A stretch of DNA of 64,000 nt from Bacteroidetes bacterium GWF2_38_335 (GTDB taxonomy: Bacteria > Bacteroidota > Bacteroidia > Bacteroidales > GWF2-38-335): assembly GCA_001769535.1 (NCBI GenBank), contig MEOH01000019.1, positions 65,787 to 129,786 of the forward strand. Direction: 5' to 3'. How positions within the stretch are numbered: the stretch's first letter is position 1; each line of letters begins with the position of its first letter. The notes under the pieces are model-generated. The model was not told the DNA's origin. It worked only from the letters and a program-made list of their open reading frames with translations, and did no database searches. The translations under genes were made by a program, and so were the position numbers. Below are positions 1-64,000 of this stretch, piece after piece.

Positions 1-569
1 GTTGCAGCATTTTTTATGAAACAAATGAATATCAGGGTTTTCATAAAAACGGTAATATTAAATACCATGAAAAAGAAACTAAAACAATACACTATTTAAT
101 AACAGAACGATCTAAATACTATCAAAATGGACAAATGAGAGTTAAGTATAGGGATGGTAATTATATAGAAAAATGGAGGTTGTATGATTCAACTGGTGTT
201 TTGATACAGAAGGTTTTTAGAGTTGACAGAACTTCTGTTTTAAATTTTTTTCACCCAAGAATATTATATGAAGGAAGAGGAAATTTTACCATCGAGAAAA
301 CATATACTAATCATGGAAAATTATTTTTTTCAGTAAAAAGAAAATCTTGGCCCAGTATTTTTGATTTTGGTATTTCGAAGCTTAAATATATTGAAAATGA
401 TACGATTACAGGAAAATTGAAATACAAAATTCATTACAATCCCAAAAATGGTTTCATGAAGAAATATGACACCAACGGATTTGAATCAATTATTATTGAG
501 AGTCTTGATACATTGAAGATCATTGACAGTGTTTTGTATAATCGACTAATTAAAACCCATAACCCATAA
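1..569 (+). CDS. hypothetical protein, 5' end outside window (weak MORN/YwqK-like repeats)
   Basis: Frame 3 is open from nt 3 to TAA 567-569 with no stop upstream of the listed Met at 135, so the gene most likely enters from the left edge. Loosely repeated motifs (QGFHKNGNIKYHE, YYQNGQMRVKYRDGNYIEKWRLYD) resemble MORN/YwqK repeats, but only weakly. The stop codon lies inside a heptamer tract. Confidence 0.5.
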   Translation, partial: CSIFYETNEYQGFHKNGNIKYHEKETKTIHYLITERSKYYQNGQMRVKYRDGNYIEKWRLYDSTGVLIQKVFRVDRTSVLNFFHPRILYEGRGNFTIEKTYTNHGKLFFSVKRKSWPSIFDFGISKLKYIENDTITGKLKYKIHYNPKNGFMKKYDTNGFESIIIESLDTLKIIDSVLYNRLIKTHNP

Positions 570-584
570 CCCATAACCCATAAC
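555..584. repeat. heptanucleotide tract (ACCCATA)x4
   Basis: Read directly: acccataacccataacccataacccataac. It overlaps the last codons and stop of the upstream ORF. Same heptamer family as the tracts at 38252-38291, 38441-38508, 58944-59034 and 59181-59215. Confidence 0.9.
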
Positions 585-758
585 ATCCATCATCATAACA
601 GAGTCTACCCTCCCCCCCAACCCCTCCAAGGAGGGGAGTTGTCACGACCACAGTTGTGTTCATCATCCATCATCATAACAGAGTCTACCCTCCCCCCCAA
701 CCCATCCAAGGAGGGGAGTTGTCACGACCACAGTTGTGTACATCATCCATCATCCATC
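581..758. repeat. 80-bp tandem repeat, about 2.2 copies, each unit with a C-rich/G-rich hairpin
   Basis: catcataacagagtctaccctcccccccaaccc(c/a)tccaaggaggggagttgtcacgaccacagttgtgt starts at 591 and again at 671 (period 80 nt). The third unit is truncated (catcatccatcatccatc). Each unit holds the hairpin cccctcc-aa-ggagggg, and the second copy has one stem mismatch. Confidence 0.9.
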
Positions 759-805
759 AAATTAAACAAAATCCCCATCAATATTGTTTCTTTAAAAAAA
801 AACAG

Positions 806-813
806 TAAATTTG
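806..813 (+). promoter_or_regulatory. candidate Bacteroidota sigma-A -7 box (TAAATTTG)
   Basis: Matches the TAnnTTTG consensus, 40 nt upstream of the ATG at 853. Confidence 0.35.
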
Positions 814-852
814 TACATTATTTAGACTAAATAAAAACAAAATATAAATATA

Positions 853-2148
853 ATGGCTCAGGTTCAGATAATACTTCCTCCTATGGGCGAGGGAATTACA
901 GATGCAACGGTAACCAAACTTCTTGTGAAAAAAGGCGACGTGGTTGAAGCCGATCAGCCCATTCTTGAAATTGCTACCGATAAAGTGGACTCAGAACTGC
1001 CAACTCCTGAAAAAGGACGAATAATCAAAATTCTTGTCAATGAAGGAGAAATCGTAAATATCGGTTCTGTCGTCGCGCTGATTGAAACCGACCTGAATGC
1101 TGCCCTTACTGAACCTGTTGTTGTTGAGCAGATTGTTGAACAAAAATTGCCTGAAAGTAATTTAGTGGTTTCAACTGTTGAAAATACAGCACCACCGGTC
1201 AAATCATCTTCAGGGAAATATCTTTCCCCGCTGGTAAAAAGCATTATAAAAAACGAAAATCTTTCGGATGAAGATATTGAAAAAATTCCGGGATCAGGCG
1301 CCGATGGCAAAATCAACAAAGAAGATGTGGTCAACTATATTAATAAAAAATCACCTCAGCAAACTGTAACCTCACAACCTGAAAAACCCCAAAAAGTTGT
1401 TGCTGCACCTATTACTCCGGTCGCTTTTGACCATGGAAAAAATGTTGAAGTTATTGAAATGGACAGAATGCGCCGGCTCATTGCCGATCATATGGTAATG
1501 TCAAAACATACTGCACCGCACGTTACCTTGTTTGCCGAAGCGGATGTAACTACTTTGGTGAACTGGAGACTAAAAAACAAGGAAAAATACCTGAAGGAAT
1601 ATAATGAAAAACTGACATTTACCCCGATATTTATTGAGGCTATTGTTTTTGCAGTCAAAGATTACCCAATGGTTAATGTATCGGTCGACGGCTATAATAT
1701 TATCAGAAAAAAAACTGTTAATGTGGGTATGGCTACTGTTCTTCCCAATGGAAACCTTATTGTCCCCGTAATTAAAAACGCATGCGAAAAAAGTCTGCGC
1801 GGAATTATCTCTTCTGTAAATGATCTGGCAGGCAGAGCACGTGAAAATAAACTGCAACCCGATGAAATAAAAGGCGGCACAATCACCCTTACAAATCTGG
1901 GTTCTTTTGGTGGACTTACCGGAACGCCTATTATCAATCAGCCCGAATCGGCTATTGTTTCGGTTGGAATTATTAAAAAACGCCCGGTTGTAATTGAAAC
2001 TTCTGCCGGTGATGTTATTGCCGTAAGGCATATGATGTACCTTTCTTTAACTCATGATCACAGAGTTATTGATGGAAATCTTGCCGGTTTGTTCCTTAGC
2101 AAAATTGTGAAATTCCTCGAGAATTTCGACCCCGAACGTAATATTTAA
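853..2148 (+). CDS. 2-oxoacid dehydrogenase E2 component (dihydrolipoamide acyltransferase)
   Basis: N-terminal lipoyl domain with the lipoyl-lysine motif (EIATDKVDSELP). Also a peripheral subunit-binding domain (SPLVKSIIKNENLSDEDIEKIPGSGADGKINKEDV) and a C-terminal catalytic domain with the LSLTHDHRVIDG active-site motif. Confidence 0.9.
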   Translation: MAQVQIILPPMGEGITDATVTKLLVKKGDVVEADQPILEIATDKVDSELPTPEKGRIIKILVNEGEIVNIGSVVALIETDLNAALTEPVVVEQIVEQKLPESNLVVSTVENTAPPVKSSSGKYLSPLVKSIIKNENLSDEDIEKIPGSGADGKINKEDVVNYINKKSPQQTVTSQPEKPQKVVAAPITPVAFDHGKNVEVIEMDRMRRLIADHMVMSKHTAPHVTLFAEADVTTLVNWRLKNKEKYLKEYNEKLTFTPIFIEAIVFAVKDYPMVNVSVDGYNIIRKKTVNVGMATVLPNGNLIVPVIKNACEKSLRGIISSVNDLAGRARENKLQPDEIKGGTITLTNLGSFGGLTGTPIINQPESAIVSVGIIKKRPVVIETSAGDVIAVRHMMYLSLTHDHRVIDGNLAGLFLSKIVKFLENFDPERNI

Positions 2149-2260
2149 CTGATTCTTAAGTATTTTTTCCATATATTTTTTTATATTTCGGGCTTGTTTA
2201 ATACTTAGTCGATAAATTTATAAACCCTTTAGATTAAGTACTTTAAATATTTTACGGACT

Positions 2261-5236
2261 ATGAAAAAATACGCATTTACACTTATCTTATTGCTTTGCG
2301 GCTTTAGTTTTAATCTTTTCTCTCAGGAATCTGACCTTGAAAAATTTGAAGCTGCAGAAACCATGGTTGACAACAGCAATTATGAAGGTGCAGTTGAACT
2401 TTTCAAGGAACTGCTGAAAAAGGAACCCATGAATGCCAACCTGAATTTTAAAGTTGGTTACTGTTACCTTGAGTCGGCATTGCAGAAAGAACTTGCAATT
2501 GGATATCTTGAAATGGCAACTCAGGACATGTCTGATGATTATGACCCAAGTTCATTCAGTGAAAAAAAAGCACCTACCGAAGCGCTGCTTTATCTGGCAA
2601 GGGCATATCATGTTAATTACAGATTCGATGAAGCCATCACTACTTTTACCGAACTGAAAAATAAAATTAATGACAATGGCTCTGATTTAGCAAAGGAAAT
2701 TGACCGCGGAATTCAAATGTCCCAAAATGGCATTGAACTGATCAAAAAGCCGGTTAATATGAATATCACAAATCTGGGAAGCAGTGTCAACAGCCAGTAC
2801 GATGAACACAGTCCGGTTTTCTCAGCCGATGAATCAGTGCTTATATTTACCACTAAAAGAGGTATCAATCCCGAGGATAAAAAATCAGACGATGACCAGT
2901 ATTTCGAAGATATTTTTATTTCCCATAAAACCGGAGATGTATGGGCCAGTCCGACTTCCATTGGCACCAACATCAACTCCGAAGGCCATGAAGCTACTAT
3001 TGGTCTGTCTGTAGATGGTCAGGAACTTTTTATCTACCGCGATGATAAAGGTGATGGAAACATTTATATGAGCCGTCTTGATGGCGATGTATGGAGTGTT
3101 CCCGAAAAACTTCCCGAGCCCGTTAATACCAAATACCGTGAAACACATGCCTCACTGTCTTCTGATGGAACAAAACTGTATTTTACATCCGACAGAAAAG
3201 GCGGTTTTGGCGGATTGGATATCTATGTGATCCGCAGGTTGCCTGATGGAAAATGGGGACAGGCACAAAATCTTGGTCCGAATGTCAATTCCGAATTTGA
3301 TGAAGATGGTCCATACATTCACCCCGATAATGTAACGCTGTTCTTTAGTTCACAGGGACATACCTCAATGGGTGGATTTGATATTTTTTATTCATACAAT
3401 GAAGATAATGGCTGGACTAAAGCCGCAAATATTGGCTATCCAATTAATTCCACTGAAGATGATGTGTTTTATGTTCCAACTCCCGACGGCCAGCGCGCAT
3501 ATTACGCTTCTCATCAGTCGGGCGGAATTGGCAAAAATGACCTTTATCTTATTGAAGTTCCGGGAAGTCAAACCAAACCGCTTACTGTTATGACCGGAAT
3601 TGTTTCTTATTTCGACGGACGTGAACCCGAAAATATTGCAATAACCCTAACCGACCTCGAGTCAAATGAAACAGCAGGGGTTTACACACCAAACTCAAAA
3701 ACCGGTAAATTCCTTTTTATCCTTTCTCCCGAAAAGAAATATAATATTTTTGTTGAGGGTGATGACAACCTGACTTATACCGAAAACCTTTTGGTGCCGG
3801 CTAAAACATCCTATCAGGAAATAAAGAAAGCCATTCAGCTGCAGCAGATTGTATTGGGCGCTCCGAAAAAAATATTCTATATAAATTTCCAGAAAGGCAA
3901 AGCAGATATTGATGAATCCGCCGAAGTAATGATTGCAAATATTGCCGAAATGCTGAAAGACAATCCTGATAAAATCATGAATCTTACATTTGCCGACGGA
4001 ACCAATATTAACCTGAATGATTTAAGGAAAAGGGCAGTGGTTAATGATATTACCTCCAAAGGAATTCAGCAGTCAAGAATTATTGAAGACAATACCGATC
4101 CGGATATTGCCGGCGATCTTATTAATGTGGTTATTGTAGGCGATCCGGCTGATATTCTTGCCTCAAACAATTTAAACAGCGACCAGCAGTTTAAAGTTGA
4201 ATTTGAAAAGGGAAAAGCTGAAATAAAGACCATCAGCATGAAAAGCGTTGATCAGGTAACCGAACTCCTCAAACAAAACCCGGATATGGTAGTTGAGATT
4301 TCAGGAGATAAAATACCTGCTCTTGAAGACCTCAGCGCAAAAAGAAAAATGACATTGACCGGAACCCTCACTAAAAAGGGCATCGATCAGTCAAGGATTA
4401 TTGAGCCGGGTTCGGATAAGGGACAGAATAAAAAGATAATTAAAATCGAAATGATCGGCGATCCTGATGATATTTATCTGATTGCCGATAAAAATTATGC
4501 CTTGAAATTTGATGCAGGAAAAACCGATTTGAATCAAAGTACAAAAGATATCCTTGATAAGGTAGCTGACTTGCTGAAATCAGATCCTTCGATTTACTTT
4601 TCTATCTCATCCGATAAAATTGCCGGATTGGAAAATTTAACCGACCAAAGGAAAAAAGCAGTGATTGATTACCTTGTAAATAAAGGAATTGATAAATCAA
4701 GACTGACCGATAAACCTGATGGCAATAAGAAAATAATAAACCTTGATATCACAGGAACAAATGATGATTTAACAGCGTTGAACAATAACAACAATAATGT
4801 TAGTCACAACGATTCAGATGTTTATCAAAATTCTGCCGGAGATTTTACAGTAAATGAAATCCTCTTTGATTTTGATAAACACATGACAGCCGGTTATACT
4901 GCAGATCTTGATAATCTGGCAAAATACATGCTGGCTAATTCAATGGCTGTCATTGAATTGGATGGTCATGCCGATCAGCAGGGTGATGCCGGTTACAACA
5001 TGCAGTTGTCTTTAAAACGAGCTAATTTTATTAAAGATTATCTGGTGAATAAAGGAGTCAATACTAATAATATTATTACCAAATCTTTTGGGGAAACAAC
5101 ACCCATTTCAATTGACCTGAATCCACAGACCAGAAAATATAACAGGCGCGTTGAAATTAAGATAGTTAAGGAAGGCAACTCCAGACTGATTATTAATAAA
5201 ATTCAAGTTCCTGATAATTACAAAATAAAACATTGA
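2261..5236 (+). CDS. exported TPR + PD40 (TolB-like beta-propeller repeat) + OmpA-family protein
   Basis: Signal peptide, then an N-terminal TPR region (NANLNFKVGYCYL). Repeated PD40-type motifs follow (EHSPVFSADESVLIFTT, ETHASLSSDGTKLYFTSDRKGGFGGLDIY, GPYIHPDNVTLFFSS). There are three degenerate OmpA-like repeats and a canonical OmpA C-terminus (ELDGHADQQGDAGYNMQLSLKRA...NRRVEIKIV). Confidence 0.85.
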   Translation: MKKYAFTLILLLCGFSFNLFSQESDLEKFEAAETMVDNSNYEGAVELFKELLKKEPMNANLNFKVGYCYLESALQKELAIGYLEMATQDMSDDYDPSSFSEKKAPTEALLYLARAYHVNYRFDEAITTFTELKNKINDNGSDLAKEIDRGIQMSQNGIELIKKPVNMNITNLGSSVNSQYDEHSPVFSADESVLIFTTKRGINPEDKKSDDDQYFEDIFISHKTGDVWASPTSIGTNINSEGHEATIGLSVDGQELFIYRDDKGDGNIYMSRLDGDVWSVPEKLPEPVNTKYRETHASLSSDGTKLYFTSDRKGGFGGLDIYVIRRLPDGKWGQAQNLGPNVNSEFDEDGPYIHPDNVTLFFSSQGHTSMGGFDIFYSYNEDNGWTKAANIGYPINSTEDDVFYVPTPDGQRAYYASHQSGGIGKNDLYLIEVPGSQTKPLTVMTGIVSYFDGREPENIAITLTDLESNETAGVYTPNSKTGKFLFILSPEKKYNIFVEGDDNLTYTENLLVPAKTSYQEIKKAIQLQQIVLGAPKKIFYINFQKGKADIDESAEVMIANIAEMLKDNPDKIMNLTFADGTNINLNDLRKRAVVNDITSKGIQQSRIIEDNTDPDIAGDLINVVIVGDPADILASNNLNSDQQFKVEFEKGKAEIKTISMKSVDQVTELLKQNPDMVVEISGDKIPALEDLSAKRKMTLTGTLTKKGIDQSRIIEPGSDKGQNKKIIKIEMIGDPDDIYLIADKNYALKFDAGKTDLNQSTKDILDKVADLLKSDPSIYFSISSDKIAGLENLTDQRKKAVIDYLVNKGIDKSRLTDKPDGNKKIINLDITGTNDDLTALNNNNNNVSHNDSDVYQNSAGDFTVNEILFDFDKHMTAGYTADLDNLAKYMLANSMAVIELDGHADQQGDAGYNMQLSLKRANFIKDYLVNKGVNTNNIITKSFGETTPISIDLNPQTRKYNRRVEIKIVKEGNSRLIINKIQVPDNYKIKH

Positions 5237-5315
5237 TAAACTATTAACAAATGCAGGTTAACAAACGCAAAAATTATTTTATAACCAATTCTTTTTATTT
5301 TCGTTTAAAGTTAGT

Positions 5316-7931
5316 ATGAAAAGAATTTTAAACACATTACTGATTATTTTCATAATTTCCGGAAGTGCTTTTTCGCAGGATGACGAGGAATTGCAAACCC
5401 TTTTCATGGATGCTGAATACTTCTATCTATATGAAAATTTCGATAAAGCGTTGCCTTTGTATTTGCAGATTTATCAAAAAGATCCAAACAATGCCAATGT
5501 TAATTACAGAATTGGCATGTGTTATTTGCATCTCCCGAACGAAAAAGGCCAGAAAACTCTTTCCATTCCTTATCTTGAAAGAGCTTCAAAAGACATTACA
5601 ACAAGCTACAGCGAAGGATCTTACCATGAAAGAAAAGCTCCGGATGAAGCACTTTTTTATCTTGGTAACGGCTATCGCTACGCCCATCAATTCGACAAAG
5701 CCATTGAGATTTATAAACAGTTTATTGAAATGCTTGATGTGGGTGACATTTTTTATATTGAATATGTGGAGCGCGAAATTCAATCATGTTATAATGCCAG
5801 CGAATTGCTCAGACTACCCGTTGAGCTTGATGCCGAAAGCTTCGGGGATCAGATTAACTCACCTGCCCAGATTGAAAACTGCCCCGTTGTTTCACAAGAT
5901 GAAAAAACCATCGTGTTTACTCAGGGTAAAAACAACAACTTTTCTCCTGATATTGACCTCGGTGTGATAAACCATGACTATACCATGGATAACCTGTATT
6001 TTTCCCAAAAAGTTGATGGAAAATGGACAACACCCGTAAATATTACCAAAGATATCAACGCAACAAAAAGAACTGTTCCTGTTACCATTTCGGCTGATGG
6101 TTCTCATCTCTATGTAGTCAGCGATGATAATGATGACGGAAATATTTATGTATGTGAGTTGAAAAAGGGTGAATGGCAGCCCATGAAAAAACTGAATAAA
6201 TACATTAATACAAAGTCATGGGAATCGCATGCATCCATTACCATTGATGGAAAAACACTTTATTTTACCTCCGACAGAAAAGGCGGCTTTGGCGGATTGG
6301 ATATTTACAAATCAATTCTTGATCCTGTTACAGGTGACTGGAGTGCGCCGGTAAACCTCGGACCAACCATTAACACTCCATTTGATGAAGAAACACCTTT
6401 TATCCTGGAAGACGGTAAAACCATGTATTTTAGTTCCCAGGGACATTATTCCATGGGCGGTTTTGATATTTTTCACTCAACCCTTATTGGCGACAATCAA
6501 TGGTCATCTCCGTTGAACATAGGATACCCGATCAATACTGTTGGTAATGACTTGTTTTATTTGCCAAAGTCAAACGGCGAATATGCTTTTTTCCCATTAA
6601 ATAATAATGACAGGGTAAATATAGGAAACAATGATATTTACCGAATTAAAGTATCTCCTCCCGAAACCAATAAAACAGAAATTATTCTGAAAGGTACCGT
6701 TACCACAGCTGATAACCGCAGTGAACTTCCCGAAGATTTTAAAATATTTCTGATTGATTCTTTATCCAAAGATACTCTTGGCAGATTGCTGGCTGATAAA
6801 TACTCTGGACTTTATAATGCAGAAGTTTCATCGGGTAATTTCAGGATTGACTACAGGGGTTCGGGCTACAAGCTTCATGTTGAAAGACTTTTTATCCCGA
6901 AAATCTATACCCGTACCGAAATTGTTATCAATGTTGAACTGATTCCCATTGAGGTCAGTAAAGGTGAATACATTGTTATCAGAAACCTGTTTTATGATTA
7001 CGGAAAATTTGACTTGAAACGTGAGTCGCAGATCGAACTGGAAAAGTTGCTCAAGATCATGCAGCAAAATCCTTCCATTTATGTTGAAATTGTTGGTCAT
7101 ACCGATTCAAAATCAAGCGCAACTTTCAATAAAAAACTTTCTGAACAAAGAGCCAGATCAGCAATTGATTATCTTGTTGAAAAGGGAATCTCAAGCGAGC
7201 GTTTCGTAGCCAAAGCAATGGGCGAAGATGATCCTGTTGCCATTAACGAAAATAACGATGGTTCTGATAATCCCGATGGCCGCTCATTAAACCGCAGGGT
7301 TGAAATTAAGCTGCTCAATGCCGATCCTTCTCTTGTAGTTGTTGAACAGATAGTTGTACCCGATAACTTATTGGTACGCGGAAAACGCGATATGAAATAC
7401 ACCATTCTTATTGCTGAGTCAAAAACTAAACTTGACAACAGCACTTTTACTACTGAAAAAATTATCAGCGGTGATAAGGATAAACTTATGAAACGTCTTG
7501 AAACCAGGACCTATTCAAAAGGATTTATTTATTACGTGGGTGAATATACCGAAAAGTCTGAGGCCATTAAAGACCTGAATAAATTGATTTCTTTTGGTTT
7601 CCCTGAATCCGAAATTATCAGCGAAAATGATCTTAATGTAAGATATCCGGCAGCGCAGCAGGTTGTTCAGAATCAGGTTGACAACTCTACATTCGATTTG
7701 GATAACGACATCTATACAATTCAGATTAAGGCGCTTAAAACTCCTATAAATCTTGCTGAATTTAAAAATCTGAAGAATATTAAAACATACATTGGAAAAG
7801 ACGGTTACTACAGATTTACAGTGGGCGAATACATTGGATACAATGAAGCCAAAAAGGAAATCCAGAAAATTATTGATCTGGGTTATCCCGACGCTTTTGT
7901 GGTAAACGTGAAAAAATATATGAAGAACTGA
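5316..7931 (+). CDS. exported TPR + PD40 + OmpA-family protein with C-terminal SPOR-like repeats (paralog of 2261-5236)
   Basis: Same N-terminal layout as the upstream gene (NANVNYRIGMCYL; ESHASITIDGKTLYFTSDRKGGFGGLDIY). OmpA domain present (EIVGHTDSKSSATFNKKLSEQRA...NRRVEIKLL). The tail has two SPOR-like units (YTILIAESK...; YTIQIKALK...GYYRFTVGEY). Confidence 0.85.
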   Translation: MKRILNTLLIIFIISGSAFSQDDEELQTLFMDAEYFYLYENFDKALPLYLQIYQKDPNNANVNYRIGMCYLHLPNEKGQKTLSIPYLERASKDITTSYSEGSYHERKAPDEALFYLGNGYRYAHQFDKAIEIYKQFIEMLDVGDIFYIEYVEREIQSCYNASELLRLPVELDAESFGDQINSPAQIENCPVVSQDEKTIVFTQGKNNNFSPDIDLGVINHDYTMDNLYFSQKVDGKWTTPVNITKDINATKRTVPVTISADGSHLYVVSDDNDDGNIYVCELKKGEWQPMKKLNKYINTKSWESHASITIDGKTLYFTSDRKGGFGGLDIYKSILDPVTGDWSAPVNLGPTINTPFDEETPFILEDGKTMYFSSQGHYSMGGFDIFHSTLIGDNQWSSPLNIGYPINTVGNDLFYLPKSNGEYAFFPLNNNDRVNIGNNDIYRIKVSPPETNKTEIILKGTVTTADNRSELPEDFKIFLIDSLSKDTLGRLLADKYSGLYNAEVSSGNFRIDYRGSGYKLHVERLFIPKIYTRTEIVINVELIPIEVSKGEYIVIRNLFYDYGKFDLKRESQIELEKLLKIMQQNPSIYVEIVGHTDSKSSATFNKKLSEQRARSAIDYLVEKGISSERFVAKAMGEDDPVAINENNDGSDNPDGRSLNRRVEIKLLNADPSLVVVEQIVVPDNLLVRGKRDMKYTILIAESKTKLDNSTFTTEKIISGDKDKLMKRLETRTYSKGFIYYVGEYTEKSEAIKDLNKLISFGFPESEIISENDLNVRYPAAQQVVQNQVDNSTFDLDNDIYTIQIKALKTPINLAEFKNLKNIKTYIGKDGYYRFTVGEYIGYNEAKKEIQKIIDLGYPDAFVVNVKKYMKN

Positions 7932-7966
7932 AAACAATAAAACTAACTTAAACTGAACAGTTTATT

Positions 7967-9580
7967 ATGAAAAAATGTTTACTGTTTGTCCTCCTGGGAC
8001 TAATTATTAATGCTGGATTCAGTCAAGGTAAATTCAACTTCAAAAAGGAATTTATTAAAGCCGAAAGGGCGATGCAGATTGAGGATTATGAAACTGCTCT
8101 TAAATCTTATCTTACAATTTTCAATAATGATACAGTAAACGCAAATGTAAACTATAAGATTGGTTGGATATATTTTATCAAAATGCACAATCACAAAAAG
8201 GCCCTCAGACATTTTGAAAGTGCTGTTAAAGACGTATCTCCAACGTATCTGCCAAATACCCATAAAGAAAAAAAATCACCTCCTGAATCTTATAACCTAT
8301 TGGCCGAATGTTACCATAAAGAACTGAGATTTCAGGAAGCCATTGAAATGTTTGACCAATATCGCCCTTTTGTTCTCGATAAATTTGAAGTTCTGCAGAA
8401 ACTTGACATTGAGAAAAACTATTCGATAAATGCCATGGCGCTTGTTCAAAATCCCGTAACGATTGAAATTCACTTGCTTTCAAATGCTGTGAATTCCGAA
8501 TTCGACGATCACAGTCCGGTTATCACAGCCGACGAAAGCATGATGGTTTTTACTTCGCGCAGAAAAGGCAGCACCGGAAATATTAAAACCCGCGATGGTA
8601 AGTTCTTCGAAGACATCTATATGTCAAAAATGAAGGATAATGAATGGCAACCAGCTGAAAAAATATCTGTTAACATTAACACTATTGAGCATGAGGCTTC
8701 TATAGCATTGTCATCCGATGGAAGGGAATTGTTTATTTACCGCGACGACATTGGTGTTGGAAATATTTATTCAAGTAAGTATATAGATGAAATCCAGGAT
8801 TGGAGTCGTCCGGTTAAACTGGGTTCCAATATCAGCACTACCAGTAATGAGACACATGCTTCACTTTCACCTGATGGACAAACACTTTATTTTACATCTG
8901 ACCGTGATGGTGGAAAAGGTGGGTTTGATATTTATAGAGTCAGACGACTTCCAAACGGTGAATGGGGATGGGCCGAAAATTGCGGCGACATCATCAATAC
9001 TCCCTATGATGAAACCGGTCCGTACATGCACCAGGACGGAACAACCCTGTATTTTAGTTCCAAAGGCCATAACTCAATGGGCGGCTTCGATCTGTTTTCT
9101 TCTTCATTGAAGGATGACAGCACTTTTACCGAGCCCAAAAACCTTGGCTATCCAATCAACACCATTAATGATGATGCTTTTTATGTGCTTTCAGCAGATG
9201 GCAAAAGAGCTTACTATTCCAAAGAAGAAAAAGGCGGTTATGGTGGTCAGGATGTTTATATGATGGACCTTCTTTCATTGCCCGAAAGATCATTCGTTGT
9301 GATCAGCGGAACAATTCAGAAAGAAAGCAGCAATGAGATAGTCCAGGACCTCACCATTGAAGTAAAAGATGCCGAAACGATGAAAGTAATAGGAAAATAC
9401 CGTCCGAACAAAAACAACGGCAGCTATCTGATCGTGGTTGAGAGGGGCAAAAAATACCTGGTTAGCCCTGTTGACAGCGAGGTGGAATTTGTTAAAAATG
9501 TATTTTCTGTACCAAGGGAATCGTCATTCTTTTACTCCAAACAAACTCTTCCGATTAATCCCATCGGGGTTATTAAATAA
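7967..9580 (+). CDS. exported TPR + PD40 repeat protein (third paralog, no OmpA domain)
   Basis: NANVNYKIGWIYF TPR start, then DHSPVITADESMMVFTS and ETHASLSPDGQTLYFTSDRDGGKGGFDIY. It ends after the propeller plus a beta-sandwich-like region without any OmpA motif. Confidence 0.8.
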   Translation: MKKCLLFVLLGLIINAGFSQGKFNFKKEFIKAERAMQIEDYETALKSYLTIFNNDTVNANVNYKIGWIYFIKMHNHKKALRHFESAVKDVSPTYLPNTHKEKKSPPESYNLLAECYHKELRFQEAIEMFDQYRPFVLDKFEVLQKLDIEKNYSINAMALVQNPVTIEIHLLSNAVNSEFDDHSPVITADESMMVFTSRRKGSTGNIKTRDGKFFEDIYMSKMKDNEWQPAEKISVNINTIEHEASIALSSDGRELFIYRDDIGVGNIYSSKYIDEIQDWSRPVKLGSNISTTSNETHASLSPDGQTLYFTSDRDGGKGGFDIYRVRRLPNGEWGWAENCGDIINTPYDETGPYMHQDGTTLYFSSKGHNSMGGFDLFSSSLKDDSTFTEPKNLGYPINTINDDAFYVLSADGKRAYYSKEEKGGYGGQDVYMMDLLSLPERSFVVISGTIQKESSNEIVQDLTIEVKDAETMKVIGKYRPNKNNGSYLIVVERGKKYLVSPVDSEVEFVKNVFSVPRESSFFYSKQTLPINPIGVIK

Positions 9581-10113
9581 TGAAGAAGTTTCTTGAATCG
9601 GGGAAAATAAAACTCAGGGCACTTGAGCCCGGAGATCTTGATCTTCTTTATTCATGGGAAAACAACACGGATGTTTGGAAAGTCAGCAATACACTGACTC
9701 CGTTCAGTATGTTTACCCTAAAGCAATTCATTGAAAGCGCAGGTCAGGATATTTATCAGACAAAACAGCTCAGACTGGTTATTGTCACTGTTGAAAAAAA
9801 ATCAAAGCCCGTTGGTTGTATTGATATATTTGATTTTGATCCGCATCATGGGCGGGCCGGAATAGGAATTCTGATTGCATCAGAAAATGACAGAGGTAAG
9901 GGGTTCGCTTCAGATGCCCTGGATGCTACGATTGATTATGCATTCGAAATTCTTCATCTTCATCAGCTATATTGTAATATTACCGAAGATAATAAAACAA
10001 GCATTGCCCTGTTTAAAAAGAAAGGCTTTAAAAAAACCGGATCCAAAACTGATTGGATTAAAACAGGTTCTGGCTATCTGGATGAATTTACTTTTCAGCT
10101 TCTGAACAAATAA
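9580..10113 (+). CDS. GNAT family N-acetyltransferase (RimJ/RimL-like)
   Basis: 177 aa with an acetyl-CoA-binding-type segment (ENDRGKGFASDALDATIDYAF) and a typical C-terminal KKGFKKTG motif. Its ATG overlaps the upstream TAA by 1 nt (TAATG). Confidence 0.8.
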   Translation: MKKFLESGKIKLRALEPGDLDLLYSWENNTDVWKVSNTLTPFSMFTLKQFIESAGQDIYQTKQLRLVIVTVEKKSKPVGCIDIFDFDPHHGRAGIGILIASENDRGKGFASDALDATIDYAFEILHLHQLYCNITEDNKTSIALFKKKGFKKTGSKTDWIKTGSGYLDEFTFQLLNK

Positions 10114-10194
10114 ACATTCCCTTGTAACAATTTTCTATATTTTACGTTTCACACAATGAAACATGGCTTTCATGTTGTGTTTTAAGGGTTAGAT

Positions 10195-10224
10195 GAAAAT
10201 GTCCAGAGATGGACATTTTCTTTT
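10195..10224 (+). terminator. rho-independent terminator
   Basis: Perfect 11-bp stem gaaaatgtcca/gaga/tggacattttc followed by TTTT, downstream of the GNAT gene. Confidence 0.6.
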
Positions 10225-10236
10225 AATAAAAAAAAG

Positions 10237-12252
10237 ATGAAAATAATACCTGTTAAGACCATAATTTCATTTTGCTTACTGATATTAACTTTCAGTTCAA
10301 ATTCACAAAGCATCGATTCAGCTGCAATTGTGAAATCACTGATCATGTCGGCCCGGGTGTCTTTAAAAACAGATACCTTATCTTCTGTTGAATATCTTGA
10401 AAAAGCAATTGCATTATCTGAAAGATTGAAAAGAATTGATCTGGCAGCTGAAGCATATCTTGATGCCGCTGATATTTTGTCGAATTTTGACAGCCTTTCG
10501 AAAACTAAAAAATATTATTTCCAATCAGCCATCTTTTTTGAGCAATCGAACAAGATAAAAGAGTCGTGCGAAGTGTATATAAAAGCTGGAAATTTACTTT
10601 TTGAAAACTGCAAATTTATTGAAGCACACAAAGCCTTTGACAATGCTTTTGAACTTGTTGCGAAAATTAACAACCCGAAACTGCTTGGTGATATACATTT
10701 GTGTTCAGGGAAAGTTTACACGAAGGAAGGAAATTTGATAAAAGCACAATCTGATTTTGTTCAGGCACTTGAATTGGCAGAAAAAAACAAGGATTCTGAG
10801 GGAATTGGAAAGGCATGGAATCAGATAGGGATCATCCATTGGAAAGAAGGGAAAAATAAAGAAGCCATAATTGCCTATGAAAAAGCCATGAAAATTTCCA
10901 GAGAATTGGGCGATGAACTGGGTTTGGCTGAATCATACAATAATTTGGGTATTATATATAAAATTGAGAAAAAGTATAAAAAAGCCGGATCATATTATAA
11001 AAAGGCACTTGAAATCAGAAAAAGAAAGAAAAACCAAAAAGGTATAAGTCAGACTTTATTCAATATCGGCTCTCTCAAAGCTGAAACAGGATTAGTGGAT
11101 GAGGCAATCACTTATTATAACAGATCTTTTGATATAAAAGTAAAAATCAGGGATGAATACGGAAAATTGCCTTGCTACCTGAATTTGGGTGATGCATACG
11201 CCCTTTTAGATAAACCTGATACGGCTGAGTATTATTACTTTGAGGGACTGGCTTTTTCCGAAAAACTTGGCGCTCGGGATTTTTCTCAATCTTTTCACCG
11301 ACAACTTGCCTTACTTTTTGAAAAGGGAAATGACTATAAACAAGCCTATTTCCATCAGGTTCAATATATGATTAAAAAAGACAGTCTCATTAATATCAGT
11401 AATAATGAAAAACTGGCCGAACTTCAAACAAAATATGATATTTCGGAAAAGCAAAAAAATATACAAAGTCTTACTCAGGAAAGAAATCTGGAAAAAGAAA
11501 AAAAGGAACGTGAGATAAATTTCAGAAATTCTTTGATCCTTATAATATTATTAATTCTGATATTGGTAATAGTTGTCGTTAAATGGGGTAGGGTGTTGAA
11601 AAAGAATAACTTAAAACTAATTGCGCAAAATGAAATTATTGAGTTGCGCGAAAAAGAAAAAGAGGTTCTTTTGCGTGAAATGCACCACAGGGTAAAAAAC
11701 AACCTGCAGTTAATTTCCAGTCTGCTCAATCTGCAAGCCCGAAAAATTCAGGATACTGAAGCATCTCAATCCTTAAAGCAGGCAAGAGACAGAATACATT
11801 CTATCAGTCTTATTCATCAGAAACTTTACAGCAAAGAGAACATTGCCAGGATAAACTTGTCCGACTATCTTATGGATTTAGGCAATTCCATTTTCGACTC
11901 GAACGCCGCCGGCAAAAAAATTGAAATCAAGTATCATATTGATGAAATTGAAATGACCGTTGATATGGCTATTTCTGTTGGTTTGATAATAAATGAAACC
12001 CTGATTAATTCGCTTAAGCATGCGTTTGAAGATAATGATAACGGATTGATAGAAATCTCAGCAATCAGAAAGAATAATAAATTGGAATTATCAATCAGGG
12101 ATAATGGAAAAGGAATTTCAGATATTGGAAATATGGAAAGCTTCGGGGGTTTTGGTTTCCAGCTTTTGAGGTCGTTTACTAAGAAATTGGCAGGAGAAAT
12201 AACTGTTGAGAATAGTTCAGGAACTTTAATTAAAATTCATATACCTTTGTAA
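10237..12252 (+). CDS. TPR-sensor histidine kinase (HisKA_2 type)
   Basis: Signal peptide, about 9 TPR-like units and one TM helix (LILIILLILILVIVVV). H-box EMHHRVKNNLQLISSLLNLQ, plus HATPase_c motifs (NETLINSLKHAF, RDNGKGI, GFGFQL). Confidence 0.85.
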   Translation: MKIIPVKTIISFCLLILTFSSNSQSIDSAAIVKSLIMSARVSLKTDTLSSVEYLEKAIALSERLKRIDLAAEAYLDAADILSNFDSLSKTKKYYFQSAIFFEQSNKIKESCEVYIKAGNLLFENCKFIEAHKAFDNAFELVAKINNPKLLGDIHLCSGKVYTKEGNLIKAQSDFVQALELAEKNKDSEGIGKAWNQIGIIHWKEGKNKEAIIAYEKAMKISRELGDELGLAESYNNLGIIYKIEKKYKKAGSYYKKALEIRKRKKNQKGISQTLFNIGSLKAETGLVDEAITYYNRSFDIKVKIRDEYGKLPCYLNLGDAYALLDKPDTAEYYYFEGLAFSEKLGARDFSQSFHRQLALLFEKGNDYKQAYFHQVQYMIKKDSLINISNNEKLAELQTKYDISEKQKNIQSLTQERNLEKEKKEREINFRNSLILIILLILILVIVVVKWGRVLKKNNLKLIAQNEIIELREKEKEVLLREMHHRVKNNLQLISSLLNLQARKIQDTEASQSLKQARDRIHSISLIHQKLYSKENIARINLSDYLMDLGNSIFDSNAAGKKIEIKYHIDEIEMTVDMAISVGLIINETLINSLKHAFEDNDNGLIEISAIRKNNKLELSIRDNGKGISDIGNMESFGGFGFQLLRSFTKKLAGEITVENSSGTLIKIHIPL

Positions 12253-12256
12253 TCAA

Positions 12257-12973
12257 ATGGAAAAGAAACGCATTTTTATTGTTGAAGATGATCCGATTAT
12301 CGCCTCCGATCTTGAGGGGATAATTAAAGATATTGGATACGATGTGTGCGGTGTTTCCCATCAGCCATTTGAAGCTAAGAAGAAAATTGAATCGTTGCTT
12401 CCCGACCTCCTCTTACTCGATATTAACCTGGGTAGTGAAATAGATGGCATTGATTTGGCTACCTTAATCAAAAACCATAATATAGGTATCGTTTTTATTT
12501 CAGCGTTTACCGATAAGAATACAGTTGAAAGAGTGAAGTCTGTCAATCCCCTGGGATATATTATTAAGCCCTTTACTGAAAAGGAAATTGAAGTAACTCT
12601 TGAATTGGTTTTTTCATCACTGAATAAGGAAAAAAACACCATTTTAAGTGATGCCGGAAATGATTTTATTTTTGTAAAAACCAAAAATAATTTGAGTGTA
12701 AAAATCAGGTTTGACGAAATCCTCTTTTTAGAAGCTTTTGATAATTATGCCTTTATTCATACCGGTAAAGAAAAATTATTGGTGAGTTTTACACTTAAGG
12801 ATTTGGAAAAACGAATAAATGCAAGTTTTTTAATTCGGGTACATCGTTCATTTATAATAAATTGCAATAAAGTGGATGCCATTCATAACAATTGTCTTAT
12901 GATTGCAAAAAATGAAATTCCCATTGGCAAATCATACAAAAATGACGTGCTGAAATTTTTCCCTACGCTATAA
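12257..12973 (+). CDS. LytTR-family response regulator
   Basis: Receiver domain (IFIVEDD...LLLLDINL...IKP) followed by a LytTR DNA-binding domain (IRFDEILFLEAFDNYAFIHT...FLIRVHRSFIIN). Starts 4 nt after the kinase gene. Confidence 0.9.
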   Translation: MEKKRIFIVEDDPIIASDLEGIIKDIGYDVCGVSHQPFEAKKKIESLLPDLLLLDINLGSEIDGIDLATLIKNHNIGIVFISAFTDKNTVERVKSVNPLGYIIKPFTEKEIEVTLELVFSSLNKEKNTILSDAGNDFIFVKTKNNLSVKIRFDEILFLEAFDNYAFIHTGKEKLLVSFTLKDLEKRINASFLIRVHRSFIINCNKVDAIHNNCLMIAKNEIPIGKSYKNDVLKFFPTL

Positions 12974-13057
12974 ATTTCTTCACTTTTGATTTCACTCCGT
13001 TCACACGGATTTTTACTCCGTTCACTTAGTATTTTTTTTTTCGGGCTTTACAAGGTT

Positions 13058-13065
13058 TAAGTTTG
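13058..13065 (+). promoter_or_regulatory. candidate -7 box (TAAGTTTG)
   Basis: Matches TAnnTTTG, 28 nt upstream of the ATG at 13093. Confidence 0.35.
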
Positions 13066-13092
13066 TTTCAAATTAATTTAAAAAATTGAAAT

Positions 13093-14094
13093 ATGAAAAA
13101 CTTATTTTTTGCTGTAACAATTTTAATCGGATCACTACTCGTATCATGCGGTGGTGAAAAAGAAAAAACCGAAGATAAACCCAGTGGAACTCCTCCTCGT
13201 AATGGTGGTCATTTTTTGATGTATTACTACCCTACGGCTTCAATTTACAATTCTGATTTTGGTAAGGAATTTGCTAAAAAAGACACATGTATGGGATTTC
13301 CAACATACATGACTTCTGATGAAAATGGTACTTTATTTGGCAGCGTACCGGGAAAAAGAATCAGCGTGGTTAAATCGACCGATGGTGGAAAAACCTGGAC
13401 ACCTGTTGAAAATATGGACACCACAAATGGCGTTTATTCAAGTTATGTTATTGTTGCCGGAAAAGCGAATGTGATTTATGCTTTAAGTTCAAAAGGGCTG
13501 TTTTATGCTTCTAAAGATGGTGGCAGCAATTGGGAACTTAAAAACTCACCTTGTTTAAAGGATACAATTCATTCAAGTCCGGCAATGGGTCCCGATTCAT
13601 GGTTGGCAGTATCTGCCGATGGCTCAAAAATTATTGCACAGGCATGGTATTTCGAAGAAACAGTACTTTCTATTAGCTCTGATGGTGGAAATTCATGGAC
13701 AGCCATTACTCCTCCAACTGAAAGAAATTCTTCAAGAGGAATTGGTTTCTGTGGCGACAGAATTGTTTATGCCACTTCAGATCAGATCTTTTTTACCGAT
13801 GATATGGGAAAAAAATGGCAAAACTCAACACCCGAAAAATTATTTGCAGCAAATTCTGAAAGTTCCTATTACGGTTACAGACATTTTGTAACTGATGGCG
13901 ACCAGTTTGTTGTTGGTGTTGAAGTTCCTTCAGCCGAAACAAGCCGCAATGAGAAAAATAAGTATCCCGGAGCAGTATTCTATTCAAAAGATGGTGGAAA
14001 AACATTTGAAATATTTCCTTTCCCATTTGATAGCGACCCGACTCCAAATTCTTCGGATGAGTTTATATACCTGACTTTTGTTCCTAAAAAATAA
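13093..14094 (+). CDS. BNR/Asp-box repeat beta-propeller lipoprotein
   Basis: Lipobox LLVSC. Five Asp-box motifs: STDGGKTW, SKDGGSNW, SSDGGNSW, TDDMGKKW, SKDGGKTF. Confidence 0.75.
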   Translation: MKNLFFAVTILIGSLLVSCGGEKEKTEDKPSGTPPRNGGHFLMYYYPTASIYNSDFGKEFAKKDTCMGFPTYMTSDENGTLFGSVPGKRISVVKSTDGGKTWTPVENMDTTNGVYSSYVIVAGKANVIYALSSKGLFYASKDGGSNWELKNSPCLKDTIHSSPAMGPDSWLAVSADGSKIIAQAWYFEETVLSISSDGGNSWTAITPPTERNSSRGIGFCGDRIVYATSDQIFFTDDMGKKWQNSTPEKLFAANSESSYYGYRHFVTDGDQFVVGVEVPSAETSRNEKNKYPGAVFYSKDGGKTFEIFPFPFDSDPTPNSSDEFIYLTFVPKK

Positions 14095-14124
14095 ACTGTT
14101 CAGGCATAAGACTGACAAAATCAT

Positions 14125-14161
14125 AAACCCGTCAAATTAAATTTTGACGGGTTTGTTTTTT
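14125..14161 (+). terminator. rho-independent terminator
   Basis: aaacccgtcaaa-ttaaat-tttgacgggttt stem-loop followed by a T-run (gttttttatttt). Confidence 0.7.
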
Positions 14162-14223
14162 ATTTTATGTAATTTGATTTAGGCTGGCATCTCAATAACA
14201 AAAACAATATTAACAATTAAAAA

Positions 14224-14940
14224 ATGAGAGCCATGAAAAATTTAATGATCACTTTAGCAATTCTTTTCACAGGCACATTCTTAATGGCGCAAAATGGCGT
14301 AATTAAAGGAAGGGTGCTTGATGAAAACGGAGAACCTCTGCCCGGTGCCGGCGTTTATGTAGAGTATGGTGGAAATAAAATCGGGACAACTACTGATGTA
14401 AATGGAAATTACACCATTAAACCCCTGAATTCATCTTCATATACTGTGAAAATTTCATTTCTTGGTTACAATGATGTGGAATTGCCCGGTATTCATGTGT
14501 CAGCTGATAAAATAGCTTTTGTTTCTGATATGAAAATGTCAACAGACGCTAAGGTTATTGGAACAGTTGTTGTACCTGGTCACCGAAATCTTATTGATCC
14601 TGAAGACCCATCAAAAATTACCATGCTTCCTGCTGCAATTGAAAGTCTGCCCGATAACAGGAATGTTACCAGTATTCTTCGCACTGATCCCAATATTCAG
14701 GTGCCCGAAAACAGCACACAGCCTATTATCAGGGGATCAAGACAGGGTGAATCGACTTGCATAGTTGATGGAGTAAAACAACGTGATTTCGCAAATGTGC
14801 TTCCTGGTAATTCAATTGGTCAGATGACAATTTATACCGGAGGAATTCCTGCTAAATACGGAGATGTAACTGGTGGTGTGGTTATCATCGAATCGAAAGG
14901 TTACTTTGATGTTCTTAACTATTATCTTTCGACACAGTAA
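14224..14940 (+). CDS. carboxypeptidase-regulatory-like domain + TonB-receptor Plug domain protein, no beta-barrel
   Basis: Signal peptide, then a CarbopepD_reg-type start (GVIKGRVLDENGEPLPGAGVYV...TDVNGNYTI...ISFLGYN). Plug motifs follow (IRGSRQGESTCIVDGVKQ...GGIPAKYGDVTGGVVIIES). The ORF stops after 238 aa, and only 89 nt separate it from the next gene. Confidence 0.7.
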   Translation: MRAMKNLMITLAILFTGTFLMAQNGVIKGRVLDENGEPLPGAGVYVEYGGNKIGTTTDVNGNYTIKPLNSSSYTVKISFLGYNDVELPGIHVSADKIAFVSDMKMSTDAKVIGTVVVPGHRNLIDPEDPSKITMLPAAIESLPDNRNVTSILRTDPNIQVPENSTQPIIRGSRQGESTCIVDGVKQRDFANVLPGNSIGQMTIYTGGIPAKYGDVTGGVVIIESKGYFDVLNYYLSTQ

Positions 14941-15029
14941 GAGAGAATGGTGTCCTTCTTATTTTTCATAAGGAGGACGCCTGTTTTATTTACAAAAAAA
15001 CTATCTTAGCAGACAATTCAGTAAAATTC

Positions 15030-15599
15030 ATGACCCTGTTTTCAAAAAATATTAAAAAGCTGTCTGATACCCACCTGGTCCTACACTACAGGAATACAGG
15101 AAAGAATAGTTATTTTAATGAGCTTTTTGAACGCTATTACCACCTTGTTTATGGTGTTTGCCTTAAATACCTTAAGAATGAAAGCGAAAGTGCTGATGCG
15201 GTTTTGATGATCTTTGAAAAAATGTCGGACGATATCAAAAATACCGAAATAACGCACTTCAAATCATGGCTTTACACTGTGAGCAAAAACCACTGTCTGA
15301 TGAAAATCAGATCCGACAACAGAAAACAAAAACACGTTAACCAATTCGAACAGGAATATTCCGCTGAGCTAACTTTGCCTGAAATAAATGAATATGAGCT
15401 GACTGAAAGTAAAATTCAAAAACTTGAAAAAGCCATTAACCAGCTTAAAACCGGACAAAAAGAGTGCATCGTTCTTTTTTATCTTGAACAAAATTGTTAC
15501 GATGAAATTGCCAAAATTACCGGGTTTACAAATAATGAAGTCAGAAGCCACATTCAAAACGGCAAACGAAATCTCAGAATACTAATGACAGAAGAATAA
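15030..15599 (+). CDS. ECF-type RNA polymerase sigma-70 factor
   Basis: Region 2 (YHLVYGVCLKYLKNESESADAVLMIFEK...FKSWLYTVSKNHCL) and region 4 HTH (QKECIVLFYLEQNCYDEIAKITGFTNNEVRSHIQNGKRNL). Confidence 0.85.
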   Translation: MTLFSKNIKKLSDTHLVLHYRNTGKNSYFNELFERYYHLVYGVCLKYLKNESESADAVLMIFEKMSDDIKNTEITHFKSWLYTVSKNHCLMKIRSDNRKQKHVNQFEQEYSAELTLPEINEYELTESKIQKLEKAINQLKTGQKECIVLFYLEQNCYDEIAKITGFTNNEVRSHIQNGKRNLRILMTEE

Positions 15600-15620
15600 G
15601 GACAATTTTTCTGAAAAAAA

Positions 15621-16727
15621 ATGAAAGACAAAATTAAAAATATTAACATGAATACCAATCCGCTCACCCCGCAGGAGCTGGAGAAGTATCTTGATGGTAA
15701 ATTAATCCCCGAAGAAAAATACCGGATAGAGAAAAAACTCAGTGAGAGTGACTTTGAAACCGATGCCATTGAGGGCTACGAAAATAACCCTGAGGCAATT
15801 AAAAATATTAGTAAAATCAAAAAATCTTTCAGGGCAAAGTTTCCCGTTAAACAGGGTTTCATTTCTATTGCCGTAGTTACGGTCTTTTCGCTAAGTTTAA
15901 TCTTTTTTGCCATTACTTACTTTTTACCCGGAAATGATCCTGTAAATCAGGAAAAAATTCAGGTTGCAGAAAATAAATCTACAGAAAAATCACAGGTAAT
16001 TGAACAAATAAAATCGGATCTGGAAATTGAAGATTCGCAACCTATTGCAATTCCTGAGCAAATTACCTACAAAAAAACTGTTGACAATCAGGTAAAACCT
16101 GTTGAGAAAAGCACAAATCCTGAAAAAATGCAAATACAGGATCCGGAAACACTGAGGGTTGAATCTTCATCGCCCGAATTAAATATCATTATCAATGAAA
16201 TTACCAATTGCGAAACTGATTATATTCATGATCTTAAGGTGGTTGATTATTCACGGATATACAAAACACTGATAAAAAAATACAGGTATGATCTGGGCGG
16301 AATTGAAGCCAGATACCAGAATAATGAATCGGAAAGGAATACCTATGTGCCCGATTATGAGGTTGAACTCATTCCTTACAGGGATTTTTTATCAATTGCA
16401 TTGGGCAATTTTGTGCAAAATAATTTTAAGGATGCGCTTAAAGATCTGAGCATCATTTCAACACAGTTTCCCAATGACCAGAATGCAAATTTTTACAGTG
16501 GTTTGTGTTATTATAATCTGGGTAAATGGAACAAAGCCATCAAAGCATTTGATGAAACAATAAAACATCAGATCAATGTGTTTGATCAGGAGGCCCTTTG
16601 GTATAAGGCCATGACTTTAATTAAGAAAAAGGAAAACGACGGGGCAATCGAAATTCTTGAGCAGATAATCCGCAAAAAGGGTTTTTATGCCAGTCAGGCC
16701 GAAACAGTTCTTGAAAAACTAAAATGA
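15621..16727 (+). CDS. putative anti-sigma factor (degenerate ZAS-like N-terminus, one TM, C-terminal TPR)
   Basis: Immediately follows the sigma gene. The N-terminus ELEKYLDGKLIPEEKYRIEKKLSESDFETDAIEG looks like a zinc-finger anti-sigma motif (HLxxCxxCxxxLEG) with the ligands replaced. TM helix ISIAVVTVFSLSLIFFAITYFL, and TPR-like tail (NANFYSGLCYYNLGKWNKAIKAFDE). Confidence 0.55.
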   Translation: MKDKIKNINMNTNPLTPQELEKYLDGKLIPEEKYRIEKKLSESDFETDAIEGYENNPEAIKNISKIKKSFRAKFPVKQGFISIAVVTVFSLSLIFFAITYFLPGNDPVNQEKIQVAENKSTEKSQVIEQIKSDLEIEDSQPIAIPEQITYKKTVDNQVKPVEKSTNPEKMQIQDPETLRVESSSPELNIIINEITNCETDYIHDLKVVDYSRIYKTLIKKYRYDLGGIEARYQNNESERNTYVPDYEVELIPYRDFLSIALGNFVQNNFKDALKDLSIISTQFPNDQNANFYSGLCYYNLGKWNKAIKAFDETIKHQINVFDQEALWYKAMTLIKKKENDGAIEILEQIIRKKGFYASQAETVLEKLK

Positions 16728-17956
16728 AAGGATTATTAATATATATATTTCTGATTATCCCGGGAATATTGTTTTCCCAGGAATACATTGTTTCGGGTTA
16801 TGTAACAGATACCCTGACAGGCAAACCGCTTGAAAATGTCAATATCACTGTGTTCGCCAGTCAGGCCGGCACAAACACCAATTCAAAAGGATATTTTTCA
16901 ATTACCCTGAAAAGCTCACCCGCAACCTTATTCATTTCCCATATTGGTTATGAGAAAAAACAGTTGACAGTAAAAAGAACCGATAAATCCTTGCTTAAAG
17001 TTCAATTGTTTGAAGTGCCACTTACAGGTCCCGAAATTCCAGTATATGCAAAAGCAATTCCATTGATGAAAGATAAACCACTTTATGTGTGGGATTATGA
17101 GTTTTATGGGGATGACATTCTTCTTTTGGCATGCAAATACCGAAAGCTCAATGATCCATATTTGATTCTTATGAGCCAGACCGGCGACACAATTACCTCA
17201 CTTCCGGTTAAAAGACCGGAAAAGCTTTTCAGAGATTGCATGGACTACATACACATGTTTACCGGAGATAAAGTATATCAGGTATATTTTGATACAACCA
17301 GAATTCAGCTTCTTTATCCAATGGAAATTGCAGATTTTGATTCGCTTTTCCCCAAATGCCTTGAAGAGTTGAATAATAAATTTTACCTGAAACAGTATTA
17401 TTACAGAAATCAGGTATTGTTATATTACTCAATTAGTAAAAAAGACAGCAGTGCTCAAAAAATCAGGGTGATTGGTGATGAGTTGGCTTTGGAACGACTG
17501 GCATTCAATGGTCGGTTTTGGGCAATGGGAGCTACGCCGAATGAACACGATTTGCGTTTCGAGGAAATGGCTTTTTTTGATCCGATTTTTGCCCCTTTGG
17601 TTAAGTTGGGCGATTCATTGGTAATTTTCAACTATGTTGATGATCAGATAGAATTTCTCACCGATGAAGGCGAAATACTTGACACTATCCCGATTTCATA
17701 CCATAAGGATAAATTCTGGAAAGAAGAGATTTATATTGATGAAATTACCCGAAAAGTTTATGCGCTTTTTAAAAGAGACGGGATTACAACTCTGCGCATG
17801 ATTAACCTATCAGATGGAACACTGGGTGATCAATACAAAATCCCCGATTTTATTCATGTTGAGAAAATTAAAATCAGGGATAATACCGCTTATTTTCTTT
17901 ATATTGAGAAAGCCGGAATGGAATATAAGAAGTTGTATAAGATGTTTTTAAAGTAA
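16724..17956 (+). CDS. carboxypeptidase-regulatory-like domain protein with uncharacterised C-terminal region
   Basis: Its ATGA overlaps the anti-sigma gene stop. CarbopepD_reg-type start (IVSGYVTDTLTGKPLENVNITVFASQAGTNTNSKGYFSI...ISHIGYEKKQLTV). I do not recognise the remaining ~300 aa. Confidence 0.6.
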   Translation: MKGLLIYIFLIIPGILFSQEYIVSGYVTDTLTGKPLENVNITVFASQAGTNTNSKGYFSITLKSSPATLFISHIGYEKKQLTVKRTDKSLLKVQLFEVPLTGPEIPVYAKAIPLMKDKPLYVWDYEFYGDDILLLACKYRKLNDPYLILMSQTGDTITSLPVKRPEKLFRDCMDYIHMFTGDKVYQVYFDTTRIQLLYPMEIADFDSLFPKCLEELNNKFYLKQYYYRNQVLLYYSISKKDSSAQKIRVIGDELALERLAFNGRFWAMGATPNEHDLRFEEMAFFDPIFAPLVKLGDSLVIFNYVDDQIEFLTDEGEILDTIPISYHKDKFWKEEIYIDEITRKVYALFKRDGITTLRMINLSDGTLGDQYKIPDFIHVEKIKIRDNTAYFLYIEKAGMEYKKLYKMFLK

Positions 17957-17959
17957 AAA

Positions 17960-17997
17960 CCACCGAAGCATCATTAATATTCACAATACTTCGGTGG
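17960..17997. terminator. hairpin between convergent genes (possible bidirectional terminator)
   Basis: 9-bp stem ccaccgaag ... cttcggtgg with a long (~20 nt) loop, between the stops at 17956 (+) and 18009 (-). Confidence 0.4.
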
Positions 17998-18008
17998 ATG
18001 TTCAACTG

Positions 18009-19193
18009 TTACTGAACAATTATTTTTTTGATTTCTTTGATTTTGTTGCTTTCAATGGAGATAAAATAAACTCCCCTTTCAAGTTCTGAAATATCAAGGG
18101 CTTTAAAATACATTCCGGTTGCGGGATTTTCTTCACAAATGGTTTTTACTGTTTCACCCATCATGTTCAGAATGCTGATTGTAACGGATTCCGCTTTTTT
18201 CAGGGGAAATTCAATATTTACCTGATTGATTGCCGGATTGGGATAAACATTTATCAGGTTGGATTTTTCTTCTGCAATGTTTGTGGAAATCAGTTCAGAT
18301 AGCTTAATATCGTTTGCGTTGATAATAAATTTGTCAGTTTTATTCGGACCGTATGATGAGACAAATGCAACCAGTGACAGGTGATTTTCCTTATAAGCTG
18401 TGTCAACAACCATTTCAGCAGTAGCGACATAGTCGGTTTCAATAACCGGAACAGAGGGAATGATTCCCGATGCGCCCCAGTTGCCAAGCAGGGCATCTCT
18501 CATTACATGCCTGTGCGGATAGCCAATGATTGATTCTCCGTCGAACATGCCAGGATAATGTGTGTCAGCAAAAGTATGATCATAGCAATGCTGATCCCAT
18601 CCCTCAAAACAACCAAGTCCGGGGTATCCCACCACACTATCTTCAACCAAAAACATGTTGATGCGCCAGTCGCCCGAAGGCAATGATTCAACGAAAGTAG
18701 CAGTTACATCTGCGTTGATGGTGCGGGTAACAGGATTGTAGGTTCCTGAGATTTCAATACCCACTTTGGCCGGTTCGTTGATTAATCGGGTGGCAATGGT
18801 GTCAATACCGGGTGTGGCATCGCTTCCAAATGAGGAATAGCATGAAAGATAAGCCTCAGGATCAACCCATGGGTATACGCCGCGGTCAATCATGATTGCG
18901 GGGGCAAACCAGCCATCGTCAGGATGCATGGCACTAAATATGGCATCAGTGGTGGCGCTGCTCATGGCATCATTTCCTGATCCTTCATGAATTGCAATCA
19001 TTATGCAGTGTTCGGCGTTTTCTACCTGCCAATTGTTGATGTAGTAAGATGCCATTGGGCAATTGCCGCAAGAGGCAGTAGTAAATTCTTCAAGCAAAAC
19101 TTTCCTTACAGGTGTTTGTGCATTCAGGAACAAACTTGCAGTAATTAAAACTGCAGTTATTATCAGTCGGATTCTTGTAACAGTTGTTTCCAT
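18009..19193 (-). CDS. Omp28-related thioredoxin-fold-like protein with T9SS C-terminal sorting domain
   Basis: N-terminal VLLEEFTTASCGNCPMASYY motif, typical of Omp28-related proteins. C-terminal type-A T9SS sorting domain (INVYPNPAINQVNIEF...GVYFISIESNKIKEIKKIIVQ). Confidence 0.7.
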   Translation of the reverse strand: METTVTRIRLIITAVLITASLFLNAQTPVRKVLLEEFTTASCGNCPMASYYINNWQVENAEHCIMIAIHEGSGNDAMSSATTDAIFSAMHPDDGWFAPAIMIDRGVYPWVDPEAYLSCYSSFGSDATPGIDTIATRLINEPAKVGIEISGTYNPVTRTINADVTATFVESLPSGDWRINMFLVEDSVVGYPGLGCFEGWDQHCYDHTFADTHYPGMFDGESIIGYPHRHVMRDALLGNWGASGIIPSVPVIETDYVATAEMVVDTAYKENHLSLVAFVSSYGPNKTDKFIINANDIKLSELISTNIAEEKSNLINVYPNPAINQVNIEFPLKKAESVTISILNMMGETVKTICEENPATGMYFKALDISELERGVYFISIESNKIKEIKKIIVQ

Positions 19194-19353
19194 TTTTTTA
19201 AAATTTAGTGGTTAATAAAAAATGCTGAAACAAAGTTATACCCTTGTCAACCAAAATACATTTTTTTTACCCCTACCGGAGATATACCAGAGAAAAAAAT
19301 ACCTACTACCAGCATACTACTAACATGTATCAATGATGTTAAAGTATTTATAA

Positions 19354-21162
19354 TCAAATATTTGAAAAGAATTCTGATAAATCTTGTGAATCGGGCAAAT
19401 TCAATTTTTTTCTGATCCGGTATTTGCTCATTGAGACACTTTTTAATGAAATATTCAATACGGATGCGATTTCCTTTGTTTCAAAATTTAATCTAAGGAA
19501 TACTGCGAAGCGTTTATAGTAGTCGTTAAGCTCGGGACATTTTTGCGAAAGTTTGTAATAAAAATCCTGATAGAGGGTGTTAAGGTAGATGTTCAGTTCC
19601 TTTCTTTCTTCAGTAAGATTCATGTTTTGAGAAGTGAAAAGCAGAATTTGATTTATTTCATCAACCATACCGCTTTCCTTTTGTTCTTTTTTAAGTTTTG
19701 TGAGTTTGTCCCTGAGCTGTTGCATAAAATTGTTTTTTTCTATGATCAGCAATGCCAGATTTTCCATCTCTTTTTTCTTGAACTCAAGTTCTTGGGATAG
19801 TTGTTCTTCTTTATGCTGGGAGTTTATTTGCTTTATTTTAAAATTTTTAAGTTTGATCCTTTGGAAATAAAAAATTACCGAACCGATGATTACAATTGCC
19901 AAAAAGATTATTAGTGACACCAATAATATGATTACCCATTTACGCTCTCTCTCACGTGCATTCAGAATTTCAATTTCGGTTTTTTGCTTTTCAACCATCA
20001 TTTCGGTTTCCCTTTTCTTTATTTCATTGTCGAAAATGGAGGTGTTCAGTTCGCTTAACTTTTCCTGAAAAATGCTGTCGTTTTTTAAAAAAACCTTATT
20101 AAACTTATATGCCTCGGCAATATTGCCTGTTTTCTCATAAGATAATGAAAGTGTTTTGGCGGCTTTGGTTTCAAAATCGGAACTGTTTATTTTTCTTGCA
20201 TTTTCAAGGAATTTATTGCCGGTTTCGATTGCTTTTTCATAATTTCCCTGTTCGAAATAAAAATTGCTGATAAACTCATAAACATTGGCAATCATAAAAG
20301 AATAATTGAACTGTACGGCCACATCAAGCGATTTTTCATAATACCTGATTGCCTCATCAGGGTTCTTTTTCTTTTTATATACCTGAGCAATGCCTGAGTA
20401 AGCCCCGCAAATTGAAACATCCAGCGGATATTGCTCATAAATTTTCAGTATGCTGTTGTAATGGCTTAGAGCGGTTTCCAGACTGTCCTGTACATTATAA
20501 ATATCTCCCAGATGGGTATGTGAAAAAATCAGATACCGCTTATTGTCAGTTTTTTTAGCCAGAATCAATGCCTTTTTGGCAAATATTTTGGCATCTTCCC
20601 ATTTCTTATAAATTTTATAAACATTTGATATGTTGATGTATAGCGACGATAAAGCTTCTTCATTATTCAGCTTTTCAGCATAACCAACTCCGGTAAGATA
20701 TGTTTCAAGTGCTGTGACAGGCTCATTCTGACTCAAATAGTAATTACCTAAAGCATTATAGGTAAATGCTATTTCAGAGGAGTTGTATTTTTTCAGGATT
20801 TTAAGTGCTTTCAGTAAATAATCCTTTGCCTGTTCCTTACCGTCATTTTTTCTGAAAAAAGCAGCGCCTTTATGACTGTAAACCAGTCCGATCCCTTCGG
20901 GGTAATCGTTTTCTTCTGCAATTCGGTATGCTATATCACAATACTCAATGGACTTATCAACATCCCTAAAATTCAGAGCTTTAGATGCTTTTAAATATTG
21001 ATCGATGGTGTCTTTGTAATTTTTTGCACTTTTTAATCCATATAATAACGTGTCCTGTTTATTTCCAGATGAGTTAATAACACAGAAAGACAATGCAAAA
21101 ACAAGAAAAAGTTGTATTCTGACTTTGTTGTATGACCAGTATTTTTTTACAAATCCATCCAT
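19354..21162 (-). CDS. TPR-sensor, single-TM, LuxR/GerE-type HTH transcriptional regulator
   Basis: TPR units, TM helix (WVIILLVSLIIFLAIVIIGSVIFYF), coiled coil, and C-terminal HTH (ETKEIASVLNISLKSVSMSKYRIRKKLNL). I prefer the internal ATG at 21162 (MDGFVKKYW...). The longer ORF start at 21246 would overlap the upstream gene by 47 nt and adds a non-signal-like extension. Confidence 0.75.
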   Translation of the reverse strand: MDGFVKKYWSYNKVRIQLFLVFALSFCVINSSGNKQDTLLYGLKSAKNYKDTIDQYLKASKALNFRDVDKSIEYCDIAYRIAEENDYPEGIGLVYSHKGAAFFRKNDGKEQAKDYLLKALKILKKYNSSEIAFTYNALGNYYLSQNEPVTALETYLTGVGYAEKLNNEEALSSLYINISNVYKIYKKWEDAKIFAKKALILAKKTDNKRYLIFSHTHLGDIYNVQDSLETALSHYNSILKIYEQYPLDVSICGAYSGIAQVYKKKKNPDEAIRYYEKSLDVAVQFNYSFMIANVYEFISNFYFEQGNYEKAIETGNKFLENARKINSSDFETKAAKTLSLSYEKTGNIAEAYKFNKVFLKNDSIFQEKLSELNTSIFDNEIKKRETEMMVEKQKTEIEILNARERERKWVIILLVSLIIFLAIVIIGSVIFYFQRIKLKNFKIKQINSQHKEEQLSQELEFKKKEMENLALLIIEKNNFMQQLRDKLTKLKKEQKESGMVDEINQILLFTSQNMNLTEERKELNIYLNTLYQDFYYKLSQKCPELNDYYKRFAVFLRLNFETKEIASVLNISLKSVSMSKYRIRKKLNLPDSQDLSEFFSNI

Positions 21163-21199
21163 ATCATCTGGTTTGTTGGAAGGATAAAAATAGTGAAAA

Positions 21200-22300
21200 T
21201 TATTTAAAGCAAAATCCCCCCGGCGCAATTCCAGCTTCAAATTCATAAATTAAAATGCAATCATGCCTGAATCTCAATACCCGTCCGTTGGATGAGTAAT
21301 TGGATGCATCACCTACATAAATGTCAGAGTTTATCGGGTCGATTCCCATGCTGTAGAATAATTTGCCGTTTTCGGGGATAACAGGTGAGGAGGGAAGAAC
21401 CTCTGATGTAACAGCCATTCTGTAAACTCCGCTACCTTCAATAGCTGTTCCGCCCCAGTTTGAGAAAATGAAATAGAGTGTATCCTTTCCTGCTGTCATG
21501 CACAAATCAGTTGGGGATCCGTTGATGTCATCAAATGTCAGGGTTTTCTCAATTTCCAGCGTTTCGGGGTTTATTCTGATGAGTGTGGGATTTTCATAGC
21601 CCACCGGAGAAGTTTCATTTCCTCCGTCGCACAAAACCCAAAGCTTGTTGTTTTTGTCAATTACCATGCTGTTTGGCTGCAACGTTACATCAAGGGTGTC
21701 GGTGATTTCATCATTGATTGTATTGACCACTAAAATTTTATCATCAAAATTCCAACTCGAAACAAAAAGTTTGTCTCCTGAAACTACCATGCTCTCGGAT
21801 GTATGGGCATAAACCGAACCTGTAGCTGAAAGATCAACGGATCCCGCAATCTGGCGGGTTTTTAGGTTGACAATGTAAAGGCATTTGGAGTACAAATCTG
21901 AAACATAGGCCTTCTCATCTGAAATAAAAACAATGTTTCTTGGTGATGTAAAACCTGTTATTTTACCAATGTACTTAAATGTATTAATATTGATAATGTA
22001 AATCTTTCCTGAATTGTTGATCACAATATATCCCAGCGAATCTCTTATTGTCATTGACTGCGCCACATCACCCAGTGGCAGTGCATTGGTACGGTAAAAA
22101 ACATTGTTTTCAAAAATGTTGTCATTAATATTATAATAAGACAGTGAGGCATTCTCGTACATAAAATTTCCCTCGTTAACAACAAAAACCCCTCTTTCGG
22201 TATGATTGGCATTGAGTCTCTCAAAGTCGCGCAGCACATCATCATCCATACATGAGGAAAGGATAAGCAGAAAGGGTAATATATAAATGAGTTTCTTCAA
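21200..22300 (-). CDS. surface-lipoprotein beta-propeller (YncE/DUF5074-like), candidate corrinoid-binding partner of the TonB receptor
   Basis: Lipobox LILSSC followed by acidic residues (CMDDD), which is a Bacteroidota surface-export signature. GVFVVNEGNF...ASLSYY start and repeated propeller-blade motifs. TTG start overlaps the receptor TGA (TTGA), and no in-frame ATG would retain the signal peptide. Confidence 0.65.
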   Translation of the reverse strand: MKKLIYILPFLLILSSCMDDDVLRDFERLNANHTERGVFVVNEGNFMYENASLSYYNINDNIFENNVFYRTNALPLGDVAQSMTIRDSLGYIVINNSGKIYIININTFKYIGKITGFTSPRNIVFISDEKAYVSDLYSKCLYIVNLKTRQIAGSVDLSATGSVYAHTSESMVVSGDKLFVSSWNFDDKILVVNTINDEITDTLDVTLQPNSMVIDKNNKLWVLCDGGNETSPVGYENPTLIRINPETLEIEKTLTFDDINGSPTDLCMTAGKDTLYFIFSNWGGTAIEGSGVYRMAVTSEVLPSSPVIPENGKLFYSMGIDPINSDIYVGDASNYSSNGRVLRFRHDCILIYEFEAGIAPGGFCFK

Positions 22301-24276
22301 AATCTGTACATTAACTGGATGACAAAATTCCTTCCGGGCATCGGTCTGCCAAGCACCGAGCGATATTCTTCATTAAAAAGGTTGTATATTTTTATCTGTA
22401 AATTCAGCTTGCTCTTTTTCAGATTAAACCCTTTTTCAATGCTTAAATTATTCATGTAATAGGGATACAGCCAATCGCGCAGGGTAATATTATTGGTTGA
22501 GGTGGTAAATCTTTCGCTGTATGAATTGTTTGACCAGGCCAGGGTAAATCCACTTTTTGACACACTTAAATTGAAATTAAACGAATGAACAGGAATAAAC
22601 GGTAACTGCTTTCCCCATGATTCTCTTCCCCAAACTGTCGTGTCACCATAGTTTATTGAGCGGGTTAATGCATATCCGCTCGCGATGGTAAAGCGAAAAT
22701 CTGAAAGAATAAATGAACCCTTCAGATTATATTCAAGCCCTTTTGCAATTACCCTGCTTATGTTTTCCGGACTCCAGTACCCTTTTGTGCTTGGGATCCA
22801 GATTATCCAGTCATTTATTTCAGAATAATACAGTGAAATCTCATCTCCGAAAGAATATTTACTTTTCTTTTTTTCTGAACTAATATCAAGATTCAGACAA
22901 TACCCTTTTTCGGGTTTGAGATTTATGTTTCCTCCTGGTTGCCAGTAAAGATCATTCAGTGCCGGTTGCCTGTAATTTCTTGCTATGTTTATTTTTAACC
23001 GGTGATTCCAGCTGGTGTCAATTTTGTAATCAAATCCGGCTGACGGAATAAACGGAGCAAGTTTTCCTGAAACCATTTCCTGTCGGACTCTTGCCGTTAT
23101 ATTTATTTTCTTCCCTATTTTACTGAAAACAGCAAAATATGCTGAATGCTCATTTCTGGATTTATTGTATCCAAAGTCGGATACTGTATCTAAAGTATTA
23201 ACATTGTGTTTGTTAAATGAATAATCTGCAACGAATAGGTTTTCATGCCATTCATACTTGTAACTTGCTTTATTATACAGATTCAGGCATGAACTTTCTG
23301 AATAGATGGCATTTTCAAAACCATGGCCTGAAATATAGTTTTTAAGGTAATAAAGCATATCCCGGTTTATCAGTCCGGATGAGATTATAAATCTTGATCT
23401 GATGCCGAAATATTTCCACTCTCCGATTAATGAATGCGTGTTTTCTTCCTGCTTATTGATATTGGAATAATCGTTTCCTTCATAGGTGTTCAGGCGGGGC
23501 AGACTTCTTTCCGATTGCTGATACCAGTATTTAGCTGAAAAGACTGAATTCACCGAGGGCCGGTAATATATTTCCTGTAATCCGCCAAGATACTTGTAAT
23601 CTGCATTGTCGTTTGTTTGCTCCGGATAAATATATTCTCCTGTAACCGGGTCAATATCAGCAATATTTTTGTTTTTGAAGGAGAAATTGTTTTTGGAATA
23701 ATTGTGGTAGATTCTTGTTTTGCTCTGAATTTTGGAATTTCCTGTATTTAATTGGAAAAATTCGTTAAAGGTTTGGTAGCTGCCAACTCCCTGAATATAT
23801 TTTCCGCTAAATTTATTATTCCAGTCGGCTTCATTCAAAATATTTATGCTCCCGCCAAGCGCTCCACCGGCATCCTGCACCGTCGATGCCCCGCTGAGCA
23901 TATAAACTTCGTCAATAATGTACGAGGGGATGAGTGATAAATCAACCTGTCCGAGCATTGGTGATTTCATGCTCATGCCGTTCCACATGACGTCGGTGTG
24001 GGCAGGAGCTGTTCCCCTTACCGAAACTGTTGAAAGCGCTCCTCTGCCGTGTGATTTGATGAAAACAGGCAGGGATCCTGAGAGCAAATCTGACAGAGAT
24101 GTATTTGCAGAGCCGGCCAGGGTTGTGCTGTCAATCGTTTTTTTCGAAAGAGCTGATTCTTCCTGCTTTAGATGAGAATAAACATTTACTGTTTTAAGCA
24201 AAACAGTATCATCCTTCTGGGAAAATGAAATGACAGAGGTCAATAAAAGAATTATATTTAAAACATTGTGTTTCAA
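22297..24276 (-). CDS. TonB-dependent receptor, BtuB-like (riboswitch-linked)
   Basis: Signal peptide. Plug motifs (IKSHGRGALSTVSVRGTAPAHTDVMWNGM). A ~22-strand-size barrel ending in the aromatic terminus ...QLMYRF. Lies in an operon headed by a cobalamin riboswitch. Confidence 0.85.
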   Translation of the reverse strand: MKHNVLNIILLLTSVISFSQKDDTVLLKTVNVYSHLKQEESALSKKTIDSTTLAGSANTSLSDLLSGSLPVFIKSHGRGALSTVSVRGTAPAHTDVMWNGMSMKSPMLGQVDLSLIPSYIIDEVYMLSGASTVQDAGGALGGSINILNEADWNNKFSGKYIQGVGSYQTFNEFFQLNTGNSKIQSKTRIYHNYSKNNFSFKNKNIADIDPVTGEYIYPEQTNDNADYKYLGGLQEIYYRPSVNSVFSAKYWYQQSERSLPRLNTYEGNDYSNINKQEENTHSLIGEWKYFGIRSRFIISSGLINRDMLYYLKNYISGHGFENAIYSESSCLNLYNKASYKYEWHENLFVADYSFNKHNVNTLDTVSDFGYNKSRNEHSAYFAVFSKIGKKINITARVRQEMVSGKLAPFIPSAGFDYKIDTSWNHRLKINIARNYRQPALNDLYWQPGGNINLKPEKGYCLNLDISSEKKKSKYSFGDEISLYYSEINDWIIWIPSTKGYWSPENISRVIAKGLEYNLKGSFILSDFRFTIASGYALTRSINYGDTTVWGRESWGKQLPFIPVHSFNFNLSVSKSGFTLAWSNNSYSERFTTSTNNITLRDWLYPYYMNNLSIEKGFNLKKSKLNLQIKIYNLFNEEYRSVLGRPMPGRNFVIQLMYRF

Positions 24277-24279
24277 ATA

Positions 24280-25266
24280 TTAACGAATTATCAATTTTTG
24301 TCTGGCGTTTTCCTTTTCAGGATTGACAATGACAATATAGATTCCGGCTTTCATTTGAGAAGTGCTAAAGCGGTTTTCATGGCTTGAATTATCCAAAATG
24401 CTTCTTCCTGCCAGATCTGTCACAACCAGATGTTCTACTGAAAAATTTCCCTTGATATAAACCTGACCGCTACAAGCCGAAGGATTGGGGTAAAGGGAAA
24501 ACGATTGATTTGTCAGTTCATTGATGTCTGATGATCTGAAATTGATGACACCCACTGCATCGAGATCAAAACCTGATGAGTACATAGCCGTGGGCCAGGG
24601 ATCATTGATAATTCTTCCGTCTGAATCATACCGGGCATATTCCGGATTTATGGAACCAACCACATCAGTGATTCTGATGCTGGTGATGCTGTCAATGTTT
24701 ATTTCGCTGTGTCCTACAAGTAGTTCAAGATCGAAAGGAGTGCCATAATTCAGCACATATTTGCCGGCAAGTCCCCAGATTGAAGTCGGGTCAAGCTGAC
24801 CATAGGAGGTGATTTGTTCCTCCAGAGGTGTATTTGAGTAGCATGGAAATTTCACATAATTGATTCCGTCACTGCTAACCTCTACGTAAGCAAGTTCAAG
24901 AAAATAGTTATACGGAGCAAAAGCAGACTGAAAACCGTTTTCAAAAATGGCAAAATCTGGTCCGGGACCATTAGCCAAAGGCTGGGCAAAAGACACAACA
25001 GCTGTGCCACCGTCGCCGAGTGAAACAACTTTTCCGTCGCCTGCTTTTCCTGTTGCATCGGCGGGAACACCGAAATCGGGGAATCCGGATTCGGGGACTG
25101 AAATGTCGACCGGACCGGCAATTACCGAGCAATCGATGGCCCATCCGCAGATAGCCGAAGAATCCCTATGTACAGCGTCAGAACCGGGTTGCCCTGCAGC
25201 AGGAGGGTACTGGGCAAAAATTGCAGAGGAAATGATCATTGAAAATAACAGTAAATTTATTTTCAT
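24280..25266 (-). CDS. secreted protein of unknown function with T9SS C-terminal sorting domain
   Basis: Signal peptide. Conserved-looking core (GPGPDFAIFENGF...LELAYVEVSSDGINYVKF). C-terminal T9SS type-A domain (FSLYPNPSACSGQVYI...AGIYIVIVN). 3-nt gaps to both neighbours. Confidence 0.65.
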   Translation of the reverse strand: MKINLLLFSMIISSAIFAQYPPAAGQPGSDAVHRDSSAICGWAIDCSVIAGPVDISVPESGFPDFGVPADATGKAGDGKVVSLGDGGTAVVSFAQPLANGPGPDFAIFENGFQSAFAPYNYFLELAYVEVSSDGINYVKFPCYSNTPLEEQITSYGQLDPTSIWGLAGKYVLNYGTPFDLELLVGHSEINIDSITSIRITDVVGSINPEYARYDSDGRIINDPWPTAMYSSGFDLDAVGVINFRSSDINELTNQSFSLYPNPSACSGQVYIKGNFSVEHLVVTDLAGRSILDNSSHENRFSTSQMKAGIYIVIVNPEKENARQKLIIR

Positions 25267-25269
25267 AAT

Positions 25270-26532
25270 TTAGAATTTTATAAGTTCATGATAAGACACA
25301 TTCTTATTGGTAAACACGCCAATAATATATGATCCCACAGGCAGTGATGACAGGCTCAGAAACTCATTTTCGGTTCCGTTGAATCTTTGAATAATTTGTC
25401 TGCCCGATAAATCAGAAACAGTTAATTTGTCAAACCCATCAACCGTTTTGATCCGGATATAATCAACAGCAGGATTAGGGTATATTTCAGTAATAGCATT
25501 ATGTTTTTCCGAGATGCCGGTTTCAGTTCTGTAGTCAATATCCATTGCATCAGTTGAGATTCCCACATCAAAGGTCCCGAGACTATTTCCTGACAGATCA
25601 TAAATATTTCCTTCACCATAACTATAATAATCAGTAGTGGCAACATACAGTTTTGAGTTTATTCTGTCAAGAACCACTGATGATACGGCATCGTAGCCAC
25701 CCGGACCGGCTATCAGGTTTGTGTTGCTGTATTCACCGGAATAAAGGTTGTAAACAGCAATATTTCCATTTAATAGTGTGAAAAGAGCTGTATAATTGAG
25801 TGCATAACCCCGGGTAATGATCTCTTCATAAAAATCAAAAGTTACTTCTCCGGTGGAAAGGTTATAAGTAGCAATGGAGCCAACGGTGTCGTCTGCCCAG
25901 TTGAAAGTTTCGTTAACCATGTAGATATTGTAATCGTCGGTGAAAATATCCCCGATTCCCTGACCGTTTTCCCCAAAATCAATAAATCTGACGAATGATT
26001 GGGTAACAGGGTCGACAACAGCAAGTTTGCCAGATGTACTGCCATACCCGCCATAAATGGCAACATAAACTGAATCATGGGTAAACACAATTCCGAAAGT
26101 TGGCTCATCAATCTCAGGAACTTCAAAGATCAATTGGGAGAGGTCATTTTTGTTCAATACTTTTAAATAAACACCATCACCTGCGTCAAGCCAGCGGCCC
26201 ACATAAAGATGGTCGCCAAAAACATGCAGTTCGTGTAAGTGAGTCATATAGGTTTCGTCTACCCTTTCATAAGTATCAATATCGTACTTCACGATAGAGT
26301 CGGTGGCAGCAACATAAGCAAAATGATCCTCAATAAATACCCATTGAGCATATCCCGTTTGGATGGAATCAAAGATTGATCGCTCACCGGATTCGGGGTC
26401 ATAAGAAGAAACATAAACTGTGCCTCCGGTACCTTCGGCCAGGATTAGCTGTTTGACATAGGTTGTTTGGGCAACAGAACAGAGAGTTGTGAGAACAATC
26501 AGGACAATACCTGAGAAGACATTTTTCATCAT
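25270..26532 (-). CDS. beta-propeller-like secreted protein with T9SS C-terminal sorting domain
   Basis: Signal peptide, repeated blade-like segments (LYVATTDYYSYGEGNIYDLSG etc.) and a T9SS tail (ITEIYPNPAVDYIRIK...VGSYIIGVFT...). First gene after the riboswitch. Confidence 0.65.
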   Translation of the reverse strand: MMKNVFSGIVLIVLTTLCSVAQTTYVKQLILAEGTGGTVYVSSYDPESGERSIFDSIQTGYAQWVFIEDHFAYVAATDSIVKYDIDTYERVDETYMTHLHELHVFGDHLYVGRWLDAGDGVYLKVLNKNDLSQLIFEVPEIDEPTFGIVFTHDSVYVAIYGGYGSTSGKLAVVDPVTQSFVRFIDFGENGQGIGDIFTDDYNIYMVNETFNWADDTVGSIATYNLSTGEVTFDFYEEIITRGYALNYTALFTLLNGNIAVYNLYSGEYSNTNLIAGPGGYDAVSSVVLDRINSKLYVATTDYYSYGEGNIYDLSGNSLGTFDVGISTDAMDIDYRTETGISEKHNAITEIYPNPAVDYIRIKTVDGFDKLTVSDLSGRQIIQRFNGTENEFLSLSSLPVGSYIIGVFTNKNVSYHELIKF

Positions 26533-26649
26533 TTCAAATCACATTTTAGTTAAACATTACAAATAAGCTGAATTTTCCTATTGGAAAAATTCATCAACAT
26601 TCGTAAGCCAACCGGGAAACCAAAGGAAATTGTGCACGAAATTTTCCTT

Positions 26650-26860
26650 ATGCTTTTACACCCGAAAGCTCTGAATATTTGCAATGGCAGGTCTTCTGAC
26701 TTTCCTGACCTTTAACCCCTTCCCATCCGCCGGGAGGCGAACAGTGGGTGATCGTTAAAGGCACCATCCGCCGTTTGGCGGATCAGGATCACAGCAGCGG
26801 GTACTGTAGCCGATTTGCACGGCATTCCCTTTTCAATCCGGACATTTATTTCCGGATAAC
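26650..26860 (-). promoter_or_regulatory. cobalamin (B12) riboswitch
   Basis: The minus strand reads AAAAGGGAATGCCGTGCAAATCGGCTACAGTACCCGCTGCTGTGA ... CACTGTTCGCC ... GGGAAGG ... then the B12 box AGTCAGAAGACCTGCC (plus-strand ggcaggtcttctgact at 26686-26701). This matches the conserved core of the cobalamin riboswitch. A possible terminator hairpin (aggaaaatt...aatttcct + TTTGGTTT) follows before the ATG at 26532. Confidence 0.85.
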
Positions 26861-26868
26861 CATCGTGA

Positions 26869-26876
26869 CAAATGTA
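26869..26876 (-). promoter_or_regulatory. candidate -7 box (TACATTTG) driving the riboswitch leader
   Basis: Reverse complement of caaatgta. Matches TAnnTTTG, placed just upstream of the riboswitch. Confidence 0.4.
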
Positions 26877-26977
26877 GGGGGATTTTTTTTAAAAAAAAGT
26901 GTTTGGGGTAATATTTTTGATTAGGGGATTGTTAATATTAATTTTAAAATATTTGATTTCAGTAATTTATAGTGTTA

Positions 26978-27616
26978 TTATTCTAATTGCGGTAAGTATT
27001 TCGTTTTATCACTTTCCCATTTTCTGGAAACCTTACCCTTAAAATGTTCTATGGTAATATTTTTATCTTTTGCGCTTTTAAATAACAAGTTGCGCACCAA
27101 TTTGGGATAAAAATACACCCATATCATTCCACATTTTGAACGTTTTTTGAAGATGCCTACCTGACTCATCAAATCATAGGCGGCAGAGGCACATCGCATT
27201 CCGAAAAAGGCGTAGTCATAGGGGGAGGCGAGAAGGTATTTTTTTATAATCATTTCTGCCGAGTCATGGGTTTGTTTGGAAACGGGAATGGTAAAAACAG
27301 TCATTTTTACTGAATCATACCCGAGGAACTCCTCGCACCACATTCCGTGAATTTCTTTTTTATGGCTGAAAATATGAAGCCTTCCATTGGGGTTGAACCC
27401 TGCGACAAAATTTTCGGTTTGAACCTTAACATGCCCACCATGGATGCCCCCAAAGTATTTGCTTTCTGTTTTTTTATATCCTTTTCCCGGTTTTGAACCG
27501 TAAATGAAATAAACCTTGATATTGTAATCGTTTTCTGAGCTGGAATAACTGAAAAGAGTAATCACCGATAGAAGCAGAACTATTGAAAACCTGAAATGAA
27601 AAATATTTGATTTCAT
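26978..27616 (-). CDS. hypothetical exported protein
   Basis: Long ORF with a signal peptide (FSIVLLLSVITLFSYS). Contains His (GGIHGGHV) and Cys (YAFFGMRCASAAYD) motifs of unknown meaning. I do not recognise a family with confidence. Confidence 0.55.
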   Translation of the reverse strand: MKSNIFHFRFSIVLLLSVITLFSYSSSENDYNIKVYFIYGSKPGKGYKKTESKYFGGIHGGHVKVQTENFVAGFNPNGRLHIFSHKKEIHGMWCEEFLGYDSVKMTVFTIPVSKQTHDSAEMIIKKYLLASPYDYAFFGMRCASAAYDLMSQVGIFKKRSKCGMIWVYFYPKLVRNLLFKSAKDKNITIEHFKGKVSRKWESDKTKYLPQLE

Positions 27617-27663
27617 GAGTTTAATTTTAGCTTACCGAAAGTACAAAAAATATTGAATAAAAG

Positions 27664-27762
27664 CTAGTCTTTTTCCCACTTTCTGCCAACGTTACATTCA
27701 TTTTTTGAAATTCTGTAATTAAACAGGTAAACAAGTTTAGGAAGTTTTTTTTGATAATATAG
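27664..27762 (-). pseudogene. possible C-terminal remnant of a paralog of the 26978-27616 gene
   Basis: The minus-strand frame reads ...YYQKKLPKLVYLFNYRISKNECNVGRKWEKD*. It shares PKLV and RKWExD with the C-terminus of the neighbour (YFYPKLVRNLL...KVSRKWESD). It abuts the 3' end of the transposase-like gene. The similarity is short, so this call is tentative. Confidence 0.35.
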
Positions 27763-27766
27763 TTTA

Positions 27767-28369
27767 TCATAGAAAGAAATCATCATCATCATTCCAGTTA
27801 ATTGGGTTGTTTTTAATATATGTCTTTACTATGCAATAATCCTTTATTGTTCGTAAGATGCGGTCATGAAATAAACGCTGCCAAAAAAACCTTTTGTTTT
27901 GTATGGTAGAATATGTCGTAATTGCAGTTTTATAACCTCTTATGATTGATCCTAAATTTTGGGATTGAGTTCCAAATTTGTTTTTTGTTTTGAAATCTTT
28001 TTTTAGTTTCAATTGTTCGAATTGTGATGCCTGTGTCGCCAATATTTTTTCGATGTTTCTATCCTTTTTTTTGTCAATAATAATAATGCCATGAATATGA
28101 TCAGGCATAATTATATATTCATCCAAAAAACAAATAGGAAAATGCAGAGGGATTTCATTCCAGCATTTATCAGCATATGCACCTATTTCAGAATAAATCA
28201 TTTTGTTATTTTCAATTTCCCCAAAAACATGTTCTCTGTTTTTTATACAAATAGTTACATAATAAACACCATCCGATCCATAATCCCAATATTTAAGACG
28301 TGTTGAATTAATGTTGTATTTATTTGAAAATTTATTCATTATGGATTCAAAAATAAATAAATACAACAT
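27767..28369 (-). CDS. IS200/IS605-like Y1 (HUH) transposase, REP-associated tyrosine transposase (RAYT) type
   Basis: RLKYWDYGSDGVYYVTICIKNREHVFGEI N-terminus and HUH motif (MPDHIHGIIII). C-terminal Tyr region (KTYIKNNPINW). These are characteristic of the Y1_Tnp (PF01797) family. The start is probably the internal ATG at 28339 (MNKFSNKY). Confidence 0.75.
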   Translation of the reverse strand: MLYLFIFESIMNKFSNKYNINSTRLKYWDYGSDGVYYVTICIKNREHVFGEIENNKMIYSEIGAYADKCWNEIPLHFPICFLDEYIIMPDHIHGIIIIDKKKDRNIEKILATQASQFEQLKLKKDFKTKNKFGTQSQNLGSIIRGYKTAITTYSTIQNKRFFWQRLFHDRILRTIKDYCIVKTYIKNNPINWNDDDDFFL

Positions 28370-28422
28370 ATAAAAAAATATGTTGTATAAAATATTTTAA
28401 AAAAAATAATGTGGGGTTGAAT

Positions 28423-28501
28423 GTAGAGACGCAAAATATTGCGTCTCCATCGGTAATACAATTATATTTATTTGATAGAGACGCAAAATATTGCGTCTCT
28501 A
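28423..28501. repeat. two REP-like palindromes next to the RAYT gene
   Basis: gTAGAGACGCAAaataTTGCGTCTCca (28423-28449) and TAGAGACGCAAaataTTGCGTCTCta (28476-28501). Each has a 9-bp perfect stem, and the first begins with GTAG. Confidence 0.75.
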
Positions 28502-28517
28502 TGGTTATTTTAACCCG

Positions 28518-29390
28518 TTAATAATAAAAATTAACCCCAAACGACAAATCAATTCTTGCCAGGTTTATCTGATCACTGCGGTCGAGTGAATATGTTTGCT
28601 GTATGGATCCATTGGAGATGGTGAGTTCCTTCAGTGTTCCCAATATAATCTTTGAACTGATGCTCAGGGCAAAGTGTTCGCCGGTTAAAAAATTCACACC
28701 GAAACTTGTAGAAAATCCAAGTGTGTTTCCTGTTGCGGAATAGCTGTATAAAAATTTAAAATTGTTGCTGTATTTTAAATAGCCCAGACTCAGGTCAATA
28801 AAATACATAGTCAATCGGTTTTTTGAATAAATCCTGTTAAAAATAGTTGGCCCTACAAACAATATTGTAACATCATCGCTGATGCTTCCTATAACTGTAT
28901 CTCCGTCGCTATTTTCAAAAAGTTGGTTACGCATTTCGTTTTTGGTTTTTAATTTGCATAAGCTTAATCCAACTCCGGTACCTTCTTTAACAAAGTACCC
29001 GGCTTCCAGACCAAAATGATTTCCAGTCTGGAGGTTTTTTTCATATTGTTGCTGAAGGGGGTCCATCGTTTCGTCAATTTTGTTTGTTAATCGACTCATT
29101 CCGTTATAATATGAAAATTTGTAGCTTTGTTTGCTGTAATCCTGTTTTGTTTTTTTTACCGTATTATCAGGGGAATAAGCTCCAAGGAAGTAGTTTTTAA
29201 CCTGTTGTTTAGAAATTATTGATTGATTAAGTTGATTATCCGACCAGATATTAAAGTAAATATTTTCTTTAGTCACCTTAGTGATTTTGCACTTTAGGGA
29301 ATCACCTGCATTTGTTACTATTAAATCTTGTGAAAATAGACTTTGCGCAAATAACAGGATAATGGAGATAATTATTATTTTTTTGCTCAT
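28518..29390 (-). CDS. outer-membrane beta-barrel protein (hypothetical)
   Basis: Signal peptide from the internal Met (MSKKIIIISIILLFAQSLFSQ). Alternating beta-strand pattern and the aromatic C-terminus ...SFGVNFYY. The longer start at 29420 adds 10 non-signal residues. Confidence 0.6.
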   Translation of the reverse strand: MSKKIIIISIILLFAQSLFSQDLIVTNAGDSLKCKITKVTKENIYFNIWSDNQLNQSIISKQQVKNYFLGAYSPDNTVKKTKQDYSKQSYKFSYYNGMSRLTNKIDETMDPLQQQYEKNLQTGNHFGLEAGYFVKEGTGVGLSLCKLKTKNEMRNQLFENSDGDTVIGSISDDVTILFVGPTIFNRIYSKNRLTMYFIDLSLGYLKYSNNFKFLYSYSATGNTLGFSTSFGVNFLTGEHFALSISSKIILGTLKELTISNGSIQQTYSLDRSDQINLARIDLSFGVNFYY

Positions 29391-29418
29391 TTTGACTGAA
29401 TTTACTGTGCAATTATAC

Positions 29419-29450
29419 AAAAAAAAAGCGCAGAATGCGCTTTTTTTTAG
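29419..29450 (-). terminator. rho-independent terminator (A-run / hairpin / T-run, potentially bidirectional)
   Basis: aaaaaaaaagcgca-gaa-tgcgcttttttttag. On the minus strand it directly follows, and overlaps, the TAA of the 29447-31219 gene. Confidence 0.6.
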
Positions 29451-31219
29451 TTCTTTTTATTTGTAATTCCTAAGTCCTTAATAGGAGCTCCAATTCTGGT
29501 CATGGCAATCCTGAAGCCAATTCTGCAACTGCTGCCGCTTTGTGAGCATACTTCTCTTGCTCCGCACTGCATGTAAGCTGGTCCGTTTGCCCATGAGCCT
29601 CCTTTAACAACTCTTCCGTCGGGGTAAGCTTCATTTACCTGTGCATCATGGATTAAATATTTCATGCGTTCGAGCCAGTATTTTTTGTTCAAGGTTTCGG
29701 TGGTATCCATCCTTTCGGCATCATTAAATAATCGTCGGGCTTCATAAAACTTTTTTAGTGCCTGATGTTCATCGTCTGAGCCGCAGATCTTATAAGCGGC
29801 CATTTTATTGGTTTGAGTTGATGTGTCAATATCCCCATCAAGATAGGTAAGGTTATCGGGGTTTGTGTAAGATCTTTCCCAAAGTTTTCTGCCAAGCGTG
29901 TCTTTAATGGAATAGGTAAGTTCAACTTTGGAAGTATCTTTGATTGCAAAAACCTTTCCTGAGTATGATTGATAATCAAATGTTTCAGTAAAATCATCCG
30001 GGCGATAAACATCCATTACCCATTCGGCTACATTGCCGGCCATGTCGTACATTCCATATTTATTAACAGGGAAAGTTTTCACGGGAGCGGTATGAAAGAA
30101 AGCGCCCGGTGAATTCGTTTTCGATTTCTTATTTACATTATTGTCAAAGACATATTCCATACAAGTTTTTATTTCAAATAAATTTTCATCTCTGATTGAA
30201 CCGAAGTTTGCTAGATAAATACCTTTTTCATCAGTAAGATTGTTTGTTCCCCATGGAAATAAATACCTTTTTTCAATGGCATCAGGATCTTTATTGTCAG
30301 GTATGTAGCTGAGAGCGGCATATTCCCATTCTGCTTCGGTTGGTAATCTGAATCTCGGAATCAGAGGACATTCTTCCATGGACAATGCGTCCTCAATACT
30401 GATTTTCATTTCTTTACAAATGGCATCATTTATCATTTTTGTTCTCCATTCGCAGTAAGCCATTGCCTGATGGTATGAAACGCCAACCACAGGGTAATTA
30501 TCATAGCCCGGATGCCAAAAATACATGTTTGTGAGAGGTTCATTAAAACTGTATTCGAATTCATTTGTCCATCTTAGCGTGTCAGGGTAGATGTAAATTG
30601 AAGTAGTATCATTGCGCCAAACTGTTGTGAAAACAATGTTTTTTACATCAAATTCTTTTTTTCTGTAATATCTTCTTTCTTCGGGTACACAAAGTGGTAG
30701 AAGTTTTTTTGCAATCACTGTATCCTTATACATTGCTTCTCTTTTTGTCCAATCGAGCAGTTTTTTTTCTTTGTTTTTGTAAAATGAAGGATCAGATTTT
30801 GCCAGAAAGGTCAGCATTACCGAATCTTTGACCCAGTTGACAAATTCCCGGTATTCTTTATTGGTGACCTCATGGTCAGAGATGTAGTAAGAACTGACAG
30901 TGACCCTTCGGGGTGTATTCCAGGTAATCAGTGATGTGTCCTTTTCAGTGGGGAACATTCCGCTCGTCCTGCCCATTGAAAATGTTCCACCTTCAATCAG
31001 TTTGATCCCTTCCATGTATTTTTTTGCAGATGAGGGAATTTTCATGGGTTTGGATTCAGTAATTTCAAAATCACCATATTCGGGATCGTTGTAATTCCAG
31101 CCGGTTATTTCGGAGGTTTTCTTTTTCTTTTTGTCTTTTTGAGAGTATGAATTTATTGAAAGCAACAATGCAGCAGATAAAAGCATTATTGAAATTCTGT
31201 AAAATTTTCCTGTTTTCAT
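29447..31219 (-). CDS. SUMF1/FGE-sulfatase-domain protein, GldJ-like
   Basis: FGE-type motifs (YDMAGNVAEWVMD, VVKGGSWANGP, RIGFRIAM). Size (590 aa) and N-terminal TGWNYNDPEYGDFE resemble gliding-motility protein GldJ. However, the signal peptide has no lipobox Cys. Confidence 0.65.
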   Translation of the reverse strand: MKTGKFYRISIMLLSAALLLSINSYSQKDKKKKKTSEITGWNYNDPEYGDFEITESKPMKIPSSAKKYMEGIKLIEGGTFSMGRTSGMFPTEKDTSLITWNTPRRVTVSSYYISDHEVTNKEYREFVNWVKDSVMLTFLAKSDPSFYKNKEKKLLDWTKREAMYKDTVIAKKLLPLCVPEERRYYRKKEFDVKNIVFTTVWRNDTTSIYIYPDTLRWTNEFEYSFNEPLTNMYFWHPGYDNYPVVGVSYHQAMAYCEWRTKMINDAICKEMKISIEDALSMEECPLIPRFRLPTEAEWEYAALSYIPDNKDPDAIEKRYLFPWGTNNLTDEKGIYLANFGSIRDENLFEIKTCMEYVFDNNVNKKSKTNSPGAFFHTAPVKTFPVNKYGMYDMAGNVAEWVMDVYRPDDFTETFDYQSYSGKVFAIKDTSKVELTYSIKDTLGRKLWERSYTNPDNLTYLDGDIDTSTQTNKMAAYKICGSDDEHQALKKFYEARRLFNDAERMDTTETLNKKYWLERMKYLIHDAQVNEAYPDGRVVKGGSWANGPAYMQCGAREVCSQSGSSCRIGFRIAMTRIGAPIKDLGITNKKN

Positions 31220-31319
31220 AATTTCTGATTAAAACAACATTGTTTATTAGATGGCTAAAGATAGTAAATAAATAGTAAACTCTTTTTTTGATAATTGGAA
31301 AAATTCATATATTTTTGAT

Positions 31320-31327
31320 TATAAATA
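31320..31327 (+). promoter_or_regulatory. candidate -7 box (TATTTTTG)
   Basis: Matches TAnnTTTG, 16 nt upstream of the ATG at 31343. Confidence 0.3.
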
Positions 31328-31342
31328 ATAAGCACTCAAATT

Positions 31343-32140
31343 ATGAAAAATTTATTTACAATTTCAATAGTTTTATTGTTACCGGTAATTTTATTTTCCC
31401 AAACCGATTACCGCGTTATCAAAGTAAACGGAACAATAACAATTGAAAGTTCGGGAAAGAACCTGGCAACCGGACTGACTTTTTCTGACAAGGAAAATTT
31501 ACTTTTTAAACAGTCAACAGCCCAGGCAGCCGTAATCAATGGCCAGAAAGGCAGATTTGTTATTACTCCCTCCAATAAAGAGGATCTTATGGCCTCAAAA
31601 TCAAATTATATTCCAGGCCTCAGCAATATTTCTTCCCGCGCTGGATCTTCATCATCCCTGAAAAATGTGGTGGATATTAAAAATTACTTCTTTGGGAAAT
31701 TTGTGATTTTTGATATGACCAGAATTGTTATATCCTCAGATGATTATCCCATGAACGAAGTCAACTATTTTTACCTCAGATACAAATATAACAATGAAAA
31801 TATTCCAAAAAAACTTACACTTTCCGGTGATACCATTATTATTGACAGGAATTCGCTGCTCTCTATTGATGGAAACCCCATTTCGGCCAATGAGGTAACT
31901 GAAATTTCTCTGATGTATTTCAATGGTGAAAAGAAAACTTCTACTTTTATTACCTCCTTTGAACCGGTTTTCACCGATGATGCCGTTAAAGAAGAAATCA
32001 AAGTGATTCTTGATGAAATGAAAAACGAAACTTACAGCAAAAAATTCGACTCGATTATTGCCTATCTCAATGAGTTTTACGGCAAGCCCGATAAGGAAAA
32101 TTTAAAGGAATGGCTTAAAGTCAATTTCGGACTTAAATAA
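31343..32140 (+). CDS. hypothetical exported protein
   Basis: Clean 265-aa ORF with a signal peptide (ISIVLLLPVILFSQ). No recognisable domain. Confidence 0.55.
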   Translation: MKNLFTISIVLLLPVILFSQTDYRVIKVNGTITIESSGKNLATGLTFSDKENLLFKQSTAQAAVINGQKGRFVITPSNKEDLMASKSNYIPGLSNISSRAGSSSSLKNVVDIKNYFFGKFVIFDMTRIVISSDDYPMNEVNYFYLRYKYNNENIPKKLTLSGDTIIIDRNSLLSIDGNPISANEVTEISLMYFNGEKKTSTFITSFEPVFTDDAVKEEIKVILDEMKNETYSKKFDSIIAYLNEFYGKPDKENLKEWLKVNFGLK

Positions 32141-32178
32141 TTTTAATTGCTTAACAACAGCTACTTAATCCTTTTAAA

Positions 32179-35100
32179 ATGAGGTGTATTTTATTTGTTT
32201 TTTTGTTAGGCGCATTTGTTGCCAAATCGCAATATGTTATTTATCCTGCTCACAATTACACCTCTAAAGATTACGGCAAGTACATCGAAGCAACTATTTG
32301 GTGCGCTGATCAAAACAAACAGGGAGTGATGTTTTTCGGTACAGCCAACTTTGTTCTGAAATTTGATGGGTCTACCTGGGAAAAGATAAAAATTAAAGAT
32401 AACACCTGGATTACCTCTATTGCAATTGATGAGAAAGGAATTCCATGGATCGGCGGCGAAAATGAATTTGGTTGTCTGATTCCTACATCCAATGGTTTTT
32501 TTAAATATCTTTCTCTTTCCGATAAAATCGATAAAAAGAAGACACCTGTAAATGTGGTATGGAAAATTCATATCATTGATGGAACTGTATATTTTCAATC
32601 AGAATCAGGGGTTTTTGTTTACAAAGACTCAAAACTTTCTACAATCCTTCCCAAAAAATCATTTCATCTGTCCTTTTTGGTTGACAAAAATCTATATGTA
32701 AGGGAAAGGGAAACCGGCTTGCTAAAGATAAACAACGGTAGAACCGAGCTCGTCGATAGGGACAGTATTTTTAAAGATCAGGGGATTTTTTCCATGTTAA
32801 GGGTAAATAGTAAATCAGTTTATATTTTTACCCAATTTGAGGGTATATGGAAAATGTCATTACCTGATTTTAAGTTTGAGAAAATTGTCAGTCCAAATAC
32901 CGAAATTCTTAATAATTATGCAATCAGCGGCGCTCGATTGCTCAGGGATGGCAATATTGCTGTTTTTACACTTGATAAAGGTGTCTTTATTATTGACCAG
33001 AATTTTAATATTATTGCAAACAGTAATAACAAAAACGGACTGTTGGTTAATGGCATCAAAGATGTTATTCAGGATTCATTTGATAACCTTTGGCTTGCCA
33101 CTGACAATGGGACTTGTCACCTTGAATATTCATCTCCTTTTTCGGATTACAATGATGCCGGAATTACAGGAAATGTAAATGATATTGTGAATTTTAAAGG
33201 CAGGTTTTTTGCTGCTACATCCGACGGTGTTTTTATTCAGAATGATATTAGAGATAATGATTTTTTTGTCAGGTTTTCAAGAATTGAAACCATTCATAAG
33301 AAAGCAAATTGTTTCATCCCGGTCGGCGATGAACTTCTTATCGGGTCTGATGAAGGATTGTACTCCTATGATGGGAATTTAAAACTGGTTATTGAACGGA
33401 TTAACTGCCAGTCGATTGCATATTCTCAAAAACTTAATAAACTATTTGTAGCCGGGGTTCACGGAATCAAAGCTTATGTGAAAAATGGAACTTGGGTTTT
33501 GTCAGATAACTTTTTGGAAGTTAAAGACATAATCACCAAAATTGTGGTTGATGAGAGTGATGAAAAAGTATATGTCTGGGCTGGAACAAAAAATGTAAAT
33601 GTTTATGTTCTGTCATTTCAAAATGGTTCAATCGAAAGAGTAGCCAAATACGACAATAACTTTTTTCTTCCCGAAAAAGGTTGGGCCGAACCATTTATTT
33701 CAGGTGATTCTGTCCTTGTTTGTACTCAATTTGGTTTGTATGCATCTGAATTTGTTGATGACCCTGAATTCCCTGACTTTTATTTTAACAAGGTTGAATC
33801 AATTAGTGGCAAGAAAATAAATAAAAGAATTAATAAAATTTCAGATACAAAGGAAAGATTGTACATATACATGGATGGCGATTTGGGATTTTTCGATAAA
33901 AGAAATAATCTGAAATATGTTTCCAAAACATTCTTAAATGTTGATGTCGGAAGGGTTAATGCCATATACCACGAAAACGATTCGGTGTCCTGGATCGGTG
34001 GAAATGATGGTATCAGGATTATTCGGTATAATGAGAAAATAGTAAAAAAATATAATTTCAAATATCCTACTCTCATCAGCAGAGTTGTGGTTAAAGGTGA
34101 TACCGATTACACTCTCTTTAATGGCATTTTCTATACTTTTGAGATCAATGGAGAGGATACTGTTTTCTCAATAGTGGATGCACAGCCAGAAATAATGAAA
34201 CCTGTGCTGAGTTACAATGAAAATAGTCTGACTTTTTATTTCAGCGCACCATTTTACGAAGGAAATGGAAAGATGCTTTATCAGTATAAGCTTGAAGGAC
34301 CTACAGAGGATTTATCTGATTGGAGCTACGACCGAAAAGCGCCATTCATAAATCTTTTTGAAGGTGATTATACTTTCACAGTAAAAGCAAAAAATGTTTA
34401 CGGTGTTGAAAGTGAAATATGTTCCTATTCATTTACCATTCTGCCTCCATGGTATCGTACCTGGTGGGCTTACACTATTTATGTGATTTCTCTTATCCTG
34501 CTGGTTATTGTTGTTATCAGAATTTACAGCTACCGTCTTAAACAGGAAAATATCAAACTCGAAAGAATCGTTAAAGAACGTACCTTCGAAATTGAACAAC
34601 AAAAGGAGGAAATTACTGCACAGCGTGATGAGATTGAAGATCAGCACAAGATTTTGTCTGTTCAGAAAGATGAACTTGAAGAAATTCACGGCGAACTTAC
34701 CGACAGCATAAATTATGCAAAACGCATACAAAATGCCATCCTTCCTTCCGAAGAAATTCTGAAAACCGGTTTTCCCGATTTCTTTATCGTATATAAACCC
34801 CGTGATGTGGTCAGTGGTGATTTTTACTGGGCTGTTCAGCTGGGTGACAAAACTATTGTGGTTGTTGCTGACTGCACCGGACATGGTGTTCCGGGCGCAT
34901 TCATGAGCATGCTGGGAACGGCATTTCTTAATGAAATTATTGCAAACGCAAATATTACTTCTCCTGCCGAAATCATGAACCGACTGAGAAATGAAGTGAT
35001 TAAAGCATTGAAGCAAAACAATATTGACCGCACGCAGATGAAGGACGGAATGGACATGGTAATGATTTGCTTTGACCGATCAACTATGACCGTTGAATTT

Positions 35101-35487
35101 GCCGGCGCCAACAATCCTTTGTATGTTTTCAATGCGCCCGGTCAGGAATCTGATGAATTCGGACTCATGGAAATTAAAGGTGATAAAATGCCTATTGCTA
35201 TTTATGATAAAATGGACTCCTTCGTGAACCACAGCATCAAAGTACAGCCAGGTACCTGCATTTACATGCAAACCGATGGATATGCCGACCAGTTTGGTGG
35301 CGAAGCAGGAAAAAAATATAAGTATAAACCGCTTAAACAAATGCTCAGCCAGATTCATGAAAAGCCCATGGATGAACAGAAAATCATCATTGAAAATGCA
35401 TATAATGAATGGGTCGGATTGGATGGAAAATCTAACAGGAAATATGCACAGGTTGATGATATAACCCTGGTGGGAATCAGGATTTGA
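32179..35487 (+). CDS. two-component-regulator propeller + Y_Y_Y sensor fused to SpoIIE/PP2C-type phosphatase
   Basis: Long periplasmic Reg_prop-type propeller region and a Y_Y_Y domain (YQYKLEGPTEDLSDWSY...GDYTFTVKAKNVYG). TM helix (AYTIYVISLILLVIVVI) and a heptad coiled coil (AQRDEIEDQHKILSVQKDELE). PP2C/SpoIIE motifs are present (VSGDFYW...VADCTGHGVPGAFMSMLG...DGMDM...TDGYADQFG...DDITLVGIRI). Confidence 0.85.
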   Translation: MRCILFVFLLGAFVAKSQYVIYPAHNYTSKDYGKYIEATIWCADQNKQGVMFFGTANFVLKFDGSTWEKIKIKDNTWITSIAIDEKGIPWIGGENEFGCLIPTSNGFFKYLSLSDKIDKKKTPVNVVWKIHIIDGTVYFQSESGVFVYKDSKLSTILPKKSFHLSFLVDKNLYVRERETGLLKINNGRTELVDRDSIFKDQGIFSMLRVNSKSVYIFTQFEGIWKMSLPDFKFEKIVSPNTEILNNYAISGARLLRDGNIAVFTLDKGVFIIDQNFNIIANSNNKNGLLVNGIKDVIQDSFDNLWLATDNGTCHLEYSSPFSDYNDAGITGNVNDIVNFKGRFFAATSDGVFIQNDIRDNDFFVRFSRIETIHKKANCFIPVGDELLIGSDEGLYSYDGNLKLVIERINCQSIAYSQKLNKLFVAGVHGIKAYVKNGTWVLSDNFLEVKDIITKIVVDESDEKVYVWAGTKNVNVYVLSFQNGSIERVAKYDNNFFLPEKGWAEPFISGDSVLVCTQFGLYASEFVDDPEFPDFYFNKVESISGKKINKRINKISDTKERLYIYMDGDLGFFDKRNNLKYVSKTFLNVDVGRVNAIYHENDSVSWIGGNDGIRIIRYNEKIVKKYNFKYPTLISRVVVKGDTDYTLFNGIFYTFEINGEDTVFSIVDAQPEIMKPVLSYNENSLTFYFSAPFYEGNGKMLYQYKLEGPTEDLSDWSYDRKAPFINLFEGDYTFTVKAKNVYGVESEICSYSFTILPPWYRTWWAYTIYVISLILLVIVVIRIYSYRLKQENIKLERIVKERTFEIEQQKEEITAQRDEIEDQHKILSVQKDELEEIHGELTDSINYAKRIQNAILPSEEILKTGFPDFFIVYKPRDVVSGDFYWAVQLGDKTIVVVADCTGHGVPGAFMSMLGTAFLNEIIANANITSPAEIMNRLRNEVIKALKQNNIDRTQMKDGMDMVMICFDRSTMTVEFAGANNPLYVFNAPGQESDEFGLMEIKGDKMPIAIYDKMDSFVNHSIKVQPGTCIYMQTDGYADQFGGEAGKKYKYKPLKQMLSQIHEKPMDEQKIIIENAYNEWVGLDGKSNRKYAQVDDITLVGIRI

Positions 35488-35492
35488 TGGTT

Positions 35493-35530
35493 GCGACGTA
35501 GATACAGGTTGCAACCTGTCTCTACATCGC
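35493..35530. repeat. 38-bp GTAG-type palindrome filling the gap between convergent genes
   Basis: gcgacGTAGAtACAGGTTGCAACCTGTcTCTACatcgc has only two non-Watson-Crick positions. It shares the GTAGAGAC/GTCTCTAC ends with the REPs at 28423-28501. Confidence 0.6.
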
Positions 35531-38116
35531 CTACCTTACAACAACCTCATCGCAAAACATCCAGCATTTATTTCCTTTGCCGTAATGCCATGGTGGACAG
35601 ATTTTTACTCCGGTTGCTTTTATTTTCACATATCTGGCTTCTGCTGAAATATTGCACTTGAAATCCTTTAGTTCAATAATTATTTCTTTGCCCGGATTTT
35701 TTGTAGAATAATTTTCTTCCCCTGATTTCTTGAAATTTTTACCATCGGTTGAGGTGAAAAATTCAACTTTTTCGGGATAAAAAATCCAGTCGTTCGGCGA
35801 ATTCAGAAACCCTGCAGATATTTCTTTAATCTGAGTGTTTTTTTGCAGATCAATAACTGCTTCCATATCTGTTCCTTCATAACCCTGCCAGCTTCCTGAT
35901 GAGTAGTTATAGTCGCCTCTGATGCCATCTGTAAGTGCGTTTTTCCCCGAAGCCGGATATTTTGAGTTGAAAGGGTAGGAGAGGGTTATGTCTTTTCCTG
36001 TGGCCTGGTGACTGACTTTCATATCTCCATATGTTTTCTGCATTTTGTAAATGACCATTTTATTTTTTATACCCGAATTGTAATCTTTCAATGAATTCAT
36101 TTTTATTGAAACTTTGTTTTCCAAAGGTTCAATAATCATGGCATGTCCGCCAGCTTTTGCACAGGCAGCATAAATGGTGTCTTTTGAAGTTGTTTCAAGA
36201 TGAATTTCTTCAAAAATTTCCGGGTTTGTTTGCCAGTCTGTTTGCTCCGAATCCCCGAAAATGGTAACATGATAACTTTTGCCCTTTTCAAGAAATGAAA
36301 GCGGAATCTTTACCAGATGACAGTTTTCATCCGAAACGGTGCCTACAAACCATCTGTTACCTTTGCGCCGGGCAATGGTCACAAAATCGCCTAATTTTGC
36401 ATCAATTACCTTTGTCTCGTCCCAAACCGGAGGCAATTCTTCAACGAATTTCATGGCCGGATGTCCTTCGTAATTTTCAATCATATCGGCTGCCATCATA
36501 ACCGGACTGTAAAACACGACAAACAGCGCCAGTTCGTGCGAGAAAGTGCAGTACAACCGCTTGTTTTTTTCGGGTGAATGGTTGATTTTGAAAATGCCCG
36601 GAGTATAGTCATACGGTCCGGCTAAAAAGCGGGTAAATGGCAAAATGGTGGAATGATAAGGCGGAGTGGCTTTATAGGTGCCATTCCATTCATTGCCCCG
36701 TGCTGCTTCCTGTGATAACAGATTTGGCCATGTGCGATCCAATCCGGTGGGTTTGATGCTTTCGTGCGGATTTATGGCAACGTGATATTTTGCTGCAGTT
36801 TCAACTACTTTCTGAAAATGCCTTACCATGTATTGCCCGTGGTGGTGCTGGCCGGTGGGGATAATTGGTCCGGCATAACCCGTTTTCAGTGAAATGATTC
36901 CCAGTTTTTGGCATAAGGCCATAGCGCTGTCAAGCTGTTTTTCATACTCCGGAATGTTTCCTCCCGTTTCATGATGAGAGATAAACTCAACACCTTTTTC
37001 TTTTCCATATTTCACAACTTCCTTAAGATCGAAATCGGGGTAAGGCGTACAAAAATCCTGAACGGGTTTTACTCCGGATGCCCATGTTTCCCAGCCAAGG
37101 TTCCATCCTTCTGCCAAAAAACCCTCAATTTTATGTTTTGCTGCAAAATCAATATATTTTTTTGCTCTTTCGGTTGTTGCGCCGTGGTTCGGACCGGCAT
37201 ACCAAGTGTATTTTCCCAGATGCATTCCCCACCAGATTCCCACAAATTTCATGGGTTTGATCCATGAAACATCTTTTATTTTGCAGGGTTCGTTGAGGTT
37301 GCGAACCAGATTTGATTCAATCAATCCGCCCGCCCGCTCCGAAATCAAAATACACCTCCAGGGTGTTTTAAAGGGCGCTTTCACCCGTGAACAAACTCCG
37401 TCGGGCCATGGCCACAATGAGGAAACAAAAGCATTTATACGGGTAGAATCTTTTCTTAAAACCATTTCAGAATAATCAAGCAATGCGGCTTCATGAATAC
37501 TCAGAAACATTCCGTTTGAGGTTTCAATGGTCATGGGCGTATTGGCATCTGAAATTTCGTTAAGTGCATTGTGTCTGTAAAGAGATTCATAGGCAAATTC
37601 GTCACTGGGAATCCACCAGGCGCTGTCCCCCTTATTGAGTTCAAACTTTGTTTTTTCAGCAGTAATCAGGATGCTGTCTTTCCAAGATTCCTCAGGAAAA
37701 CCGTACCTGAAACCAATTCCGTCATCATAAACTCTGACGATGAAATCAATGCTTCGACCATTTTCAATGTTTTCCTTTAAAGTAATTACAGCTTCCTTAT
37801 AATGGTTTCTAATGGTTGAAAAAGTTCCGCAAACCGGAGTCCATTTTTCATCAACGGAAGATTCTTTGATTTCAGAAATATTCAAATCGGTTTCAAAAGG
37901 TTTTTGACCTCTGAATTCAAAGGAAAACCCTGATTTTTTCACAAGTTCTTTCTCTCCATAAAAAACCTGATAAAAAGGTTTGCCATTTTCAATGGAGATA
38001 GTGAATTTTATGTTCCCGTCGGGAGAGGAAACAGTTTTGGAATTTATTGCACCATCATTATTCGTGCTGCAGGATGCAATGATAATTAGTGTAAAAAAAA
38101 ACAGTAAATATTTCAT
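35531..38116 (-). CDS. glycoside hydrolase family 97 (SusB-like alpha-glucosidase/galactosidase) lipoprotein with C-terminal F5/8 type C (discoidin) domain
   Basis: GH97-type motifs (FVGIWWGMHLGKYTW, HGATTERAKKYIDFAAKHKIEGFLAEGWNLGWE, ISHHETGG). C-terminal discoidin-like region (ALTDGIRGDYNYSSGSWQGYEG...ARYVKIKA). Start taken at ATG 38116 (MKYLLFFFTLIIIASC lipobox). The longer ORF start at 38236 would read through heptamer repeats. Confidence 0.8.
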   Translation of the reverse strand: MKYLLFFFTLIIIASCSTNNDGAINSKTVSSPDGNIKFTISIENGKPFYQVFYGEKELVKKSGFSFEFRGQKPFETDLNISEIKESSVDEKWTPVCGTFSTIRNHYKEAVITLKENIENGRSIDFIVRVYDDGIGFRYGFPEESWKDSILITAEKTKFELNKGDSAWWIPSDEFAYESLYRHNALNEISDANTPMTIETSNGMFLSIHEAALLDYSEMVLRKDSTRINAFVSSLWPWPDGVCSRVKAPFKTPWRCILISERAGGLIESNLVRNLNEPCKIKDVSWIKPMKFVGIWWGMHLGKYTWYAGPNHGATTERAKKYIDFAAKHKIEGFLAEGWNLGWETWASGVKPVQDFCTPYPDFDLKEVVKYGKEKGVEFISHHETGGNIPEYEKQLDSAMALCQKLGIISLKTGYAGPIIPTGQHHHGQYMVRHFQKVVETAAKYHVAINPHESIKPTGLDRTWPNLLSQEAARGNEWNGTYKATPPYHSTILPFTRFLAGPYDYTPGIFKINHSPEKNKRLYCTFSHELALFVVFYSPVMMAADMIENYEGHPAMKFVEELPPVWDETKVIDAKLGDFVTIARRKGNRWFVGTVSDENCHLVKIPLSFLEKGKSYHVTIFGDSEQTDWQTNPEIFEEIHLETTSKDTIYAACAKAGGHAMIIEPLENKVSIKMNSLKDYNSGIKNKMVIYKMQKTYGDMKVSHQATGKDITLSYPFNSKYPASGKNALTDGIRGDYNYSSGSWQGYEGTDMEAVIDLQKNTQIKEISAGFLNSPNDWIFYPEKVEFFTSTDGKNFKKSGEENYSTKNPGKEIIIELKDFKCNISAEARYVKIKATGVKICPPWHYGKGNKCWMFCDEVVVR

Positions 38117-38165
38117 TTGTTTTTTGTTTTGGTAAAGATATAAAAAAAGTGGAAAATGGTGGTGA

Positions 38166-38508
38166 GGTTGATGGGTTGATAGGTTGATAGGTGGAAGGGT
38201 GGTATGAGGTATGAGGTATGATGTATCATGTATCATGTATGAGGTATTTTCAACCCATAACCCATAACCTATAACTCATAACCCATAACCTCCCATCCAT
38301 TTCCGCCGGAATAGTATTTTTTGGTTCTAATAAGTAAACGGCCGGCGGTTTTGTTCATATTTTTTATTACCCCGGCCGTTAGCCGGGGCTGAATTTAGCT
38401 GGCCTTTCAGGCCGTTAGTTCATCAGGATTTAAGAACATTAACCCATCACTTATAACCCATCACTCATAACCCATAACTCATAACCTATAACTCATAACT
38501 CATAACCT
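38166..38508. repeat. composite structured repeat, copy A: heptamer arrays flanking a ~150-nt three-hairpin core
   Basis: The element runs in this order. First, GGTTGAT-type units (38166-38189), GGTATGA/CATGTAT units (38200-38246) and ATAACCC-type units (38252-38291). Then the core, with hairpins ccgccgg...ccggcgg (38303-38348), ccccggc-cgtta-gccgggg (38370-38388) and ggcct-ttc-aggcc (38401-38413). Last, ATAACCC/ATAACTC units (38441-38508). It is the inverted counterpart of 58939-59256. Confidence 0.85.
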
Positions 38509-41500
38509 ACTCAATCAAAACAAAAGCCGCCCAAAAATAGGGATCATATTTTTTTCGCATTTCATTTTGAGTTTCATTAAATGATTTGCGTATGTCTTTT
38601 GATTTCAGAAGTTTTGTATAAAAAGTTGTCATGAATTCTTCGGTTTCCTTGTCGGGTACCTGCCATAAACTCATGATAAGGAATTTTGCTCCGGTCATTT
38701 TAAAAGCACGCTGCAGTCCGTAAACACCTTCGCTGCCTTTGATATCTCCCAATCCTGTTTCGCAAGCAGAAAGTACTACCAGTTTTGTTTTCCCAAGATC
38801 CATATTTGAAACTTCCAGAGCGGTAAGAACACCGTCTTCACCCTCAATTTTCTCCTTGTTTGTAACATCGTTTGCTCTTGCAAGAGCCAGACCTGAGCGC
38901 ATGAGCGGATTATTGTTTTCGGTGAAATTGTAAATCAAACTTCTGGAATTACTGCCCCTGAATGCAACTTCTTCTCCGGTTGTTTCAATATTCAGGTCAT
39001 TTGAGGCGATGCCATCCTGAGCTAAAACTTCGGATGGCGAGGGGAAAAAGAAGCCATGTGTGGCGATGTGAATGATACCCGGAGCATTTTCACCACTCAT
39101 CGCTTTGATGTTTTCCTCACTGGCTTGCAAACCGGAAAATTCCGAAGACAAACATTTATTTGTGCTAAAAATTTTATTAATGTTATCGGCTTCATTTTTA
39201 GTTCCTTCAAGATATGTCCATGCTTCATTTTCAGTCTTTTCATTGGTGAACTGAGCTCCGCCGAAAATATTGATTTTCAAATCATCCTGTTTTAGCAGAT
39301 CAGACTTTTTATCAGCAATCAAAGCAGTAGAAGAAACCGAGTTTAGTTCAAATCTGTTTAATATACTGATTCCCTTTTGATCAGTGATGCCTGCAAATGA
39401 AACTTTATGAAGCAATCCTGATGGTGAATAAAATATTTTATTGATGCCATTCAAAGCAGAATCCATAGGATTCCATAATGTTTCATAAAGGGCAGTATTT
39501 CCGGATCTTTCGCTTCCGTAAACAGTGAAAATGTATTGCTGGTCATTTGGTGCAGTTTTTCCGATAATTTTTTCAAGCTCAGCAGCTTCAAATAAACTGA
39601 CGATTATGGGAAACTCACTGTCCTGTCTGATAATCATTGCAAAATAGTTATCAGAAAACTGATTGTTTTCAACCATTCCGTAATGCGAAAATTCAATGGA
39701 TGCTTCGCCAACACCAAGATTCTTCTTAATTTCCTGCCAGTCTGAACTGAAAATATCCATTTCATTTTGAATTTCCACCGATTTTTGAACAAGCTCTTTT
39801 TCAAGATTGTTAATGGATTCTTCAATTTCGGTAATGCTCTCGAAACGCGATGATTCGGGCAAAGAATAAAGTTTTGCGAGTTTTTGTTTTTCACCCACCC
39901 AATGATTATATTTTTCAATTAATACCGGGTCTTTGCTGCCCAAAATTTTCTCTTTCATTTTTCCGGTAGATTTCAGGAGAATTCCTTTGTTGATCATCTC
40001 TGAATTGTATGCATACACCGAGACCGAAGGATTTGTTTTTTTTGTTTTCATTGCAAACGAACAGTACAGATCATAGTAATGACTGACCGTTTTAAGAAAA
40101 TTGAATTTTTCCTGTTCTGTTAGAAAGGAGAAGTTTTCCCTGATAGCTTTATAGTTCAGATCGAGAGCTTTTTGATAGCATTTTTCGGCTTCAGCAAAAT
40201 TGCCTTTGCGCTCAAGAATATAAGCCAGACTTACCAAAACTTCGGAACATTCGGGATTATTTTCACCAAAAGATTTCTGATCAAGTTCAAGGGCTTTTTT
40301 GCAGTACATTTCAGCTTCATCATATTGAGCTTTTGCCGAATAAACCATGGAAATATTATGGTAAGCTACTGAAAGGTCTGGATAATTTTCGCCAAATATT
40401 TTCTTTTCCAAATCAATGGCTTTTAACAGATTGATTTCAGCTTTATCATATTGGCCTGTATTTCGGTAAAATTCCCCGAAATTGTTGAGATGGAGGGCAT
40501 AATCGGGATGATTTGTACCCAATATCACACTATCTATTTTAAGAGCACCATAAAGGTACTCTTCTGCTTTTGAGGCATATTGGTTTACCTTGTTGATGTC
40601 ATCCGAAAATAATGCTTTTGAAAGATATAATGATCCCAGATTGTTGAGCGTCGTTGAAATATTTAGGTTGTTTTCTCCGAAAAGCAATTTGTATTTTTCA
40701 TAGGCAGACAGATAATATTTTTCAGCTTTATCGTAATTACCTGTTTCATAGTAAAATGCACCTAAGCTTATTAATGATGAGGCGTAATTTGGATGATCGG
40801 TTCCCATGCTTTCCTTTAAGATATTTTCAGATTTCAACAAATATTCCTCGGCGACTTTATTATTGCCCTTTTTAAGCATTACATTGGCCAGATTGGTAAT
40901 AATACTAACATTATCAGGGTGGTCTTCACCATAAGATGCGATCTGTATTTTCAATGATTTTTCAAGTTCATCCTCTGCCTTTTCATATTCGCCCGATTCA
41001 AGAAAATAATTTCCATAGTTGTTTAGAAATACTGAAAATTGCGGATGCATATCACCATAAAGTTTTTCATAAATCAACCTGCATTTTTCATAGGTTATAC
41101 CTGCTAACTGATAGTTTCCCATATAGGAATACAAAGCAGCCAGATTGATAAGTGAAGTGGCATAATTTGCATGTTTTTCGCCCACAGTTGATTTATGAAT
41201 TTCGAGAGCTTTTAGCAACAAAGTTTCTGCCTCGGGATATTTGCCCAGGGCAATTTTTACCTGTGCCAGTCCGGAAAGCGCAGTAGCATAATCAGTATGT
41301 TTTTCGCCAAGAATCTGTTTTTGAAGTTCACAAACTTTTTCGTATTTCTGTTCCGCTTCAGTGTATCTGCCCAATTGTTCATATACTCCGGCAATATTGC
41401 TCAGTGTCCCTGCATAGGCATTGTATTTTTCGCCATAAAGTTTTTTCTGGTTTTCAGCGACTTGATTAAAAAGTTCCAGAGCTTTTTCATATTTGCCGTT

Positions 41501-42601
41501 GTTGGAATAGGTTAAGGCCAGACTGTTAAGTGCAATATTGTAATTTGGATTATCTGGACCGTAAACCTTCGAATAAATATCAACAGCTTCTTTTAGCAAT
41601 GCTTCTGATTCGCTTTTTTTACCCATGTTATCATAAAGAACAGACAGATTGAAAATGCTTAATGCATAAAAATCGGATTCTTTTTTGAATACTTTCTCCT
41701 TGATTTTAATGCACTGAAGATACAGTTTCTCGGCTTCCTCGTTTTTGCCCTGTTTTTCGCAGGCAACAGCCACATTGTTTAAAGCAGTCGCATGATCGGC
41801 AGTGTTTTTTCCGAAAAATTCAATGGATAGATCAAGAGATTTTTTAAAGATGATTTCCATTTTATCGTACATTCCGGCGTATTGGTAGAATTCGCCCAGA
41901 CTGTTTAAAGTCAGGATATAATCGGAGGATAATTCGCCCGACATTTGTTTGACCTGCTCCGGAGCTTTCACATAAAATGGCTCAGCTTTTTCATAGTTTC
42001 CGGTCGACAGGTAAAATGGGGCGATGGTGTTGACCATCTGCATGTACAGTGTGTCGGTTTCCTTGTAATTTTCCTTAATAACACGAAAAACATCTTCATA
42101 AATTTCTTCGGCGATTTTATAACTTCCGGCAATATTGTAAATATTTGCCTGTTGAATACCCGTATTGATATAATCCATGCTGTTTTTAGTCTGGTCCTTT
42201 ATGATGAAGTTAATGACCTCCTCCATGAGCGGATACGCCTCAGAATATTTACCAATATAGGTGTAGTTGACGGCCAGATTAAAAATGATTTGTAAATAAT
42301 TGTAATCCTCTTTGCCATAAATTTTTTCAGCCAGAACAGAAGTGGTTTTAAAAGTTTCAACCGCTTTTTCATAATCCTCTATGGCATAGAAAGAAAACGC
42401 CTGATATCTCAGAACGAAAACTTTGACAGTATCATGAAGAACAGGTTCTTTTAACAATAAATCTGCAGTTTGGATAGCCGTCGAATAATCCTGTGCCTGA
42501 AATTCAGAAATGAATTTATCGTAGTTTTTCTGCCAGTCCTGCGAAAAACCCGAACCCGACAGTAATAGCAATGAAACAGTGAGTGTTAATATAGTTTTCA
42601 T
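38507..42601 (-). CDS. exported TPR-repeat CHAT-domain protein (caspase-fold protease)
   Basis: Signal peptide MKTILTLTVSLLLLSGSGFSQ. About 20 kinesin-light-chain-type TPRs (YATALNNVAVACEKQGKNEEAEKLY etc.). CHAT domain with His (IIHIATHGFFFPSP) and Cys (VVLSACETGLGD), and the tail KYDPYFWAAFVLIE. Confidence 0.9.
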   Translation of the reverse strand: MKTILTLTVSLLLLSGSGFSQDWQKNYDKFISEFQAQDYSTAIQTADLLLKEPVLHDTVKVFVLRYQAFSFYAIEDYEKAVETFKTTSVLAEKIYGKEDYNYLQIIFNLAVNYTYIGKYSEAYPLMEEVINFIIKDQTKNSMDYINTGIQQANIYNIAGSYKIAEEIYEDVFRVIKENYKETDTLYMQMVNTIAPFYLSTGNYEKAEPFYVKAPEQVKQMSGELSSDYILTLNSLGEFYQYAGMYDKMEIIFKKSLDLSIEFFGKNTADHATALNNVAVACEKQGKNEEAEKLYLQCIKIKEKVFKKESDFYALSIFNLSVLYDNMGKKSESEALLKEAVDIYSKVYGPDNPNYNIALNSLALTYSNNGKYEKALELFNQVAENQKKLYGEKYNAYAGTLSNIAGVYEQLGRYTEAEQKYEKVCELQKQILGEKHTDYATALSGLAQVKIALGKYPEAETLLLKALEIHKSTVGEKHANYATSLINLAALYSYMGNYQLAGITYEKCRLIYEKLYGDMHPQFSVFLNNYGNYFLESGEYEKAEDELEKSLKIQIASYGEDHPDNVSIITNLANVMLKKGNNKVAEEYLLKSENILKESMGTDHPNYASSLISLGAFYYETGNYDKAEKYYLSAYEKYKLLFGENNLNISTTLNNLGSLYLSKALFSDDINKVNQYASKAEEYLYGALKIDSVILGTNHPDYALHLNNFGEFYRNTGQYDKAEINLLKAIDLEKKIFGENYPDLSVAYHNISMVYSAKAQYDEAEMYCKKALELDQKSFGENNPECSEVLVSLAYILERKGNFAEAEKCYQKALDLNYKAIRENFSFLTEQEKFNFLKTVSHYYDLYCSFAMKTKKTNPSVSVYAYNSEMINKGILLKSTGKMKEKILGSKDPVLIEKYNHWVGEKQKLAKLYSLPESSRFESITEIEESINNLEKELVQKSVEIQNEMDIFSSDWQEIKKNLGVGEASIEFSHYGMVENNQFSDNYFAMIIRQDSEFPIIVSLFEAAELEKIIGKTAPNDQQYIFTVYGSERSGNTALYETLWNPMDSALNGINKIFYSPSGLLHKVSFAGITDQKGISILNRFELNSVSSTALIADKKSDLLKQDDLKINIFGGAQFTNEKTENEAWTYLEGTKNEADNINKIFSTNKCLSSEFSGLQASEENIKAMSGENAPGIIHIATHGFFFPSPSEVLAQDGIASNDLNIETTGEEVAFRGSNSRSLIYNFTENNNPLMRSGLALARANDVTNKEKIEGEDGVLTALEVSNMDLGKTKLVVLSACETGLGDIKGSEGVYGLQRAFKMTGAKFLIMSLWQVPDKETEEFMTTFYTKLLKSKDIRKSFNETQNEMRKKYDPYFWAAFVLIE

Positions 42602-42690
42602 AGTCCATATTTGATGTAAAGATATGGAAAAATGTTTGTGTATGTATTCATTGGGTTATCCCAATTACTAATCGAAAAGTATTACTGTTT

Positions 42691-42880
42691 GGAGGACGCA
42701 AAATCCGACCTCCAATTAAAAAAACTGCTTTAAACACTTTTAAATTAACAGAATTAACCTGCCCTTTCAGGGCGCCGAAAATTGCCAATCTATAAACCTG
42801 AGGCGTTCCGCGTGTCGCCGTAGCTTTAGCGGAGGCACTGCCATCGGGCTGAATTAATCTGCCCTTACAGGGCGGAAAAA
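42691..42880. repeat. cluster of short hairpin modules related to the copy A/B core
   Basis: Hairpins ggagg-acgcaaaatccga-cctcc (42691-42713), gccct-ttc-agggc (42761-42773) and gccct-tac-agggc (42861-42873). The last is preceded by gggctgaatta, as in the A/B core (ggggctgaattta-gctggcctttcaggcc). Confidence 0.5.
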
Positions 42881-42935
42881 ATCGCCCTTAAAAACATTTT
42901 TAAATGTGAAATAATAATTTCCAAACTCTTTTTTC

Positions 42936-42943
42936 TAACTTTG
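42936..42943 (+). promoter_or_regulatory. candidate -7 box (TAACTTTG)
   Basis: Matches TAnnTTTG, 18 nt upstream of the ATG at 42961. Confidence 0.35.
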
Positions 42944-42960
42944 AAAAAGAAATTTTAATC

Positions 42961-43575
42961 ATGAGAGGATTTTTATTATTTTTTTTACTCTTGTCCATTA
43001 TTGGAAAATCCCAGGAACCGGTAATATCCTGCTCATTCGAAAAAATGAACGTGGTTTACATCGGCATCCCAAACCCCGTGACCATTGCCGCCAGTGGTTA
43101 CCAATGTGAGGAACTCACGGTGACCGGAATAAATTGCGAACTGACTTATAAAGAACCCGGAAAATATGATTTGATAACTAAAGGAGGAACTGAAGCTTTT
43201 GTGGTGGTGATGGCTGGAGGGGATACATTGGGGGTGGAAAAGTATAGGATAAGGCGAATTCCTGATCCCAATAAATTTTTTAGTAGAAATTGGTATGATT
43301 GCAGGTCTTGTATATCAGGGTCGTTTAAAGCAAATTATGATCATTATCCTTATTTAGATGTTGAATTTAAAGTTGTTAAAGTTATCTTTTTTTATCCTGA
43401 TCCAATTACTAATGAGATGTTGTCAATTGAAAGTGTTGGGGATAAATTAAATGAACAGGCAATTGCTGCATTGAATAAAACAAAAATTGGTCAAACAATT
43501 TGTGTTGAAATATATTGCATTGGTCCTGATAATGAGTTAAGAAAAGTTAATGTCGGGTGCATAGAATTATGGTGA
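42961..43575 (+). CDS. small exported protein resembling the C-terminal domains of GldM
   Basis: Signal peptide. KMNVVYIGIPNPVTIAASG..., ...YRIRRIPDP and ...GDKLNEQAIAALNKTKIGQTICVEIYCIGPDN mirror the motif order I recall for the GldM C-terminal region. No TM helix or GldM N-terminal part. Confidence 0.55.
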   Translation: MRGFLLFFLLLSIIGKSQEPVISCSFEKMNVVYIGIPNPVTIAASGYQCEELTVTGINCELTYKEPGKYDLITKGGTEAFVVVMAGGDTLGVEKYRIRRIPDPNKFFSRNWYDCRSCISGSFKANYDHYPYLDVEFKVVKVIFFYPDPITNEMLSIESVGDKLNEQAIAALNKTKIGQTICVEIYCIGPDNELRKVNVGCIELW

Positions 43576-43602
43576 TTTATTATGAAAATATAATTTAGTC
43601 AA

Positions 43603-44265
43603 ATGAAATATTTATTTTCAATAATATTAATTGTTAATACCATTTTATTGTTTTCGCAGAGCGATCATTTTGTAACAGTCTCCCTTGATAAAATGAATAT
43701 AGCATATATTGGCTTTCCTAATCCAATAAAAATATCTGTAGAAGGTTATAAAAATGAGGATTTAACAGTTGCATTAAATTCATATAATTCACCTGATACT
43801 ATAATACCAATTGAAGATGGAAAATATGATCTAAGAGTTACCGGAGGAAAAGAAGCATTCATAATAATCAAATCAAATAGTGATACTCTCGGGAAAATAA
43901 AAGTTTTAATTCAAAGAATCCCTGATCCAAAACCCAACTATTCATTAATGAAAGATGAAATTCCAACTGAAAATGTAATTTCAAAAAATGACTTATTAAA
44001 TGATTTTTATTTAACTACTGAACCTGAACAGGTTTTTGTTTACGACTGCGAATTCATAATAACCAACTACATCTTCAGCCACACCGACACCGCCAAAAAC
44101 ATAAAGAAAACCATTGAATGTGAAGGAAACCGGCTAAACAAAAAAATCAAAAAATACATTTCAAAGCTGCCTGCCGGTTCCGAAATTTCATTCACGATAT
44201 TTTGTGTTGGTCCGGATAATGAGAAAAGGAAATTAGAACCGCTGGTGTTACAGCTAAAATCCTAA
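43603..44265 (+). CDS. small exported GldM C-terminal-like protein (paralog)
   Basis: KMNIAYIGFPNPIKISVEG..., ...VLIQRIPDP and ...GNRLNKKIKKYISKLPAGSEISFTIFCVGPDN. Tandem paralog of 42961-43575. Confidence 0.55.
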   Translation: MKYLFSIILIVNTILLFSQSDHFVTVSLDKMNIAYIGFPNPIKISVEGYKNEDLTVALNSYNSPDTIIPIEDGKYDLRVTGGKEAFIIIKSNSDTLGKIKVLIQRIPDPKPNYSLMKDEIPTENVISKNDLLNDFYLTTEPEQVFVYDCEFIITNYIFSHTDTAKNIKKTIECEGNRLNKKIKKYISKLPAGSEISFTIFCVGPDNEKRKLEPLVLQLKS

Positions 44266-44347
44266 ATTTTATTATTGTCCTCGATTTTAGAATTTGAAAA
44301 AAAGATATTTGAAGTTCAGATATCTGGTTTTTTGATCTAGTCAGTTA

Positions 44348-44512
44348 TTACTTCGTGCTTAGTTTGGAAGGTTTTGGCAGACCAATTTTCTTAAGCATAT
44401 TGTTTGCTTTTTCAACTTTTTCAGGAAACAACACCACATTGTTGAATTTGTTTAAGGTTTTGTCAATTATTACAATTGGCGTTTTTCTTTTATTAATATC
44501 ATCAATGCTCAT
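44348..44512 (-). CDS. small hypothetical ORF (54 aa) in the cassette
   Basis: ATG 44512 to TAA 44348-44350, reading MSIDDINKRKTPIVIIDKTLNKFNNVVLFPEKVEKANNMLKKIGLPKPSKLSTK. It starts 3 nt after the upstream reading frame ends. It is below the 60-aa cut-off of the ORF track. No other support. Confidence 0.3.
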   Translation of the reverse strand: MSIDDINKRKTPIVIIDKTLNKFNNVVLFPEKVEKANNMLKKIGLPKPSKLSTK

Positions 44513-44515
44513 ATT

Positions 44516-44965
44516 CTAATTTTTTAATATTCGTTTAACAAGAAATGACAAATAATCGACATCTTTTTCATATTGCACCCAACCATCTTTTACTTCACCA
44601 TAAATTTCAAAGTCATTTAAAACTTCATCAAGATATTTTGAAATACCCATTCTATATAATCTTGTCCTTGCCTACGTGCTGCCTGTTGCATAAATATATG
44701 CATCCGGATATTTGTCAGTAAAAGCATAAACAGAAGCTATTACTGTTGCAAGTACTTTTTCGCTATCACCGTTATTGGAAATAATCATATCATCTATCTG
44801 TCCTGTATTTTTGTCTTTATCTCCAAAAGCCAAATTGTAAACATCCTTTAAGTTAGTTGGAGTATATTGAATAATTTTTGAAATTTTCCCACGAGAGCCT
44901 TCGCTAATGAACTCAAAAGTCCATAATTTTTCGCTTGATTTTAATTGATAACGTGGCAATTTCAT
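44516..44965 (-). pseudogene. ~149-codon gene interrupted by one in-frame TAG
   Basis: The 97-aa ORF ends ...YIYATGST at TAG (44672-44674). The same frame continues ARTRLYRMGISKYLDEVLNDFEIYGEVKDGWVQYEKDVDYLSFLVKRILKN to TAG 44516-44518. The joint GST-x-ARTRLYxMGI looks like one conserved motif from a small Bacteroidota protein family. I recall it being catalogued as a DUF, but I am not certain. Confidence 0.5.
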
Positions 44966-45022
44966 ATTATAAAATGCTTATAGTACAAAGATAATAAAAA
45001 ATTAAATAATCTCTTATGTGTT

Positions 45023-45118
45023 GAAGCTGATTCAGAAATTTCCTTCACCATATTTTGTATTGGTCCGGATAATGAGAAAAGGAAAATAAGTACACTGGTG
45101 TTACAGCTAAAATCCTAA
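45023..45118 (+). pseudogene. 3' fragment of a GldM_C-like gene (duplicate of the end of 43603-44265)
   Basis: Translates as ...ADSEISFTIFCIGPDNEKRKISTLVLQLKS* against the intact gene ...AGSEISFTIFCVGPDNEKRKLEPLVLQLKS*. There is no upstream coding part. Confidence 0.7.
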
Positions 45119-45188
45119 ATCATTTTTTTTATTGTCAGTATATTGATATCAGTAATTGAAAACAATTGCCCAATGATAGTTTTTTTGT

Positions 45189-45196
45189 AATTTTGA
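45189..45196 (+). promoter_or_regulatory. candidate -7 box (TAATTTTG)
   Basis: Matches TAnnTTTG, about 75 nt upstream of the ATG at 45271. Confidence 0.25.
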
Positions 45197-45270
45197 TCAA
45201 TTGTAAAAAATGTATTAAACCTAAGTCACTTGACAGAATTTTATAAATATCGCCGGTTAATTAAAAAATC

Positions 45271-48200
45271 ATGAAACGTATTATTTTCTTATTTTTTCTT
45301 TCTTTTTTCGTTTGGGTTTCATACTCCCAAAACCCCGTTCTGGTTCCCCAGGAGGGATTTCTTGGAACTGTTACCAATATTGCTTACAGTCAGGATGGCC
45401 GATATCTGGCCTCTTGTGGTAAAGGCGATCCTGCCATTAAAATTTGGGAGGTTGCAACGAATAAAATGTGTGGGAAACTTGAAGGACATACCGATCTTGT
45501 TACCGCGCTCTGTTTTAGTCCCGACGGCAAATTCCTCGCCAGCGGCAGCAAAGACAATCTGGTGATTCTCTGGGATCTGACAAAATGGGAATTGTCAAAA
45601 AAATATTCAGGTCACTTAAAAGAAATTACGGCTGTTTGCTTTTCGGGTGATGGCAATTTTGTTGTGAGCGCAAGCAATGATAAAACAGTCAAAGTATGGA
45701 ATATAAGTGAAGTTAAGGAAAAATTCACCCTGACGGAGCATAAAAATGATGTCACCGTGGTTGCTGTGAGCTCAGATAATAAATATCTTGTCAGTGGATC
45801 TGATGACAACAGTCTGATAGTTTGGGATTTCCAATCAGGAACCCTGCTTAAAAAAATCAAAGCTCAGAAAAAAAGAATTACCTCACTGGCCTTTTTACCC
45901 AATAACACGGCATTTCTTTCATCTTCGATGGATAAAACCATAAAACTTTGGGATGTGGTTTCGGGTACAGCCGTCAAAGAATATGCTGCAGCTTCAGGAA
46001 TTGTAAATATGTCAGTTGAAAGCAGCGGAAAAAGCTTTTTTACTGTTGATAAAGAAAATGTTATTCAAGTCTGGGATGTTGGTCTGGGATCTGTTATTGC
46101 AACAATCAATAAAAAGGAGGATGAAAAGGCAAAGGATGATGAGGAACCTATAAAAGCACTGGCTTGCAATCCGAATGGTTTATATTTTGCTACAGCCGGT
46201 TACAGTAAAAATATTTTTGGAAAAATAAGTTCAGACGAAAATGCAATCAAAATATGGGATGTAAAATCAAACACATTATTTAAAACTATTAATGGTGAAG
46301 TGTTTCCTGTGCATAATTTGTGCTTTAGTCCCGCAGGAAACATTCTGGCTTCTATGACCAAAAACCGGCTTTTTGTTTGGGATGTGGTAAATGCCGAGTA
46401 TATTGCCGGAATTGAATTTGCTGAACCGCAGGAAAAGAAGTCGGGCGGACTGTTATCCAAAACTGCCGATGCGCTGGAAGGTGTCAAATATACCTACAGA
46501 ATAGAATTTACACAGAATGGTGAATACCTTGTTGTAAAATCGCCCGATGATAATACCGGTTTGAAGGTGTATCATTTTTCAGACAATCAGCTTAAGCTCA
46601 ATAATGTTATTATGTGCAACAATCTGGGTTATAAGCCTGCAAATGCCACATCGCTCTATAATCCACTGTCAAAACGCAAGGATTATCCTGTTCATGATTT
46701 TGCACTCTTTCCGGATAGTAATTACGTGGCCGTTGGAACCACCGGTGATACAGCCGTAGTCATTTTTAACCTGCTCAATGGTAGTATTTTTAAGATGCTC
46801 GAAACACCCACCGAAAAAAATATCAAAAGTCAATCTTCAACAACCGGTCAGTTTAATAAAGATAAAGTTATTGCAATTACTTTCAGTCCTGACGGCAAAT
46901 ACCTTGCAGGTGCCTTTGAAAGCGGACCAATTTATGTTTGGGAAACAGAGTCGTGGAATCTGCTTTTTGTTCAGCTGGACAACATACTTTCAAGTGGTTT
47001 AAGCAATACCACTTATATTGGAAATGCTTTCTTTGAATTCAGTAAGGATGGAAAAACACTGTATTACGGAAGACGGGAAGATGTTTGGGTTTTTAGTTAT
47101 GCTGATTCAGGACCCTGGCCCTTTAAAAAGATCAAAGGAGGTTCAGATATAACTACATTATTGAGTACCGAAAAAACACTTGCCGGAAAGCTTGACCGGT
47201 CTGTTTGTTTGTACGAAAATGAATCATCAAAAATAATGGGCAGCCATGATGCGAAGGTCACAGCCCTTGCTTTTGACCAGAAATCGGGATTGCTTGCCAG
47301 TGCCGGTGATGACGGTAAAATTAAAGTATGGGATCCCGTTACCGGCAAAGAAGTTTTCAGTGTCCTCAACAGCCAGTCGGGTGATTACGTGTTTGTCACT
47401 CCCGATCATTATTACAAAGCATCCAAAAAAGGTCTTGACCTGGTAACCTATCGGGTGGGAAAAGAAATTTATCCATTTGAGCAATTTGATTTGCAGTACA
47501 ACCGACCGGGAATTATTCTGGAAAGAGCAAAAAATCCCGATTTGGATAAAATTACTGCTTATCATTCGGCGTATGCCAAAAGGTTAAAAAAGCTCAAGAT
47601 GGATGAAAAAATGTTTGGTTCTGATATGCAGATTCCCCAGTTATCAATCCTTAACAGAAATGAAATACCTTACACCTGGACTGCCGACACGCTCAAAGTA
47701 AAAGTAAAATGCGCTGATGCAAAATATCAGCTTGAACGGTTGAATATATTCATAAATAATGTTCCCATTTATGGAGTGGGCGGGTTGTCTTTGAAAGAAA
47801 GCAAGTCGCAGACCGATGAAAGAGCAATACAAATTCCAATGGCCGCCGGAAAAAACATCATCCGTTTTTCATGTCATAACCAGAAAGGCGCCGAGTCATT
47901 GATGGAAACAATTGAATTGACCTACGAACCAAAAGAAAAAAAGAAGCCCGATTTGTATATTGTGACAATAGGAGCATCTGTATATTCCGACAAAAGATTT
48001 AACCTCACCTATGCCTCAAAGGATGCCAAAGATATGGCCGAATTGTTTAAAACCAGCCCGGTTTATGGCAATGTTTTCACCAAAACCCTTACAGATAATG
48101 AAGTCACAAAAGTCAACATACAAAAGGTCAAAGCTTTTCTTGAAAAAGCAGGAAGAGATGATGTGGTGATTCTGTTTATTGCAGGCCATGGATTATTAGA

Positions 48201-48765
48201 CACCAAAATGGATTATTATTTTGGAACCAGTGATATTGATTTCAACAATCCCTCGGTTAAAGGAATGGAATACGCAGCCATTGAAGCTTTGCTTGACGGT
48301 TTAAAAGCCCTGAAAAAACTATTATTTATGGATACCTGTCACAGCGGTGAACTTGATAAGGATGAGGTTGAAACGGCATCTCAAGAAACAGCTGAGACCG
48401 GAGATATATCTTTCAGAAATGCAGGAGCCGGTGTAAGAAAAAAAGAAGGGTTCGGAATGAAAAATACCAGTGACCTGATGAAGGAATTATTTACCGATCT
48501 CAGAAAGGGAACAGGTTCGACAGTTATTTCGAGTGCCGGAGGCGCAGAGTTTGCCATGGAAAGCGGTGAGTGGAAAAATGGATTGTTTACCTTTTGTCTC
48601 AAAGAAGCATTGACTTCAAAAAAAGCTGATTTGAATAACGATGGCAGCATCACAATTTCCGAATTGCAGCAATATGTTCAGGAAAGAGTTGTTGAGCTTT
48701 CAAAGGGAAAGCAGCAGCCAACTTCAAGGATTGAAAACCTGATTCTGGATTTTAATATCTGGTAG
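45271..48765 (+). CDS. exported WD40-repeat protein with C-terminal caspase (Peptidase C14) domain
   Basis: Signal peptide MKRIIFLFFLSFFVWVSYSQ. Many WD40 units (GHTDLVTALCFSPDGKFLASGSKDNLVILWD, HDAKVTALAFDQKSGLLASAGDDGKIKVWD). Caspase domain (LYIVTIGASVYSD...VVILFIAGHGLLD...LLFMDTCHSGE). Confidence 0.9.
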   Translation: MKRIIFLFFLSFFVWVSYSQNPVLVPQEGFLGTVTNIAYSQDGRYLASCGKGDPAIKIWEVATNKMCGKLEGHTDLVTALCFSPDGKFLASGSKDNLVILWDLTKWELSKKYSGHLKEITAVCFSGDGNFVVSASNDKTVKVWNISEVKEKFTLTEHKNDVTVVAVSSDNKYLVSGSDDNSLIVWDFQSGTLLKKIKAQKKRITSLAFLPNNTAFLSSSMDKTIKLWDVVSGTAVKEYAAASGIVNMSVESSGKSFFTVDKENVIQVWDVGLGSVIATINKKEDEKAKDDEEPIKALACNPNGLYFATAGYSKNIFGKISSDENAIKIWDVKSNTLFKTINGEVFPVHNLCFSPAGNILASMTKNRLFVWDVVNAEYIAGIEFAEPQEKKSGGLLSKTADALEGVKYTYRIEFTQNGEYLVVKSPDDNTGLKVYHFSDNQLKLNNVIMCNNLGYKPANATSLYNPLSKRKDYPVHDFALFPDSNYVAVGTTGDTAVVIFNLLNGSIFKMLETPTEKNIKSQSSTTGQFNKDKVIAITFSPDGKYLAGAFESGPIYVWETESWNLLFVQLDNILSSGLSNTTYIGNAFFEFSKDGKTLYYGRREDVWVFSYADSGPWPFKKIKGGSDITTLLSTEKTLAGKLDRSVCLYENESSKIMGSHDAKVTALAFDQKSGLLASAGDDGKIKVWDPVTGKEVFSVLNSQSGDYVFVTPDHYYKASKKGLDLVTYRVGKEIYPFEQFDLQYNRPGIILERAKNPDLDKITAYHSAYAKRLKKLKMDEKMFGSDMQIPQLSILNRNEIPYTWTADTLKVKVKCADAKYQLERLNIFINNVPIYGVGGLSLKESKSQTDERAIQIPMAAGKNIIRFSCHNQKGAESLMETIELTYEPKEKKKPDLYIVTIGASVYSDKRFNLTYASKDAKDMAELFKTSPVYGNVFTKTLTDNEVTKVNIQKVKAFLEKAGRDDVVILFIAGHGLLDTKMDYYFGTSDIDFNNPSVKGMEYAAIEALLDGLKALKKLLFMDTCHSGELDKDEVETASQETAETGDISFRNAGAGVRKKEGFGMKNTSDLMKELFTDLRKGTGSTVISSAGGAEFAMESGEWKNGLFTFCLKEALTSKKADLNNDGSITISELQQYVQERVVELSKGKQQPTSRIENLILDFNIW

Positions 48766-48869
48766 TTAAGAATAGCAGAAAAATCGATAATTTATTGAAA
48801 TATAGATTTATAATTATGCTTTACGCAAACTAAGTGCAAGGTTTTAATTATATTTTTTCATTTTTCTTG

Positions 48870-49055
48870 TAATGGAAACTTGTTTTCATTTCCGCCGCAA
48901 AAAGCATCACATTTCTGAATATCTTTTTGGGCGGCGGTTTTTTCTATTCATACTCTTTGTAGTAATTGAGTTTTCATAAACAAAAACGCCACCCTGAAAT
49001 AATTTAGAACCAAAAAAGCAATTGCGGCGGAAATGAAAAGTAGTTTCAATGTAAT
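48870..49055. repeat. third, diverged copy (C) of the structured repeat, arranged as an inverted pair
   Basis: Arms gtaatggaaacttgttttcatttccgccgcaa (48870-48900) and ttgcggcggaaatgaaaagtagtttcaatgtaat (49021-49055) are an imperfect inverted repeat. The right half shares the blocks TAAACAAAA, TTAGAACCAAAAAA and GCGGCGGAAATG with copy B (59113-59175). Confidence 0.7.
48892..48943 (+). terminator. terminator-like hairpin inside repeat C
   Basis: ccgccgcaaaaag ... ctttttgggcggcgg followed by TTTTTT. About 125 nt downstream of the WD40-caspase stop. Confidence 0.4.
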
Positions 49056-49241
49056 CGTGAACAAAAAAGGTACAGAGTATCATGATCCTCGAATTTTATT
49101 CGGGACGCAACCACTTTGAGTATTATTGTTTTTTGACTTAACCAGCCAAATAAATCAATTTTTCCGTTTACGTAACAATCTGCCCATGTTTTCCGTTTAT
49201 TTACAAATGCAGTAATTTTATCTGCTTAAAATTTAACCATT

Positions 49242-50105
49242 ATGAAAAAGACAATATATACCATTAGCTTAATATTGATATCAGTAATTACGGCTATATC
49301 TCAGGACATTACTTTCACAGAAAGCATGGACAAAGCTTTTGAAAGAGCAAAAAAAGAAAATAAAATAATATTTGTTGATGCCTATGCCACCTGGTGTGGC
49401 CCGTGTAAATACATGGCTAAAAATGTTTTTACTGTTGACTCGGTGGCAAAATTTTATAACACAAATTTCGTGTGCCTGAAAATTGATGTGGACATTGAAG
49501 AAGGGACTAAATTCATGAAAAACTATCCCGTTGCTGCCATGCCCACTTTTTTCTTTATTAAACCTACCGGAGAGGTGGTAAAAAAGGTTATGGGCGGAAT
49601 GGAAGCCGATAAATTCTATAATCTTGGAAAAGATGTGATCTATCCCGAACAGGCGATGGTTTATATCATGGGACAAAAATACAAATCGGGTAACCGCGAT
49701 AAAAGTTTTTTGGCCGAATATGCCCTGGAACTTCCCGAAGAGGATTCTTTGTTGAAAATTGTGATCAGTGAATATTTTAAAGATCAGCCGGTTTCATGTA
49801 TTGACTCAATCGATGGGTTTGCCGTTTTTTCATTGTGGACTGTAGGCATTGAATCGGAATTTGCCAAATATTTTGCCGGAAAATACGATGATTTTCTGCT
49901 TAGCTATGGAAAATATGCCCAAAACAAGCTAAACAGTATTATTATGGCAGAAATAGAATCAGCAACAGCTTTGAAAAATAAGTCGAGACTCGAAAACCTG
50001 TATAATTATCTCCAGCCTGTTTACCGCGATGACGAAGCAGGTTTTGCTGATATAAAAAGATTGATCGAACAAGCATACGAACAGGCTGTTAATAAGGAAA
50101 TGTAG
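49242..50105 (+). CDS. exported thioredoxin-fold protein (CGPC active site) with helical C-terminal extension
   Basis: Signal peptide (ISLILISVITAISQ) and a thioredoxin motif (FVDAYATWCGPCKYMAKNVF). Confidence 0.8.
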   Translation: MKKTIYTISLILISVITAISQDITFTESMDKAFERAKKENKIIFVDAYATWCGPCKYMAKNVFTVDSVAKFYNTNFVCLKIDVDIEEGTKFMKNYPVAAMPTFFFIKPTGEVVKKVMGGMEADKFYNLGKDVIYPEQAMVYIMGQKYKSGNRDKSFLAEYALELPEEDSLLKIVISEYFKDQPVSCIDSIDGFAVFSLWTVGIESEFAKYFAGKYDDFLLSYGKYAQNKLNSIIMAEIESATALKNKSRLENLYNYLQPVYRDDEAGFADIKRLIEQAYEQAVNKEM

Positions 50106-50165
50106 TTCCATTCCGAAAGAATTCCCGCATTATTATTCTTTTATGGTGCCAGATAATTATTCCGA

Positions 50166-50682
50166 CCGCAGGTCAGTTGCAATGTTATTTTTCCTGACTT
50201 AGTCAATGCCTAATTTTCACTTATTTATTATTTAAGACTTTGTTGTTTTTATTGTTTTTCTGTGAAGAAGTCAGCAAGGGCAAAGCCCTGGGATTGTAAG
50301 CGCGTAGGGTGAAATGAAATGCAACCCTATGCGTAATAAAAAATCCTATTTGAGATAAATGTGGAAAATATTTTTTTACACAGGGTTGCACTATGTTTCA
50401 CCCAGTGGTGATACAAATCGGTCTTTCAGACCTTTAAATTGTGTGGAGCAAGGGCAAAGCCCTGGGATTGTAAGCGCGTGGAGAAGACTGAAATGTAACT
50501 TTATATTTAAAAAGCTATTATATACTCAGGACTGCAATGTATTTTTCCCTTTTGTCTCGCTAGTGCACCTCCCATTTCCTAATTTAGTTTTATATATATT
50601 TGTTATTTAAGGCCTTGGTATTTTTAATGTTTTTGTGTGACGAAGTCAGGAGACCACAGGTCAGTTGCAATGGTTATTTTTG
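50166..50682. repeat. repeat-dense non-coding region (nested direct and inverted repeats)
   Basis: Direct pairs are X (50166-50192 / 50654-50682, caggtcagttgcaatg), Y (50229-50274 / 50604-50649, tatttaag...gaagtcag) and Z (50273-50305 / 50447-50479, agcaagggcaaagccctgggattgtaagcgcgt). There is an inverted pair, 50306-50328 / 50382-50403 (agggtgaaa..gcaaccct), and a hairpin ggtct-ttc-agacc at 50420-50432. Confidence 0.7.
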
Positions 50683-50739
50683 AATTAGTAAGTAGCTATT
50701 GAATCTTACAACCTTCTTTTGAACATTCAAAAAAAAACC

Positions 50740-50747
50740 TAACTTTG
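50740..50747 (+). promoter_or_regulatory. candidate -7 box (TAACTTTG) for the phosphatase-CHAT-CHAT operon
   Basis: Matches TAnnTTTG, 20 nt upstream of the ATG at 50768. Confidence 0.35.
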
Positions 50748-50767
50748 AATAGAAAAATTAATTGGAA

Positions 50768-53167
50768 ATGCACCGGATTTTATCTTTATTATTTTTGTTA
50801 GTTCTTTTTGCCATCGCTTCAGGCAAAAGCGAAAATATTGATTCTCTCTGGCGTGTATATGATAAGGCCGTTCATGATACTTTAAAAATTAAAATCCTGA
50901 ACGACGAAATAGGATCCTATTATCAGAGAAATAATCCCGACTCAGCAATTATCTGTTATCAGATGGCCTATGATATGGCATCAAAAGCTCTCGAAAAGAC
51001 TTCTAAAAAAGATGTCAGAGAAGCTCTTGAAATGGAAAAAATACTTGCAAACGCTTATTTGGGAGTGGTTAATTATGAAACAGGAAACAGTGAAAAATCC
51101 CTTAAATATTTATCCCTTGCAGTAAAAAATTCAAGAGACCTTTTAAAAACTATAAGCAATAAATATCAGGGAAAAATAAAGGTTATAATTGCCAGATCTT
51201 TAAATCAAATCGGAATGTCATATAAAGAACTTGGCAAATATGACAAGGCAATTGAAACGTATCAAAAATCCATTAAAGAAGCTGAAAAAATCAATGACAA
51301 ACTGATTATTTCTGATGTTAGAAGCAATATAGGATTGCTGCACCTGGATATGGGTGAGGTAATGAAGGCCATTGAATACTTTGAATTTGCAATTAAAATA
51401 AAGGAGAGCATTAAAGACATGCCCGGCTTGTCTAACTGTTATATCAATATGGGTATTGCACACCTCAGGATCAGCTATAATGACGATGGAAAACTTTCTG
51501 AAGAGGGTGTAAGGAAAGAACAGGATCTTGCACTTGATTTTTTTAAAAAATCCATCGAAATTGCTGAAAAAGTTGGAATGCAGTCAAATATTTCAAGTTT
51601 ATATGTCAATATGGGCATTGTCTATGGTAGCAGAAATGAATTTGAAAAATCTGAAGAATATTTCCTTAAAGCACTGAACCTGAATATTGAAATAGATTTC
51701 AAAGACGGCATTGCTGCCTGTTACGGTAACCTGGCCGCATTGAGTCAGATCATGGCCGAGTCGGTTGCACTTACCGAGGGACAAAAGAAAAAGTATCTTG
51801 AAAAAACTATCAATTACGGATTGCAATGCATGAAATATGCAAAGGAAATAAATTCTCTTGAACGTCAGATTTTTGCCTGTAGCACCCTTAAAACTGCCTA
51901 TGCTTCTGTAAATAATTATAAAGAGGCACTGTTTTATGCTAATGAATATCTGGAGTTGAATAAAAAAATATTCTCCGAGGATAAAACAAAAGCCATTGCA
52001 GATGCCGAGAAAAAATTCGAAACCGAAAAAAATAAACTGCTGATTGATAAACTTAATAAAGAAAAACAGCTTCAGGACTCCCAACTCAAGCTTGAACAGG
52101 AAGCATCGGAACAACAACGACTGATAAATTATTTCATCATCGCCGGTCTGATTCTTATATCCCTTTTTGCTTTTTTTATTGTTCAGCGACTCCGTATTAC
52201 CCGTAAACAAAAGAAAGTCATCGAAGTGCAAAAGGCTGTTGTGGATGAAAAAAATGTAATCCTTAACCAGCAAAACGAGGAAATAAGGGCGCAACGCGAC
52301 GAAATCGAGGCGCAGCGCGATGAAATTACCGCCCAACGCGATTTGGTTACCAATCAGAAGGAGCGCATTGAAGTCCAGAAAAAAGAAATCACCGATTCCA
52401 TTGTGTATGCAAAATATATTCAAACCGCCGTTTTACCAACCGGTGATTATGCAAAGGACATTCTGGGAGAGCACTTTATTTACTTTAATCCCAAAGATAT
52501 TGTTTCAGGCGATTTTTATTGGGCTACTAAAGTCGATAAATGGCTTGTTTTTACTGTTGCTGATTGCACCGGACATGGTGTTCCCGGAGCATTCATGAGC
52601 ATGCTGGGTGTTTCGTTCCTCAATGAAATTGTCAGGGAAAAAGAAGTAACCCTGGCAAATGAAATACTTGACCGGCTCAGAATGAAAATTATTGATGCCC
52701 TTAAACAAAAATCTCTCGGAGAAACCGACAACGGTTCGAAAAAAGCCGTATCAAGAATGAGAGATGGAATGGACATAGCCGTTTGCGTACTTAATATTGA
52801 TTCTTTACAACTTCAGTTTTCGGGAGCAAATAACGGTCTGTTTGTCGTTAAAACCGACAAATCCGTTTTTGATATTCCCGGCGATAAACAACCGGTAGCC
52901 ATTTATGAAAAAATGGTGCCTTTTACCAATCATGTGCTCGATTTGCAAACAGGCGACACCATTTACCTGAACACTGACGGTTTTACTGATCAGTTCGGGG
53001 GAGCAGAGAATAAAAAATTTATGACAAAAAGAATGAAGGAAATGTTTAAGGAAATTTCTTCACGCCCCATGTCCGAACAGCTTGTTTTTGTGAATAGTAC
53101 TTTTGAGAACTGGAAGGGAATTCGTGACCAGATTGATGATGTTACCGTTCTGGGTATTAGAATCTGA
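50768..53167 (+). CDS. TPR-sensor, single-TM, SpoIIE/PP2C-type phosphatase
   Basis: Signal peptide, about 8 TPR units and a TM helix (YFIIAGLILISLFAFFIV). Five heptads follow (AQRDEIE AQRDEIT AQRDLVT NQKERIE VQKKEIT). PP2C motifs are present (VSGDFYW...VADCTGHGVPGAFMSMLG...DGMDI...TDGFTDQFG...DDVTVLGIRI). The ORF track begins at TTG 50762, and the ATG at 50768 is equally possible. Confidence 0.85.
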   Translation: MHRILSLLFLLVLFAIASGKSENIDSLWRVYDKAVHDTLKIKILNDEIGSYYQRNNPDSAIICYQMAYDMASKALEKTSKKDVREALEMEKILANAYLGVVNYETGNSEKSLKYLSLAVKNSRDLLKTISNKYQGKIKVIIARSLNQIGMSYKELGKYDKAIETYQKSIKEAEKINDKLIISDVRSNIGLLHLDMGEVMKAIEYFEFAIKIKESIKDMPGLSNCYINMGIAHLRISYNDDGKLSEEGVRKEQDLALDFFKKSIEIAEKVGMQSNISSLYVNMGIVYGSRNEFEKSEEYFLKALNLNIEIDFKDGIAACYGNLAALSQIMAESVALTEGQKKKYLEKTINYGLQCMKYAKEINSLERQIFACSTLKTAYASVNNYKEALFYANEYLELNKKIFSEDKTKAIADAEKKFETEKNKLLIDKLNKEKQLQDSQLKLEQEASEQQRLINYFIIAGLILISLFAFFIVQRLRITRKQKKVIEVQKAVVDEKNVILNQQNEEIRAQRDEIEAQRDEITAQRDLVTNQKERIEVQKKEITDSIVYAKYIQTAVLPTGDYAKDILGEHFIYFNPKDIVSGDFYWATKVDKWLVFTVADCTGHGVPGAFMSMLGVSFLNEIVREKEVTLANEILDRLRMKIIDALKQKSLGETDNGSKKAVSRMRDGMDIAVCVLNIDSLQLQFSGANNGLFVVKTDKSVFDIPGDKQPVAIYEKMVPFTNHVLDLQTGDTIYLNTDGFTDQFGGAENKKFMTKRMKEMFKEISSRPMSEQLVFVNSTFENWKGIRDQIDDVTVLGIRI

Positions 53168-53179
53168 TAACCTGAAACT

Positions 53180-56086
53180 ATGAAAAAGCTAATATTATTT
53201 TTCCTGACTTTTATTATTACAGGACTTGTTTTTTCGCAAAGCAATTCCATTGTTGATTCCTTGTGGCGCAATTATAAAAATGCCTCCCATGATTCGGTGC
53301 GAATTGAAATTCTCATTGCAGATCTGGGCTATACCTTTGAAGGAATTAATCCGGATTCTGCTCTGATACTTTACAATAAAGCAATTGAGCTTGCTGATAA
53401 AAATATTGAATCTGCCCGAAAATCATCCGACAAAAAATCTGAACTGTTTTTTCTTGAAAAAAAAGCTGTGGCATTAAGATATTCAGGTATTGTTTACCGG
53501 ACTTTAAGCGATTATGAAACGGCTCTTTTTAATTACAAAAGATCAATAAACATCTACAAAGAACTGATACTTGAAAGCAGTGCGGGTAAACGCGAAGAAT
53601 ACAATGTCAATATTTCCGGAACCTATAATAATATTGGCTCCATTTACCGGAATCAGGGTGTTAATGACAAAGCAACTTTATACCTGCTGAAAGCTATAGC
53701 CAATTTTGAAATTACGGTTGATTCAGAAAACCAATCTGTGGCCAAAATGAGCGGATATGCTCTCGCCGGCGCATACAACAACGTGGCACTCATTTATAAC
53801 AATCAGGGAATATATGAAAAGGCAATAAAATATTTCGAAAAATCTCTGGAGATAAGAAAAAAAATGAGCGATGTTTATGGTATTGCCCAATCCTTAAGCA
53901 ATATGGCCATTTCAACTTTCCGGATGGCTGTGCTTGTCACAACTCCTGAATTAAAGACTGCCAGACTTAATGAATCGCTCCAGATGTATTTTACTGCCCT
54001 TTCATGCTATGATTCACTATTATCAGATCAGGCAAATATTAAAAATTTCAGATTGTTAAAACTTTCGAAAGCTGATTGTTTTGGAAATATTGGATTGTTA
54101 TACAAAACTAAAGGTGATGGTGATAACGCTCTTAAATATTTCAATGAAGCTATTAAAATCAGAGAGGAGTTGGGCGATAAAGTTGGTATCTGTGGCGAAA
54201 AATCAAATCTGGCTTCGTTGTATATCTCTATTCATGACCGGCTTAACCTTAACGAAAGCAATCTCATCAGAGGATATAAATATGCAGAGGAAGCACTTAA
54301 ACTTTCTGAAGAAATCGGACTAAAAGCCGAAATGAAAAGTGCGGTAAGAAATATGGCTATGATTTTGCAGGGATTGGGAAATTTTGAAAAAGCCCGGGAA
54401 TATTATTTTTCATTGAGTTCAATGAATTTTTCTGATATACTTACAAACTTTTCATTTATTACCGAAAAGGAAAAGGAACTGTTTTTCAGTATGGTATCCT
54501 CAGATTTTAACTTCTTCTATAATTTTGCACTGAGAAATCTGGGTTATAAACCCGATATTGCAGGTGATGTGTTTGATAATGTCATTCGTTCAAAGGGGCT
54601 GCTGCTCAAATCGTCCACAGCCATGCGTGCTGCCATTTTAAATAGTGGCGATGAAGTTTTAAAAAAAGATTATTATGATTGGACAGCCATTAAAAAATCA
54701 ATCATTCAAAACTATACCCTTGAACCTGAAAAAAGGGATAAAAATCTTGATAAATTGATTGAAAAGGCCGACAGTATTGAAAAAGTATTGGCTAAAAAAT
54801 CCTTTGAGTTCAGCGATTTCAATAATATTCAGAAAATTTCCTGGACAGATGTTAAAAAAAGTCTGAAGCCCGGTGAAGCCGCAATTGAGTTCGTTCATTT
54901 TAAATATGACCCTGTTAAAATAGTCGATTTGGAAGAAGTGAAATATTGTGCGCTTGTGCTTACAAGTGATTCGGAATATCCGGTTATGATTCCACTTTGC
55001 AATCAAAAACAGCTTCAGGATATACTGGGAATAGACGCTGAAAATGACATCAATTATATCAACAATATTTACGGTAAAAAGAATAATACCAGCCGACAAC
55101 TGTATAAACTGATTTGGAAGCCAATTGAAAGCAAACTAACCGGAATAAAAAGGGTGTATGTGTCGCCGAGCGGACTGTTACATAAAATTTCCCTTGCTGC
55201 GATTGCCGATGAAAATGGAATCTTTTTAAGCGATAAATTAGATTTAAGAATCAAAAGCAACACAGGAAATATTGCTTTAGAATCAACAGTTTCAGATGTT
55301 TTGTTCAGCGATGCGGAAATAACTGCGGCCGTTTTTGGCGGAATAGATTACAACCTCAAGGATTCGGTCCGGAAAATTGTTGAGTGGGAATATCTGGATG
55401 GTACAAAAAGAGAAAGTGAAAATATTACTAATTTGCTGACAGGTCAAAAAATAAACGTGAAATATTTTTCCGATAAATCAGCCACCGAAGAGCAATTCAA
55501 GATTATGGCTGCAAACTCTGATCTGTTGCATATTGCCACCCATGGATTCTTTTTTCCATCCCCAGAACAGTTAAGATTGGAAAGTGATACTGCCAATAAA
55601 ATCACTGAAGAAAAAGGTGATGTTGTGTTCAGGGGTGGCGCCAGGGGTTTTGGCGTTGCAGGGTTTGTTGAAAATGACAATCCGCTGATGAGGTCCGGAC
55701 TTGTGTTTGCCGGAGCAAATGAGGTTTGGAATGCAACTGAATCGGGCGAAAATGAAGATGGTGTTCTTACTGCCCAGGAGGTTATAAATATTGACATGCG
55801 CAAAACTTCCATGGTTGTTTTATCGGCATGTGAAACCGGACTTGGTGAAATTGTGGACTGCGAAGGGGTGTATGGATTACAACGGGCATTCAAAATGGCC
55901 GGTGTGAAATACATCGTAATGAGTCTGTGGCAGGTGCCCGATAAAGAAACCGTCGAGTTTATGACTCTTTTTTATTCCCGACTTTTAAAATTGAAAGACA
56001 TACAGCAGGCTTTTTCCGAAACCCAAAAGGAAATGCGAAAAAAATATGACCCGTATTTCTGGGGGGCTTTTGTCTTAGTTGAATAA
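53180..56086 (+). CDS. exported TPR-repeat CHAT-domain protein
   Basis: Signal peptide MKKLILFFLTFIITGLVFSQ, then TPRs. Conserved middle region (NFSFITEKEKELFF). CHAT His (LLHIATHGFFFPSP) and Cys (VVLSACETGLGE), and the tail KYDPYFWGAFVLVE. Starts 12 nt after the phosphatase gene. Confidence 0.9.
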   Translation: MKKLILFFLTFIITGLVFSQSNSIVDSLWRNYKNASHDSVRIEILIADLGYTFEGINPDSALILYNKAIELADKNIESARKSSDKKSELFFLEKKAVALRYSGIVYRTLSDYETALFNYKRSINIYKELILESSAGKREEYNVNISGTYNNIGSIYRNQGVNDKATLYLLKAIANFEITVDSENQSVAKMSGYALAGAYNNVALIYNNQGIYEKAIKYFEKSLEIRKKMSDVYGIAQSLSNMAISTFRMAVLVTTPELKTARLNESLQMYFTALSCYDSLLSDQANIKNFRLLKLSKADCFGNIGLLYKTKGDGDNALKYFNEAIKIREELGDKVGICGEKSNLASLYISIHDRLNLNESNLIRGYKYAEEALKLSEEIGLKAEMKSAVRNMAMILQGLGNFEKAREYYFSLSSMNFSDILTNFSFITEKEKELFFSMVSSDFNFFYNFALRNLGYKPDIAGDVFDNVIRSKGLLLKSSTAMRAAILNSGDEVLKKDYYDWTAIKKSIIQNYTLEPEKRDKNLDKLIEKADSIEKVLAKKSFEFSDFNNIQKISWTDVKKSLKPGEAAIEFVHFKYDPVKIVDLEEVKYCALVLTSDSEYPVMIPLCNQKQLQDILGIDAENDINYINNIYGKKNNTSRQLYKLIWKPIESKLTGIKRVYVSPSGLLHKISLAAIADENGIFLSDKLDLRIKSNTGNIALESTVSDVLFSDAEITAAVFGGIDYNLKDSVRKIVEWEYLDGTKRESENITNLLTGQKINVKYFSDKSATEEQFKIMAANSDLLHIATHGFFFPSPEQLRLESDTANKITEEKGDVVFRGGARGFGVAGFVENDNPLMRSGLVFAGANEVWNATESGENEDGVLTAQEVINIDMRKTSMVVLSACETGLGEIVDCEGVYGLQRAFKMAGVKYIVMSLWQVPDKETVEFMTLFYSRLLKLKDIQQAFSETQKEMRKKYDPYFWGAFVLVE

Positions 56087-56121
56087 GTATGTTCTCCGGA
56101 TTTATCTAATAAAATTTTAGT

Positions 56122-58938
56122 ATGAAGAATAAATATTTATTTCTGTTGATTTTACTGTCAGTCCAGTATTTTTCTTTTGCTCAGGAATGGCTTGAACAAG
56201 ACAATCTCCGGCAAAAACACCTTGAAAATGCACAATATGATTCAGCAGCAATTTTTGCAATAAATGTAAAGAATATTATAGAAAAGGAGTTTGGAACAAA
56301 AGACACGCTATATGGACAGGCATTAAACAATGAAGGATTTATTTACCTTTCGACCGGGGAATATGAAAAAGCCGAACCGCTTTTTGAAAAAGCAGTAAAG
56401 TGTTTTGAGGATAATAAAACTGAAAATGCCAAGGCCTACTCCTTTGCCCTTAGCAATATTGGAACCTTATATAACTGGACAAGCCGCTATGAAAAAGCCG
56501 AGAATGTTTTTCTTAAAGTGTTGGAAATCAGAAAAAAAACAGGAGAAAAAACACCTGAATATGCAACAGCTTTAAATAATCTCGGAAATATTTACAAGGA
56601 TGTTGGAAGATACAAAGAGTCAGAGGAATATTATTTAAAAGCCATAGAACTTAGAAAGGAATTATTCGGGGAAAAGGATTCTGAATATGGTGTGGCAATT
56701 AATAATCTGGCAATTTTATATGTCAATATGGGACAGTATGATAAAGGTGCAGAAATACTCCTTAAAGCAAGAGATATTTTTAAGGAAATTCCGGGAGAAG
56801 GTCAGGTAAAATATCTTACTGTCACTAACAATCTTGGAGCCATTTACTGGTCAATGGGTGATTTTATCAAAGCTGAACCCATGTTGGTTGATGTTGAGAT
56901 AAAATTAAAGGAAATAGTGGGTGAGGAGCATCCTAACCATATTACAGCAATTAACAACCTTGCAGTGCTTTATTCACATATCAATAAACTTGATCTGGCG
57001 ATAGAGTATAACCTTAAAGCACTTGCCTTGAGAGAAAAAACAATGGGAAAAACTAATTACGATTATAGTATTTCCCTAAATAATCTGGGCGCAAATTATT
57101 TGGATTTTTCCTTCGTTTGTGATACTCCATCCTGCAAAACTAAAGCCATACAAATGTCTAGGGATTATTATCTGGAAGCCGAACAAATCAGATTTAAATT
57201 GTTTGGACCGAAGCATCCTGATTATGACCTTATTCTGAAAAATCTGGCCAACACTTACCTCTATGAAGATGATTTGGCCGGGGCTGAAAAAATATATCTG
57301 AAATCAATGGACATTCTGAATTATAATATTCAGGAGAATTTTAGTTTTCTCTCTGAAAAAGAGAAGGAGCAGTTTTTTAAGATGAAATATGGTGACATTA
57401 AATCATTCTACTCATTTTCATATAAGTACAAGGATCAAAAACCAGAAATATCCACGCATGTTTACGACAATGTTTTAAAAAATAAGGGATTATTGCTTAA
57501 ATCATCAACTGCGATGCGTACGGCCATTGCTTCAAGTAATGATACCAGTTTGGTCAATGCATTTGACAAATGGATTGATCTTAAAAAGAAAATTGCCAAA
57601 CAATATTCTATCGCTGTTGATAAGCGCGATACAGATCCTGTATTGCTTGAAGAAGAAGCCAACCTTCTTGAAAAGGAGTTGGTTAAAAAGTCATCAATAA
57701 TTAGTGACTTTGATAAAAACAAAAATGTTACCTGGAAGGAAATCCGTAAATCATTAAAACCGGGTGAAGCAGCCATTGAGTTTATTCATTTTAATTTCTA
57801 TGATAAGCGGTGGACAGACTCGATCTTGTATTTGGCACTGATTGTAAAATCCGACAGCAAATATCCCGAAATGATTACCTTGTTTGAGGAAAAAACCCTG
57901 ACAGGCATTTTGAAGGAATTCGATGGTAATAATCTTAAATATGTCAATGGACTTTATGGAACAAATTCTGATCTGAAGGATGATCTTTATAATATTATTT
58001 GGAAGCCAATGGAAAACGCCTTAAAGGGAATATCAACAGTTTATTTGTCTCCTACCGGGTTGCTTCACAAAATATCCTTTGCATCTCTAAACAGTAGTAA
58101 AAATGTTTTGTTGTGCGATGTGATTGACATCAGAACGCAATCAAGTACAGCGAAAGTTGCAGTTCCCGAAATATTTTCGTTTGAAAAAAATATGACAGCA
58201 AGTATTTTTGGAGGAATAGATTATTCTGGTGAAACAGGCGAAACTGTATGGCAGTATCTTGAAGGAACCAAAACGGAAAGTGAAAAAATTCACAGTTTTC
58301 TTAAAGAAAAAAATATTAAAGTTTCAATGCTTTCGGAAAAAAATGCCACCGAATCAGAATTTAAGAAGATGGCGGCAAACAATAATTTATTGCACATTGC
58401 AACACATGGGTTTTTCTACCCTGATCCAAAAAATGTTAATAAAACAGATTCGTTGACACAGGAAACCGGTTCTGTTATTTTCAGGGGAGGAGAAAGAGGA
58501 GCCGGGGTTGAAAATTTTGTAAAAAATGAAAATCCATTGATGAGATCTGGTCTTGTATTTGCCGGAGCCAATGAAGTTTGGAGTGAGAAAAAAATAAGTA
58601 ATCTTGATGATGGAGTGCTTACTGCACAGGAAGTGTCGAATATTAATATGGGAAAAACCGGTTTGGTAGTACTGTCTGCATGTGAAACCGGACTGGGAGA
58701 TATTTCTGTAAATGACGGGGTTTATGGTTTACAGCGTGCTTTTAAAATTGCCGGCACAAAATTTATTGTCATGAGTTTATGGCAGGTGCCTGATAAGGAA
58801 ACTGAAGAATTTATGATTTCGTTTTATTCAAATTTCTTTAAATTAAAGAATATCAGAGAAGCTTTTTCCGAAACCCAAAAGGAAATGCGCAAAAAGTACG
58901 ACCCATATTTTTGGGGAGCGTTTGTACTTATTGAGTAG
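56122..58938 (+). CDS. exported TPR-repeat CHAT-domain protein
   Basis: Signal peptide MKNKYLFLLILLSVQYFSFAQ and KLC-type TPRs (YATALNNLGNIYKDVGRYKESEEYY). NFSFLSEKEKEQFF region. CHAT His (LLHIATHGFFYPDP) and Cys (VVLSACETGLGD), and the tail KYDPYFWGAFVLIE. Confidence 0.9.
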   Translation: MKNKYLFLLILLSVQYFSFAQEWLEQDNLRQKHLENAQYDSAAIFAINVKNIIEKEFGTKDTLYGQALNNEGFIYLSTGEYEKAEPLFEKAVKCFEDNKTENAKAYSFALSNIGTLYNWTSRYEKAENVFLKVLEIRKKTGEKTPEYATALNNLGNIYKDVGRYKESEEYYLKAIELRKELFGEKDSEYGVAINNLAILYVNMGQYDKGAEILLKARDIFKEIPGEGQVKYLTVTNNLGAIYWSMGDFIKAEPMLVDVEIKLKEIVGEEHPNHITAINNLAVLYSHINKLDLAIEYNLKALALREKTMGKTNYDYSISLNNLGANYLDFSFVCDTPSCKTKAIQMSRDYYLEAEQIRFKLFGPKHPDYDLILKNLANTYLYEDDLAGAEKIYLKSMDILNYNIQENFSFLSEKEKEQFFKMKYGDIKSFYSFSYKYKDQKPEISTHVYDNVLKNKGLLLKSSTAMRTAIASSNDTSLVNAFDKWIDLKKKIAKQYSIAVDKRDTDPVLLEEEANLLEKELVKKSSIISDFDKNKNVTWKEIRKSLKPGEAAIEFIHFNFYDKRWTDSILYLALIVKSDSKYPEMITLFEEKTLTGILKEFDGNNLKYVNGLYGTNSDLKDDLYNIIWKPMENALKGISTVYLSPTGLLHKISFASLNSSKNVLLCDVIDIRTQSSTAKVAVPEIFSFEKNMTASIFGGIDYSGETGETVWQYLEGTKTESEKIHSFLKEKNIKVSMLSEKNATESEFKKMAANNNLLHIATHGFFYPDPKNVNKTDSLTQETGSVIFRGGERGAGVENFVKNENPLMRSGLVFAGANEVWSEKKISNLDDGVLTAQEVSNINMGKTGLVVLSACETGLGDISVNDGVYGLQRAFKIAGTKFIVMSLWQVPDKETEEFMISFYSNFFKLKNIREAFSETQKEMRKKYDPYFWGAFVLIE

Positions 58939-59256
58939 GGGGTGGGTTATGGGTTATAGGTTATAAGTTATAGGTTATAAGTTATAAGTTATAAGTTATA
59001 AGTTATAAGTTATAAGTTATAAGTGATGGGTTAATGTTCTAAAATTCTGTTGAACTAACGGCCTGAAAGGCCAGCTAAATTCAGCCCCGGCTAACGGCCG
59101 GGGTAAAAAAAATGTAAACAAAACCGCCGGCCGTTTACTTATTAGAACCAAAAAATACTATTCCGGCGGAAATGGATGAGAGGTTATGGGTTATAGGTTA
59201 TAAGTTATGGGTTATCTCGAGTTGAAAAATACATCATACATCATACCTCATACAAC
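58939..59256. repeat. composite structured repeat, copy B (inverted partner of 38166-38508)
   Basis: 13 heptamer units lie at 58944-59034, including seven consecutive perfect AAGTTAT units. The core follows, with hairpins ggcct-gaa-aggcc (59060-59072), ccccggc-taacg-gccgggg and ccgccgg...ccggcgg. Then come 5 GGGTTAT-type units (59181-59215) and CATCATA/CCTCATA units (59231-59254). Confidence 0.85.
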
Positions 59257-59398
59257 CAATCCATGCTGTTCCAAGTTTACTCCCTTCGGTCATGAGAGAA
59301 GTTGCAACTAGGAACACATCTCGCTTAACAAGTTTGCAACTCGGAACCTATCCCTTTCTACAATACTCCATCCACCTCCACACTTAAAAACATTTTCC

Positions 59399-59406
59399 TA
59401 TATTTG
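59399..59406 (+). promoter_or_regulatory. candidate -7 box (TATATTTG)
   Basis: Matches TAnnTTTG, 12 nt upstream of the ATG at 59418. Confidence 0.35.
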
Positions 59407-59417
59407 CCACCTATTAT

Positions 59418-62400
59418 ATGAAAACTAAAACTGCATTTCTGTTGTTTTCCCTGTTCGCTGTAATTGCTTTAAATTCACAGCAAGTGCGCAGCTTTGATAA
59501 AAGTAACGGTCTTTCCCAAAGTATCATAAACTGTATTGAACAGGATGAAAATGGATTTATGTGGTTTGGCACTCAGGACGGACTGAATAGATATGATGCC
59601 TATTCTTTTATTGCCGTTAACTCCTTAAATGGTCTGGAAAATTCAAATATTAATTCTTCCCTTTTTGATGATCAGGGAAATTTTTGGGTTGGTACAGAAC
59701 AGGGACTTTTTAAGCGGGATAAAGGAAAAACACAATTCAAAAAAATTTCTTTCACAAAAAAAAGCAACATTCCTGTTGTTTCATTGTACCTTGATAATGA
59801 AAATAATCTATGGATTGGCACAAGGCAAAACGGTTTGTTCAGATACACTGTTTCATCAAAAAAATCAGTGTTTATTGCCTGCAAATTAACCGGTGATGAT
59901 GGAACAAAACAATCCATTCATTGTTTGCTCCAATATGAGAAATACATGTTGGCAGGTACTGATAGCGGACTTTTCAGGATTGAAATAAGTTCAGCCCGGA
60001 CCAAAAGGTTTCTTCCTCATAAAAGTATTGCCAAACCACCCTGGAGTACCCTCATTAATTGCATGGTTGCGGATGGTAAAAATGTTTGGCTGGGGACTTA
60101 TGGCGCCGGAATTTACAAATTCGACGGAAGTGAAGTAATCAGAGATCAGCAGTTGGCAAATGCAGTTTTTCTTTCTGAAGGGGTGATTAACTGCCTGACT
60201 CTAAGTAACTCCCGCGTGTTGTGGATTGGCACGCAGCAGGGACTGGCTTCTGTAAATCTTAATAATTCAGAAATAAAATATCCCTTGCCCATTCCTTTCG
60301 GAACCGAAGGTTCAGGAAATATCCGCAGTCTGTTTATCGACAGAGATGAAAATATCTGGGCAGGCGCCTGGGGTGCTTTATGGTTCATTCCGGGCAATCA
60401 AAAGCCTTTCGATATTTTTATTCCCAATCCTCAGCTCCCTTCAAATGATGCAGCAAATTCTGTTACTGCGCTGGCCGAAGATCTGAATGGAAAAATATGG
60501 ATTGGTACAGACAACGGCGGATTGATTTCTGATAAACATGAAAAGGCTGAATACATTACGTTCCCAACTATTATGGCAGTTGGAGTGGATGCGAAAAACC
60601 GGCTGTGGATTTCTCCCTGGGGAGATGGAATTTATGTTGGCAACAGCAGAGAAAACCTCTTTCAGATAAAAAATCCATTTCCCGAAAAAATTATCACCGA
60701 CAATGTGGTACGAAGTTTCTGTTTTTCGGGCGATTCGCTGGTCATAATTGGAACAGAAGAAGGGGTTGATTTGTATGATCTTAAAAATGACAGGTTGATA
60801 CCATCGCCCGAATGGGTTAAATCGCTTGCGAAAGGCAGGATTTCTTTTGTTTATTTAGATGTTTTCGGACTTTTATGGGTTGGAACTGCTGAAGGATTGA
60901 AAAAAATATCCCTTAAAAAATCTGAGAAGCTTGATTTTCCTGCTGAATCTGACAAGTTATTGCATAACCGGAATCTTAAAAGTTTTGTTCGCGACAAATA
61001 TGGAAAATACTGGGTTGGGACTTCGGGCGGATTGGTAATTCTGAGTAGCAAAGGTGAAATTCTGAAAAAACTGGACACCGATACCGGATTGCCAAACAAT
61101 GTGATTTATTCCGTAATTGAGGGAAACGACAATCAAATATGGTGCTCAACAAACAAGGGATTGGTACGGATTGATCCGGTGAATTACAAAATATCTGTTT
61201 TTAATAAAAACGATGGTTTGCCCGATGATGAATTCAATTCAGGAGCAGCCCTGAAATCAAAAGACGGAAAAATTTATTTTGGCAGTATTAAAGGTCTTTG
61301 TCATTTCGATCCTTTGAAAATACACGTTGACAGCACTGCTATTCCTGTTCACATAAGATCACTGAAAGTTTTTAATAAAGATTTGTTTCCTGAAAAGGAA
61401 GTGATTACAGGAGAATCTGTCACACTAAATTATTCAGATAAATTTATAACCATTGAATTTGGTGCGCTGTCTTTTGTCAACCCCGAAGAAATAAATTACG
61501 CATACCGGCTGGAGGGTTTCGACACAACATGGATCGAAAGCGGTACCATGCGAGTGGCTACCTACACCAATCTTGATCCCGGGACCTATACATTCACTGT
61601 CATTGCCTGCAACCACGATGGTGTGTGGAACCAGAAGGGCGCATCCATTACCATTGTTGTTACAACACCATTTTATCGAACCTGGACTTTCAGGTTTATT
61701 ATTCTGGCCTTTGCTTTTATTATTCTTATCTCAATAAATATGATCAGGATAAGAATGATTCGCAGACGCAACCGTGATCTGGCAAAGAAAGTTGTAGAGC
61801 GGACTGAAAACTACCGGGTTCAAAAGAAAAAAGCCGAAGAAGCTGGAGAGCAGCTCAGGCAGGAAATGATTGCCCGCAACAGGTTTTTCAATATCATGAC
61901 CCACGACATAAAAAATCCCGTATGGGGAATAGAAGAACTTGCCAGAGAGGCAGAAAGCAATCCACAAGCGGTTCAGAAACTGAAAACCACCACAACCGGA
62001 TTAAAAAAGCTGCTCGAAAATCTATTAACCTGGGCAAGTTTGCAGTCGGGCAGGGCAGCACCCCGTTTTGAAATCACCTCGGTTTTCGGAATGGCCGATG
62101 AAGCCATTGATAACACCGAAGCCCAGGCATCAGCAAAAAATATTAAAATATTAAACAATACAGATCCCGAAATTCTTGTTAATGTTGACAGACAGATGAT
62201 CATAGCGGTATTCCGCAATCTCATATCAAACGCGATAAAATTTTCTTTCCCCGGTTCTGAGGTAAATATTACCACAAAAACAGACAAAAACCTTGTTGAA
62301 ATATTTTTTACAGATAAAGGAACCGGAATGGAAAAAGAATATGTTGACCGGTTATTTTCCCTCGAGCACACAAATGTACGCAAGGGCACCGGAGATGAAA

Positions 62401-62531
62401 AGGGAACAGGATTGGGGTTGTTGATATGCAAGGAACTCGTCGAAAAAAACCAAGGCACCATTAATGCCCAATCCCAATTAGGAAATGGTTCCACCATCAC
62501 CATCAGGTTTGATGTTGTGATATCCCCGTAG
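59418..62531 (+). CDS. two-component-regulator propeller + Y_Y_Y sensor histidine kinase
   Basis: Reg_prop repeats (ENGFMWFGTQDGLNRYD, GNFWVGTEQGLF, ...) and a Y_Y_Y domain (YAYRLEGFDTTWIESG...GTYTFTVIACNHDG). TM helix. H-box (FFNIMTHDIKNPV), N-box (NLISNAIKFS) and G-boxes (DKGTGM, GTGLGLLICKELVEKNQG). Confidence 0.85.
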   Translation: MKTKTAFLLFSLFAVIALNSQQVRSFDKSNGLSQSIINCIEQDENGFMWFGTQDGLNRYDAYSFIAVNSLNGLENSNINSSLFDDQGNFWVGTEQGLFKRDKGKTQFKKISFTKKSNIPVVSLYLDNENNLWIGTRQNGLFRYTVSSKKSVFIACKLTGDDGTKQSIHCLLQYEKYMLAGTDSGLFRIEISSARTKRFLPHKSIAKPPWSTLINCMVADGKNVWLGTYGAGIYKFDGSEVIRDQQLANAVFLSEGVINCLTLSNSRVLWIGTQQGLASVNLNNSEIKYPLPIPFGTEGSGNIRSLFIDRDENIWAGAWGALWFIPGNQKPFDIFIPNPQLPSNDAANSVTALAEDLNGKIWIGTDNGGLISDKHEKAEYITFPTIMAVGVDAKNRLWISPWGDGIYVGNSRENLFQIKNPFPEKIITDNVVRSFCFSGDSLVIIGTEEGVDLYDLKNDRLIPSPEWVKSLAKGRISFVYLDVFGLLWVGTAEGLKKISLKKSEKLDFPAESDKLLHNRNLKSFVRDKYGKYWVGTSGGLVILSSKGEILKKLDTDTGLPNNVIYSVIEGNDNQIWCSTNKGLVRIDPVNYKISVFNKNDGLPDDEFNSGAALKSKDGKIYFGSIKGLCHFDPLKIHVDSTAIPVHIRSLKVFNKDLFPEKEVITGESVTLNYSDKFITIEFGALSFVNPEEINYAYRLEGFDTTWIESGTMRVATYTNLDPGTYTFTVIACNHDGVWNQKGASITIVVTTPFYRTWTFRFIILAFAFIILISINMIRIRMIRRRNRDLAKKVVERTENYRVQKKKAEEAGEQLRQEMIARNRFFNIMTHDIKNPVWGIEELAREAESNPQAVQKLKTTTTGLKKLLENLLTWASLQSGRAAPRFEITSVFGMADEAIDNTEAQASAKNIKILNNTDPEILVNVDRQMIIAVFRNLISNAIKFSFPGSEVNITTKTDKNLVEIFFTDKGTGMEKEYVDRLFSLEHTNVRKGTGDEKGTGLGLLICKELVEKNQGTINAQSQLGNGSTITIRFDVVISP

Positions 62532-62585
62532 AGACGCATTATTATGCGTCTCAAAAAAGGGGAGACACACGCCGTGCATCTCTAC
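62528..62585. repeat. REP-like palindrome plus inverted GTAGAG half-site between convergent genes
   Basis: GTAGAGACGCAT-tatt-ATGCGTCTC (62528-62552), then ggagacacacgccgtGCATCTCTAC (62561-62585). The kinase TAG stop (62529-62531) is part of the GTAG. Confidence 0.5.
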
Positions 62586-62610
62586 ATATCCCTTTCGTGC
62601 AAGGTAATTG

Positions 62611-63795
62611 TTACGGATTTGTTCCAACGTCACCTGCTGCATTACCGGTAAAAGTGTTTCCTGTACTTTCAGCTGACAGGGCTCCGGTACCTCTCAAAGT
62701 AATTCCATAGTTTTCGCTGTTAGAAATAGTACTGTTTTTAATTGTTACATCACAATTTTCAATAGAAACGTTGCCGCTGTAATAAGTATCATGTCCGCCG
62801 AAACTTACATTGCAATAAGTAAGGTTACAACCGGAATGAGCGTTTTCTCTGAAAACTATTCCGTACCATGCGCCAGGATCAGGTGTTGAAACGGATGTTG
62901 TAAAAATGATCGGCATGGCTGCCGTTCCGGCTGCATTAAGGAATCCGCTGGCATCATATCCTACGCTCAGGGTTGCGTTGCTTCCAAATTTAAAAGTAAC
63001 ACCGGGGGCCACGTTCATTTTGCCTGTGAGCTCAATGTTCTCGCTGTCTCCTATATAATATGGTATGTTAATGTTTTTAATTGTAGCATCAGCAAGGTTG
63101 TAATTTCCTGAAACATAAATTCCTTTACCTGTACTGCAGGAAATTGTATTTGATTCTGAAAGCTGAGTGGCAAAATTAATGGGCAGTTTAATGGCATGAC
63201 CGGTGTTTCCGGTTATTGTATTTCCTGTGAATGATGCAAAACCATCAGAAGCTGTACCGTCATACATGAAAATTGTATAATTACCTGCATTATTGGTAAA
63301 TGTGCTGTTGGTAAGGGTTACTTTGCAGTTGGCAATATGAAACGAACCATAATATTCATCACCACCTGAATATTTTACATTGCAGTAATTAAAAATCGTT
63401 CCGCTCTGGGTATTGTCATAGCAACGTATTCCGCTCCAGGCACCCGCTGTTGGCATTGCTGCCGATGAGGTAAAAGTAATTGGTTTTTCGGCAGTCCCGT
63501 TGGCAATAATTGTTCCGGCTGCATTGTAGCCAACTGTAATACACGAACCAGCAGTAAACTTTATGGTTGTTCCCGGTTCAATGGTAAGCACACCGCCATT
63601 GTCCACATCAAGTGAACCATCTACAAGGTAGGTGTTCTCAGCCAGCCAGGTGACATTGGTATTGATTTCACCGTTTACAGTGATGGTTTGAGGCACGATG
63701 GGATCATCGTCATCATCATCTTTATCCTTTTTACAGGAACTGAGCACTACTACAACTCCGATAAGGAGCATTAAAATGAAATTTGTTTTTTTCAT
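62611..63795 (-). CDS. surface lipoprotein with duplicated right-handed beta-helix-like module
   Basis: Lipobox VLSSC followed by KKDKDDDDDD (acidic surface-export-type tract). There are two homologous halves. One reads GTTIKFTAGSCITVGYNAAGTIIANGTAEKPITFTS...GAWSGI...NYCNVKYSGG. The other reads GVTFKFGSNATLSVGYDASGFLNAAGTAAMPIIFTT...GAWYGI...TYCNVSFGGH. Confidence 0.7.
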   Translation of the reverse strand: MKKTNFILMLLIGVVVVLSSCKKDKDDDDDDPIVPQTITVNGEINTNVTWLAENTYLVDGSLDVDNGGVLTIEPGTTIKFTAGSCITVGYNAAGTIIANGTAEKPITFTSSAAMPTAGAWSGIRCYDNTQSGTIFNYCNVKYSGGDEYYGSFHIANCKVTLTNSTFTNNAGNYTIFMYDGTASDGFASFTGNTITGNTGHAIKLPINFATQLSESNTISCSTGKGIYVSGNYNLADATIKNINIPYYIGDSENIELTGKMNVAPGVTFKFGSNATLSVGYDASGFLNAAGTAAMPIIFTTSVSTPDPGAWYGIVFRENAHSGCNLTYCNVSFGGHDTYYSGNVSIENCDVTIKNSTISNSENYGITLRGTGALSAESTGNTFTGNAAGDVGTNP

Positions 63796-63813
63796 GGCAC
63801 GAAAGTTTAAAAA

Positions 63814-64000
63814 TTAAAATTTATAATTGATTCCTATTGTTAAATATGCAATTCCATAACCCACCTCGGCAAATCCCCCGAGATTTTCAGTAAAATAGTA
63901 TCTGCCTCCGGCAAAAAAAGTCGTATTCAGATAACTGTTTTGAGAATAGGTATGTTGATAATCGTAATAAGTCGGATCATTGGTTTTTTCGGAGAACTTG
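63814..64000 (-). CDS. outer-membrane beta-barrel (porin-family-like) protein, 3' end only
   Basis: The minus-strand frame is open from the window edge to TAA (63814-63816). It reads ...YYDYQHTYSQNSYLNTTFFAGGRYYFTENLGGFAEVGYGIAYLTIGINYKF*, with an alternating beta pattern and a terminal aromatic. It is not in the ORF track because no start codon lies within the window. Confidence 0.5.
   Translation of the reverse strand, partial: KFSEKTNDPTYYDYQHTYSQNSYLNTTFFAGGRYYFTENLGGFAEVGYGIAYLTIGINYKF

Follow-up and report, generated by a model that had tools for sequence, protein, structure and literature searches.

Caspase-like proteases with predicted export, sensor phosphatases and the small protein p265 point to a possible envelope signalling module linked to proteolysis in a Bacteroidetes genome

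Gene content of the region

The window, i.e. the whole stretch of 64,000 nucleotides that was analysed, originates from the MAG 'Bacteroidetes bacterium GWF2_38_335'. The region from ~31.3 to 58.9 kb comprises genes for three TPR-CHAT proteins, one WD40-Peptidase_C14 protein, two sensor phosphatases and the small protein p265, together with several interspersed genes (Table 1). The coordinates given for the four protease genes in the original prediction were borne out and the open reading frames match. Its island limits (38507-58938) proved too narrow, since they leave out p265 and the Y_Y_Y-TM-PP2C sensor (31343-35487), the partners with the tightest linkage. In the window these two genes are located 18 kb from CHAT-B and CHAT-C, the conserved blocks being split and rearranged. 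A GH97 gene sits between the p265/Y_Y_Y-PP2C block and CHAT-A, which is convergent to the Y_Y_Y-PP2C gene; the same convergent orientation was observed in the related loci L092, L099, L100, L105, L106 and L111.

Table 1. Features of the region, with positions in the window.
Feature	Position	Strand	Evidence and properties
p265, exported 265-aa protein	31343..32140	+	signal peptide; no Pfam match
Y_Y_Y-TM-PP2C sensor phosphatase	32179..35487	+	Pfam Y_Y_Y and SpoIIE; signal peptide
CHAT-A, exported TPR-CHAT cysteine peptidase (predicted)	38507..42601	-	1364 aa; His1182, Cys1280
Two exported GldM-D3/D4-like proteins	42961-43575 and 43603-44265	+	Pfam, NCBIfam
Exported WD40-Peptidase_C14, caspase/orthocaspase-like (predicted export)	45271..48765	+	1164 aa; His973, Cys1023
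Exported thioredoxin-fold protein	49242..50105	+	WCGPC; signal peptide
TPR-TM-PP2C sensor phosphatase	50768..53167	+	signal peptide; periplasmic TPR; TM aa 453-471; cytoplasmic SpoIIE/PP2C
CHAT-B, exported TPR-CHAT peptidase (predicted)	53180..56086	+	968 aa; His788, Cys884
CHAT-C, exported TPR-CHAT peptidase (predicted)	56122..58938	+	938 aa; His762, Cys854
Reg_prop/Y_Y_Y-TM histidine kinase	59418..62531	+	Pfam; TM helix; directly downstream of CHAT-C

The interleaved genes described before, namely those with GldM_3rd matches, the WCGPC thioredoxin and the TPR-TM-SpoIIE/PP2C gene, were all recovered by profile search or motifs. For the two GldM-like proteins, GldM_3rd scored above cutoff (37.6 and 35.0 bits) and GldM_4th below, while TIGR03517 reached 53.7 and 39 bits compared to a cutoff of 180. 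They comprise D3/D4-like regions only, which rules out full-length GldM/PorM, the T9SS motor protein with an N-terminal TM helix and D1-D4. Among 79 related loci, a thioredoxin was found as neighbour in two, and neither GldM_C-like genes nor DUF6934 occurred in any. Based on these counts, the thioredoxin, the two GldM_C-like genes and DUF6934 should not be counted in the module proposed below, of which the first two kinds had been thought to be parts; the GldM-like genes are probably outside it. The C-terminal half of the thioredoxin-fold protein has no assigned function, and as a speculation the protein might keep the periplasmic catalytic Cys reduced.

Genes for cas7-11, CD-NTase/SAVED or gasdermin were found neither in the window (Pfam, PADLOC) nor among the recurrent neighbours, by which a type III-E Craspase, a CBASS-CHAT or a gasdermin-protease system was rejected. 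This agrees with the earlier statement that NTPase, gasdermin and cas genes are missing, none being detected in the region by Pfam or PADLOC; PADLOC returned only generic TPR and WD40 matches and a weak caspase match for the window. No ECF sigma gene is present in 29-64 kb. The sole one of the window (15030-15599) lies ~16 kb upstream of p265 and has its own TPR neighbour.

Fold, catalytic residues and export of the four proteases

The CHAT fold was confirmed for all three TPR-CHAT proteins by the Pfam profile PF12770, with E-values of 2.5e-56 (CHAT-A), 1.9e-56 (CHAT-B) and 5.3e-51 (CHAT-C) and scores of 191.7, 192.1 and 174.2 bits, far above the cutoff of 24. All three also showed strong TPR matches in Pfam and carry HIATHG and SACETG. 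In CHAT-A the motif HIATHG starts at residue 1178, so that His1182 is its second His. Both His of HIATHG and the Cys of SACETG are invariant in an alignment of 24 TPR-CHAT sequences. For the protein at 45271-48765, the N-terminal part was assigned to WD40 by Pfam and the C-terminal part to Peptidase_C14 (PF00656, E 5.8e-15, 56.1 bits compared to a cutoff of 21.4), which confirms the caspase fold; the dyad motifs AGHG and DTCHSG are present, and an EF-hand-like loop is located near the C-terminus. All eight codon positions named before for the His/Cys dyads translate to H or C, i.e. the dyad is kept in all four proteins. All four belong to the clan-CD cysteine peptidases, and from the intact dyads we infer that they are active.

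An AF2 model of CHAT-B (pLDDT 83.3), compared by Foldseek, comprises a TPR solenoid followed by a caspase-like alpha/beta domain. The top Foldseek matches were DdvA (the best, E 3.2e-12), Csx29, which is the TPR-CHAT protein of Craspase, and separase, each with a probability of 1.0. A different arrangement of the multiple domains kept the global TM-scores low (0.22-0.39 for the query).

The N-termini of the four proteases read MKTILTLTVSLLLLSGSGFS/Q, MKKLILFFLTFIITGLVFS/Q, MKNKYLFLLILLSVQYFSFA/Q and MKRIIFLFFLSFFVWVSYS/Q, the slash marking the predicted cleavage. Each comprises a basic n-region, a hydrophobic core and a small residue (S or A) followed by Gln, which bears out the Sec-type signal peptides ascribed to them before. 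A small residue followed by Gln fits the Q-rule for signal-peptide cleavage documented in Bacteroidetes (PMC5837995). No internal TM helix was found in any of the four proteases in a Kyte-Doolittle scan; together with the signal peptides, this predicts the extracytoplasmic location that had been claimed, and for the TPR-CHAT proteins a location in the periplasm. A signal-peptide-like N-terminus was present in 98 of 114 TPR-CHAT homologs, and all 24 aligned TPR-CHAT sequences have Gln at the position of CHAT-B residue 20, where cleavage is predicted. Judged by these sequences, the exported TPR-CHAT protein is the usual form of the family and not peculiar to this island, so the export that had been taken to set the island apart from known systems does not do so.

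The four proteases are not equivalent in this respect, since the closest relatives of the caspase by the sequence of its C-terminal module mostly have no signal peptide. Accordingly, the exported WD40-caspase appears to be a minority variant, the signal peptide being kept in the orthologs of L014, L015, L091 and L133. Prokaryotic metacaspases and orthocaspases with WD40 are similar to it in their C14 domain, His/Cys dyad and fused WD40 repeats. In a survey of prokaryotic metacaspases, WD40 was the most frequent accessory domain, and an N-terminal TM helix or signal peptide was noted for a subset in 2012 (PMC3501461). Unlike most of the nearest relatives of its C-terminal module, the caspase of the region is predicted to be exported, as are the orthologs from L014, L015 and L091; these proteins are also linked to CHAT, p265 and sensor genes, which sets them apart from the surveyed WD40 metacaspases. 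The EACC1-associated caspase profile NF047832 gave 77.8 bits, which is below its cutoff of 140, and neither an EACC1 nor an NTPase gene is present near the WD40-caspase.

Sensor phosphatases, p265 and their conserved linkage

Both sensor phosphatases matched PF07228 (64.2 and 64.1 bits, cutoff 25) with intact GDFYW and ADCTGHG motifs. The Y_Y_Y-type sensor is ordered as a periplasmic beta-propeller/Y_Y_Y part, a TM helix at ~aa 764-782 and a cytoplasmic SpoIIE/PP2C domain. The TPR-TM-PP2C gene heads the run PP2C, CHAT-B, CHAT-C with gaps of 12 and 35 bp, and homology (25% identity, E 6e-25) links the periplasmic TPR domain of its product to the first 420 aa of CHAT-B. In their PP2C motifs and in the order of extracytoplasmic sensor, TM helix and cytoplasmic phosphatase, these proteins resemble SpoIIE/RsbU/SiaA-type phosphatases; the partial similarity of the sensor phosphatase to SiaA amounts to E 3.5e-52. 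However, it reaches only 177.8 bits compared to the SiaA equivalog cutoff of 700, and no SiaBCD partner genes are nearby. A further difference is that the sensor domains here are TPR or beta-propeller/Y_Y_Y and that a gene for a STAS or kinase partner is absent nearby, neither a STAS domain nor a kinase being found among the recurrent neighbours as a conserved cytoplasmic partner of the PP2C domain.

The most specific marker of the module is p265, which gave no match in Pfam or, by sequence, in the PDB. Its family comprises 87 clusters at 90% identity and 1119 representatives at 50% identity. The AF2 model (pLDDT 91.3) shows two beta-sandwich domains and a C-terminal 3-helix bundle, for which Foldseek returned generic Ig-like matches only. 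The invariant motif N-I-S-S-R99-[GAS]-G is located in a flexible loop, modelled with low confidence, that separates the two beta-sandwich domains. Arg99, the sole invariant Arg of the protein, was found in 49 of 49 sequences and is retained in distant members. Separase cleaves after Arg (PMC11506125), and orthocaspases are reported to cut after positively charged residues (PMC6426788). While the original prediction saw no obvious substrate, p265 with its invariant Ser-[Ser/Thr/Ala]-Arg in a flexible loop is a candidate substrate or adaptor.

In 32 of the 36 metagenome loci having downstream sequence, p265 is directly followed by an ortholog of the Y_Y_Y-TM-PP2C sensor gene, the gaps amounting to tens of bp. 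Where both flanks were informative (12 loci), a CHAT gene is an immediate neighbour in nine, and 11 of these loci have a gene for a CHAT protein or a caspase within 10 kb. Independent look-ups starting from p265 showed a Y_Y_Y sensor and a WD40-caspase in three of four loci. The full layout [TPR-PP2C]n-[CHAT]n-p265-[Y_Y_Y-PP2C] was observed in L006, L095 and L096, while L085 and L086 comprise one or more CHAT genes, with or without p265, and then Y_Y_Y-SpoIIE. The order of TPR-TM-PP2C and then CHAT is repeated in closely related loci, and PP2C is followed by CHAT in L006, L009, L095 and L096. Beside p265, CHAT and C14 caspase genes swap for each other (L114, L091, L141, L133-137). Orthologs of the WD40-caspase with a signal peptide adjoin CHAT genes in L014 and L015, where in L014 a CHAT-A-like ortholog is placed immediately 3' of the caspase, and adjoin p265 and Y_Y_Y sensors in L091, L114, L138, L140 and L141. 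The sensor of L140 retains its periplasmic domain while its output domain is a cyclase, which points to an interaction site on the periplasmic side. The arrangement is retained down to ~35% protein identity and into Ignavibacteria. Across Bacteroidota, a PP2C gene was found within 10 kb in seven of 79 TPR-CHAT loci and a caspase in six, i.e. the linkage is clade-limited, and p265 stands alone in L139.

A proposed signalling module and its alternatives

With about even confidence, we read the genes between ~31.3 and 58.9 kb as parts of a signalling module in the periplasm that is linked to proteolysis, combines protease, adaptor and sensor phosphatase and has not been characterised so far. Its parts would be the three TPR-CHAT peptidases, the WD40-caspase, the two inner-membrane sensor phosphatases and p265 as a small periplasmic beta-sandwich protein. 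Observed for these parts are the domain content, export signals, catalytic residues, topology, fold class and recurrent gene linkage. Since PP2C sensors recur beside CHAT/caspase genes in other genomes, conserved synteny favours the role in envelope signalling or regulated proteolysis that the original prediction had put forward. The conservation of the neighbourhood, which it had put up for testing, was borne out for the PP2C sensors and not for the thioredoxin and GldM_C-like genes, and the novelty and part list it had assumed did not stand.

From the parts we infer a protease activity, a cue, a substrate, a direction of information flow and a cytoplasmic output. The TPR or WD40 arrays would bind a periplasmic protein cue and thereby turn the peptidase on, as in other TPR-CHAT enzymes. 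The activated peptidase would then cut a periplasmic target, most plausibly p265 at the invariant, exposed S-S-R/G loop, or alternatively the sensor's own periplasmic domain or linker. The cut would alter the state of the sensor domain and in turn the activity of the cytoplasmic PP2C domain, which would dephosphorylate a putative cytoplasmic partner.

The claim that no characterised example exists is contradicted by DdvA, a Myxococcus anti-sigma factor with a periplasmic TPR-CHAT part, which signals across the membrane and for which a cryo-EM structure and a proposed mechanism are available (PMC11506125). Its action as a signal-activated site-1 protease is a proposal, with CHAT proteolysis and the trigger likewise only proposed (PMC11506125). 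DdvA and the proteins described here have in common a periplasmic TPR-CHAT part (location predicted here) with a His/Cys dyad, tied to signalling across the inner membrane. In DdvA, however, a TM helix joins this part to a zinc anti-sigma domain in the cytoplasm, an ECF sigma factor serves as partner, and a three-helix motif is missing from the active site. The TPR-CHAT proteins of the region have a signal peptide and no TM helix, which predicts free, soluble proteins; on the membrane side they would be paired with a PP2C sensor phosphatase encoded by its own gene, p265 would belong to the unit, and neither a sigma/anti-sigma pair nor defence genes are linked. A DdvA-type anti-sigma factor was therefore rejected, the CHAT proteins having no anti-sigma domain, internal TM helix or adjacent ECF sigma gene. 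Csx29 and separase belong to the same TPR-CHAT fold class (Foldseek E 1e-8 to 4e-12, target-normalised TM-score up to 0.54), and in both, binding of a partner activates the protease allosterically, after which a partner protein is cut at a specific site. Unlike the CHAT proteins here, they are cytoplasmic or nuclear and have no signal peptide; Csx29 is activated by the RNA-guided Cas7-11 complex and separase by securin/cyclin control. The literature searched describes no pairing of PP2C sensors with exported clan-CD peptidases.

Rather unlikely is the explanation that the four enzymes are ordinary envelope processing, quality-control or nutrient-acquisition proteases, co-regulated with or adjacent to the sensors and not mechanistically coupled to them. 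Exported clan-CD peptidases are established in Bacteroidota with the gingipain C25 family, and a C25 neighbour occurs in L015. In the majority of TPR-CHAT loci, no sensor lies within 10 kb, and the GH97 glycosidase and other envelope genes are interspersed in the region. However, recognition arrays of 400 to 1000 aa made of TPR or WD40 are not normal on degradative proteases, and the adjacency of p265 and sensor is very tight. The sensor-type TPR domain common to CHAT-B and the phosphatase is hard to explain by co-regulation alone.

A role of the exported TPR/WD40 peptidases in defence or conflict, as periplasmic surveillance receptors in the manner of DdvA, is unlikely. In that case, phage or competitor proteins that enter the periplasm would be sensed by the diversified repeat arrays, and the alarm would be relayed by the PP2C sensors. 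This departs from the proposed signalling module mainly in biological purpose. The top structural match, DdvA, has a CBASS/CRISPR island under its control, and a phage protein has been proposed as what it senses (PMC11506125). A tandem expansion of paralogs with divergent repeat arrays also fits defence, at least two CHAT genes being present in 19 of 79 loci (up to six), as do the CHAT genes of L012 interleaved with AAA_14/DUF4143 ATPases and the combination of C25, two CHATs, a caspase and a CHASE2 protein in L015. Against it, known defence genes are absent from the window and the conserved core, with only generic repeat matches in PADLOC, and no ECF sigma, anti-sigma factor, NTPase or effector lies beside the triads. 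Furthermore, the GC content across the region is uniform with the rest of the window, in which nothing pointing to mobility was seen.

That the clustering is a by-product of local duplication and domain shuffling of TPR genes, with no joint function, is considered very unlikely. The CHAT paralogs are 38-41% identical to each other and arranged in tandem, their TPR module is found on SpoIIE and histidine-kinase sensors as well, and the remote TPR-PP2C genes stand alone (no CHAT neighbour at any of three). Since the genome is generally rich in TPR sensors, some adjacency could indeed stem from local duplication. This leaves unexplained p265 and the Y_Y_Y-type sensor, both of which have no TPR, the replacement of CHAT by the WD40-caspase at the same position, and the persistence of the arrangement at low identity and in Ignavibacteria.

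Hardly credible is a catalysis in the cytoplasm as for the Craspase/CBASS CHAT effectors, with the N-terminal hydrophobic segments being start-codon artefacts or uncleaved anchors: although the signal peptides were assigned by motif and hydropathy and many homologs of the caspase C-terminal module have none, the hydrophobic N-terminus with Gln at +1 is kept in dozens of homologs from different phyla, the caspase orthologs named above retain the signal, and a positive n-region with one hydrophobic segment places the remainder outside the cytoplasm, cleaved or not.

For the proposed signalling module, the membership of the histidine kinase downstream of CHAT-C is uncertain. It occupies the site at which p265 and Y_Y_Y-PP2C are found in other genomes, where the flanking CHAT proteins are most similar to CHAT-C as paralog type. 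The similarity between the kinase and the Y_Y_Y-PP2C sensor domain is weak, with 21% identity and an E-value of 3e-11.

Domains and predicted export of the island proteases

All open reading frames of the original prediction were present at their positions (Table). The three TPR-CHAT peptidase genes claimed there, in the following CHAT-A, CHAT-B and CHAT-C, are supported by the Pfam CHAT model (PF12770) with E-values of 2.5e-56, 1.9e-56 and 5.3e-51, respectively, and the same scan showed extensive TPR matches N-terminal to each CHAT domain. The same holds true for the claimed WD40-caspase, which is WD40-rich and whose C-terminal part, scanned by itself, matched Peptidase_C14 with 56.1 bits compared to a cutoff of 21.4. 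For the catalytic His/Cys dyads, 8/8 predicted codon positions were correct, lying within HIATHG/SACETG and AGHG/DTCHSG. The interleaved genes likewise agree with their description: two encode GldM-D3/D4-like proteins, one a signal-peptide-bearing thioredoxin with WCGPC, and one a TPR-TM-SpoIIE/PP2C phosphatase in which the motifs GDFYW and ADCTGHG are intact. The caspase domain carries an EF-hand-like calcium-binding loop, DLNNDGSITISEL, at its C-terminal end (approximately residues 1117-1137), for which Pfam EF-hand_1 gave an E-value of 3e-5, slightly under the cutoff. The same annotation is present in some homologs. This loop hints at a Ca2+ control of the exported caspase.

The export of the four proteases, as originally claimed, is strongly predicted from their N-termini, their single hydrophobic segment and its conservation among homologs. 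Each N-terminus comprises a basic n-region, 12-15 hydrophobic residues and then a small residue followed by Gln, with predicted cleavage sites FS↓Q, FS↓Q, FA↓Q and YS↓Q. This pattern corresponds to the Q-rule described for substrates of signal peptidase I in Bacteroidetes (PMC5837995). A hydropathy scan gave no further membrane helix in the four proteases, although it located the internal TM helix expected for each of the two phosphatases and for the histidine kinase. A cytoplasmic CHAT domain behind an internal TM helix, as suggested by the TPR-TM-PP2C architecture, was rejected, since no such helix was found. In an alignment of 24 TPR-CHAT sequences, the Gln aligned with residue 20 of CHAT-B is invariant. 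A signal-peptide-like N-terminus was determined for 98 of the 114 homologs starting with Met, 79 of which carry A, S, G, C or T followed by Q after the hydrophobic core. Contrary to the original assumption, the export is not a peculiarity of the island. It is the rule for the TPR-CHAT family in Bacteroidota, and exported members were found besides in Acidobacteriota, Planctomycetota and Cyanobacteria. The exported WD40-caspase appears to be a minority variant, since the best 120 matches to its C-terminal 464 residues are nearly all without signal peptide, among them complete genes on long contigs. Its full-length orthologs in L014, L015, L091 and L133 (loci from other genomes or metagenomes) keep one.

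Coordinates of features in the window and in loci fetched for comparison (L)
Feature	Location	Coordinates	Strand	Remark
Three tandem TPR/PD40/OmpA paralogs	window	2261-9580		
TPR-HisKA_2 kinase with LytTR response regulator	window	10237-12973		
ECF sigma factor, then TPR protein and CarboxypepD_reg protein	window	15030-17956		
TPR-GerE regulator	window	19354-21246		
DUF5074 protein	window	21200-22300	-	riboswitch cluster
TonB-dependent-receptor Plug protein	window	22297-24276	-	riboswitch cluster
T9SS C-terminal sorting domain protein	window	24280-25266	-	riboswitch cluster
T9SS C-terminal sorting domain protein	window	25270-26532	-	riboswitch cluster
Cobalamin riboswitch	window	26669-26879	-	Rfam RF00174
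FGE-sulfatase-domain protein	window	29447-31219	-	590 aa
p265	window	31343-32140		265-aa exported protein
Y_Y_Y-TM-PP2C sensor phosphatase	window	32179-35487		
First module block	window	31343-35487		
CHAT-A	window	38507-42601	-	
DUF6934 ORF	window	44672-44965	-	97 aa
WD40-caspase	window	45271-48765		
EF-hand-like loop	window	48619-48681		
Spacer, thioredoxin / TPR-PP2C	window	50105-50768		
174-bp unit in spacer	window	50273-50446		32-nt start again at 50447
ORF in spacer	window	50359-50610		83 aa
TPR-TM-PP2C phosphatase	window	50768-53167		
CHAT-B	window	53180-56086		
CHAT-C	window	56122-58938		
Second module block	window	50768-58938		
CHAT/ATPase cluster	L012	1439-13347		
Three-peptidase-family cluster	L015	4814-21231		one strand
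Pre-caspase gene pair	L091	14237-16045		
Pre-caspase gene pair	L140	13110-14927		
Pre-caspase gene pair	L141	3971-5757		
Y_Y_Y sensor with cyclase output	L140	15025-18108		

Gene neighbourhoods and the link to p265

In 79 loci with TPR-CHAT relatives from other species, six-frame ORFs were searched with domain-level queries from the window. At a distance of at most 10 kb from the CHAT gene, a caspase was found in 6/79, a PP2C in 7/79, a thioredoxin in 2/79, a GldM_C-like gene in 0/79 and DUF6934 in 0/79 loci, and two to six CHAT genes per locus were present in 19/79. Since thioredoxin and GldM_C-like genes scarcely recur, they are local passengers and not module members as originally proposed; together with DUF6934 they were rejected as conserved partners. 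The matches to partner genes clustered in the nearest relatives. In L006-L010 (5/5 loci), TPR-TM-PP2C genes lie beside CHAT genes with 39-43% identity to CHAT-B, mostly in the order of the window, i.e. PP2C then CHAT with short gaps, and as PP2C-CHAT-PP2C-CHAT in L009. WD40-caspase orthologs (E 1e-87 to 1e-93) abut a CHAT gene in a Bacteroidia MAG (L014) and an Ignavibacteriaceae MAG (L015). As remote TPR-PP2C homologs have no CHAT neighbour and such sensors stand alone, the cassette of TPR-PP2C and CHAT is limited to a close clade. Altogether, the linkage is confined to one clade of TPR-CHAT genes, with 7/79 loci overall.

Partners outside the originally described span (38507-58938) had been missed. 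In L006, L008 and L085, an exported protein of approximately 261-265 aa without Pfam match lies between the last CHAT and a Y_Y_Y-TM-SpoIIE protein of approximately 1100 aa, and p265 and the Y_Y_Y sensor form the equivalent pair in the window. A search of metagenomes with a p265 alignment returned 51 loci, 46 of them with close homologs. A sensor PP2C gene directly follows p265 in 32 of the 36 close-homolog loci with at least 500 bp downstream. Where both flanks are informative (12 loci), a CHAT gene directly adjoins in 9, in some upstream in the same orientation and in the others behind the phosphatase in convergent orientation, and a CHAT or caspase is present within 10 kb in 11. The full layout, [TPR-PP2C]n-[CHAT]n-p265-[Y_Y_Y-PP2C], was found in L006, L095 and L096. 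A C14 caspase takes the place of the CHAT in L114 (caspase, p265, Y_Y_Y-PP2C) and similarly in L091 and L141, and distant p265-like proteins of 205 aa adjoin signal-peptide-bearing caspases on gut-metagenome contigs (L133-L137). Of four loci looked up independently, starting from p265, three contain a Y_Y_Y sensor and a WD40-caspase, and one an isolated p265. In L140, a sensor adjoining p265 and WD40-caspase combines a Y_Y_Y ectodomain like that of the window (E 1e-113) with a guanylate/adenylate-cyclase output replacing PP2C. Since the ectodomain is kept and the output domain swapped, the conserved element is the periplasmic sensor domain.

An all-against-all clustering of the ORFs of triad loci gave no other recurrent gene family (STAS, kinase, sigma factor). 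With FGE-sulfatase and GH97 as queries against the p265 loci, neither appeared among the top matches listed for hit-bearing ORFs, so that both are unsupported as module partners. The FGE-sulfatase gene of the window is divergent from p265; bacterial metacaspases are frequently fused to this domain (PMC3501461). The CHATs adjoining p265 elsewhere are more similar to CHAT-B and CHAT-C than to CHAT-A. The window thus comprises all module parts, rearranged into two blocks with CHAT-A, the WD40-caspase and unrelated genes in between.

Further arrangements were observed in single loci. The neighbourhood in L012 is a different one, with two AAA_14/DUF4143 ATPase genes interspersed among three TPR-CHAT genes, and may indicate that this exported CHAT family has a separate function associated with NTPases. 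The cluster in L015 comprises a Peptidase_C25 (gingipain-family) gene, two TPR-CHATs, a WD40-caspase, a CHASE2 membrane protein and then a p265 member (E 9e-59), and hence unites three different clan-CD peptidase families outside Bacteroidota. A C25-type peptidase has been reported in the ddvA operon as well. Directly upstream of the WD40-caspase gene in several loci (L091, L140, L141) lies a conserved pair of small exported or lipoprotein-like genes of approximately 245 and 352 aa, of which the longer one has a weak VWA match. This pair is missing from the window.

Nature of p265 and readings of the triad

The p265 family comprises 87 clusters at 90% identity, and a profile search gave 1119 representatives at 50% identity with E ≤1e-3, 306 of them with E ≤1e-30. 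Almost all members are stand-alone proteins of approximately 265 aa, and all names given in the sources read 'hypothetical protein'. A Pfam scan of 49 members gave no consistent family, and no PDB sequence matched p265. The confident AlphaFold model (pLDDT 91.3, pTM 0.84) predicts a signal helix, two beta-sandwich domains and a C-terminal three-helix bundle, for which Foldseek found generic Ig-like similarities only. A FecR-like fold of the N-terminal domain, which we had suspected from the motif pattern, was dropped due to the lack of a consistent Pfam family and the Foldseek result. Conservation is highest in P91...N-I-S-S-R99-[GAS]-G, a stretch located between the beta sandwiches and modelled with the lowest confidence within the mature protein (block-mean pLDDT of 65 for residues 91-100 and 80 for 101-110). 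Arg99 is invariant in 49/49 sequences, and the motif S-[S/T/A]-R is retained in the distant members linked to caspases as well as in the member from Ignavibacteria. Separase cuts after Arg (PMC11506125), and orthocaspases cut after positively charged residues (PMC6426788). Since an invariant Arg in an exposed loop resembles the site of an Arg-specific clan-CD enzyme, we infer a candidate cleavage site at Arg99, while a binding motif would be expected to look the same.

Bacterial caspase-like proteases have been studied almost solely as cytoplasmic death or defence effectors. A sequence search of the PDB with CHAT-B gave TPR proteins only; DdvA, Csx29 and separase were reached by structure search. 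For the CHAT-B model (pLDDT 83.3), the best Foldseek match is the transmembrane anti-sigma factor DdvA (8RW5/8ROT, E 3.2e-12); the other leading matches are Csx29, the TPR-CHAT of type III-E Craspase (target-normalised TM-score up to 0.54), and human separase (E 1.5e-10). The approximately 900-residue periplasmic domain of DdvA is a TPR-CHAT with His/Cys dyad, for which its authors propose a signal-induced CHAT autoproteolysis as site-1 step before RseP cleavage and ECF sigma release, with trigger and proteolysis stated as yet undemonstrated (PMC11506125). DdvA is thus a characterised analogue, contrary to the original statement that none exists. In the literature searched, this paper is the sole mention of a periplasmic TPR-CHAT, and it yielded neither a CHAT linked with SpoIIE/PP2C sensors nor the conserved triad, in which an exported peptidase is joined by p265 and a sensor phosphatase. 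According to a survey of 2012, a fraction of the prokaryotic metacaspases carries an N-terminal TM helix or a signal peptide (PMC3501461).

The proposed envelope signalling module finds partial support. Proteolytic signalling in the envelope is the best reading, whereas the uniqueness of the export, the lack of an analogue, two of the partners and the completeness of the partner list did not hold. A TPR-CHAT or WD40-caspase would act as receptor-protease in the periplasm, p265 as small adaptor or pro-ligand, and the membrane sensor would read the outcome with its ectodomain and act via its PP2C domain in the cytoplasm. A bound cue would activate the protease, p265 or the sensor ectodomain would be cut, and PP2C activity would be altered. 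This module is supported by the tight gene linkage, by the interchange of two unrelated clan-CD peptidase families at the same position, and by a sensor ectodomain that is constant with a variable output domain. Furthermore, CHAT-B shares a homologous TPR domain with the upstream phosphatase, where it is periplasmic (25% identity over approximately 420 residues, E 6e-25), and DdvA gives a precedent. The weak points of the module are the clade-limited linkage, the lone remote TPR-PP2C sensors, the fragmented arrangement in the window and the lack of a conserved STAS-domain or kinase neighbour that could serve as cytoplasmic partner of the PP2C.

Among the rival explanations, a DdvA-like periplasmic defence sensor would agree with the structural match. 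The island proteases themselves are not DdvA-type anti-sigma factors, having neither a TM helix nor a zinc anti-sigma domain nor an adjacent ECF sigma factor. The island proteases are not members of the Craspase, CBASS-CHAT or EACC1 systems, and a PADLOC scan gave no specific defence family. Ordinary envelope proteases would fit the many loci without PP2C within 10 kb, less so the tight adjacency of p265 and sensor. A mere by-product of duplication would fit the multiple CHAT genes per locus, less so the exchange of CHAT for caspase. Mis-called N-termini, finally, are hardly compatible with the invariant Gln.

That the triad forms a periplasmic proteolytic cascade working like the extracellular Spaetzle-Toll cascade, with p265 as pro-ligand, is a reading we regard as improbable. 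The diversified TPR/WD40 arrays of the clan-CD peptidases would detect foreign or damaged periplasmic proteins, the peptidases would cut p265 at the invariant S-S-R↓G loop, and cut p265 would bind the beta-propeller/Y_Y_Y ectodomain of the sensor, thereby switching the PP2C (or cyclase) output. If true, bacteria would have a previously undescribed class of signalling across the membrane, which would be widespread among Bacteroidota and Ignavibacteria. Returning to envelope-located proteolytic signalling in general, a periplasmic location is predicted for hundreds of Bacteroidota TPR-CHATs and for a subset of the WD40-caspases. Their partners are concrete and recurrent, namely PP2C sensor phosphatases and the new p265 family with its >1000 representative clusters. 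This provides a testable hypothesis for their function, including a candidate substrate with a candidate cleavage site, and a free-standing counterpart to DdvA, the sole characterised periplasmic TPR-CHAT.

Other features of the window

The spacer between the thioredoxin and the TPR-PP2C gene contains a 174-bp unit and a partial second copy, flanked by similar short direct repeats. In a second assembly of this organism (L001), one additional full copy is present, and the unit is a copy-number-variable tandem repeat. No Rfam match was found in this spacer, and the ORF inside the repeat is probably not a gene. The match of the DUF6934 ORF extends over no more than positions 1-96 of the 145 in DUF6934 (E 3.8e-37). 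This ORF, which separates the GldM_C-like genes from that of the caspase, is probably a truncated gene remnant.

The cobalamin riboswitch (88.3 bits) lies upstream of a minus-strand cluster, which may be a B12-uptake locus with surface components as T9SS cargo. TPR sensor modules are very widely used in the GWF2_38_335 genome, and several further TPR genes lie in the window (Table).

What the first reader, a model, noticed from the sequence alone, without database searches (positions are those of the whole stretch)
38166..38508. Non-coding element downstream of two CHAT genes is better conserved than the genes themselves (inverted pair 20 kb apart)
The ~340 nt after the stop of CHAT gene 38507-42601 and the ~320 nt after the stop of CHAT gene 56122-58938 (58939-59256) are reverse complements of each other. 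Each sits in the same orientation relative to its gene. I aligned the cores by hand: 38283-38459 against the reverse complement of 59013-59188. That gave 7 substitutions and 1 indel in about 176 nt. The last ~57 coding nt of the two genes differ at 11 positions. The core holds three hairpins: ggcct/aggcc, ccccggc/gccgggg, and ccgccgg...ccggcgg with a ~32-nt loop. Either the element spread recently (MITE-like) into equivalent positions, or it is a selected 3' UTR or DNA structure. As long inverted repeats, the pair could also mediate inversion of the whole 20-kb caspase island.
Basis: seen in the sequence. Interest (0 to 1): 0.65.

Follow-up and report, generated by a model that had tools for sequence, protein, structure and literature searches.

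The report
Dispersed hairpin repeat flanked by heptamer arrays
The conserved ~150-nt sequence after two CHAT genes is real, but it is two young copies of a hairpin repeat present in dozens of copies across this groundwater Bacteroidota genome, not a CHAT-specific regulatory element or a demonstrated inversion switch.

Summary
The 154-nt cores (38293-38446 and the reverse complement of 59027-59179) are 95.5% identical. The last 300 coding nt of the two CHAT genes are 75% identical, and their four-fold degenerate sites are saturated (31-33% identical). The cores are therefore far younger than the gene duplication.

The core is not CHAT-specific. Contig depth in the source genome bin (GCA_001769705.1) puts hairpin P1 at about 9-36 times single-copy depth. 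The P2-linker-P3 module is at 16-60 times and the flanking heptamer arrays at 30-57 times. Another locus of the same species (L001/L002) has three tandem units between two divergent genes with no CHAT gene beside them. The window itself holds further diverged modules at 42.7-42.9 kb and 48.9-49.0 kb. The third CHAT paralog and three CHAT homologues from other organisms lack the element.

Compensatory changes preserve hairpins P1 and P3. No Rfam family reaches its threshold, no canonical promoter or terminator was found, and there is no usable RNA support.

All 24 public contigs read carry one orientation of the 20-kb segment.

Verdict: a lineage-specific, modular repeat of the REP/BIME or MITE kind, embedded in variable heptamer microsatellites. 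Low to moderate interest.

The parts
38165..38192 (+). 8-nt tandem array (AGGTTGAT x3.5) at or just outside the distal edge of copy A. It is partly complementary to the AACCCAT arrays.
   Evidence: TRF; inverted matches I8-I10
38201..38247 (+). Heptamer array (GGTATGA x6.7), distal part of the copied unit A. It is shared with copy B (59229-59254).
38252..38292 (+). Heptamer array (AACCCAT x5.6) immediately 5' of core A.
38293..38446 (+). Core of copy A, 154 nt. The forward orientation is the + strand, antisense to both flanking genes.
   Evidence: 95.5% identical to copy B; nhmmer E = 2.7e-46
38304..38348 (+). Hairpin P1: CCGCCGG, a 31-nt loop containing TTTTTTGGTTCTAA, then CCGGCGG, followed by TTTTGTT.
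   Evidence: helix 97.6% paired in 6 copies with one compensatory G-C to C-G pair
38370..38388 (+). Hairpin P2: CCCCGGC-CGTTA-GCCGGGG.
   Evidence: variants CCCCGGCT-TGAA-AGCCGGGG in L001
38389..38414 (+). Conserved linker CTGAATTTAGC plus hairpin P3 (TGGCC-TTTCA-GGCCG). With the 3' half of P2 this is the most abundant module (M).
   Evidence: depth 16-33x single copy; P3 covariation 0/500 shuffles
38440..38506 (+). Heptamer array (AACCCAT/AACTCAT x9.7) running up to the stop codon of CHAT-A (38507-38509).
58939..59033 (-). Heptamer array of copy B (AACTTAT/AACCTAT, read on the - strand), starting right after the CHAT-B stop codon.
59027..59179 (-). Core of copy B, 153 nt. P1 is 59124-59168, P2 is 59085-59103, linker plus P3 is 59059-59084.
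59181..59268 (-). Distal arrays of copy B (AACCCAT-type at 59181-59215, GTATGAT-type at 59229-59254). Homology with copy A ends near 59268.
42746..42775 (+). Diverged M module (CAGAATTAACC-TGCCC-TTTCA-GGGCG) in the divergent intergenic region upstream of CHAT-A.
   Evidence: nhmmer E = 2.4e-6; sequence
42836..42874 (+). Second diverged M module (CTGAATTAATC-TGCCC-TTACA-GGGCG). Its P3 carries a compensatory G-C to C-G change.
   Evidence: nhmmer E = 3.3e-8
48883..48946 (+). P1-like hairpin (CATTTCCGCCGC...GGCGGCGGTTTTTT) downstream of the WD40 gene.
   Evidence: nhmmer E = 0.0095 (weak on its own; the conserved leader and stem support it)
48968..49039 (-). Second P1-like hairpin, convergent with the previous one. 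Its loop shares TTTTTTGGTTCTAA with P1 of copies A and B.
   Evidence: nhmmer E = 3e-5
554..584 (+). A further AACCCAT array (x4.4) starting inside the last codons of ORF 135-569. It is followed by a different 80-nt hairpin-bearing tandem repeat (584-754).

Best explanation
The two sequences are young copies of a lineage-specific, non-coding, modular repeat family in an uncultivated groundwater Bacteroidota (assembly GCA_001769705.1). A full unit is about 150 nt. It starts with a conserved CATYCATTTCC leader. Then come hairpin P1 (7 bp with a ~30-nt loop), an A/T-rich linker, hairpin P2, the conserved linker CTGAATTTAGC, hairpin P3, and a tail ending GGATTTAAG..TTAA. Units and sub-modules (P1 alone, or P2-linker-P3 alone) occur in roughly 10 to 60 copies per genome. 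They are found singly, in tandem, or as inverted pairs, and are almost always embedded in short tandem arrays of 7-9 nt whose sequence and length change quickly. Shown here: the multi-copy status, the modular shuffling, occurrence beside unrelated genes in both orientations, the young age of copies A and B relative to the CHAT paralogs, and maintenance of the P1 and P3 stems by compensatory changes. Inferred: copies A and B arose by a recent copy event. This could be non-autonomous transposition acting on the hairpins, as for REP/REPIN or IS200/IS605-derived elements. It could equally be ectopic gene conversion or template switching that used the flanking heptamer arrays as homology. The event was favoured by the 20-kb proximity of the two sites. 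Selection against disrupting the coding sequence explains why the arrays stop exactly at the stop codons. Any function is likely generic to the family (a DNA or RNA hairpin that binds a protein or stabilises or insulates transcripts), not specific to CHAT genes.
For: Core 95.5% identical, against 75% for the last 300 coding nt and 31-33% identity at four-fold sites. Genes distal to the two copies are unrelated and homology stops at about 38188/59268. Depth in the genome bin X5 (single copy about 225): P1 9-14x, module 38380-38415 25-33x, and heptamers 30-57x in X3. With the L001 units as reference, P1 is about 36x and P2-M about 60x, and many 'skip' joints show that modules are combined differently in other copies. 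At least four further near-full-length cores at about 80-93% identity sit on separate contigs. L001/L002 belong to the same species, since their flanking genes are 98-100% identical to X5 contigs. They carry three tandem units between two divergent genes with no CHAT gene beside them; these units are separated by other short tandem repeats. Extra diverged modules occur in the window at 42746-42874 and 48883-49039. Compensatory changes occur in P1 and in P3 (3 pairs, 0/500 shuffles). Tandem arrays vary between strains of the same species.
Against: No terminal inverted repeats, no target-site duplication and no empty site were found, so transposition is not demonstrated. No candidate mobilising gene is known; the only IS nearby has unrelated ends. 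Two of a handful of close full-length copies sit at the same position and orientation after paralogous CHAT genes. This is unlikely under uniform random insertion, so some targeting, proximity bias or local conversion must be assumed. Conserved linker and loop sequences with compensated stems could equally mean a selected RNA. Copy numbers come from assembler k-mer depths of short contigs, not from a finished genome.
Confidence: 0.7

Rival explanations
1. The family is a set of structured RNAs, either cis-acting 3'/5' UTR hairpins or small RNAs. The P2-linker-P3 module would bind a protein, and the heptamer arrays would act as multivalent binding platforms. Conservation would then reflect selection on RNA function across many loci. 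This is not exclusive with mobility.
For: The forward strand folds with z = -2.98 against -0.72 for the reverse strand. There are compensatory pairs in P1 and P3, plus G-U pairs valid only on the forward strand. The linker CTGAATTTAGC and loop TTWCA are conserved across diverged copies. There is a weak resemblance to the Acido-Lenti-1 motif (22.6 bits, E = 0.005 for the 461-nt search). Heptamer repeats have been proposed as sites for post-transcriptional regulators (PMC4679880).
Against: The Rfam match is below the gathering score of 37, and no other family matches. No sigma-70-type promoter or canonical terminator was found, although that scan does not cover Bacteroidota-type promoters. Orientation relative to flanking genes differs between loci. 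One P2 variant has a mismatch that is a wobble pair only on the opposite strand. The only metatranscriptome with any hit shows one 119-nt contig at depth 2 over a core, and otherwise only heptamers. Hairpins in DNA repeats such as REPs also show compensated stems.
Confidence: 0.2
2. The element was already downstream of the ancestral CHAT gene. It has been kept similar at these two loci by local gene conversion between the inverted copies (concerted evolution) while the coding regions diverged.
For: Position and orientation relative to the stop codon are the same in both copies. The copies are only 20 kb apart. A and B are each other's closest relatives at 95.5%.
Against: A third copy elsewhere in the genome is about 93% identical over 88 nt, and several more are 80-85% identical, so the similarity is family-wide. 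The third CHAT paralog has no copy. CHAT homologues in other organisms have none. A conversion tract would have to stop exactly at the stop codon, because the adjacent 57 coding nt are only 79% identical.
Confidence: 0.1
3. The two copies are the inverted-repeat boundaries of an invertible 20-kb segment, a switch that flips the CHAT/TPR/WD40 island.
For: About 150 nt of 95.5% identical inverted repeats flank the segment. This is enough for occasional RecA-dependent inversion.
Against: All 12 contigs read that carry CHAT-A were grouped with the GH97-neighbour arrangement. All 12 that carry CHAT-B were grouped with the sensor-kinase arrangement, apart from two short contigs that end beside the gene. 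These come from several samples and assemblers. No recombinase domain was found in the eight large genes of 32-62.5 kb that were scanned. Inversion would not change any gene-promoter junction in an obvious way. The family is dispersed, so inverted pairs arise by chance.
Confidence: 0.03
4. The core is a cis-regulatory 3' UTR element specific to CHAT genes, acting for example as a terminator, stabiliser or translational coupling signal.
For: Both copies start at the stop codon of a CHAT gene, in the same orientation.
Against: On the sense strand of the genes no hairpin is followed by a T-run, and no terminator-like site is found. Most family members are not next to CHAT genes. One of the three local CHAT paralogs lacks it.
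Confidence: 0.05

Closest known systems
REP / BIME / REPIN elements of Proteobacteria (repetitive extragenic palindromes, mobilised by RAYT transposases; PMC2817692, PMC3116915, PMC3733652)
   Same: Short GC-rich imperfect palindromes confined to intergenic DNA, often just after stop codons. Tens to hundreds of copies. Combined with linkers into mosaic clusters. Stems kept by compensatory change. An inverted P1 pair at 48.9 kb resembles a REPIN doublet.
   Different: No GTAG or CGTC tag at the hairpin foot. The tandem units in L001 are direct, not alternating. The unit is larger (three different hairpins, about 150 nt). It is always embedded in heptamer microsatellites. No RAYT gene has been identified. 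The phylum is different.
Bacterial MITEs and modular repeats (Correia/NEMIS, pneumococcal BOX and RUP, cyanobacterial Nezha); comparison from my own knowledge of these families
   Same: Non-coding elements of about 100-200 nt that fold into hairpins. Many copies, including young near-identical ones. Modular build, as in BOX (boxA-boxB(n)-boxC). Often found in 3' or 5' UTRs.
   Different: No terminal inverted repeats or target-site duplications are detectable. No parent IS was found. Sub-modules occur on their own at higher copy number than the whole unit.
Heptanucleotide direct repeats: cyanobacterial STRR (from my own knowledge) and the TAACTGA repeats of Beggiatoaceae, Cyanobacteria and some Bacteroidetes (MacGregor 2015, PMC4679880; long simple sequence repeats of Mrazek 2007 as cited there)
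   Same: Tandem 7-nt repeats in intergenic regions, abutting start or stop codons. Sporadic lineage distribution. Array length varies between strains. Several heptamer types can share one intergenic region.
   Different: The heptamers here are AACCCAT, GGTATGA, ACTTCCG and others, not TAACTGA. They flank a conserved hairpin core. That association is not described in the parts of the paper I read.
Acido-Lenti-1 RNA motif (Rfam RF01687; Weinberg 2010, PMC2864571)
   Same: Two hairpins joined by a ~12-nt linker with a similar consensus (CUaAUUUAgC). The second hairpin is short with a U-rich loop.
   Different: The score of 22.6 bits is below the gathering score of 37. The motif is known from Acidobacteria and Lentisphaerae, not Bacteroidota. 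Here it is one module of a multi-copy repeat. The resemblance may be chance.

Membership tests
MITE | Small, non-coding, multi-copy, with near-identical young copies | tested here: met
   Depth 9-60x single copy; copies A and B 95.5% identical; only short chance ORFs
MITE | Terminal inverted repeats | tested here: not met
   Only imperfect complementarity between the outer heptamer arrays of copy A (19 nt, 84%). Nothing conserved at the unit ends in both copies.
MITE | Target-site duplication, or an empty site in a relative | tested here: inconclusive
   The flanks are tandem arrays, so duplications cannot be read. No empty site was recovered.
MITE | Parent IS sharing the ends | tested here: not met
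   The one IS near the window (DDE_Tnp_1, L030 5893-7461) has unrelated ends. The rest of the genome could not be searched.
REP/BIME | GC-rich imperfect palindromes, intergenic, high copy, clustered in mosaics | tested here: met
   P1, P2 and P3; copy numbers; three-unit cluster in L001
REP/BIME | GTAG or CGTC tag at one end of the palindrome (PMC3733652) | tested here: not met
   By inspection of P1, P2 and P3 in all copies: the hairpin feet read TTTCC/GGTTT, TTACC/GGCTG and GCTGG/CCGTT.
REP/BIME | Cognate RAYT (Y1 HUH transposase) in the genome | not testable with these tools
   Only about 84 kb of the 5.5-Mb genome could be read. No Y1_Tnp domain was seen in the genes scanned.
REP/BIME | Alternating orientation of successive palindromes | tested here: not met
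   The L001 units are all direct. Only the P1 pair at 48883-49039 is inverted.
Heptamer short tandem repeats (STRR / LSSR type) | Head-to-tail 7-nt repeats in intergenic DNA at many loci of the genome | tested here: met
   TRF arrays; 18 matches against 0.7 expected in the window; depth 30-57x; further arrays in L032
Acido-Lenti-1 RNA (RF01687) | Covariance-model score at or above the Rfam gathering score (37 bits) | tested here: not met
   22.6 bits at 38370-38414. Not reported for the L001 units.
Intrinsic transcription terminator | Stable hairpin with a 3-8-nt loop followed directly by a T-run, on the sense strand of the upstream gene | tested here: not met
   0 terminator-like sites at either copy. 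P1 has a T-run but a 31-nt loop, and it lies antisense to the CHAT genes.
Invertible DNA segment | Both orientations present in the population | tested here: not met
   All 12 + 12 contigs read were grouped with the window's arrangement and no inverted arrangement was reported. Raw reads were unavailable, so rare inversion is untested.
CHAT-specific 3' UTR element | Present after paralogous or homologous CHAT genes and absent elsewhere | tested here: not met
   Absent after CHAT 53180-56086 and after homologues in L024-L026. Present at non-CHAT loci.

The most novel reading that the evidence does not exclude
The hairpin core and its heptamer arrays form one functional system not yet described. 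One version: the core nucleates or is copied through the arrays by a dedicated mechanism, with the arrays acting as homing or recombination substrates. Another version: the arrays act as multivalent binding platforms for a protein that recognises the CTGAATTTAGC-P3 module. Either would give a lineage-wide post-transcriptional or chromosomal-organisation signal, related in spirit to the unexplained heptamer repeats of Beggiatoaceae, Cyanobacteria and Bacteroidetes.
Probability: 0.1. Interest if true: 0.6.

Novelty: new member of a known kind. Interest (0 to 1): 0.3.

Why it matters
The result keeps a striking local pattern ('non-coding DNA better conserved than the genes') from being read as a CHAT-specific regulatory RNA or an inversion switch. 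The pattern is what a young dispersed repeat looks like next to old paralogs. The family itself is a modest addition. It is a modular hairpin repeat, so far seen only in one groundwater Bacteroidota species and low-coverage freshwater relatives, and it is consistently embedded in fast-evolving heptamer arrays. That association could help explain why heptamer repeats appear sporadically in Bacteroidota, Cyanobacteria and Beggiatoaceae. The arrays are also usable strain markers. Such repeats matter practically too, because they break metagenome assemblies and provide substrates for rearrangement.

Tried and rejected
1. Exact 23-mer of the module against GTDB representative genomes: 0 hits.
2. 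Gapped P1 pattern against the same collection: 18 hits, all in unrelated GC-rich taxa. I judged these to be chance matches; they gave at best weak, partial nhmmer matches (best L012, E = 2e-4, over the seeded P1 stretch only).
3. The same 23-mer against JGI metagenomes: only L001 and L002, which proved to be another locus of the same species.
4. Degenerate module pattern against viral contigs: 0 hits.
5. Protein search with a spurious ORF that runs through the core, hoping gene callers had translated other copies: nothing.
6. Rfam at gathering and at permissive thresholds: only a sub-threshold Acido-Lenti-1 match and noise (isrJ, MIR8643, HIV_GSL3).
7. RNA evidence: two small SOLiD metatranscriptomes from the same site were empty. 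A sediment metatranscriptome matched mainly heptamers.
8. Chimeric A/B cores as a trace of inversion: not assessable, because Logan contigs collapse the A/B variants into one path.
9. Nearby IS as parent element: ends unrelated.
10. Diversity-generating retroelement or integron-site readings were considered from the position at gene 3' ends. I dropped them: the differences between the paralogs are ordinary synonymous changes, and no reverse transcriptase or integrase was among the genes scanned.

Full report
**Observation**

The two regions were read on both strands and aligned by machine. Downstream of CHAT-A (38507-42601, minus strand) and CHAT-B (56122-58938, plus strand) lie reverse-complementary sequences, each in the same orientation relative to its gene.

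- The 154-nt core (38293-38446 against the reverse complement of 59027-59179) has 147 identities, 6 substitutions and 1 indel, which is 95.5%.
- A 44-nt piece of the core occurs exactly twice in the window, with none expected by chance.
- The last 57 coding nt of the two genes are 79% identical (12 differences) and the last 300 are 75% identical.
- The proteins are 38% identical overall.
- At four-fold degenerate codon positions of identical residues, only 31-33% of sites agree. That is saturation.

The contrast is even larger than stated: the genes are old paralogs and the cores are young.

**Anatomy**

The core holds three hairpins:
- P1: CCGCCGG / CCGGCGG with a 31-nt loop, followed by TTTTGTT.
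- P2: CCCCGGC-CGTTA-GCCGGGG.
- P3: TGGCC-TTTCA-GGCCG, reached after the linker CTGAATTTAGC.

The strand written here (plus for copy A) folds better than shuffled sequence (z = -2.98). Its complement does not (z = -0.72).

The core sits inside tandem arrays of 7-nt units. In copy A the order is GGTATGA x6.7, AACCCAT x5.6, the core, then AACCCAT/AACTCAT x9.7, which runs into the stop codon. Copy B has the same layout with different array lengths and unit variants (AACTTAT x10). Array identity between the copies is only 61-71%.

Homology stops at about 38188 / 59268, beyond which identity is 49%. The next genes are unrelated: a GH97 glycosidase with a lipoprotein signal (35531-38116) and a Reg_prop/Y_Y_Y sensor kinase (59418-62531). 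A third AACCCAT array lies at 554-584, beginning inside the last codons of an unrelated ORF. It is followed by a different 80-nt hairpin-bearing tandem repeat.

**Origin and copy number**

The window comes from a Rifle groundwater metagenome-assembled genome (GCA_001769705.1, contig MEPF01000034.1). Its CHAT homologues, GldM-domain genes and promoter-like sequences point to Bacteroidota.

I laid the contigs of public runs on copy A. The flanking genes sit at single-copy depth (about 237 in X3, 225 in the genome-bin run X5, 15 in X1). Results at 90% or greater similarity:
- heptamer arrays reach 30-57 times single-copy depth;
- the stretch 38365-38415 reaches 16-22 times;
- the P1 region reaches about 4 times.

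At 80% similarity in X5, P1 is 9-14x, the module 38380-38415 is 25-33x and the tail is 3-8x. At least four other near-full-length cores (80-93% identical) lie on separate contigs.

A metagenome scan with the exact 23-mer GCCGGGGCTGAATTTAGCTGGCC returned two contigs, L001 and L002. Their flanking genes are 98-100% identical to contigs of X5. They are therefore another locus of the same species, not a second organism.

That locus has an 850-nt intergenic region between two divergent genes with no CHAT gene beside them. It contains three tandem, direct units of the family. One unit carries an extra P2-linker-P3 module and a hairpin inserted in the P3 loop. The units are separated by other short tandem repeats, ACTTCCG heptamers and a 16-mer. 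With these units as reference, P1 reaches about 36x and P2-linker-P3 about 60x. Many 'skip' joints show that other copies combine the modules differently.

**Further copies and absences**

A profile built from four units finds more diverged pieces in the window:
- a convergent pair of P1-like hairpins at 48883-49039, after a WD40 gene, with loops that share TTTTTTGGTTCTAA with P1 of copies A and B;
- two P2-less linker-P3 modules at 42746-42775 and 42836-42874, in the divergent region upstream of CHAT-A.

No copy follows the third CHAT paralog (53180-56086), which is 35 nt from CHAT-B. None was found after CHAT homologues (54-65% identical CHAT domains) in three other organisms. Twenty further kilobases flanking the window hold no unit. 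They do hold another composite of short arrays and a hairpin, whose 9-mer array differs in copy number between two assemblies of the species. The 80-nt repeat at 584-754 varies in the same way.

Outside this species the family was not found in GTDB representative genomes or in viral contigs. Low-depth fragments at 87-99% identity appear in other groundwater, river and freshwater metagenomes.

**Structure conservation**

- Across six P1 copies, 97.6% of cells pair. The closing pair switches G-C to C-G in two copies, and one copy has a G-U.
- Across seven P3 copies, three of six pairs show changes on both sides. The covariation score is 0.349 against 0.106 in shuffles, and none of 500 shuffles reaches it.
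- The linker CTGAATTNANC and the loop TTWCA stay conserved.

The hairpins therefore matter to the element, either for its propagation or for a function. This does not tell DNA from RNA.

Rfam gives no match at gathering thresholds apart from an unrelated cobalamin riboswitch. At permissive thresholds the P2-linker-P3 module resembles Acido-Lenti-1 (22.6 bits, below the gathering score of 37). No sigma-70-type promoter excess and no terminator-like site is present at either copy; that scan does not cover Bacteroidota-type promoters.

Orientation relative to neighbouring genes is antisense at copies A and B, and sense relative to the downstream gene in L001 and at 42.8 kb. RNA data are essentially silent. 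Two small metatranscriptomes from the site have nothing. A sediment metatranscriptome has one 119-nt contig at depth 2 over a core, and otherwise only heptamer arrays.

**Inversion**

All 12 public contigs read that carry the exact CHAT-A protein were grouped with the arrangement that places it next to GH97. All 12 that carry CHAT-B were grouped with the sensor-kinase arrangement, apart from two short contigs that end beside the gene. These come from several samples and assemblers. Logan contigs collapse the A/B variants of the core, and no raw reads were available. Rare inversion is therefore untested, but nothing supports it.

**Interpretation**

The best-supported reading is a lineage-specific, non-autonomous, modular repeat of the REP/BIME or MITE kind. 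Copies A and B are recent products of one copy event.

It is not a classical MITE: it has no terminal inverted repeats, no readable target duplication, and the nearby IS has unrelated ends. It is not a classical REP either: it lacks the GTAG/CGTC tag, its tandem units are direct, and no RAYT gene is known.

How it is copied is inferred, not shown. Two routes are plausible:
- hairpin-directed single-strand transposition;
- gene conversion or template switching that uses the ubiquitous heptamer arrays as flanking homology.

Two close copies behind paralogous genes, in the same orientation and 20 kb apart, would be unlikely under uniform random insertion. Proximity-biased copying between pre-existing arrays is the simplest account. 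A residual CHAT link cannot be excluded until all genomic copies are mapped.

The association of hairpin modules with fast-evolving heptamer arrays recalls cyanobacterial STRR and the TAACTGA repeats of Beggiatoaceae, Cyanobacteria and Bacteroidetes (PMC4679880). It is the one aspect that may be worth a specialist's attention.

Noticed in passing
window 26669-26879 (-): Cobalamin riboswitch (RF00174, 88.3 bits, E = 1.9e-20) upstream of a minus-strand operon (ORFs 25270-26532, 24280-25266 and onward).
   Followed up: no
window 584-754: An 80-nt unit repeated 2.1 times in tandem (97% identical). Each unit has a CCCCTCC-AA-GGAGGGG hairpin and is preceded by CATCCATCATCATAAC. Another assembly of the same species (L033) is about 87 nt shorter here, so the copy number varies between strains. 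A similar CCCTTCCC...GGGAAGGG hairpin follows a CHAT homologue in an unrelated contig (L024 955-990).
   Followed up: partly
window 50165-50200, 50273-50339, 50447-50513, 50650-50690: The 650-nt intergenic region upstream of the TPR-SpoIIE gene (50762-53167) holds two copies of a 67-nt repeat (AGCAAGGGCAAAGCCCTGGGATTGTAAGCGCG..., 81% identical). It also holds two copies of a CAGGTCAGTTGCAATGKTTATTTTT motif. This looks like another repeat or regulatory family, unrelated to the core.
   Followed up: no
window 48883-49039: Two convergent P1-like hairpins, each followed by a T-run, between the WD40 gene and the next gene. They look like a REPIN-style doublet or a bidirectional terminator built from the same family.
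   Followed up: partly
L030 5260-5373 and 7580-7693 (about 2-4.5 kb beyond the right end of the window): An IS with a DDE_Tnp_1/DUF772 transposase (5893-7461) and 22-nt inverted ends (5863-5884 / 7556-7577). It is flanked on both sides by copies of a ~114-nt palindromic element (GCGGCTACCAAAAGGCAGGGTTTT...). This suggests insertion into, or duplication of, yet another hairpin repeat.
   Followed up: partly
L032 2450-2690 (same genome, about 6.5 kb left of the window): Another composite of short arrays and a hairpin: GAAGTCC/GAAGTCG heptamers, AACAAAA repeats, a hairpin, then an AAAAGAACC 9-mer array. The two assemblies differ here by about 9 nt and a substitution (L032 vs L033). The ACTTCCG-type heptamer is also abundant in an unrelated sediment metatranscriptome (X23).
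   Followed up: partly
window 2261-9580: Three consecutive paralogous genes. All three have PD40 repeats, and the first two also have an OmpA domain. They share internal 63-103-nt repeats (families D2 and D5).
   Followed up: no
window 32179-35487 and 50762-53167; 45271-48765; 53180-58938: The 30-kb neighbourhood is a signalling island: two SpoIIE (PP2C) phosphatases (one Y_Y_Y-linked, one TPR-linked, sharing an 86% identical 76-nt stretch), a 1164-aa WD40 protein, three TPR-CHAT proteins and a Reg_prop/Y_Y_Y histidine kinase. A CHAT homologue in another organism (L025) is also followed by genes with SpoIIE and Y_Y_Y domains.
   Followed up: no

Follow-up and report, generated by a model that had tools for sequence, protein, structure and literature searches.

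A TPR-sensor phosphatase and two exported TPR-CHAT proteases in a probable transcription unit of a Bacteroidota genome

We analyzed a stretch of 64,000 nt from Bacteroidetes bacterium GWF2_38_335 (contig MEOH01000019.1), hereafter the window, in which the ORF list places the gene of a membrane-anchored phosphatase (P1) and those of two exported CHAT proteases (P2 and P3) in succession on the same strand (Table 1). The reading we favor, at about an even chance of being correct, is that the three genes form one transcription unit of an envelope-sensing pathway in which the proteases and the sensor phosphatase act together. P1 is a FimS-like periplasmic TPR sensor that a single TM helix and a coiled coil of six heptads link to a PP2C domain of the SiaA type. 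Its phosphatase activity would respond to a periplasmic ligand, probably a peptide or protein given what TPR arrays usually bind. Its target would be a phosphorylated switch protein of the SiaC family; the genes for this protein and for a SiaB-type kinase would lie at other sites in the genome. Both P2 and P3 are caspase-fold proteases exported to the compartment of the P1 sensor, each with a TPR arm before a conserved middle-plus-CHAT region; the P2 arm is the receptor-type module grafted onto a protease and the P3 arm a distinct, kinesin-light-chain-like TPR array. Functional coupling to P1 could arise if the proteases make or remove its periplasmic ligand or respond to the same cue. Against this reading we count a second TAnnTTTG in the 3′ end of P1, the patchy adjacency of the genes, the identity of only 25% between the P1 and P2 modules, the absence of SiaB and SiaC from the window, and the abundance of paralogues in these genomes.

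Table 1. Coordinates of the features discussed, numbered from the first nucleotide of the window.
Feature	Position	Strand	Evidence or remark
orf265 and beta-propeller/Y_Y_Y-TM-SiaA-like PP2C phosphatase unit	31343-35487	+	38 nt between genes
Third exported TPR-CHAT protease, 1364 aa	38507-42601	-	Pfam CHAT 192 bits; signal peptide
Exported WD40-caspase, 1164 aa	45271-48765	+	2 kb upstream of P1; WD40 match; signal peptide
Bacteroidota-type promoter candidate	50718-50747	+	TTTG 50718-50721; 18-nt spacer; TAACTTTG 50740-50747
P1, TPR-TM-PP2C phosphatase, 799 aa	50768-53167	+	ATG at 50768; mechanical TTG start at 50762
P1 signal or TM1 segment, aa 1-19	50768-50824	+	Hydropathy
P1 periplasmic cap and TPR array, aa 20-452	50825-52123	+	Pfam TPR families
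P1 cap, aa 24-71	50837-50980	+	
P1 TM helix, aa 453-471	52124-52180	+	Hydropathy; positive-inside flank RLRITRKQKK right after
P1 heptad coiled coil	about 52217-52402	+	I/V at aa 506, 513, 520, 527, 534, 541
P1 SiaA-like PP2C domain, aa 543-799	52394-53164	+	
P1-P2 intergenic gap, 12 nt	53168-53179	+	Sequence read; fold z -0.48 vs shuffles
P2, exported type A TPR-CHAT protease, 968 aa	53180-56086	+	
P2 signal peptide, aa 1-20		+	Hydropathy; no further TM helix
P2 sensor-type TPR array, to aa 419	53240-54436	+	
P2 cap, aa 25-72	53252-53395	+	
P2 conserved middle region, aa 420-636	54437-55087	+	
P2 CHAT domain, aa 637-968	55088-56083	+	H788 55541-55543; C884 55829-55831
P2-P3 intergenic gap, 35 nt	56087-56121	+	Sequence read; fold z -0.71 vs shuffles
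P3, exported type B TPR-CHAT protease, 938 aa	56122-58938	+	H762 58405-58407; C854 58681-58683
3′ boundary of the trio	58953-59104	+	GTTATAA x10 tandem repeat 58953-59024; GC-rich hairpin 59084-59104

The first-pass annotation had proposed a single operon with hairpin-free gaps and only one promoter box, in front of P1. The gaps are as short as described, and sequence across either folds no better than its shuffles. The TAACTTTG box lies 20 nt from the P1 ATG and, together with the TTTG upstream of it, forms a putative promoter. The single box needs one qualification: a looser TAnnTTTG also occurs inside P1 (53098 to 53105), 74 nt before the P2 ATG and with no TTTG at comparable spacing. On the + strand no TAnnTTTG was found between 54520 and 58203, and across the window the motif is not enriched (67 found, 86 expected). 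Eight genes of the window, each the first of its unit and preceded by a gap of 119 nt or more, carry a box 11 to 39 nt 5′ of the start codon; where the upstream gap is short, a box was seen in only two cases, 7 and 74 nt away. Downstream of P3, the GC-rich hairpin (fold z of -3.1) may act as a terminator, a role suggested with caution because no T-run follows it. A spacer of 479 nt separates P3 from the following gene, in front of which a separate box is found (59399 to 59406). A scan for sigma-70 promoters and intrinsic terminators gave counts at shuffle level, but such a scan is unsuited to Bacteroidota, and an Rfam search of 48700 to 59500 returned nothing near gathering scores. Short same-strand gaps, insignificant structure, and a promoter-like site before P1 only, apart from the unsupported TAnnTTTG inside P1, make the operon plausible, and the three genes are probably co-transcribed.

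Hydropathy and the positive-inside flank bear out the topology first proposed for P1, namely, a TPR ectodomain behind an N-terminal signal or anchor, then a TM helix and a heptad linker leading to the PP2C domain. The linker carries a 7-residue insertion relative to the closest homologues, and linker indels among P1 relatives come in sevens. The C-terminal domain belongs to the PPM/SpoIIE phosphatases: Pfam SpoIIE (PF07228) matches aa 595 to 800 with 64.2 bits against a cutoff of 25, and the acidic and glycine motifs of this family (GDF/Y, DxxGHG, DGMD, xDG, and DD) are all present. Residues D582, D599, G602, H603, G604, D666, D669, D737, D741, D790, and D791 do not vary among the 20 relatives compared, and the acidic ones among these motif residues we take to be the metal-binding residues of PPM enzymes. 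The NCBIfam SiaA model (NF038263) aligns over its positions 373 to 657 with the linker and PP2C domain of P1 (aa 500 to 799) at 178 bits, where the equivalog cutoff is 700 bits and a full-length match is required. In a PDB search, chain A of 6K4E, the PP2C domain of SiaA (PMC7647112), matched aa 505 to 798 with an E value of 4.6e-31. By these sequence comparisons the phosphatase is SiaA-like and is not a SiaA orthologue.

This assignment bears on the substrate. Phosphatases of the SpoIIE/RsbU type had been expected to act on STAS-domain partners, none of which had been seen in the window, and a Pfam scan of the window ORFs indeed found no STAS domain (PF01740); a switch of that type would need such an anti-anti-sigma protein and an RsbW-type kinase nearby. 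The expected substrate class itself needs correction. Among 80 loci of P1 relatives, four (L009, L028, L037, and L071) have genes for SiaC (PF09345, 113 bits) and a SiaB-family kinase (NF038262, 249 bits) next to the phosphatase, and in two of these Bacteroidota relatives (L037 and L071) arrays of many phosphatases lie beside one SiaB/SiaC pair. Together with the SiaA-like PP2C domain, these neighbors suggest that the substrate of P1 would be a SiaC-type phosphoprotein and not a classical STAS protein. Within the window, tblastn and the Pfam scan of its ORFs found neither a SiaB nor a SiaC gene, so no complete SiaABC-type switch is encoded there. The SiaC family is described as structurally similar to anti-sigma-factor antagonists (PMC7647112), and PF09345 is a family separate from STAS.

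P2 and P3 each have a signal peptide (that of P3 ending FSFA|Q) and no further TM helix, in agreement with the periplasmic placing of P2 in the first pass. Both are clear CHAT proteins by Pfam (PF12770; 192 bits for P2 and 174 bits for P3 against a cutoff of 24), with an invariant His/Cys dyad, and their middle and CHAT regions are 53% identical. The P3 arm is rich in TPR_12 and TPR_10 (TPR_12 at 182 bits). Across genomes, the C-terminal halves of the CHAT proteins are uniformly 45 to 56% identical and do not cluster by genome, and mosaic TPR arms exist in which a type A cap is followed by type B repeats (L096 and L097). A PDB sequence search with the middle-plus-CHAT region of P2 found no relative.

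The likeness between the N-terminal regions of P1 and P2, noticed by eye in the first pass, proved to be colinear homology beyond generic TPR composition. The two 48-residue segments quoted are present in the translations and identical at 22 of 48 positions, with a Smith-Waterman score of 119; 20,000 shuffles gave 21 ± 4.3, with a maximum of 51. Aligned with each of the four remaining TPR proteins of the window, that P1 cap segment scored 32, 46, 30, and 50. Full-length BLASTP aligned P1 aa 4 to 404 with P2 aa 5 to 419 in one colinear segment of about 400 aa (25% identity, E = 6e-25), whereas P1 and P3 gave several out-of-register segments with E values around 1e-6. A cap HMM built from SpoIIE proteins only matched P2 with 57 bits (i-E 2.4e-16). 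With hhalign, the SpoIIE family aligned to the type A CHAT proteins from column 1 (E = 4e-75), while the alignment of P3, a type B protein, started only at column 57, with 16% identity.

The proposal that the same input module is wired in two ways thus stands as far as homology goes, but many other proteins carry the module as well. Most of the TPR-SpoIIE family has the DSL...D(T/S)...PDSA cap with its TPR array, as do histidine kinases, adenylate cyclases, and a hybrid HK/AraC protein, and the best 120 matches to the P2 TPR module include 25 SpoIIE, 19 histidine kinase, 14 cyclase, and 1 GGDEF protein and no CHAT protein. The NCBIfam FimS model (NF053520) recognizes both P1 (57 bits, aa 7 to 234 on model positions 9 to 216) and P2 (55 bits). 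By hydropathy and this match, P1 has the FimS-type layout of an anchor, a periplasmic TPR array, a second TM helix, and a cytoplasmic transmitter, but with 57 bits against an equivalog cutoff of 600 it shares the FimS module without being a FimS orthologue. The P1 ectodomain is closer to two proteins of another genome (L007_b, 7e-44; L007_a, 4e-39) than to P2 (3e-24), and the P1 and P2 modules fail to form a reciprocal best match. Because the module is so widely reused and the two, at 25% identity, are not mutual closest relatives, the shared ligand or hetero-oligomerization once proposed from their resemblance does not follow. A recent origin of P2 by duplication or recombination with its neighbors was also considered and is excluded by the absence of a reciprocal best match and of clustering by genome.

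Whether the phosphatase-CHAT adjacency recurs in other genomes had been named as a check. It does, but rarely, and not beside the closest relatives of P1. In the 80 loci of P1 relatives (1.0 Mb of flanks), a CHAT gene is present in two; a SpoIIE gene followed at a short gap by a CHAT gene occurs twice in L007 (18 and 20 nt) and once in L081 (103 nt). The nearest relatives, P0002 (L084, 45% identity) and that of L004 (41%), have no CHAT neighbor. From the opposite side, 2 of 77 CHAT-centered loci (0.68 Mb of flanks) scored for a SpoIIE ORF in the HMM count, L092 and, through a weak unrelated match, L089; L088 and L100, in which a contig-truncated propeller sensor adjoins orf265, fall outside this count. 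No TPR-SpoIIE gene is present at four type A CHAT loci (L085, L089, L096, and L097) for which 7 kb or more of upstream sequence is available. Both families have many paralogues in these genomes, so chance alone should produce some adjacency.

These data give weight to the strongest alternative, to which we assign about one chance in three: the three genes would be neighbors, perhaps co-transcribed, packed by chance into a paralogue-rich island and sharing no pathway, with the likeness of P1 and P2 reflecting descent of a shuffled, promiscuous TPR module. It would account for a window rich in envelope sensors and exported proteases (three CHAT proteins, one WD40-caspase, two SpoIIE phosphatases, and others), a TPR module with at least five output types, mosaic arms such as those of L096 and L097, and an adjacency missing in most relatives of either gene; by a rough estimate, the SpoIIE frequency in the CHAT-centered sample is also near the copy-number expectation. 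It is less at ease with tight same-strand SpoIIE-then-CHAT pairs that arose more than once with differing CHAT types (L007 b-c, L007 d-e, L081, and the window), and with the repeated association of a different phosphatase class with CHAT or C14 proteases through orf265.

This second association is found in the window itself, which encodes in all three CHAT proteins, one WD40-caspase, two SpoIIE phosphatases, a TPR-HK, a TPR-LuxR protein, and a propeller HK. The product of orf265 is an exported protein of two beta-sandwich domains and a helical bundle that matches no known family; a fold search with its confident model (pLDDT 91.5) gave only generic Ig-like matches, with query-normalized TM-scores of at most 0.22. 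It is paired with a Y_Y_Y phosphatase whose transmitter, made up of linker and PP2C domain, is 43% identical to that of P1. The third CHAT gene is convergent with this pair, with a GH97 gene between; L169 and L170 show this convergent arrangement too but lack the GH97 gene. Relatives of the WD40-caspase adjoin orf265 in L164, L165, and L167, and a neighborhood of caspase-fold protease, orf265, and Y_Y_Y-SpoIIE is seen in L088, L092, and L100. Of nine loci picked through orf265 alone, four have a caspase-fold protease as well as the phosphatase.

The orf265/Y_Y_Y-SpoIIE/CHAT neighborhood is better conserved than the adjacency of P1, P2, and P3, and its recurrence lends moderate support to a protease-phosphatase link. 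The idea, raised in the first pass, that envelope proteolysis is coupled to cytoplasmic dephosphorylation therefore gains independent support in its broad form, while the shared module of P1 and P2 gives no special link between them. A more general proposal, which we consider improbable but worth stating, at perhaps one chance in five, is that in some Bacteroidota exported caspase-fold proteases (TPR-CHAT, WD40-caspase, and C14) form the periplasmic input layer of SiaA-type phosphatases. The protease would create, destroy, or process a signal or a receptor ectodomain, sometimes with orf265 as a third component, and the phosphatase would relay the outcome to a SiaB/SiaC partner switch. If true, this would be a protease-gated partner-switch pathway so far undescribed; literature searches on CHAT with SpoIIE and TPR, or on partner switching in Bacteroidetes, turned up no account of the arrangement.

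A more specific alternative, which we consider unlikely, is that the exported CHAT protease cuts the phosphatase in its periplasmic domain, or else cuts an accessory protein such as orf265, and so switches the receptor on or off. Models for such a step are site-1 cleavage in regulated proteolysis and the cleavage of Csx30 by Craspase. The gene products lie in one compartment and are probably expressed as a unit, and the neighborhoods recur with varying sensor domains, as would fit a protease acting on a class of receptors rather than on a specific ligand; the association is patchy, however, and direct cleavage leaves the homology of the P1 and P2 TPR arms unexplained. Finally, TPR-CHAT and WD40-caspase architectures are typical of conflict systems (TPR/WD40-caspase and type III-E TPR-CHAT), and the WD40-caspase weakly matches the PADLOC caspase and the NCBIfam "caspase, EACC1-associated type" model (78 bits, below the cutoff of 140), but a defense system with the proteases as cell-death or anti-invader effectors and the phosphatase as regulator is very improbable given that all four proteases have signal peptides and are predicted to be exported, that the Pfam scan of the window ORFs found no NTPase, Cas, or other defense proteins, and that PADLOC gave only generic TPR matches on P1 to P3 and assigned no system.

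No role has yet been assigned to the exported CHAT and caspase-like proteases, which are common in environmental Bacteroidota, nor signals to the FimS-type periplasmic TPR sensors or inputs to partner switches of the SiaABC type. If, as we favor, the proteases and the SiaA-like phosphatases cooperate, these neighborhoods offer testable candidates for protease substrate or ligand and for receptor, and a sensor module would have been reused to direct a protease. If they are mere neighbors, the trio would reflect ordinary domain shuffling in a sensor-rich genome.

Compared with known systems, P1 is, like SiaA of the Pseudomonas aeruginosa SiaABCD system (PDB 6K4E, NF038263; PMC7647112), a membrane-anchored PP2C phosphatase, but its sensor is a periplasmic TPR array of about 430 aa and not the input region of SiaA, and siaB, siaC, and siaD are absent near it. 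With RsbU/SpoIIE-STAS systems of Bacillus it has in common the PF07228 phosphatase family, which acts on a small phospho-switch protein, whereas its input is extracytoplasmic and the neighbors of its relatives belong to the SiaC family (PF09345). FimS of Porphyromonas gingivalis, a periplasmic TPR sensor whose signal is unknown (PMC11053733), is likewise a Bacteroidota protein with TM1, a periplasmic multi-TPR region, and TM2; its output is a histidine kinase, while that of P1 is a PP2C domain and that of P2 a directly fused, exported CHAT domain with no second TM helix. Csx29 of the type III-E CRISPR Craspase resembles P2 and P3 in its TPR arm preceding a CHAT domain with a His/Cys dyad. Csx29 is cytoplasmic and works with gRAMP/Cas7-11 and a CRISPR array, whereas P2 and P3 carry signal peptides, no CRISPR genes lie nearby, and the Pfam scan of the window ORFs found no Cas7-11/gRAMP or other Cas domain; the TPR arm of P2, moreover, is of the membrane-receptor type.

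P1, a TPR-TM-PP2C phosphatase, and P2, the first of two exported TPR-CHAT proteases encoded next to it, align in one colinear segment of ∼400 aa (E = 6e-25, 25% identity); P1 and P3, the second protease, give several out-of-register repeat matches with E values around 1e-6. The N-terminal cap, a segment of ∼48 aa before the TPR array (P1 aa 24-71, P2 aa 25-72), is 46% identical between P1 and P2 and scores 119 against a maximum of 51 in 20,000 shuffles, with the P1 cap scoring 30 to 50 against the remaining TPR proteins encoded in the window. A cap HMM built from SpoIIE-family proteins alone matches P2 (57 bits, i-E 2e-16), and in profile-profile comparison the SpoIIE family aligns with cap-bearing CHAT proteins from column 1 (E = 4e-75, 24% identity) and with P3-like CHAT proteins starting only at column 57 (E = 3e-36, 16% identity). 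Pairwise and profile alignments thus agree with the N-terminal likeness noticed by eye in the first-pass annotation, beyond what other TPR proteins of the window show, and, judged by these alignments, the shared module is real.

The cap pattern (DSL, D-T/S, PDSA) is kept across the TPR-TM-SpoIIE family, and the cap is also carried by a TPR histidine kinase, TPR cyclases, a LytS-type kinase, and a hybrid HK/AraC protein. The NCBIfam model for FimS of P. gingivalis matches P1 as well as P2; in FimS, two TM helices flank a periplasmic multi-TPR sensor, the signal of which is unknown (PMC11053733). Among the best 120 matches to the P2 TPR arm were 25 SpoIIE, 19 histidine-kinase, 14 cyclase, and 1 GGDEF proteins and no CHAT protein; since these matches carry receptor outputs, P2 looks like a protease to which a sensor arm of the receptor type has been grafted. 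It is not the only one, as at least 10 further CHAT proteins with a P2-like TPR arm (type A; P3-like arms are type B) occur in the sampled loci. P2 (3e-24) is a more distant match to the P1 ectodomain than are two proteins encoded in a different genome (7e-44 and 4e-39); given this, the 25% identity, and the wide reuse of the module, the proposed shared ligand or hetero-oligomer does not follow from the homology and is unsupported. Two more membrane TPR sensors in the window, a TPR-TM-HisKA_2 kinase with a LytTR response regulator downstream and a TPR-TM-LuxR/GerE protein, lack the DSLW cap (Smith-Waterman scores of 30 and 50 against the P1 cap).

Apart from their signal peptides, which end in SQ or AQ, P2 and P3 show no TM segment. 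Both have a TPR arm, then a conserved middle region that leads into a CHAT domain (Pfam, 192 bits for P2 and 174 bits for P3) with an invariant His/Cys dyad. The middle region of ∼200 aa (P2 aa 420-636, P3 aa 400-620), which links the TPR arm to the Pfam CHAT domain, is common to all sampled CHAT proteins, carries motifs such as NFSFLSEKEKE and NKGLLLKSSTAMR, and lies outside every Pfam model and solved structure. All CHAT and caspase proteins of the window lack a T9SS C-terminal domain, which makes them probably periplasmic rather than surface-exposed. Type IX secretion markers, namely three Por_Secre_tail C-terminal-domain proteins and two small GldM third-domain proteins, confirm the Bacteroidota origin. 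By sequence, the window corresponds to a scaffold from a groundwater metagenome, and one protein it encodes is identical to one of 'Bacteroidetes bacterium GWF2_38_335'. In two CHAT proteins from other loci (L096 and L097), the TPR arm has a type A cap followed by type B (TPR_12-like) repeats, and these mosaics point to recombination inside TPR arms.

The P1-P2 and P2-P3 gaps are 12 and 35 nt long, as first read, and fold no differently from shuffles (z = −0.48 and −0.71), in line with the claimed absence of a hairpin. A TAACTTTG box precedes P1, with TTTG 18 nt upstream of it and the P1 ATG 20 nt downstream. TAnnTTTG is not enriched across the window (67 found, 86 expected), so a match by itself means little, and its placement is more informative than the match count. 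A box lies 11 to 39 nt before the start codon in 8 window genes preceded by gaps of at least 119 nt, and short-gap genes have none, with two exceptions: the gene at 12257 has a box 7 nt ahead of its start, and a looser box, TACTTTTG, lies within P1. For P3, no box was found on its own strand across 1.6 kb upstream. The 479-nt spacer 3′ of P3 holds a GTTATAA array (10 copies) and a GC-rich hairpin, and a separate box precedes the gene that follows. Based on box placement, gaps without structure, this spacer, and the box of the next gene, we infer as the simplest reading a single transcript from ∼50752 to beyond 58938.

Positions of features in the window and in sampled loci
Feature	Sequence	Position	Remark
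TPR-TM-HisKA_2 kinase and LytTR regulator	window	10237-12973	
Type IX secretion markers	window	18009-19193, 24280-26532, 42961-44265	
TPR-TM-LuxR/GerE protein	window	19354-21246	
orf265	window	31343-32140	exported, no known family
β-Propeller/Y_Y_Y-TM-SpoIIE phosphatase	window	32179-35487	38 nt after orf265
Third CHAT gene	window	38507-42601	convergent, 3 kb downstream of Y_Y_Y-SpoIIE
WD40-caspase	window	45271-48765	
Thioredoxin-like protein	window	49242-50105	
Spacer before P1	window	50106-50761	
TAACTTTG box	window	50740-50747	
P1	window	50768-53167	same strand as P2 and P3; 799 aa from ATG, start used by gene callers on public contig
TACTTTTG box	window	53098-53105	74 nt before P2
P2	window	53180-56086	same strand as P1 and P3; 968 aa, ORF listing
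P3	window	56122-58938	same strand as P1 and P2; 938 aa, ORF listing
Heptamer array	window	58945-59033	
Hairpin	window	59084-59104	
Shorter heptamer array	window	59183-59216	
SpoIIE array/fusion beside SiaB/SiaC	L028	9728-12957	
SpoIIE array/fusion beside SiaB/SiaC	L037	57-15605	
SpoIIE array/fusion beside SiaB/SiaC	L071	4930-16309	
Mosaic CHAT protein	L096	7194-10370	
Mosaic CHAT protein	L097	8284-11565	

The heptamer array (GTTATAA/GGTTATRG, ∼10 copies) lies directly past the P3 stop, with a shorter copy ∼150 nt further on; the two bracket a GC-rich stretch that contains a strong hairpin, and the whole may be a terminator region or a small insertion. The 662-nt spacer before P1 contains three internal direct-repeat families (67, 53, and 29 nt; 81 to 86% identical), a 25-nt inverted repeat, and a 27-nt core, GGGCAAAGCCCTGGGATTGTAAGCGCG, which within the window is confined to this spacer; a search of the spacer against Rfam gave no match.

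Across the 1.0 Mb of flanks of the 80 P1-relative loci, CHAT genes were found in only 2 loci, so that the adjacency recurs but is absent from most sampled loci. One of the two (L007) has the order CHAT(-), TPR-SpoIIE, CHAT(type B), TPR-SpoIIE, CHAT(type A), where the genes of the two SpoIIE-CHAT pairs are 18 and 20 nt apart, and in the other (L081) TPR-SpoIIE is followed after 103 nt by a type B CHAT gene. The nearest relatives of P1, P0002 (45% identity) and that of L004 (41%), have no CHAT neighbor. Among 77 CHAT-centered metagenome loci, an HMM count over 0.68 Mb of flanks scored a SpoIIE ORF in only two, L092 and L089, the latter match being weak and 7 kb distant; outside this count, a contig-truncated propeller sensor adjoins orf265 in L088 and L100. 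TPR-SpoIIE is missing from four type A CHAT loci for which plenty of upstream sequence is available. Three independent configurations with tight same-strand pairing seem more than chance would give, on an informal estimate uncorrected for the high copy numbers in these genomes.

The neighborhood of orf265 is better conserved than the P1-P2-P3 arrangement. This protein has 87 homologues and no Pfam or NCBIfam family, and the Y_Y_Y-SpoIIE phosphatase downstream of it has a transmitter 43% identical to that of P1, AQRDEI heptads included. The CHAT-selected loci L088, L092, and L100 share the order CHAT, orf265, propeller sensor, with PP2C confirmed in L092 alone, the other two contigs stopping inside the propeller sensor. 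In nine loci picked via orf265 homologues only, with layouts checked by tblastn, a caspase-fold protease lies at most 9 kb away in six, and both protease and phosphatase are present in four. The layouts are WD40-caspase, orf265, Y_Y_Y-SpoIIE (L164); Y_Y_Y-SpoIIE, orf265, and a WD40-caspase 6 kb further (L167); orf265, Y_Y_Y-SpoIIE, convergent CHAT (L169 and L170); orf265, convergent WD40-caspase, plus a Y_Y_Y-cyclase (L165); a C14 caspase immediately upstream of orf265 (L163); and orf265 alone (L166, L168, and L171). Because this association is independent, the sensor domain is different, and the protease types (CHAT, C14, WD40-caspase) are interchangeable, it is the best evidence for a putative functional link between exported caspase-fold proteases and SiaA-like membrane phosphatases in these bacteria. 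Together, orf265, the Y_Y_Y/β-propeller-TM-SpoIIE protein, and the caspase-fold protease look like a candidate three-component module. The coupling of envelope proteolysis to cytoplasmic dephosphorylation proposed in the first-pass annotation is plausible; its occurrence is patchy, and the comparative support from the orf265 loci is moderate.

The confident structure model of orf265 (pLDDT 91.5) comprises two β-sandwich domains and a helical bundle and gave no informative structural match. Upstream of P1, the gene for an exported WD40-caspase (dyad motifs FIAGHG and DTCHSG) precedes that for a thioredoxin-like protein, which is likewise exported, has a WCGPC motif, and, speculatively, might keep periplasmic cysteine proteases reduced.

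P1 comprises an N-terminal hydrophobic segment, a TPR region of ∼430 aa, one strong TM helix (aa 453-471) followed by RLRITRKQKK, a linker, and a SpoIIE/PP2C domain (Pfam, 64 bits) whose motif residues are invariant in an alignment of 20 P1 relatives. Since the PP2C domain must be cytoplasmic, the TPR region is periplasmic. The linker has I/V at aa 506, 513, 520, 527, 534, and 541 and, relative to the closest homologues, an insertion of exactly seven residues, as would be expected for a signaling coiled coil. P1 aa 505-798 match PDB 6k4e_A (E = 4.6e-31), the PP2C domain of P. aeruginosa SiaA (PMC7647112), and the NCBIfam SiaA model scores 178 bits on aa 500-799, under its equivalog cutoff. A SiaC-family phosphoprotein (PF09345, 113 bits) and a SiaB-family kinase (NF038262, 249 bits) adjoin phosphatase genes in four of the 80 P1-relative loci (L009, L028, L037, and L071); in L037, six SpoIIE genes in a row precede the SiaB/SiaC pair, and L028 encodes the phosphatase as a fusion with a SiaB-family kinase domain. 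The SiaA-like PP2C domain and the SiaB/SiaC genes beside relatives point to a switch protein of the SiaC type as the likely substrate of P1, in place of a classical STAS protein. The window encodes neither, in agreement with the initial report of no STAS partner, and we infer that the absence of SiaC is consistent with a hub present in one copy in each genome. In the arrays, three to six SpoIIE sensor phosphatase genes stand in tandem next to a single SiaB-family kinase gene and either one SiaC gene or two, which suggests a many-sensors-to-one-switch design in Bacteroidota.

In the literature collection searched, no description of this sensor-phosphatase/CHAT-protease arrangement was found. 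P1 is co-located with two exported CHAT proteases and probably cotranscribed with them, and one of the two has a predicted borrowed sensor arm of the receptor type. In terms of known systems, P1 itself is, by homology, a FimS-like sensor on a SiaA-like phosphatase.
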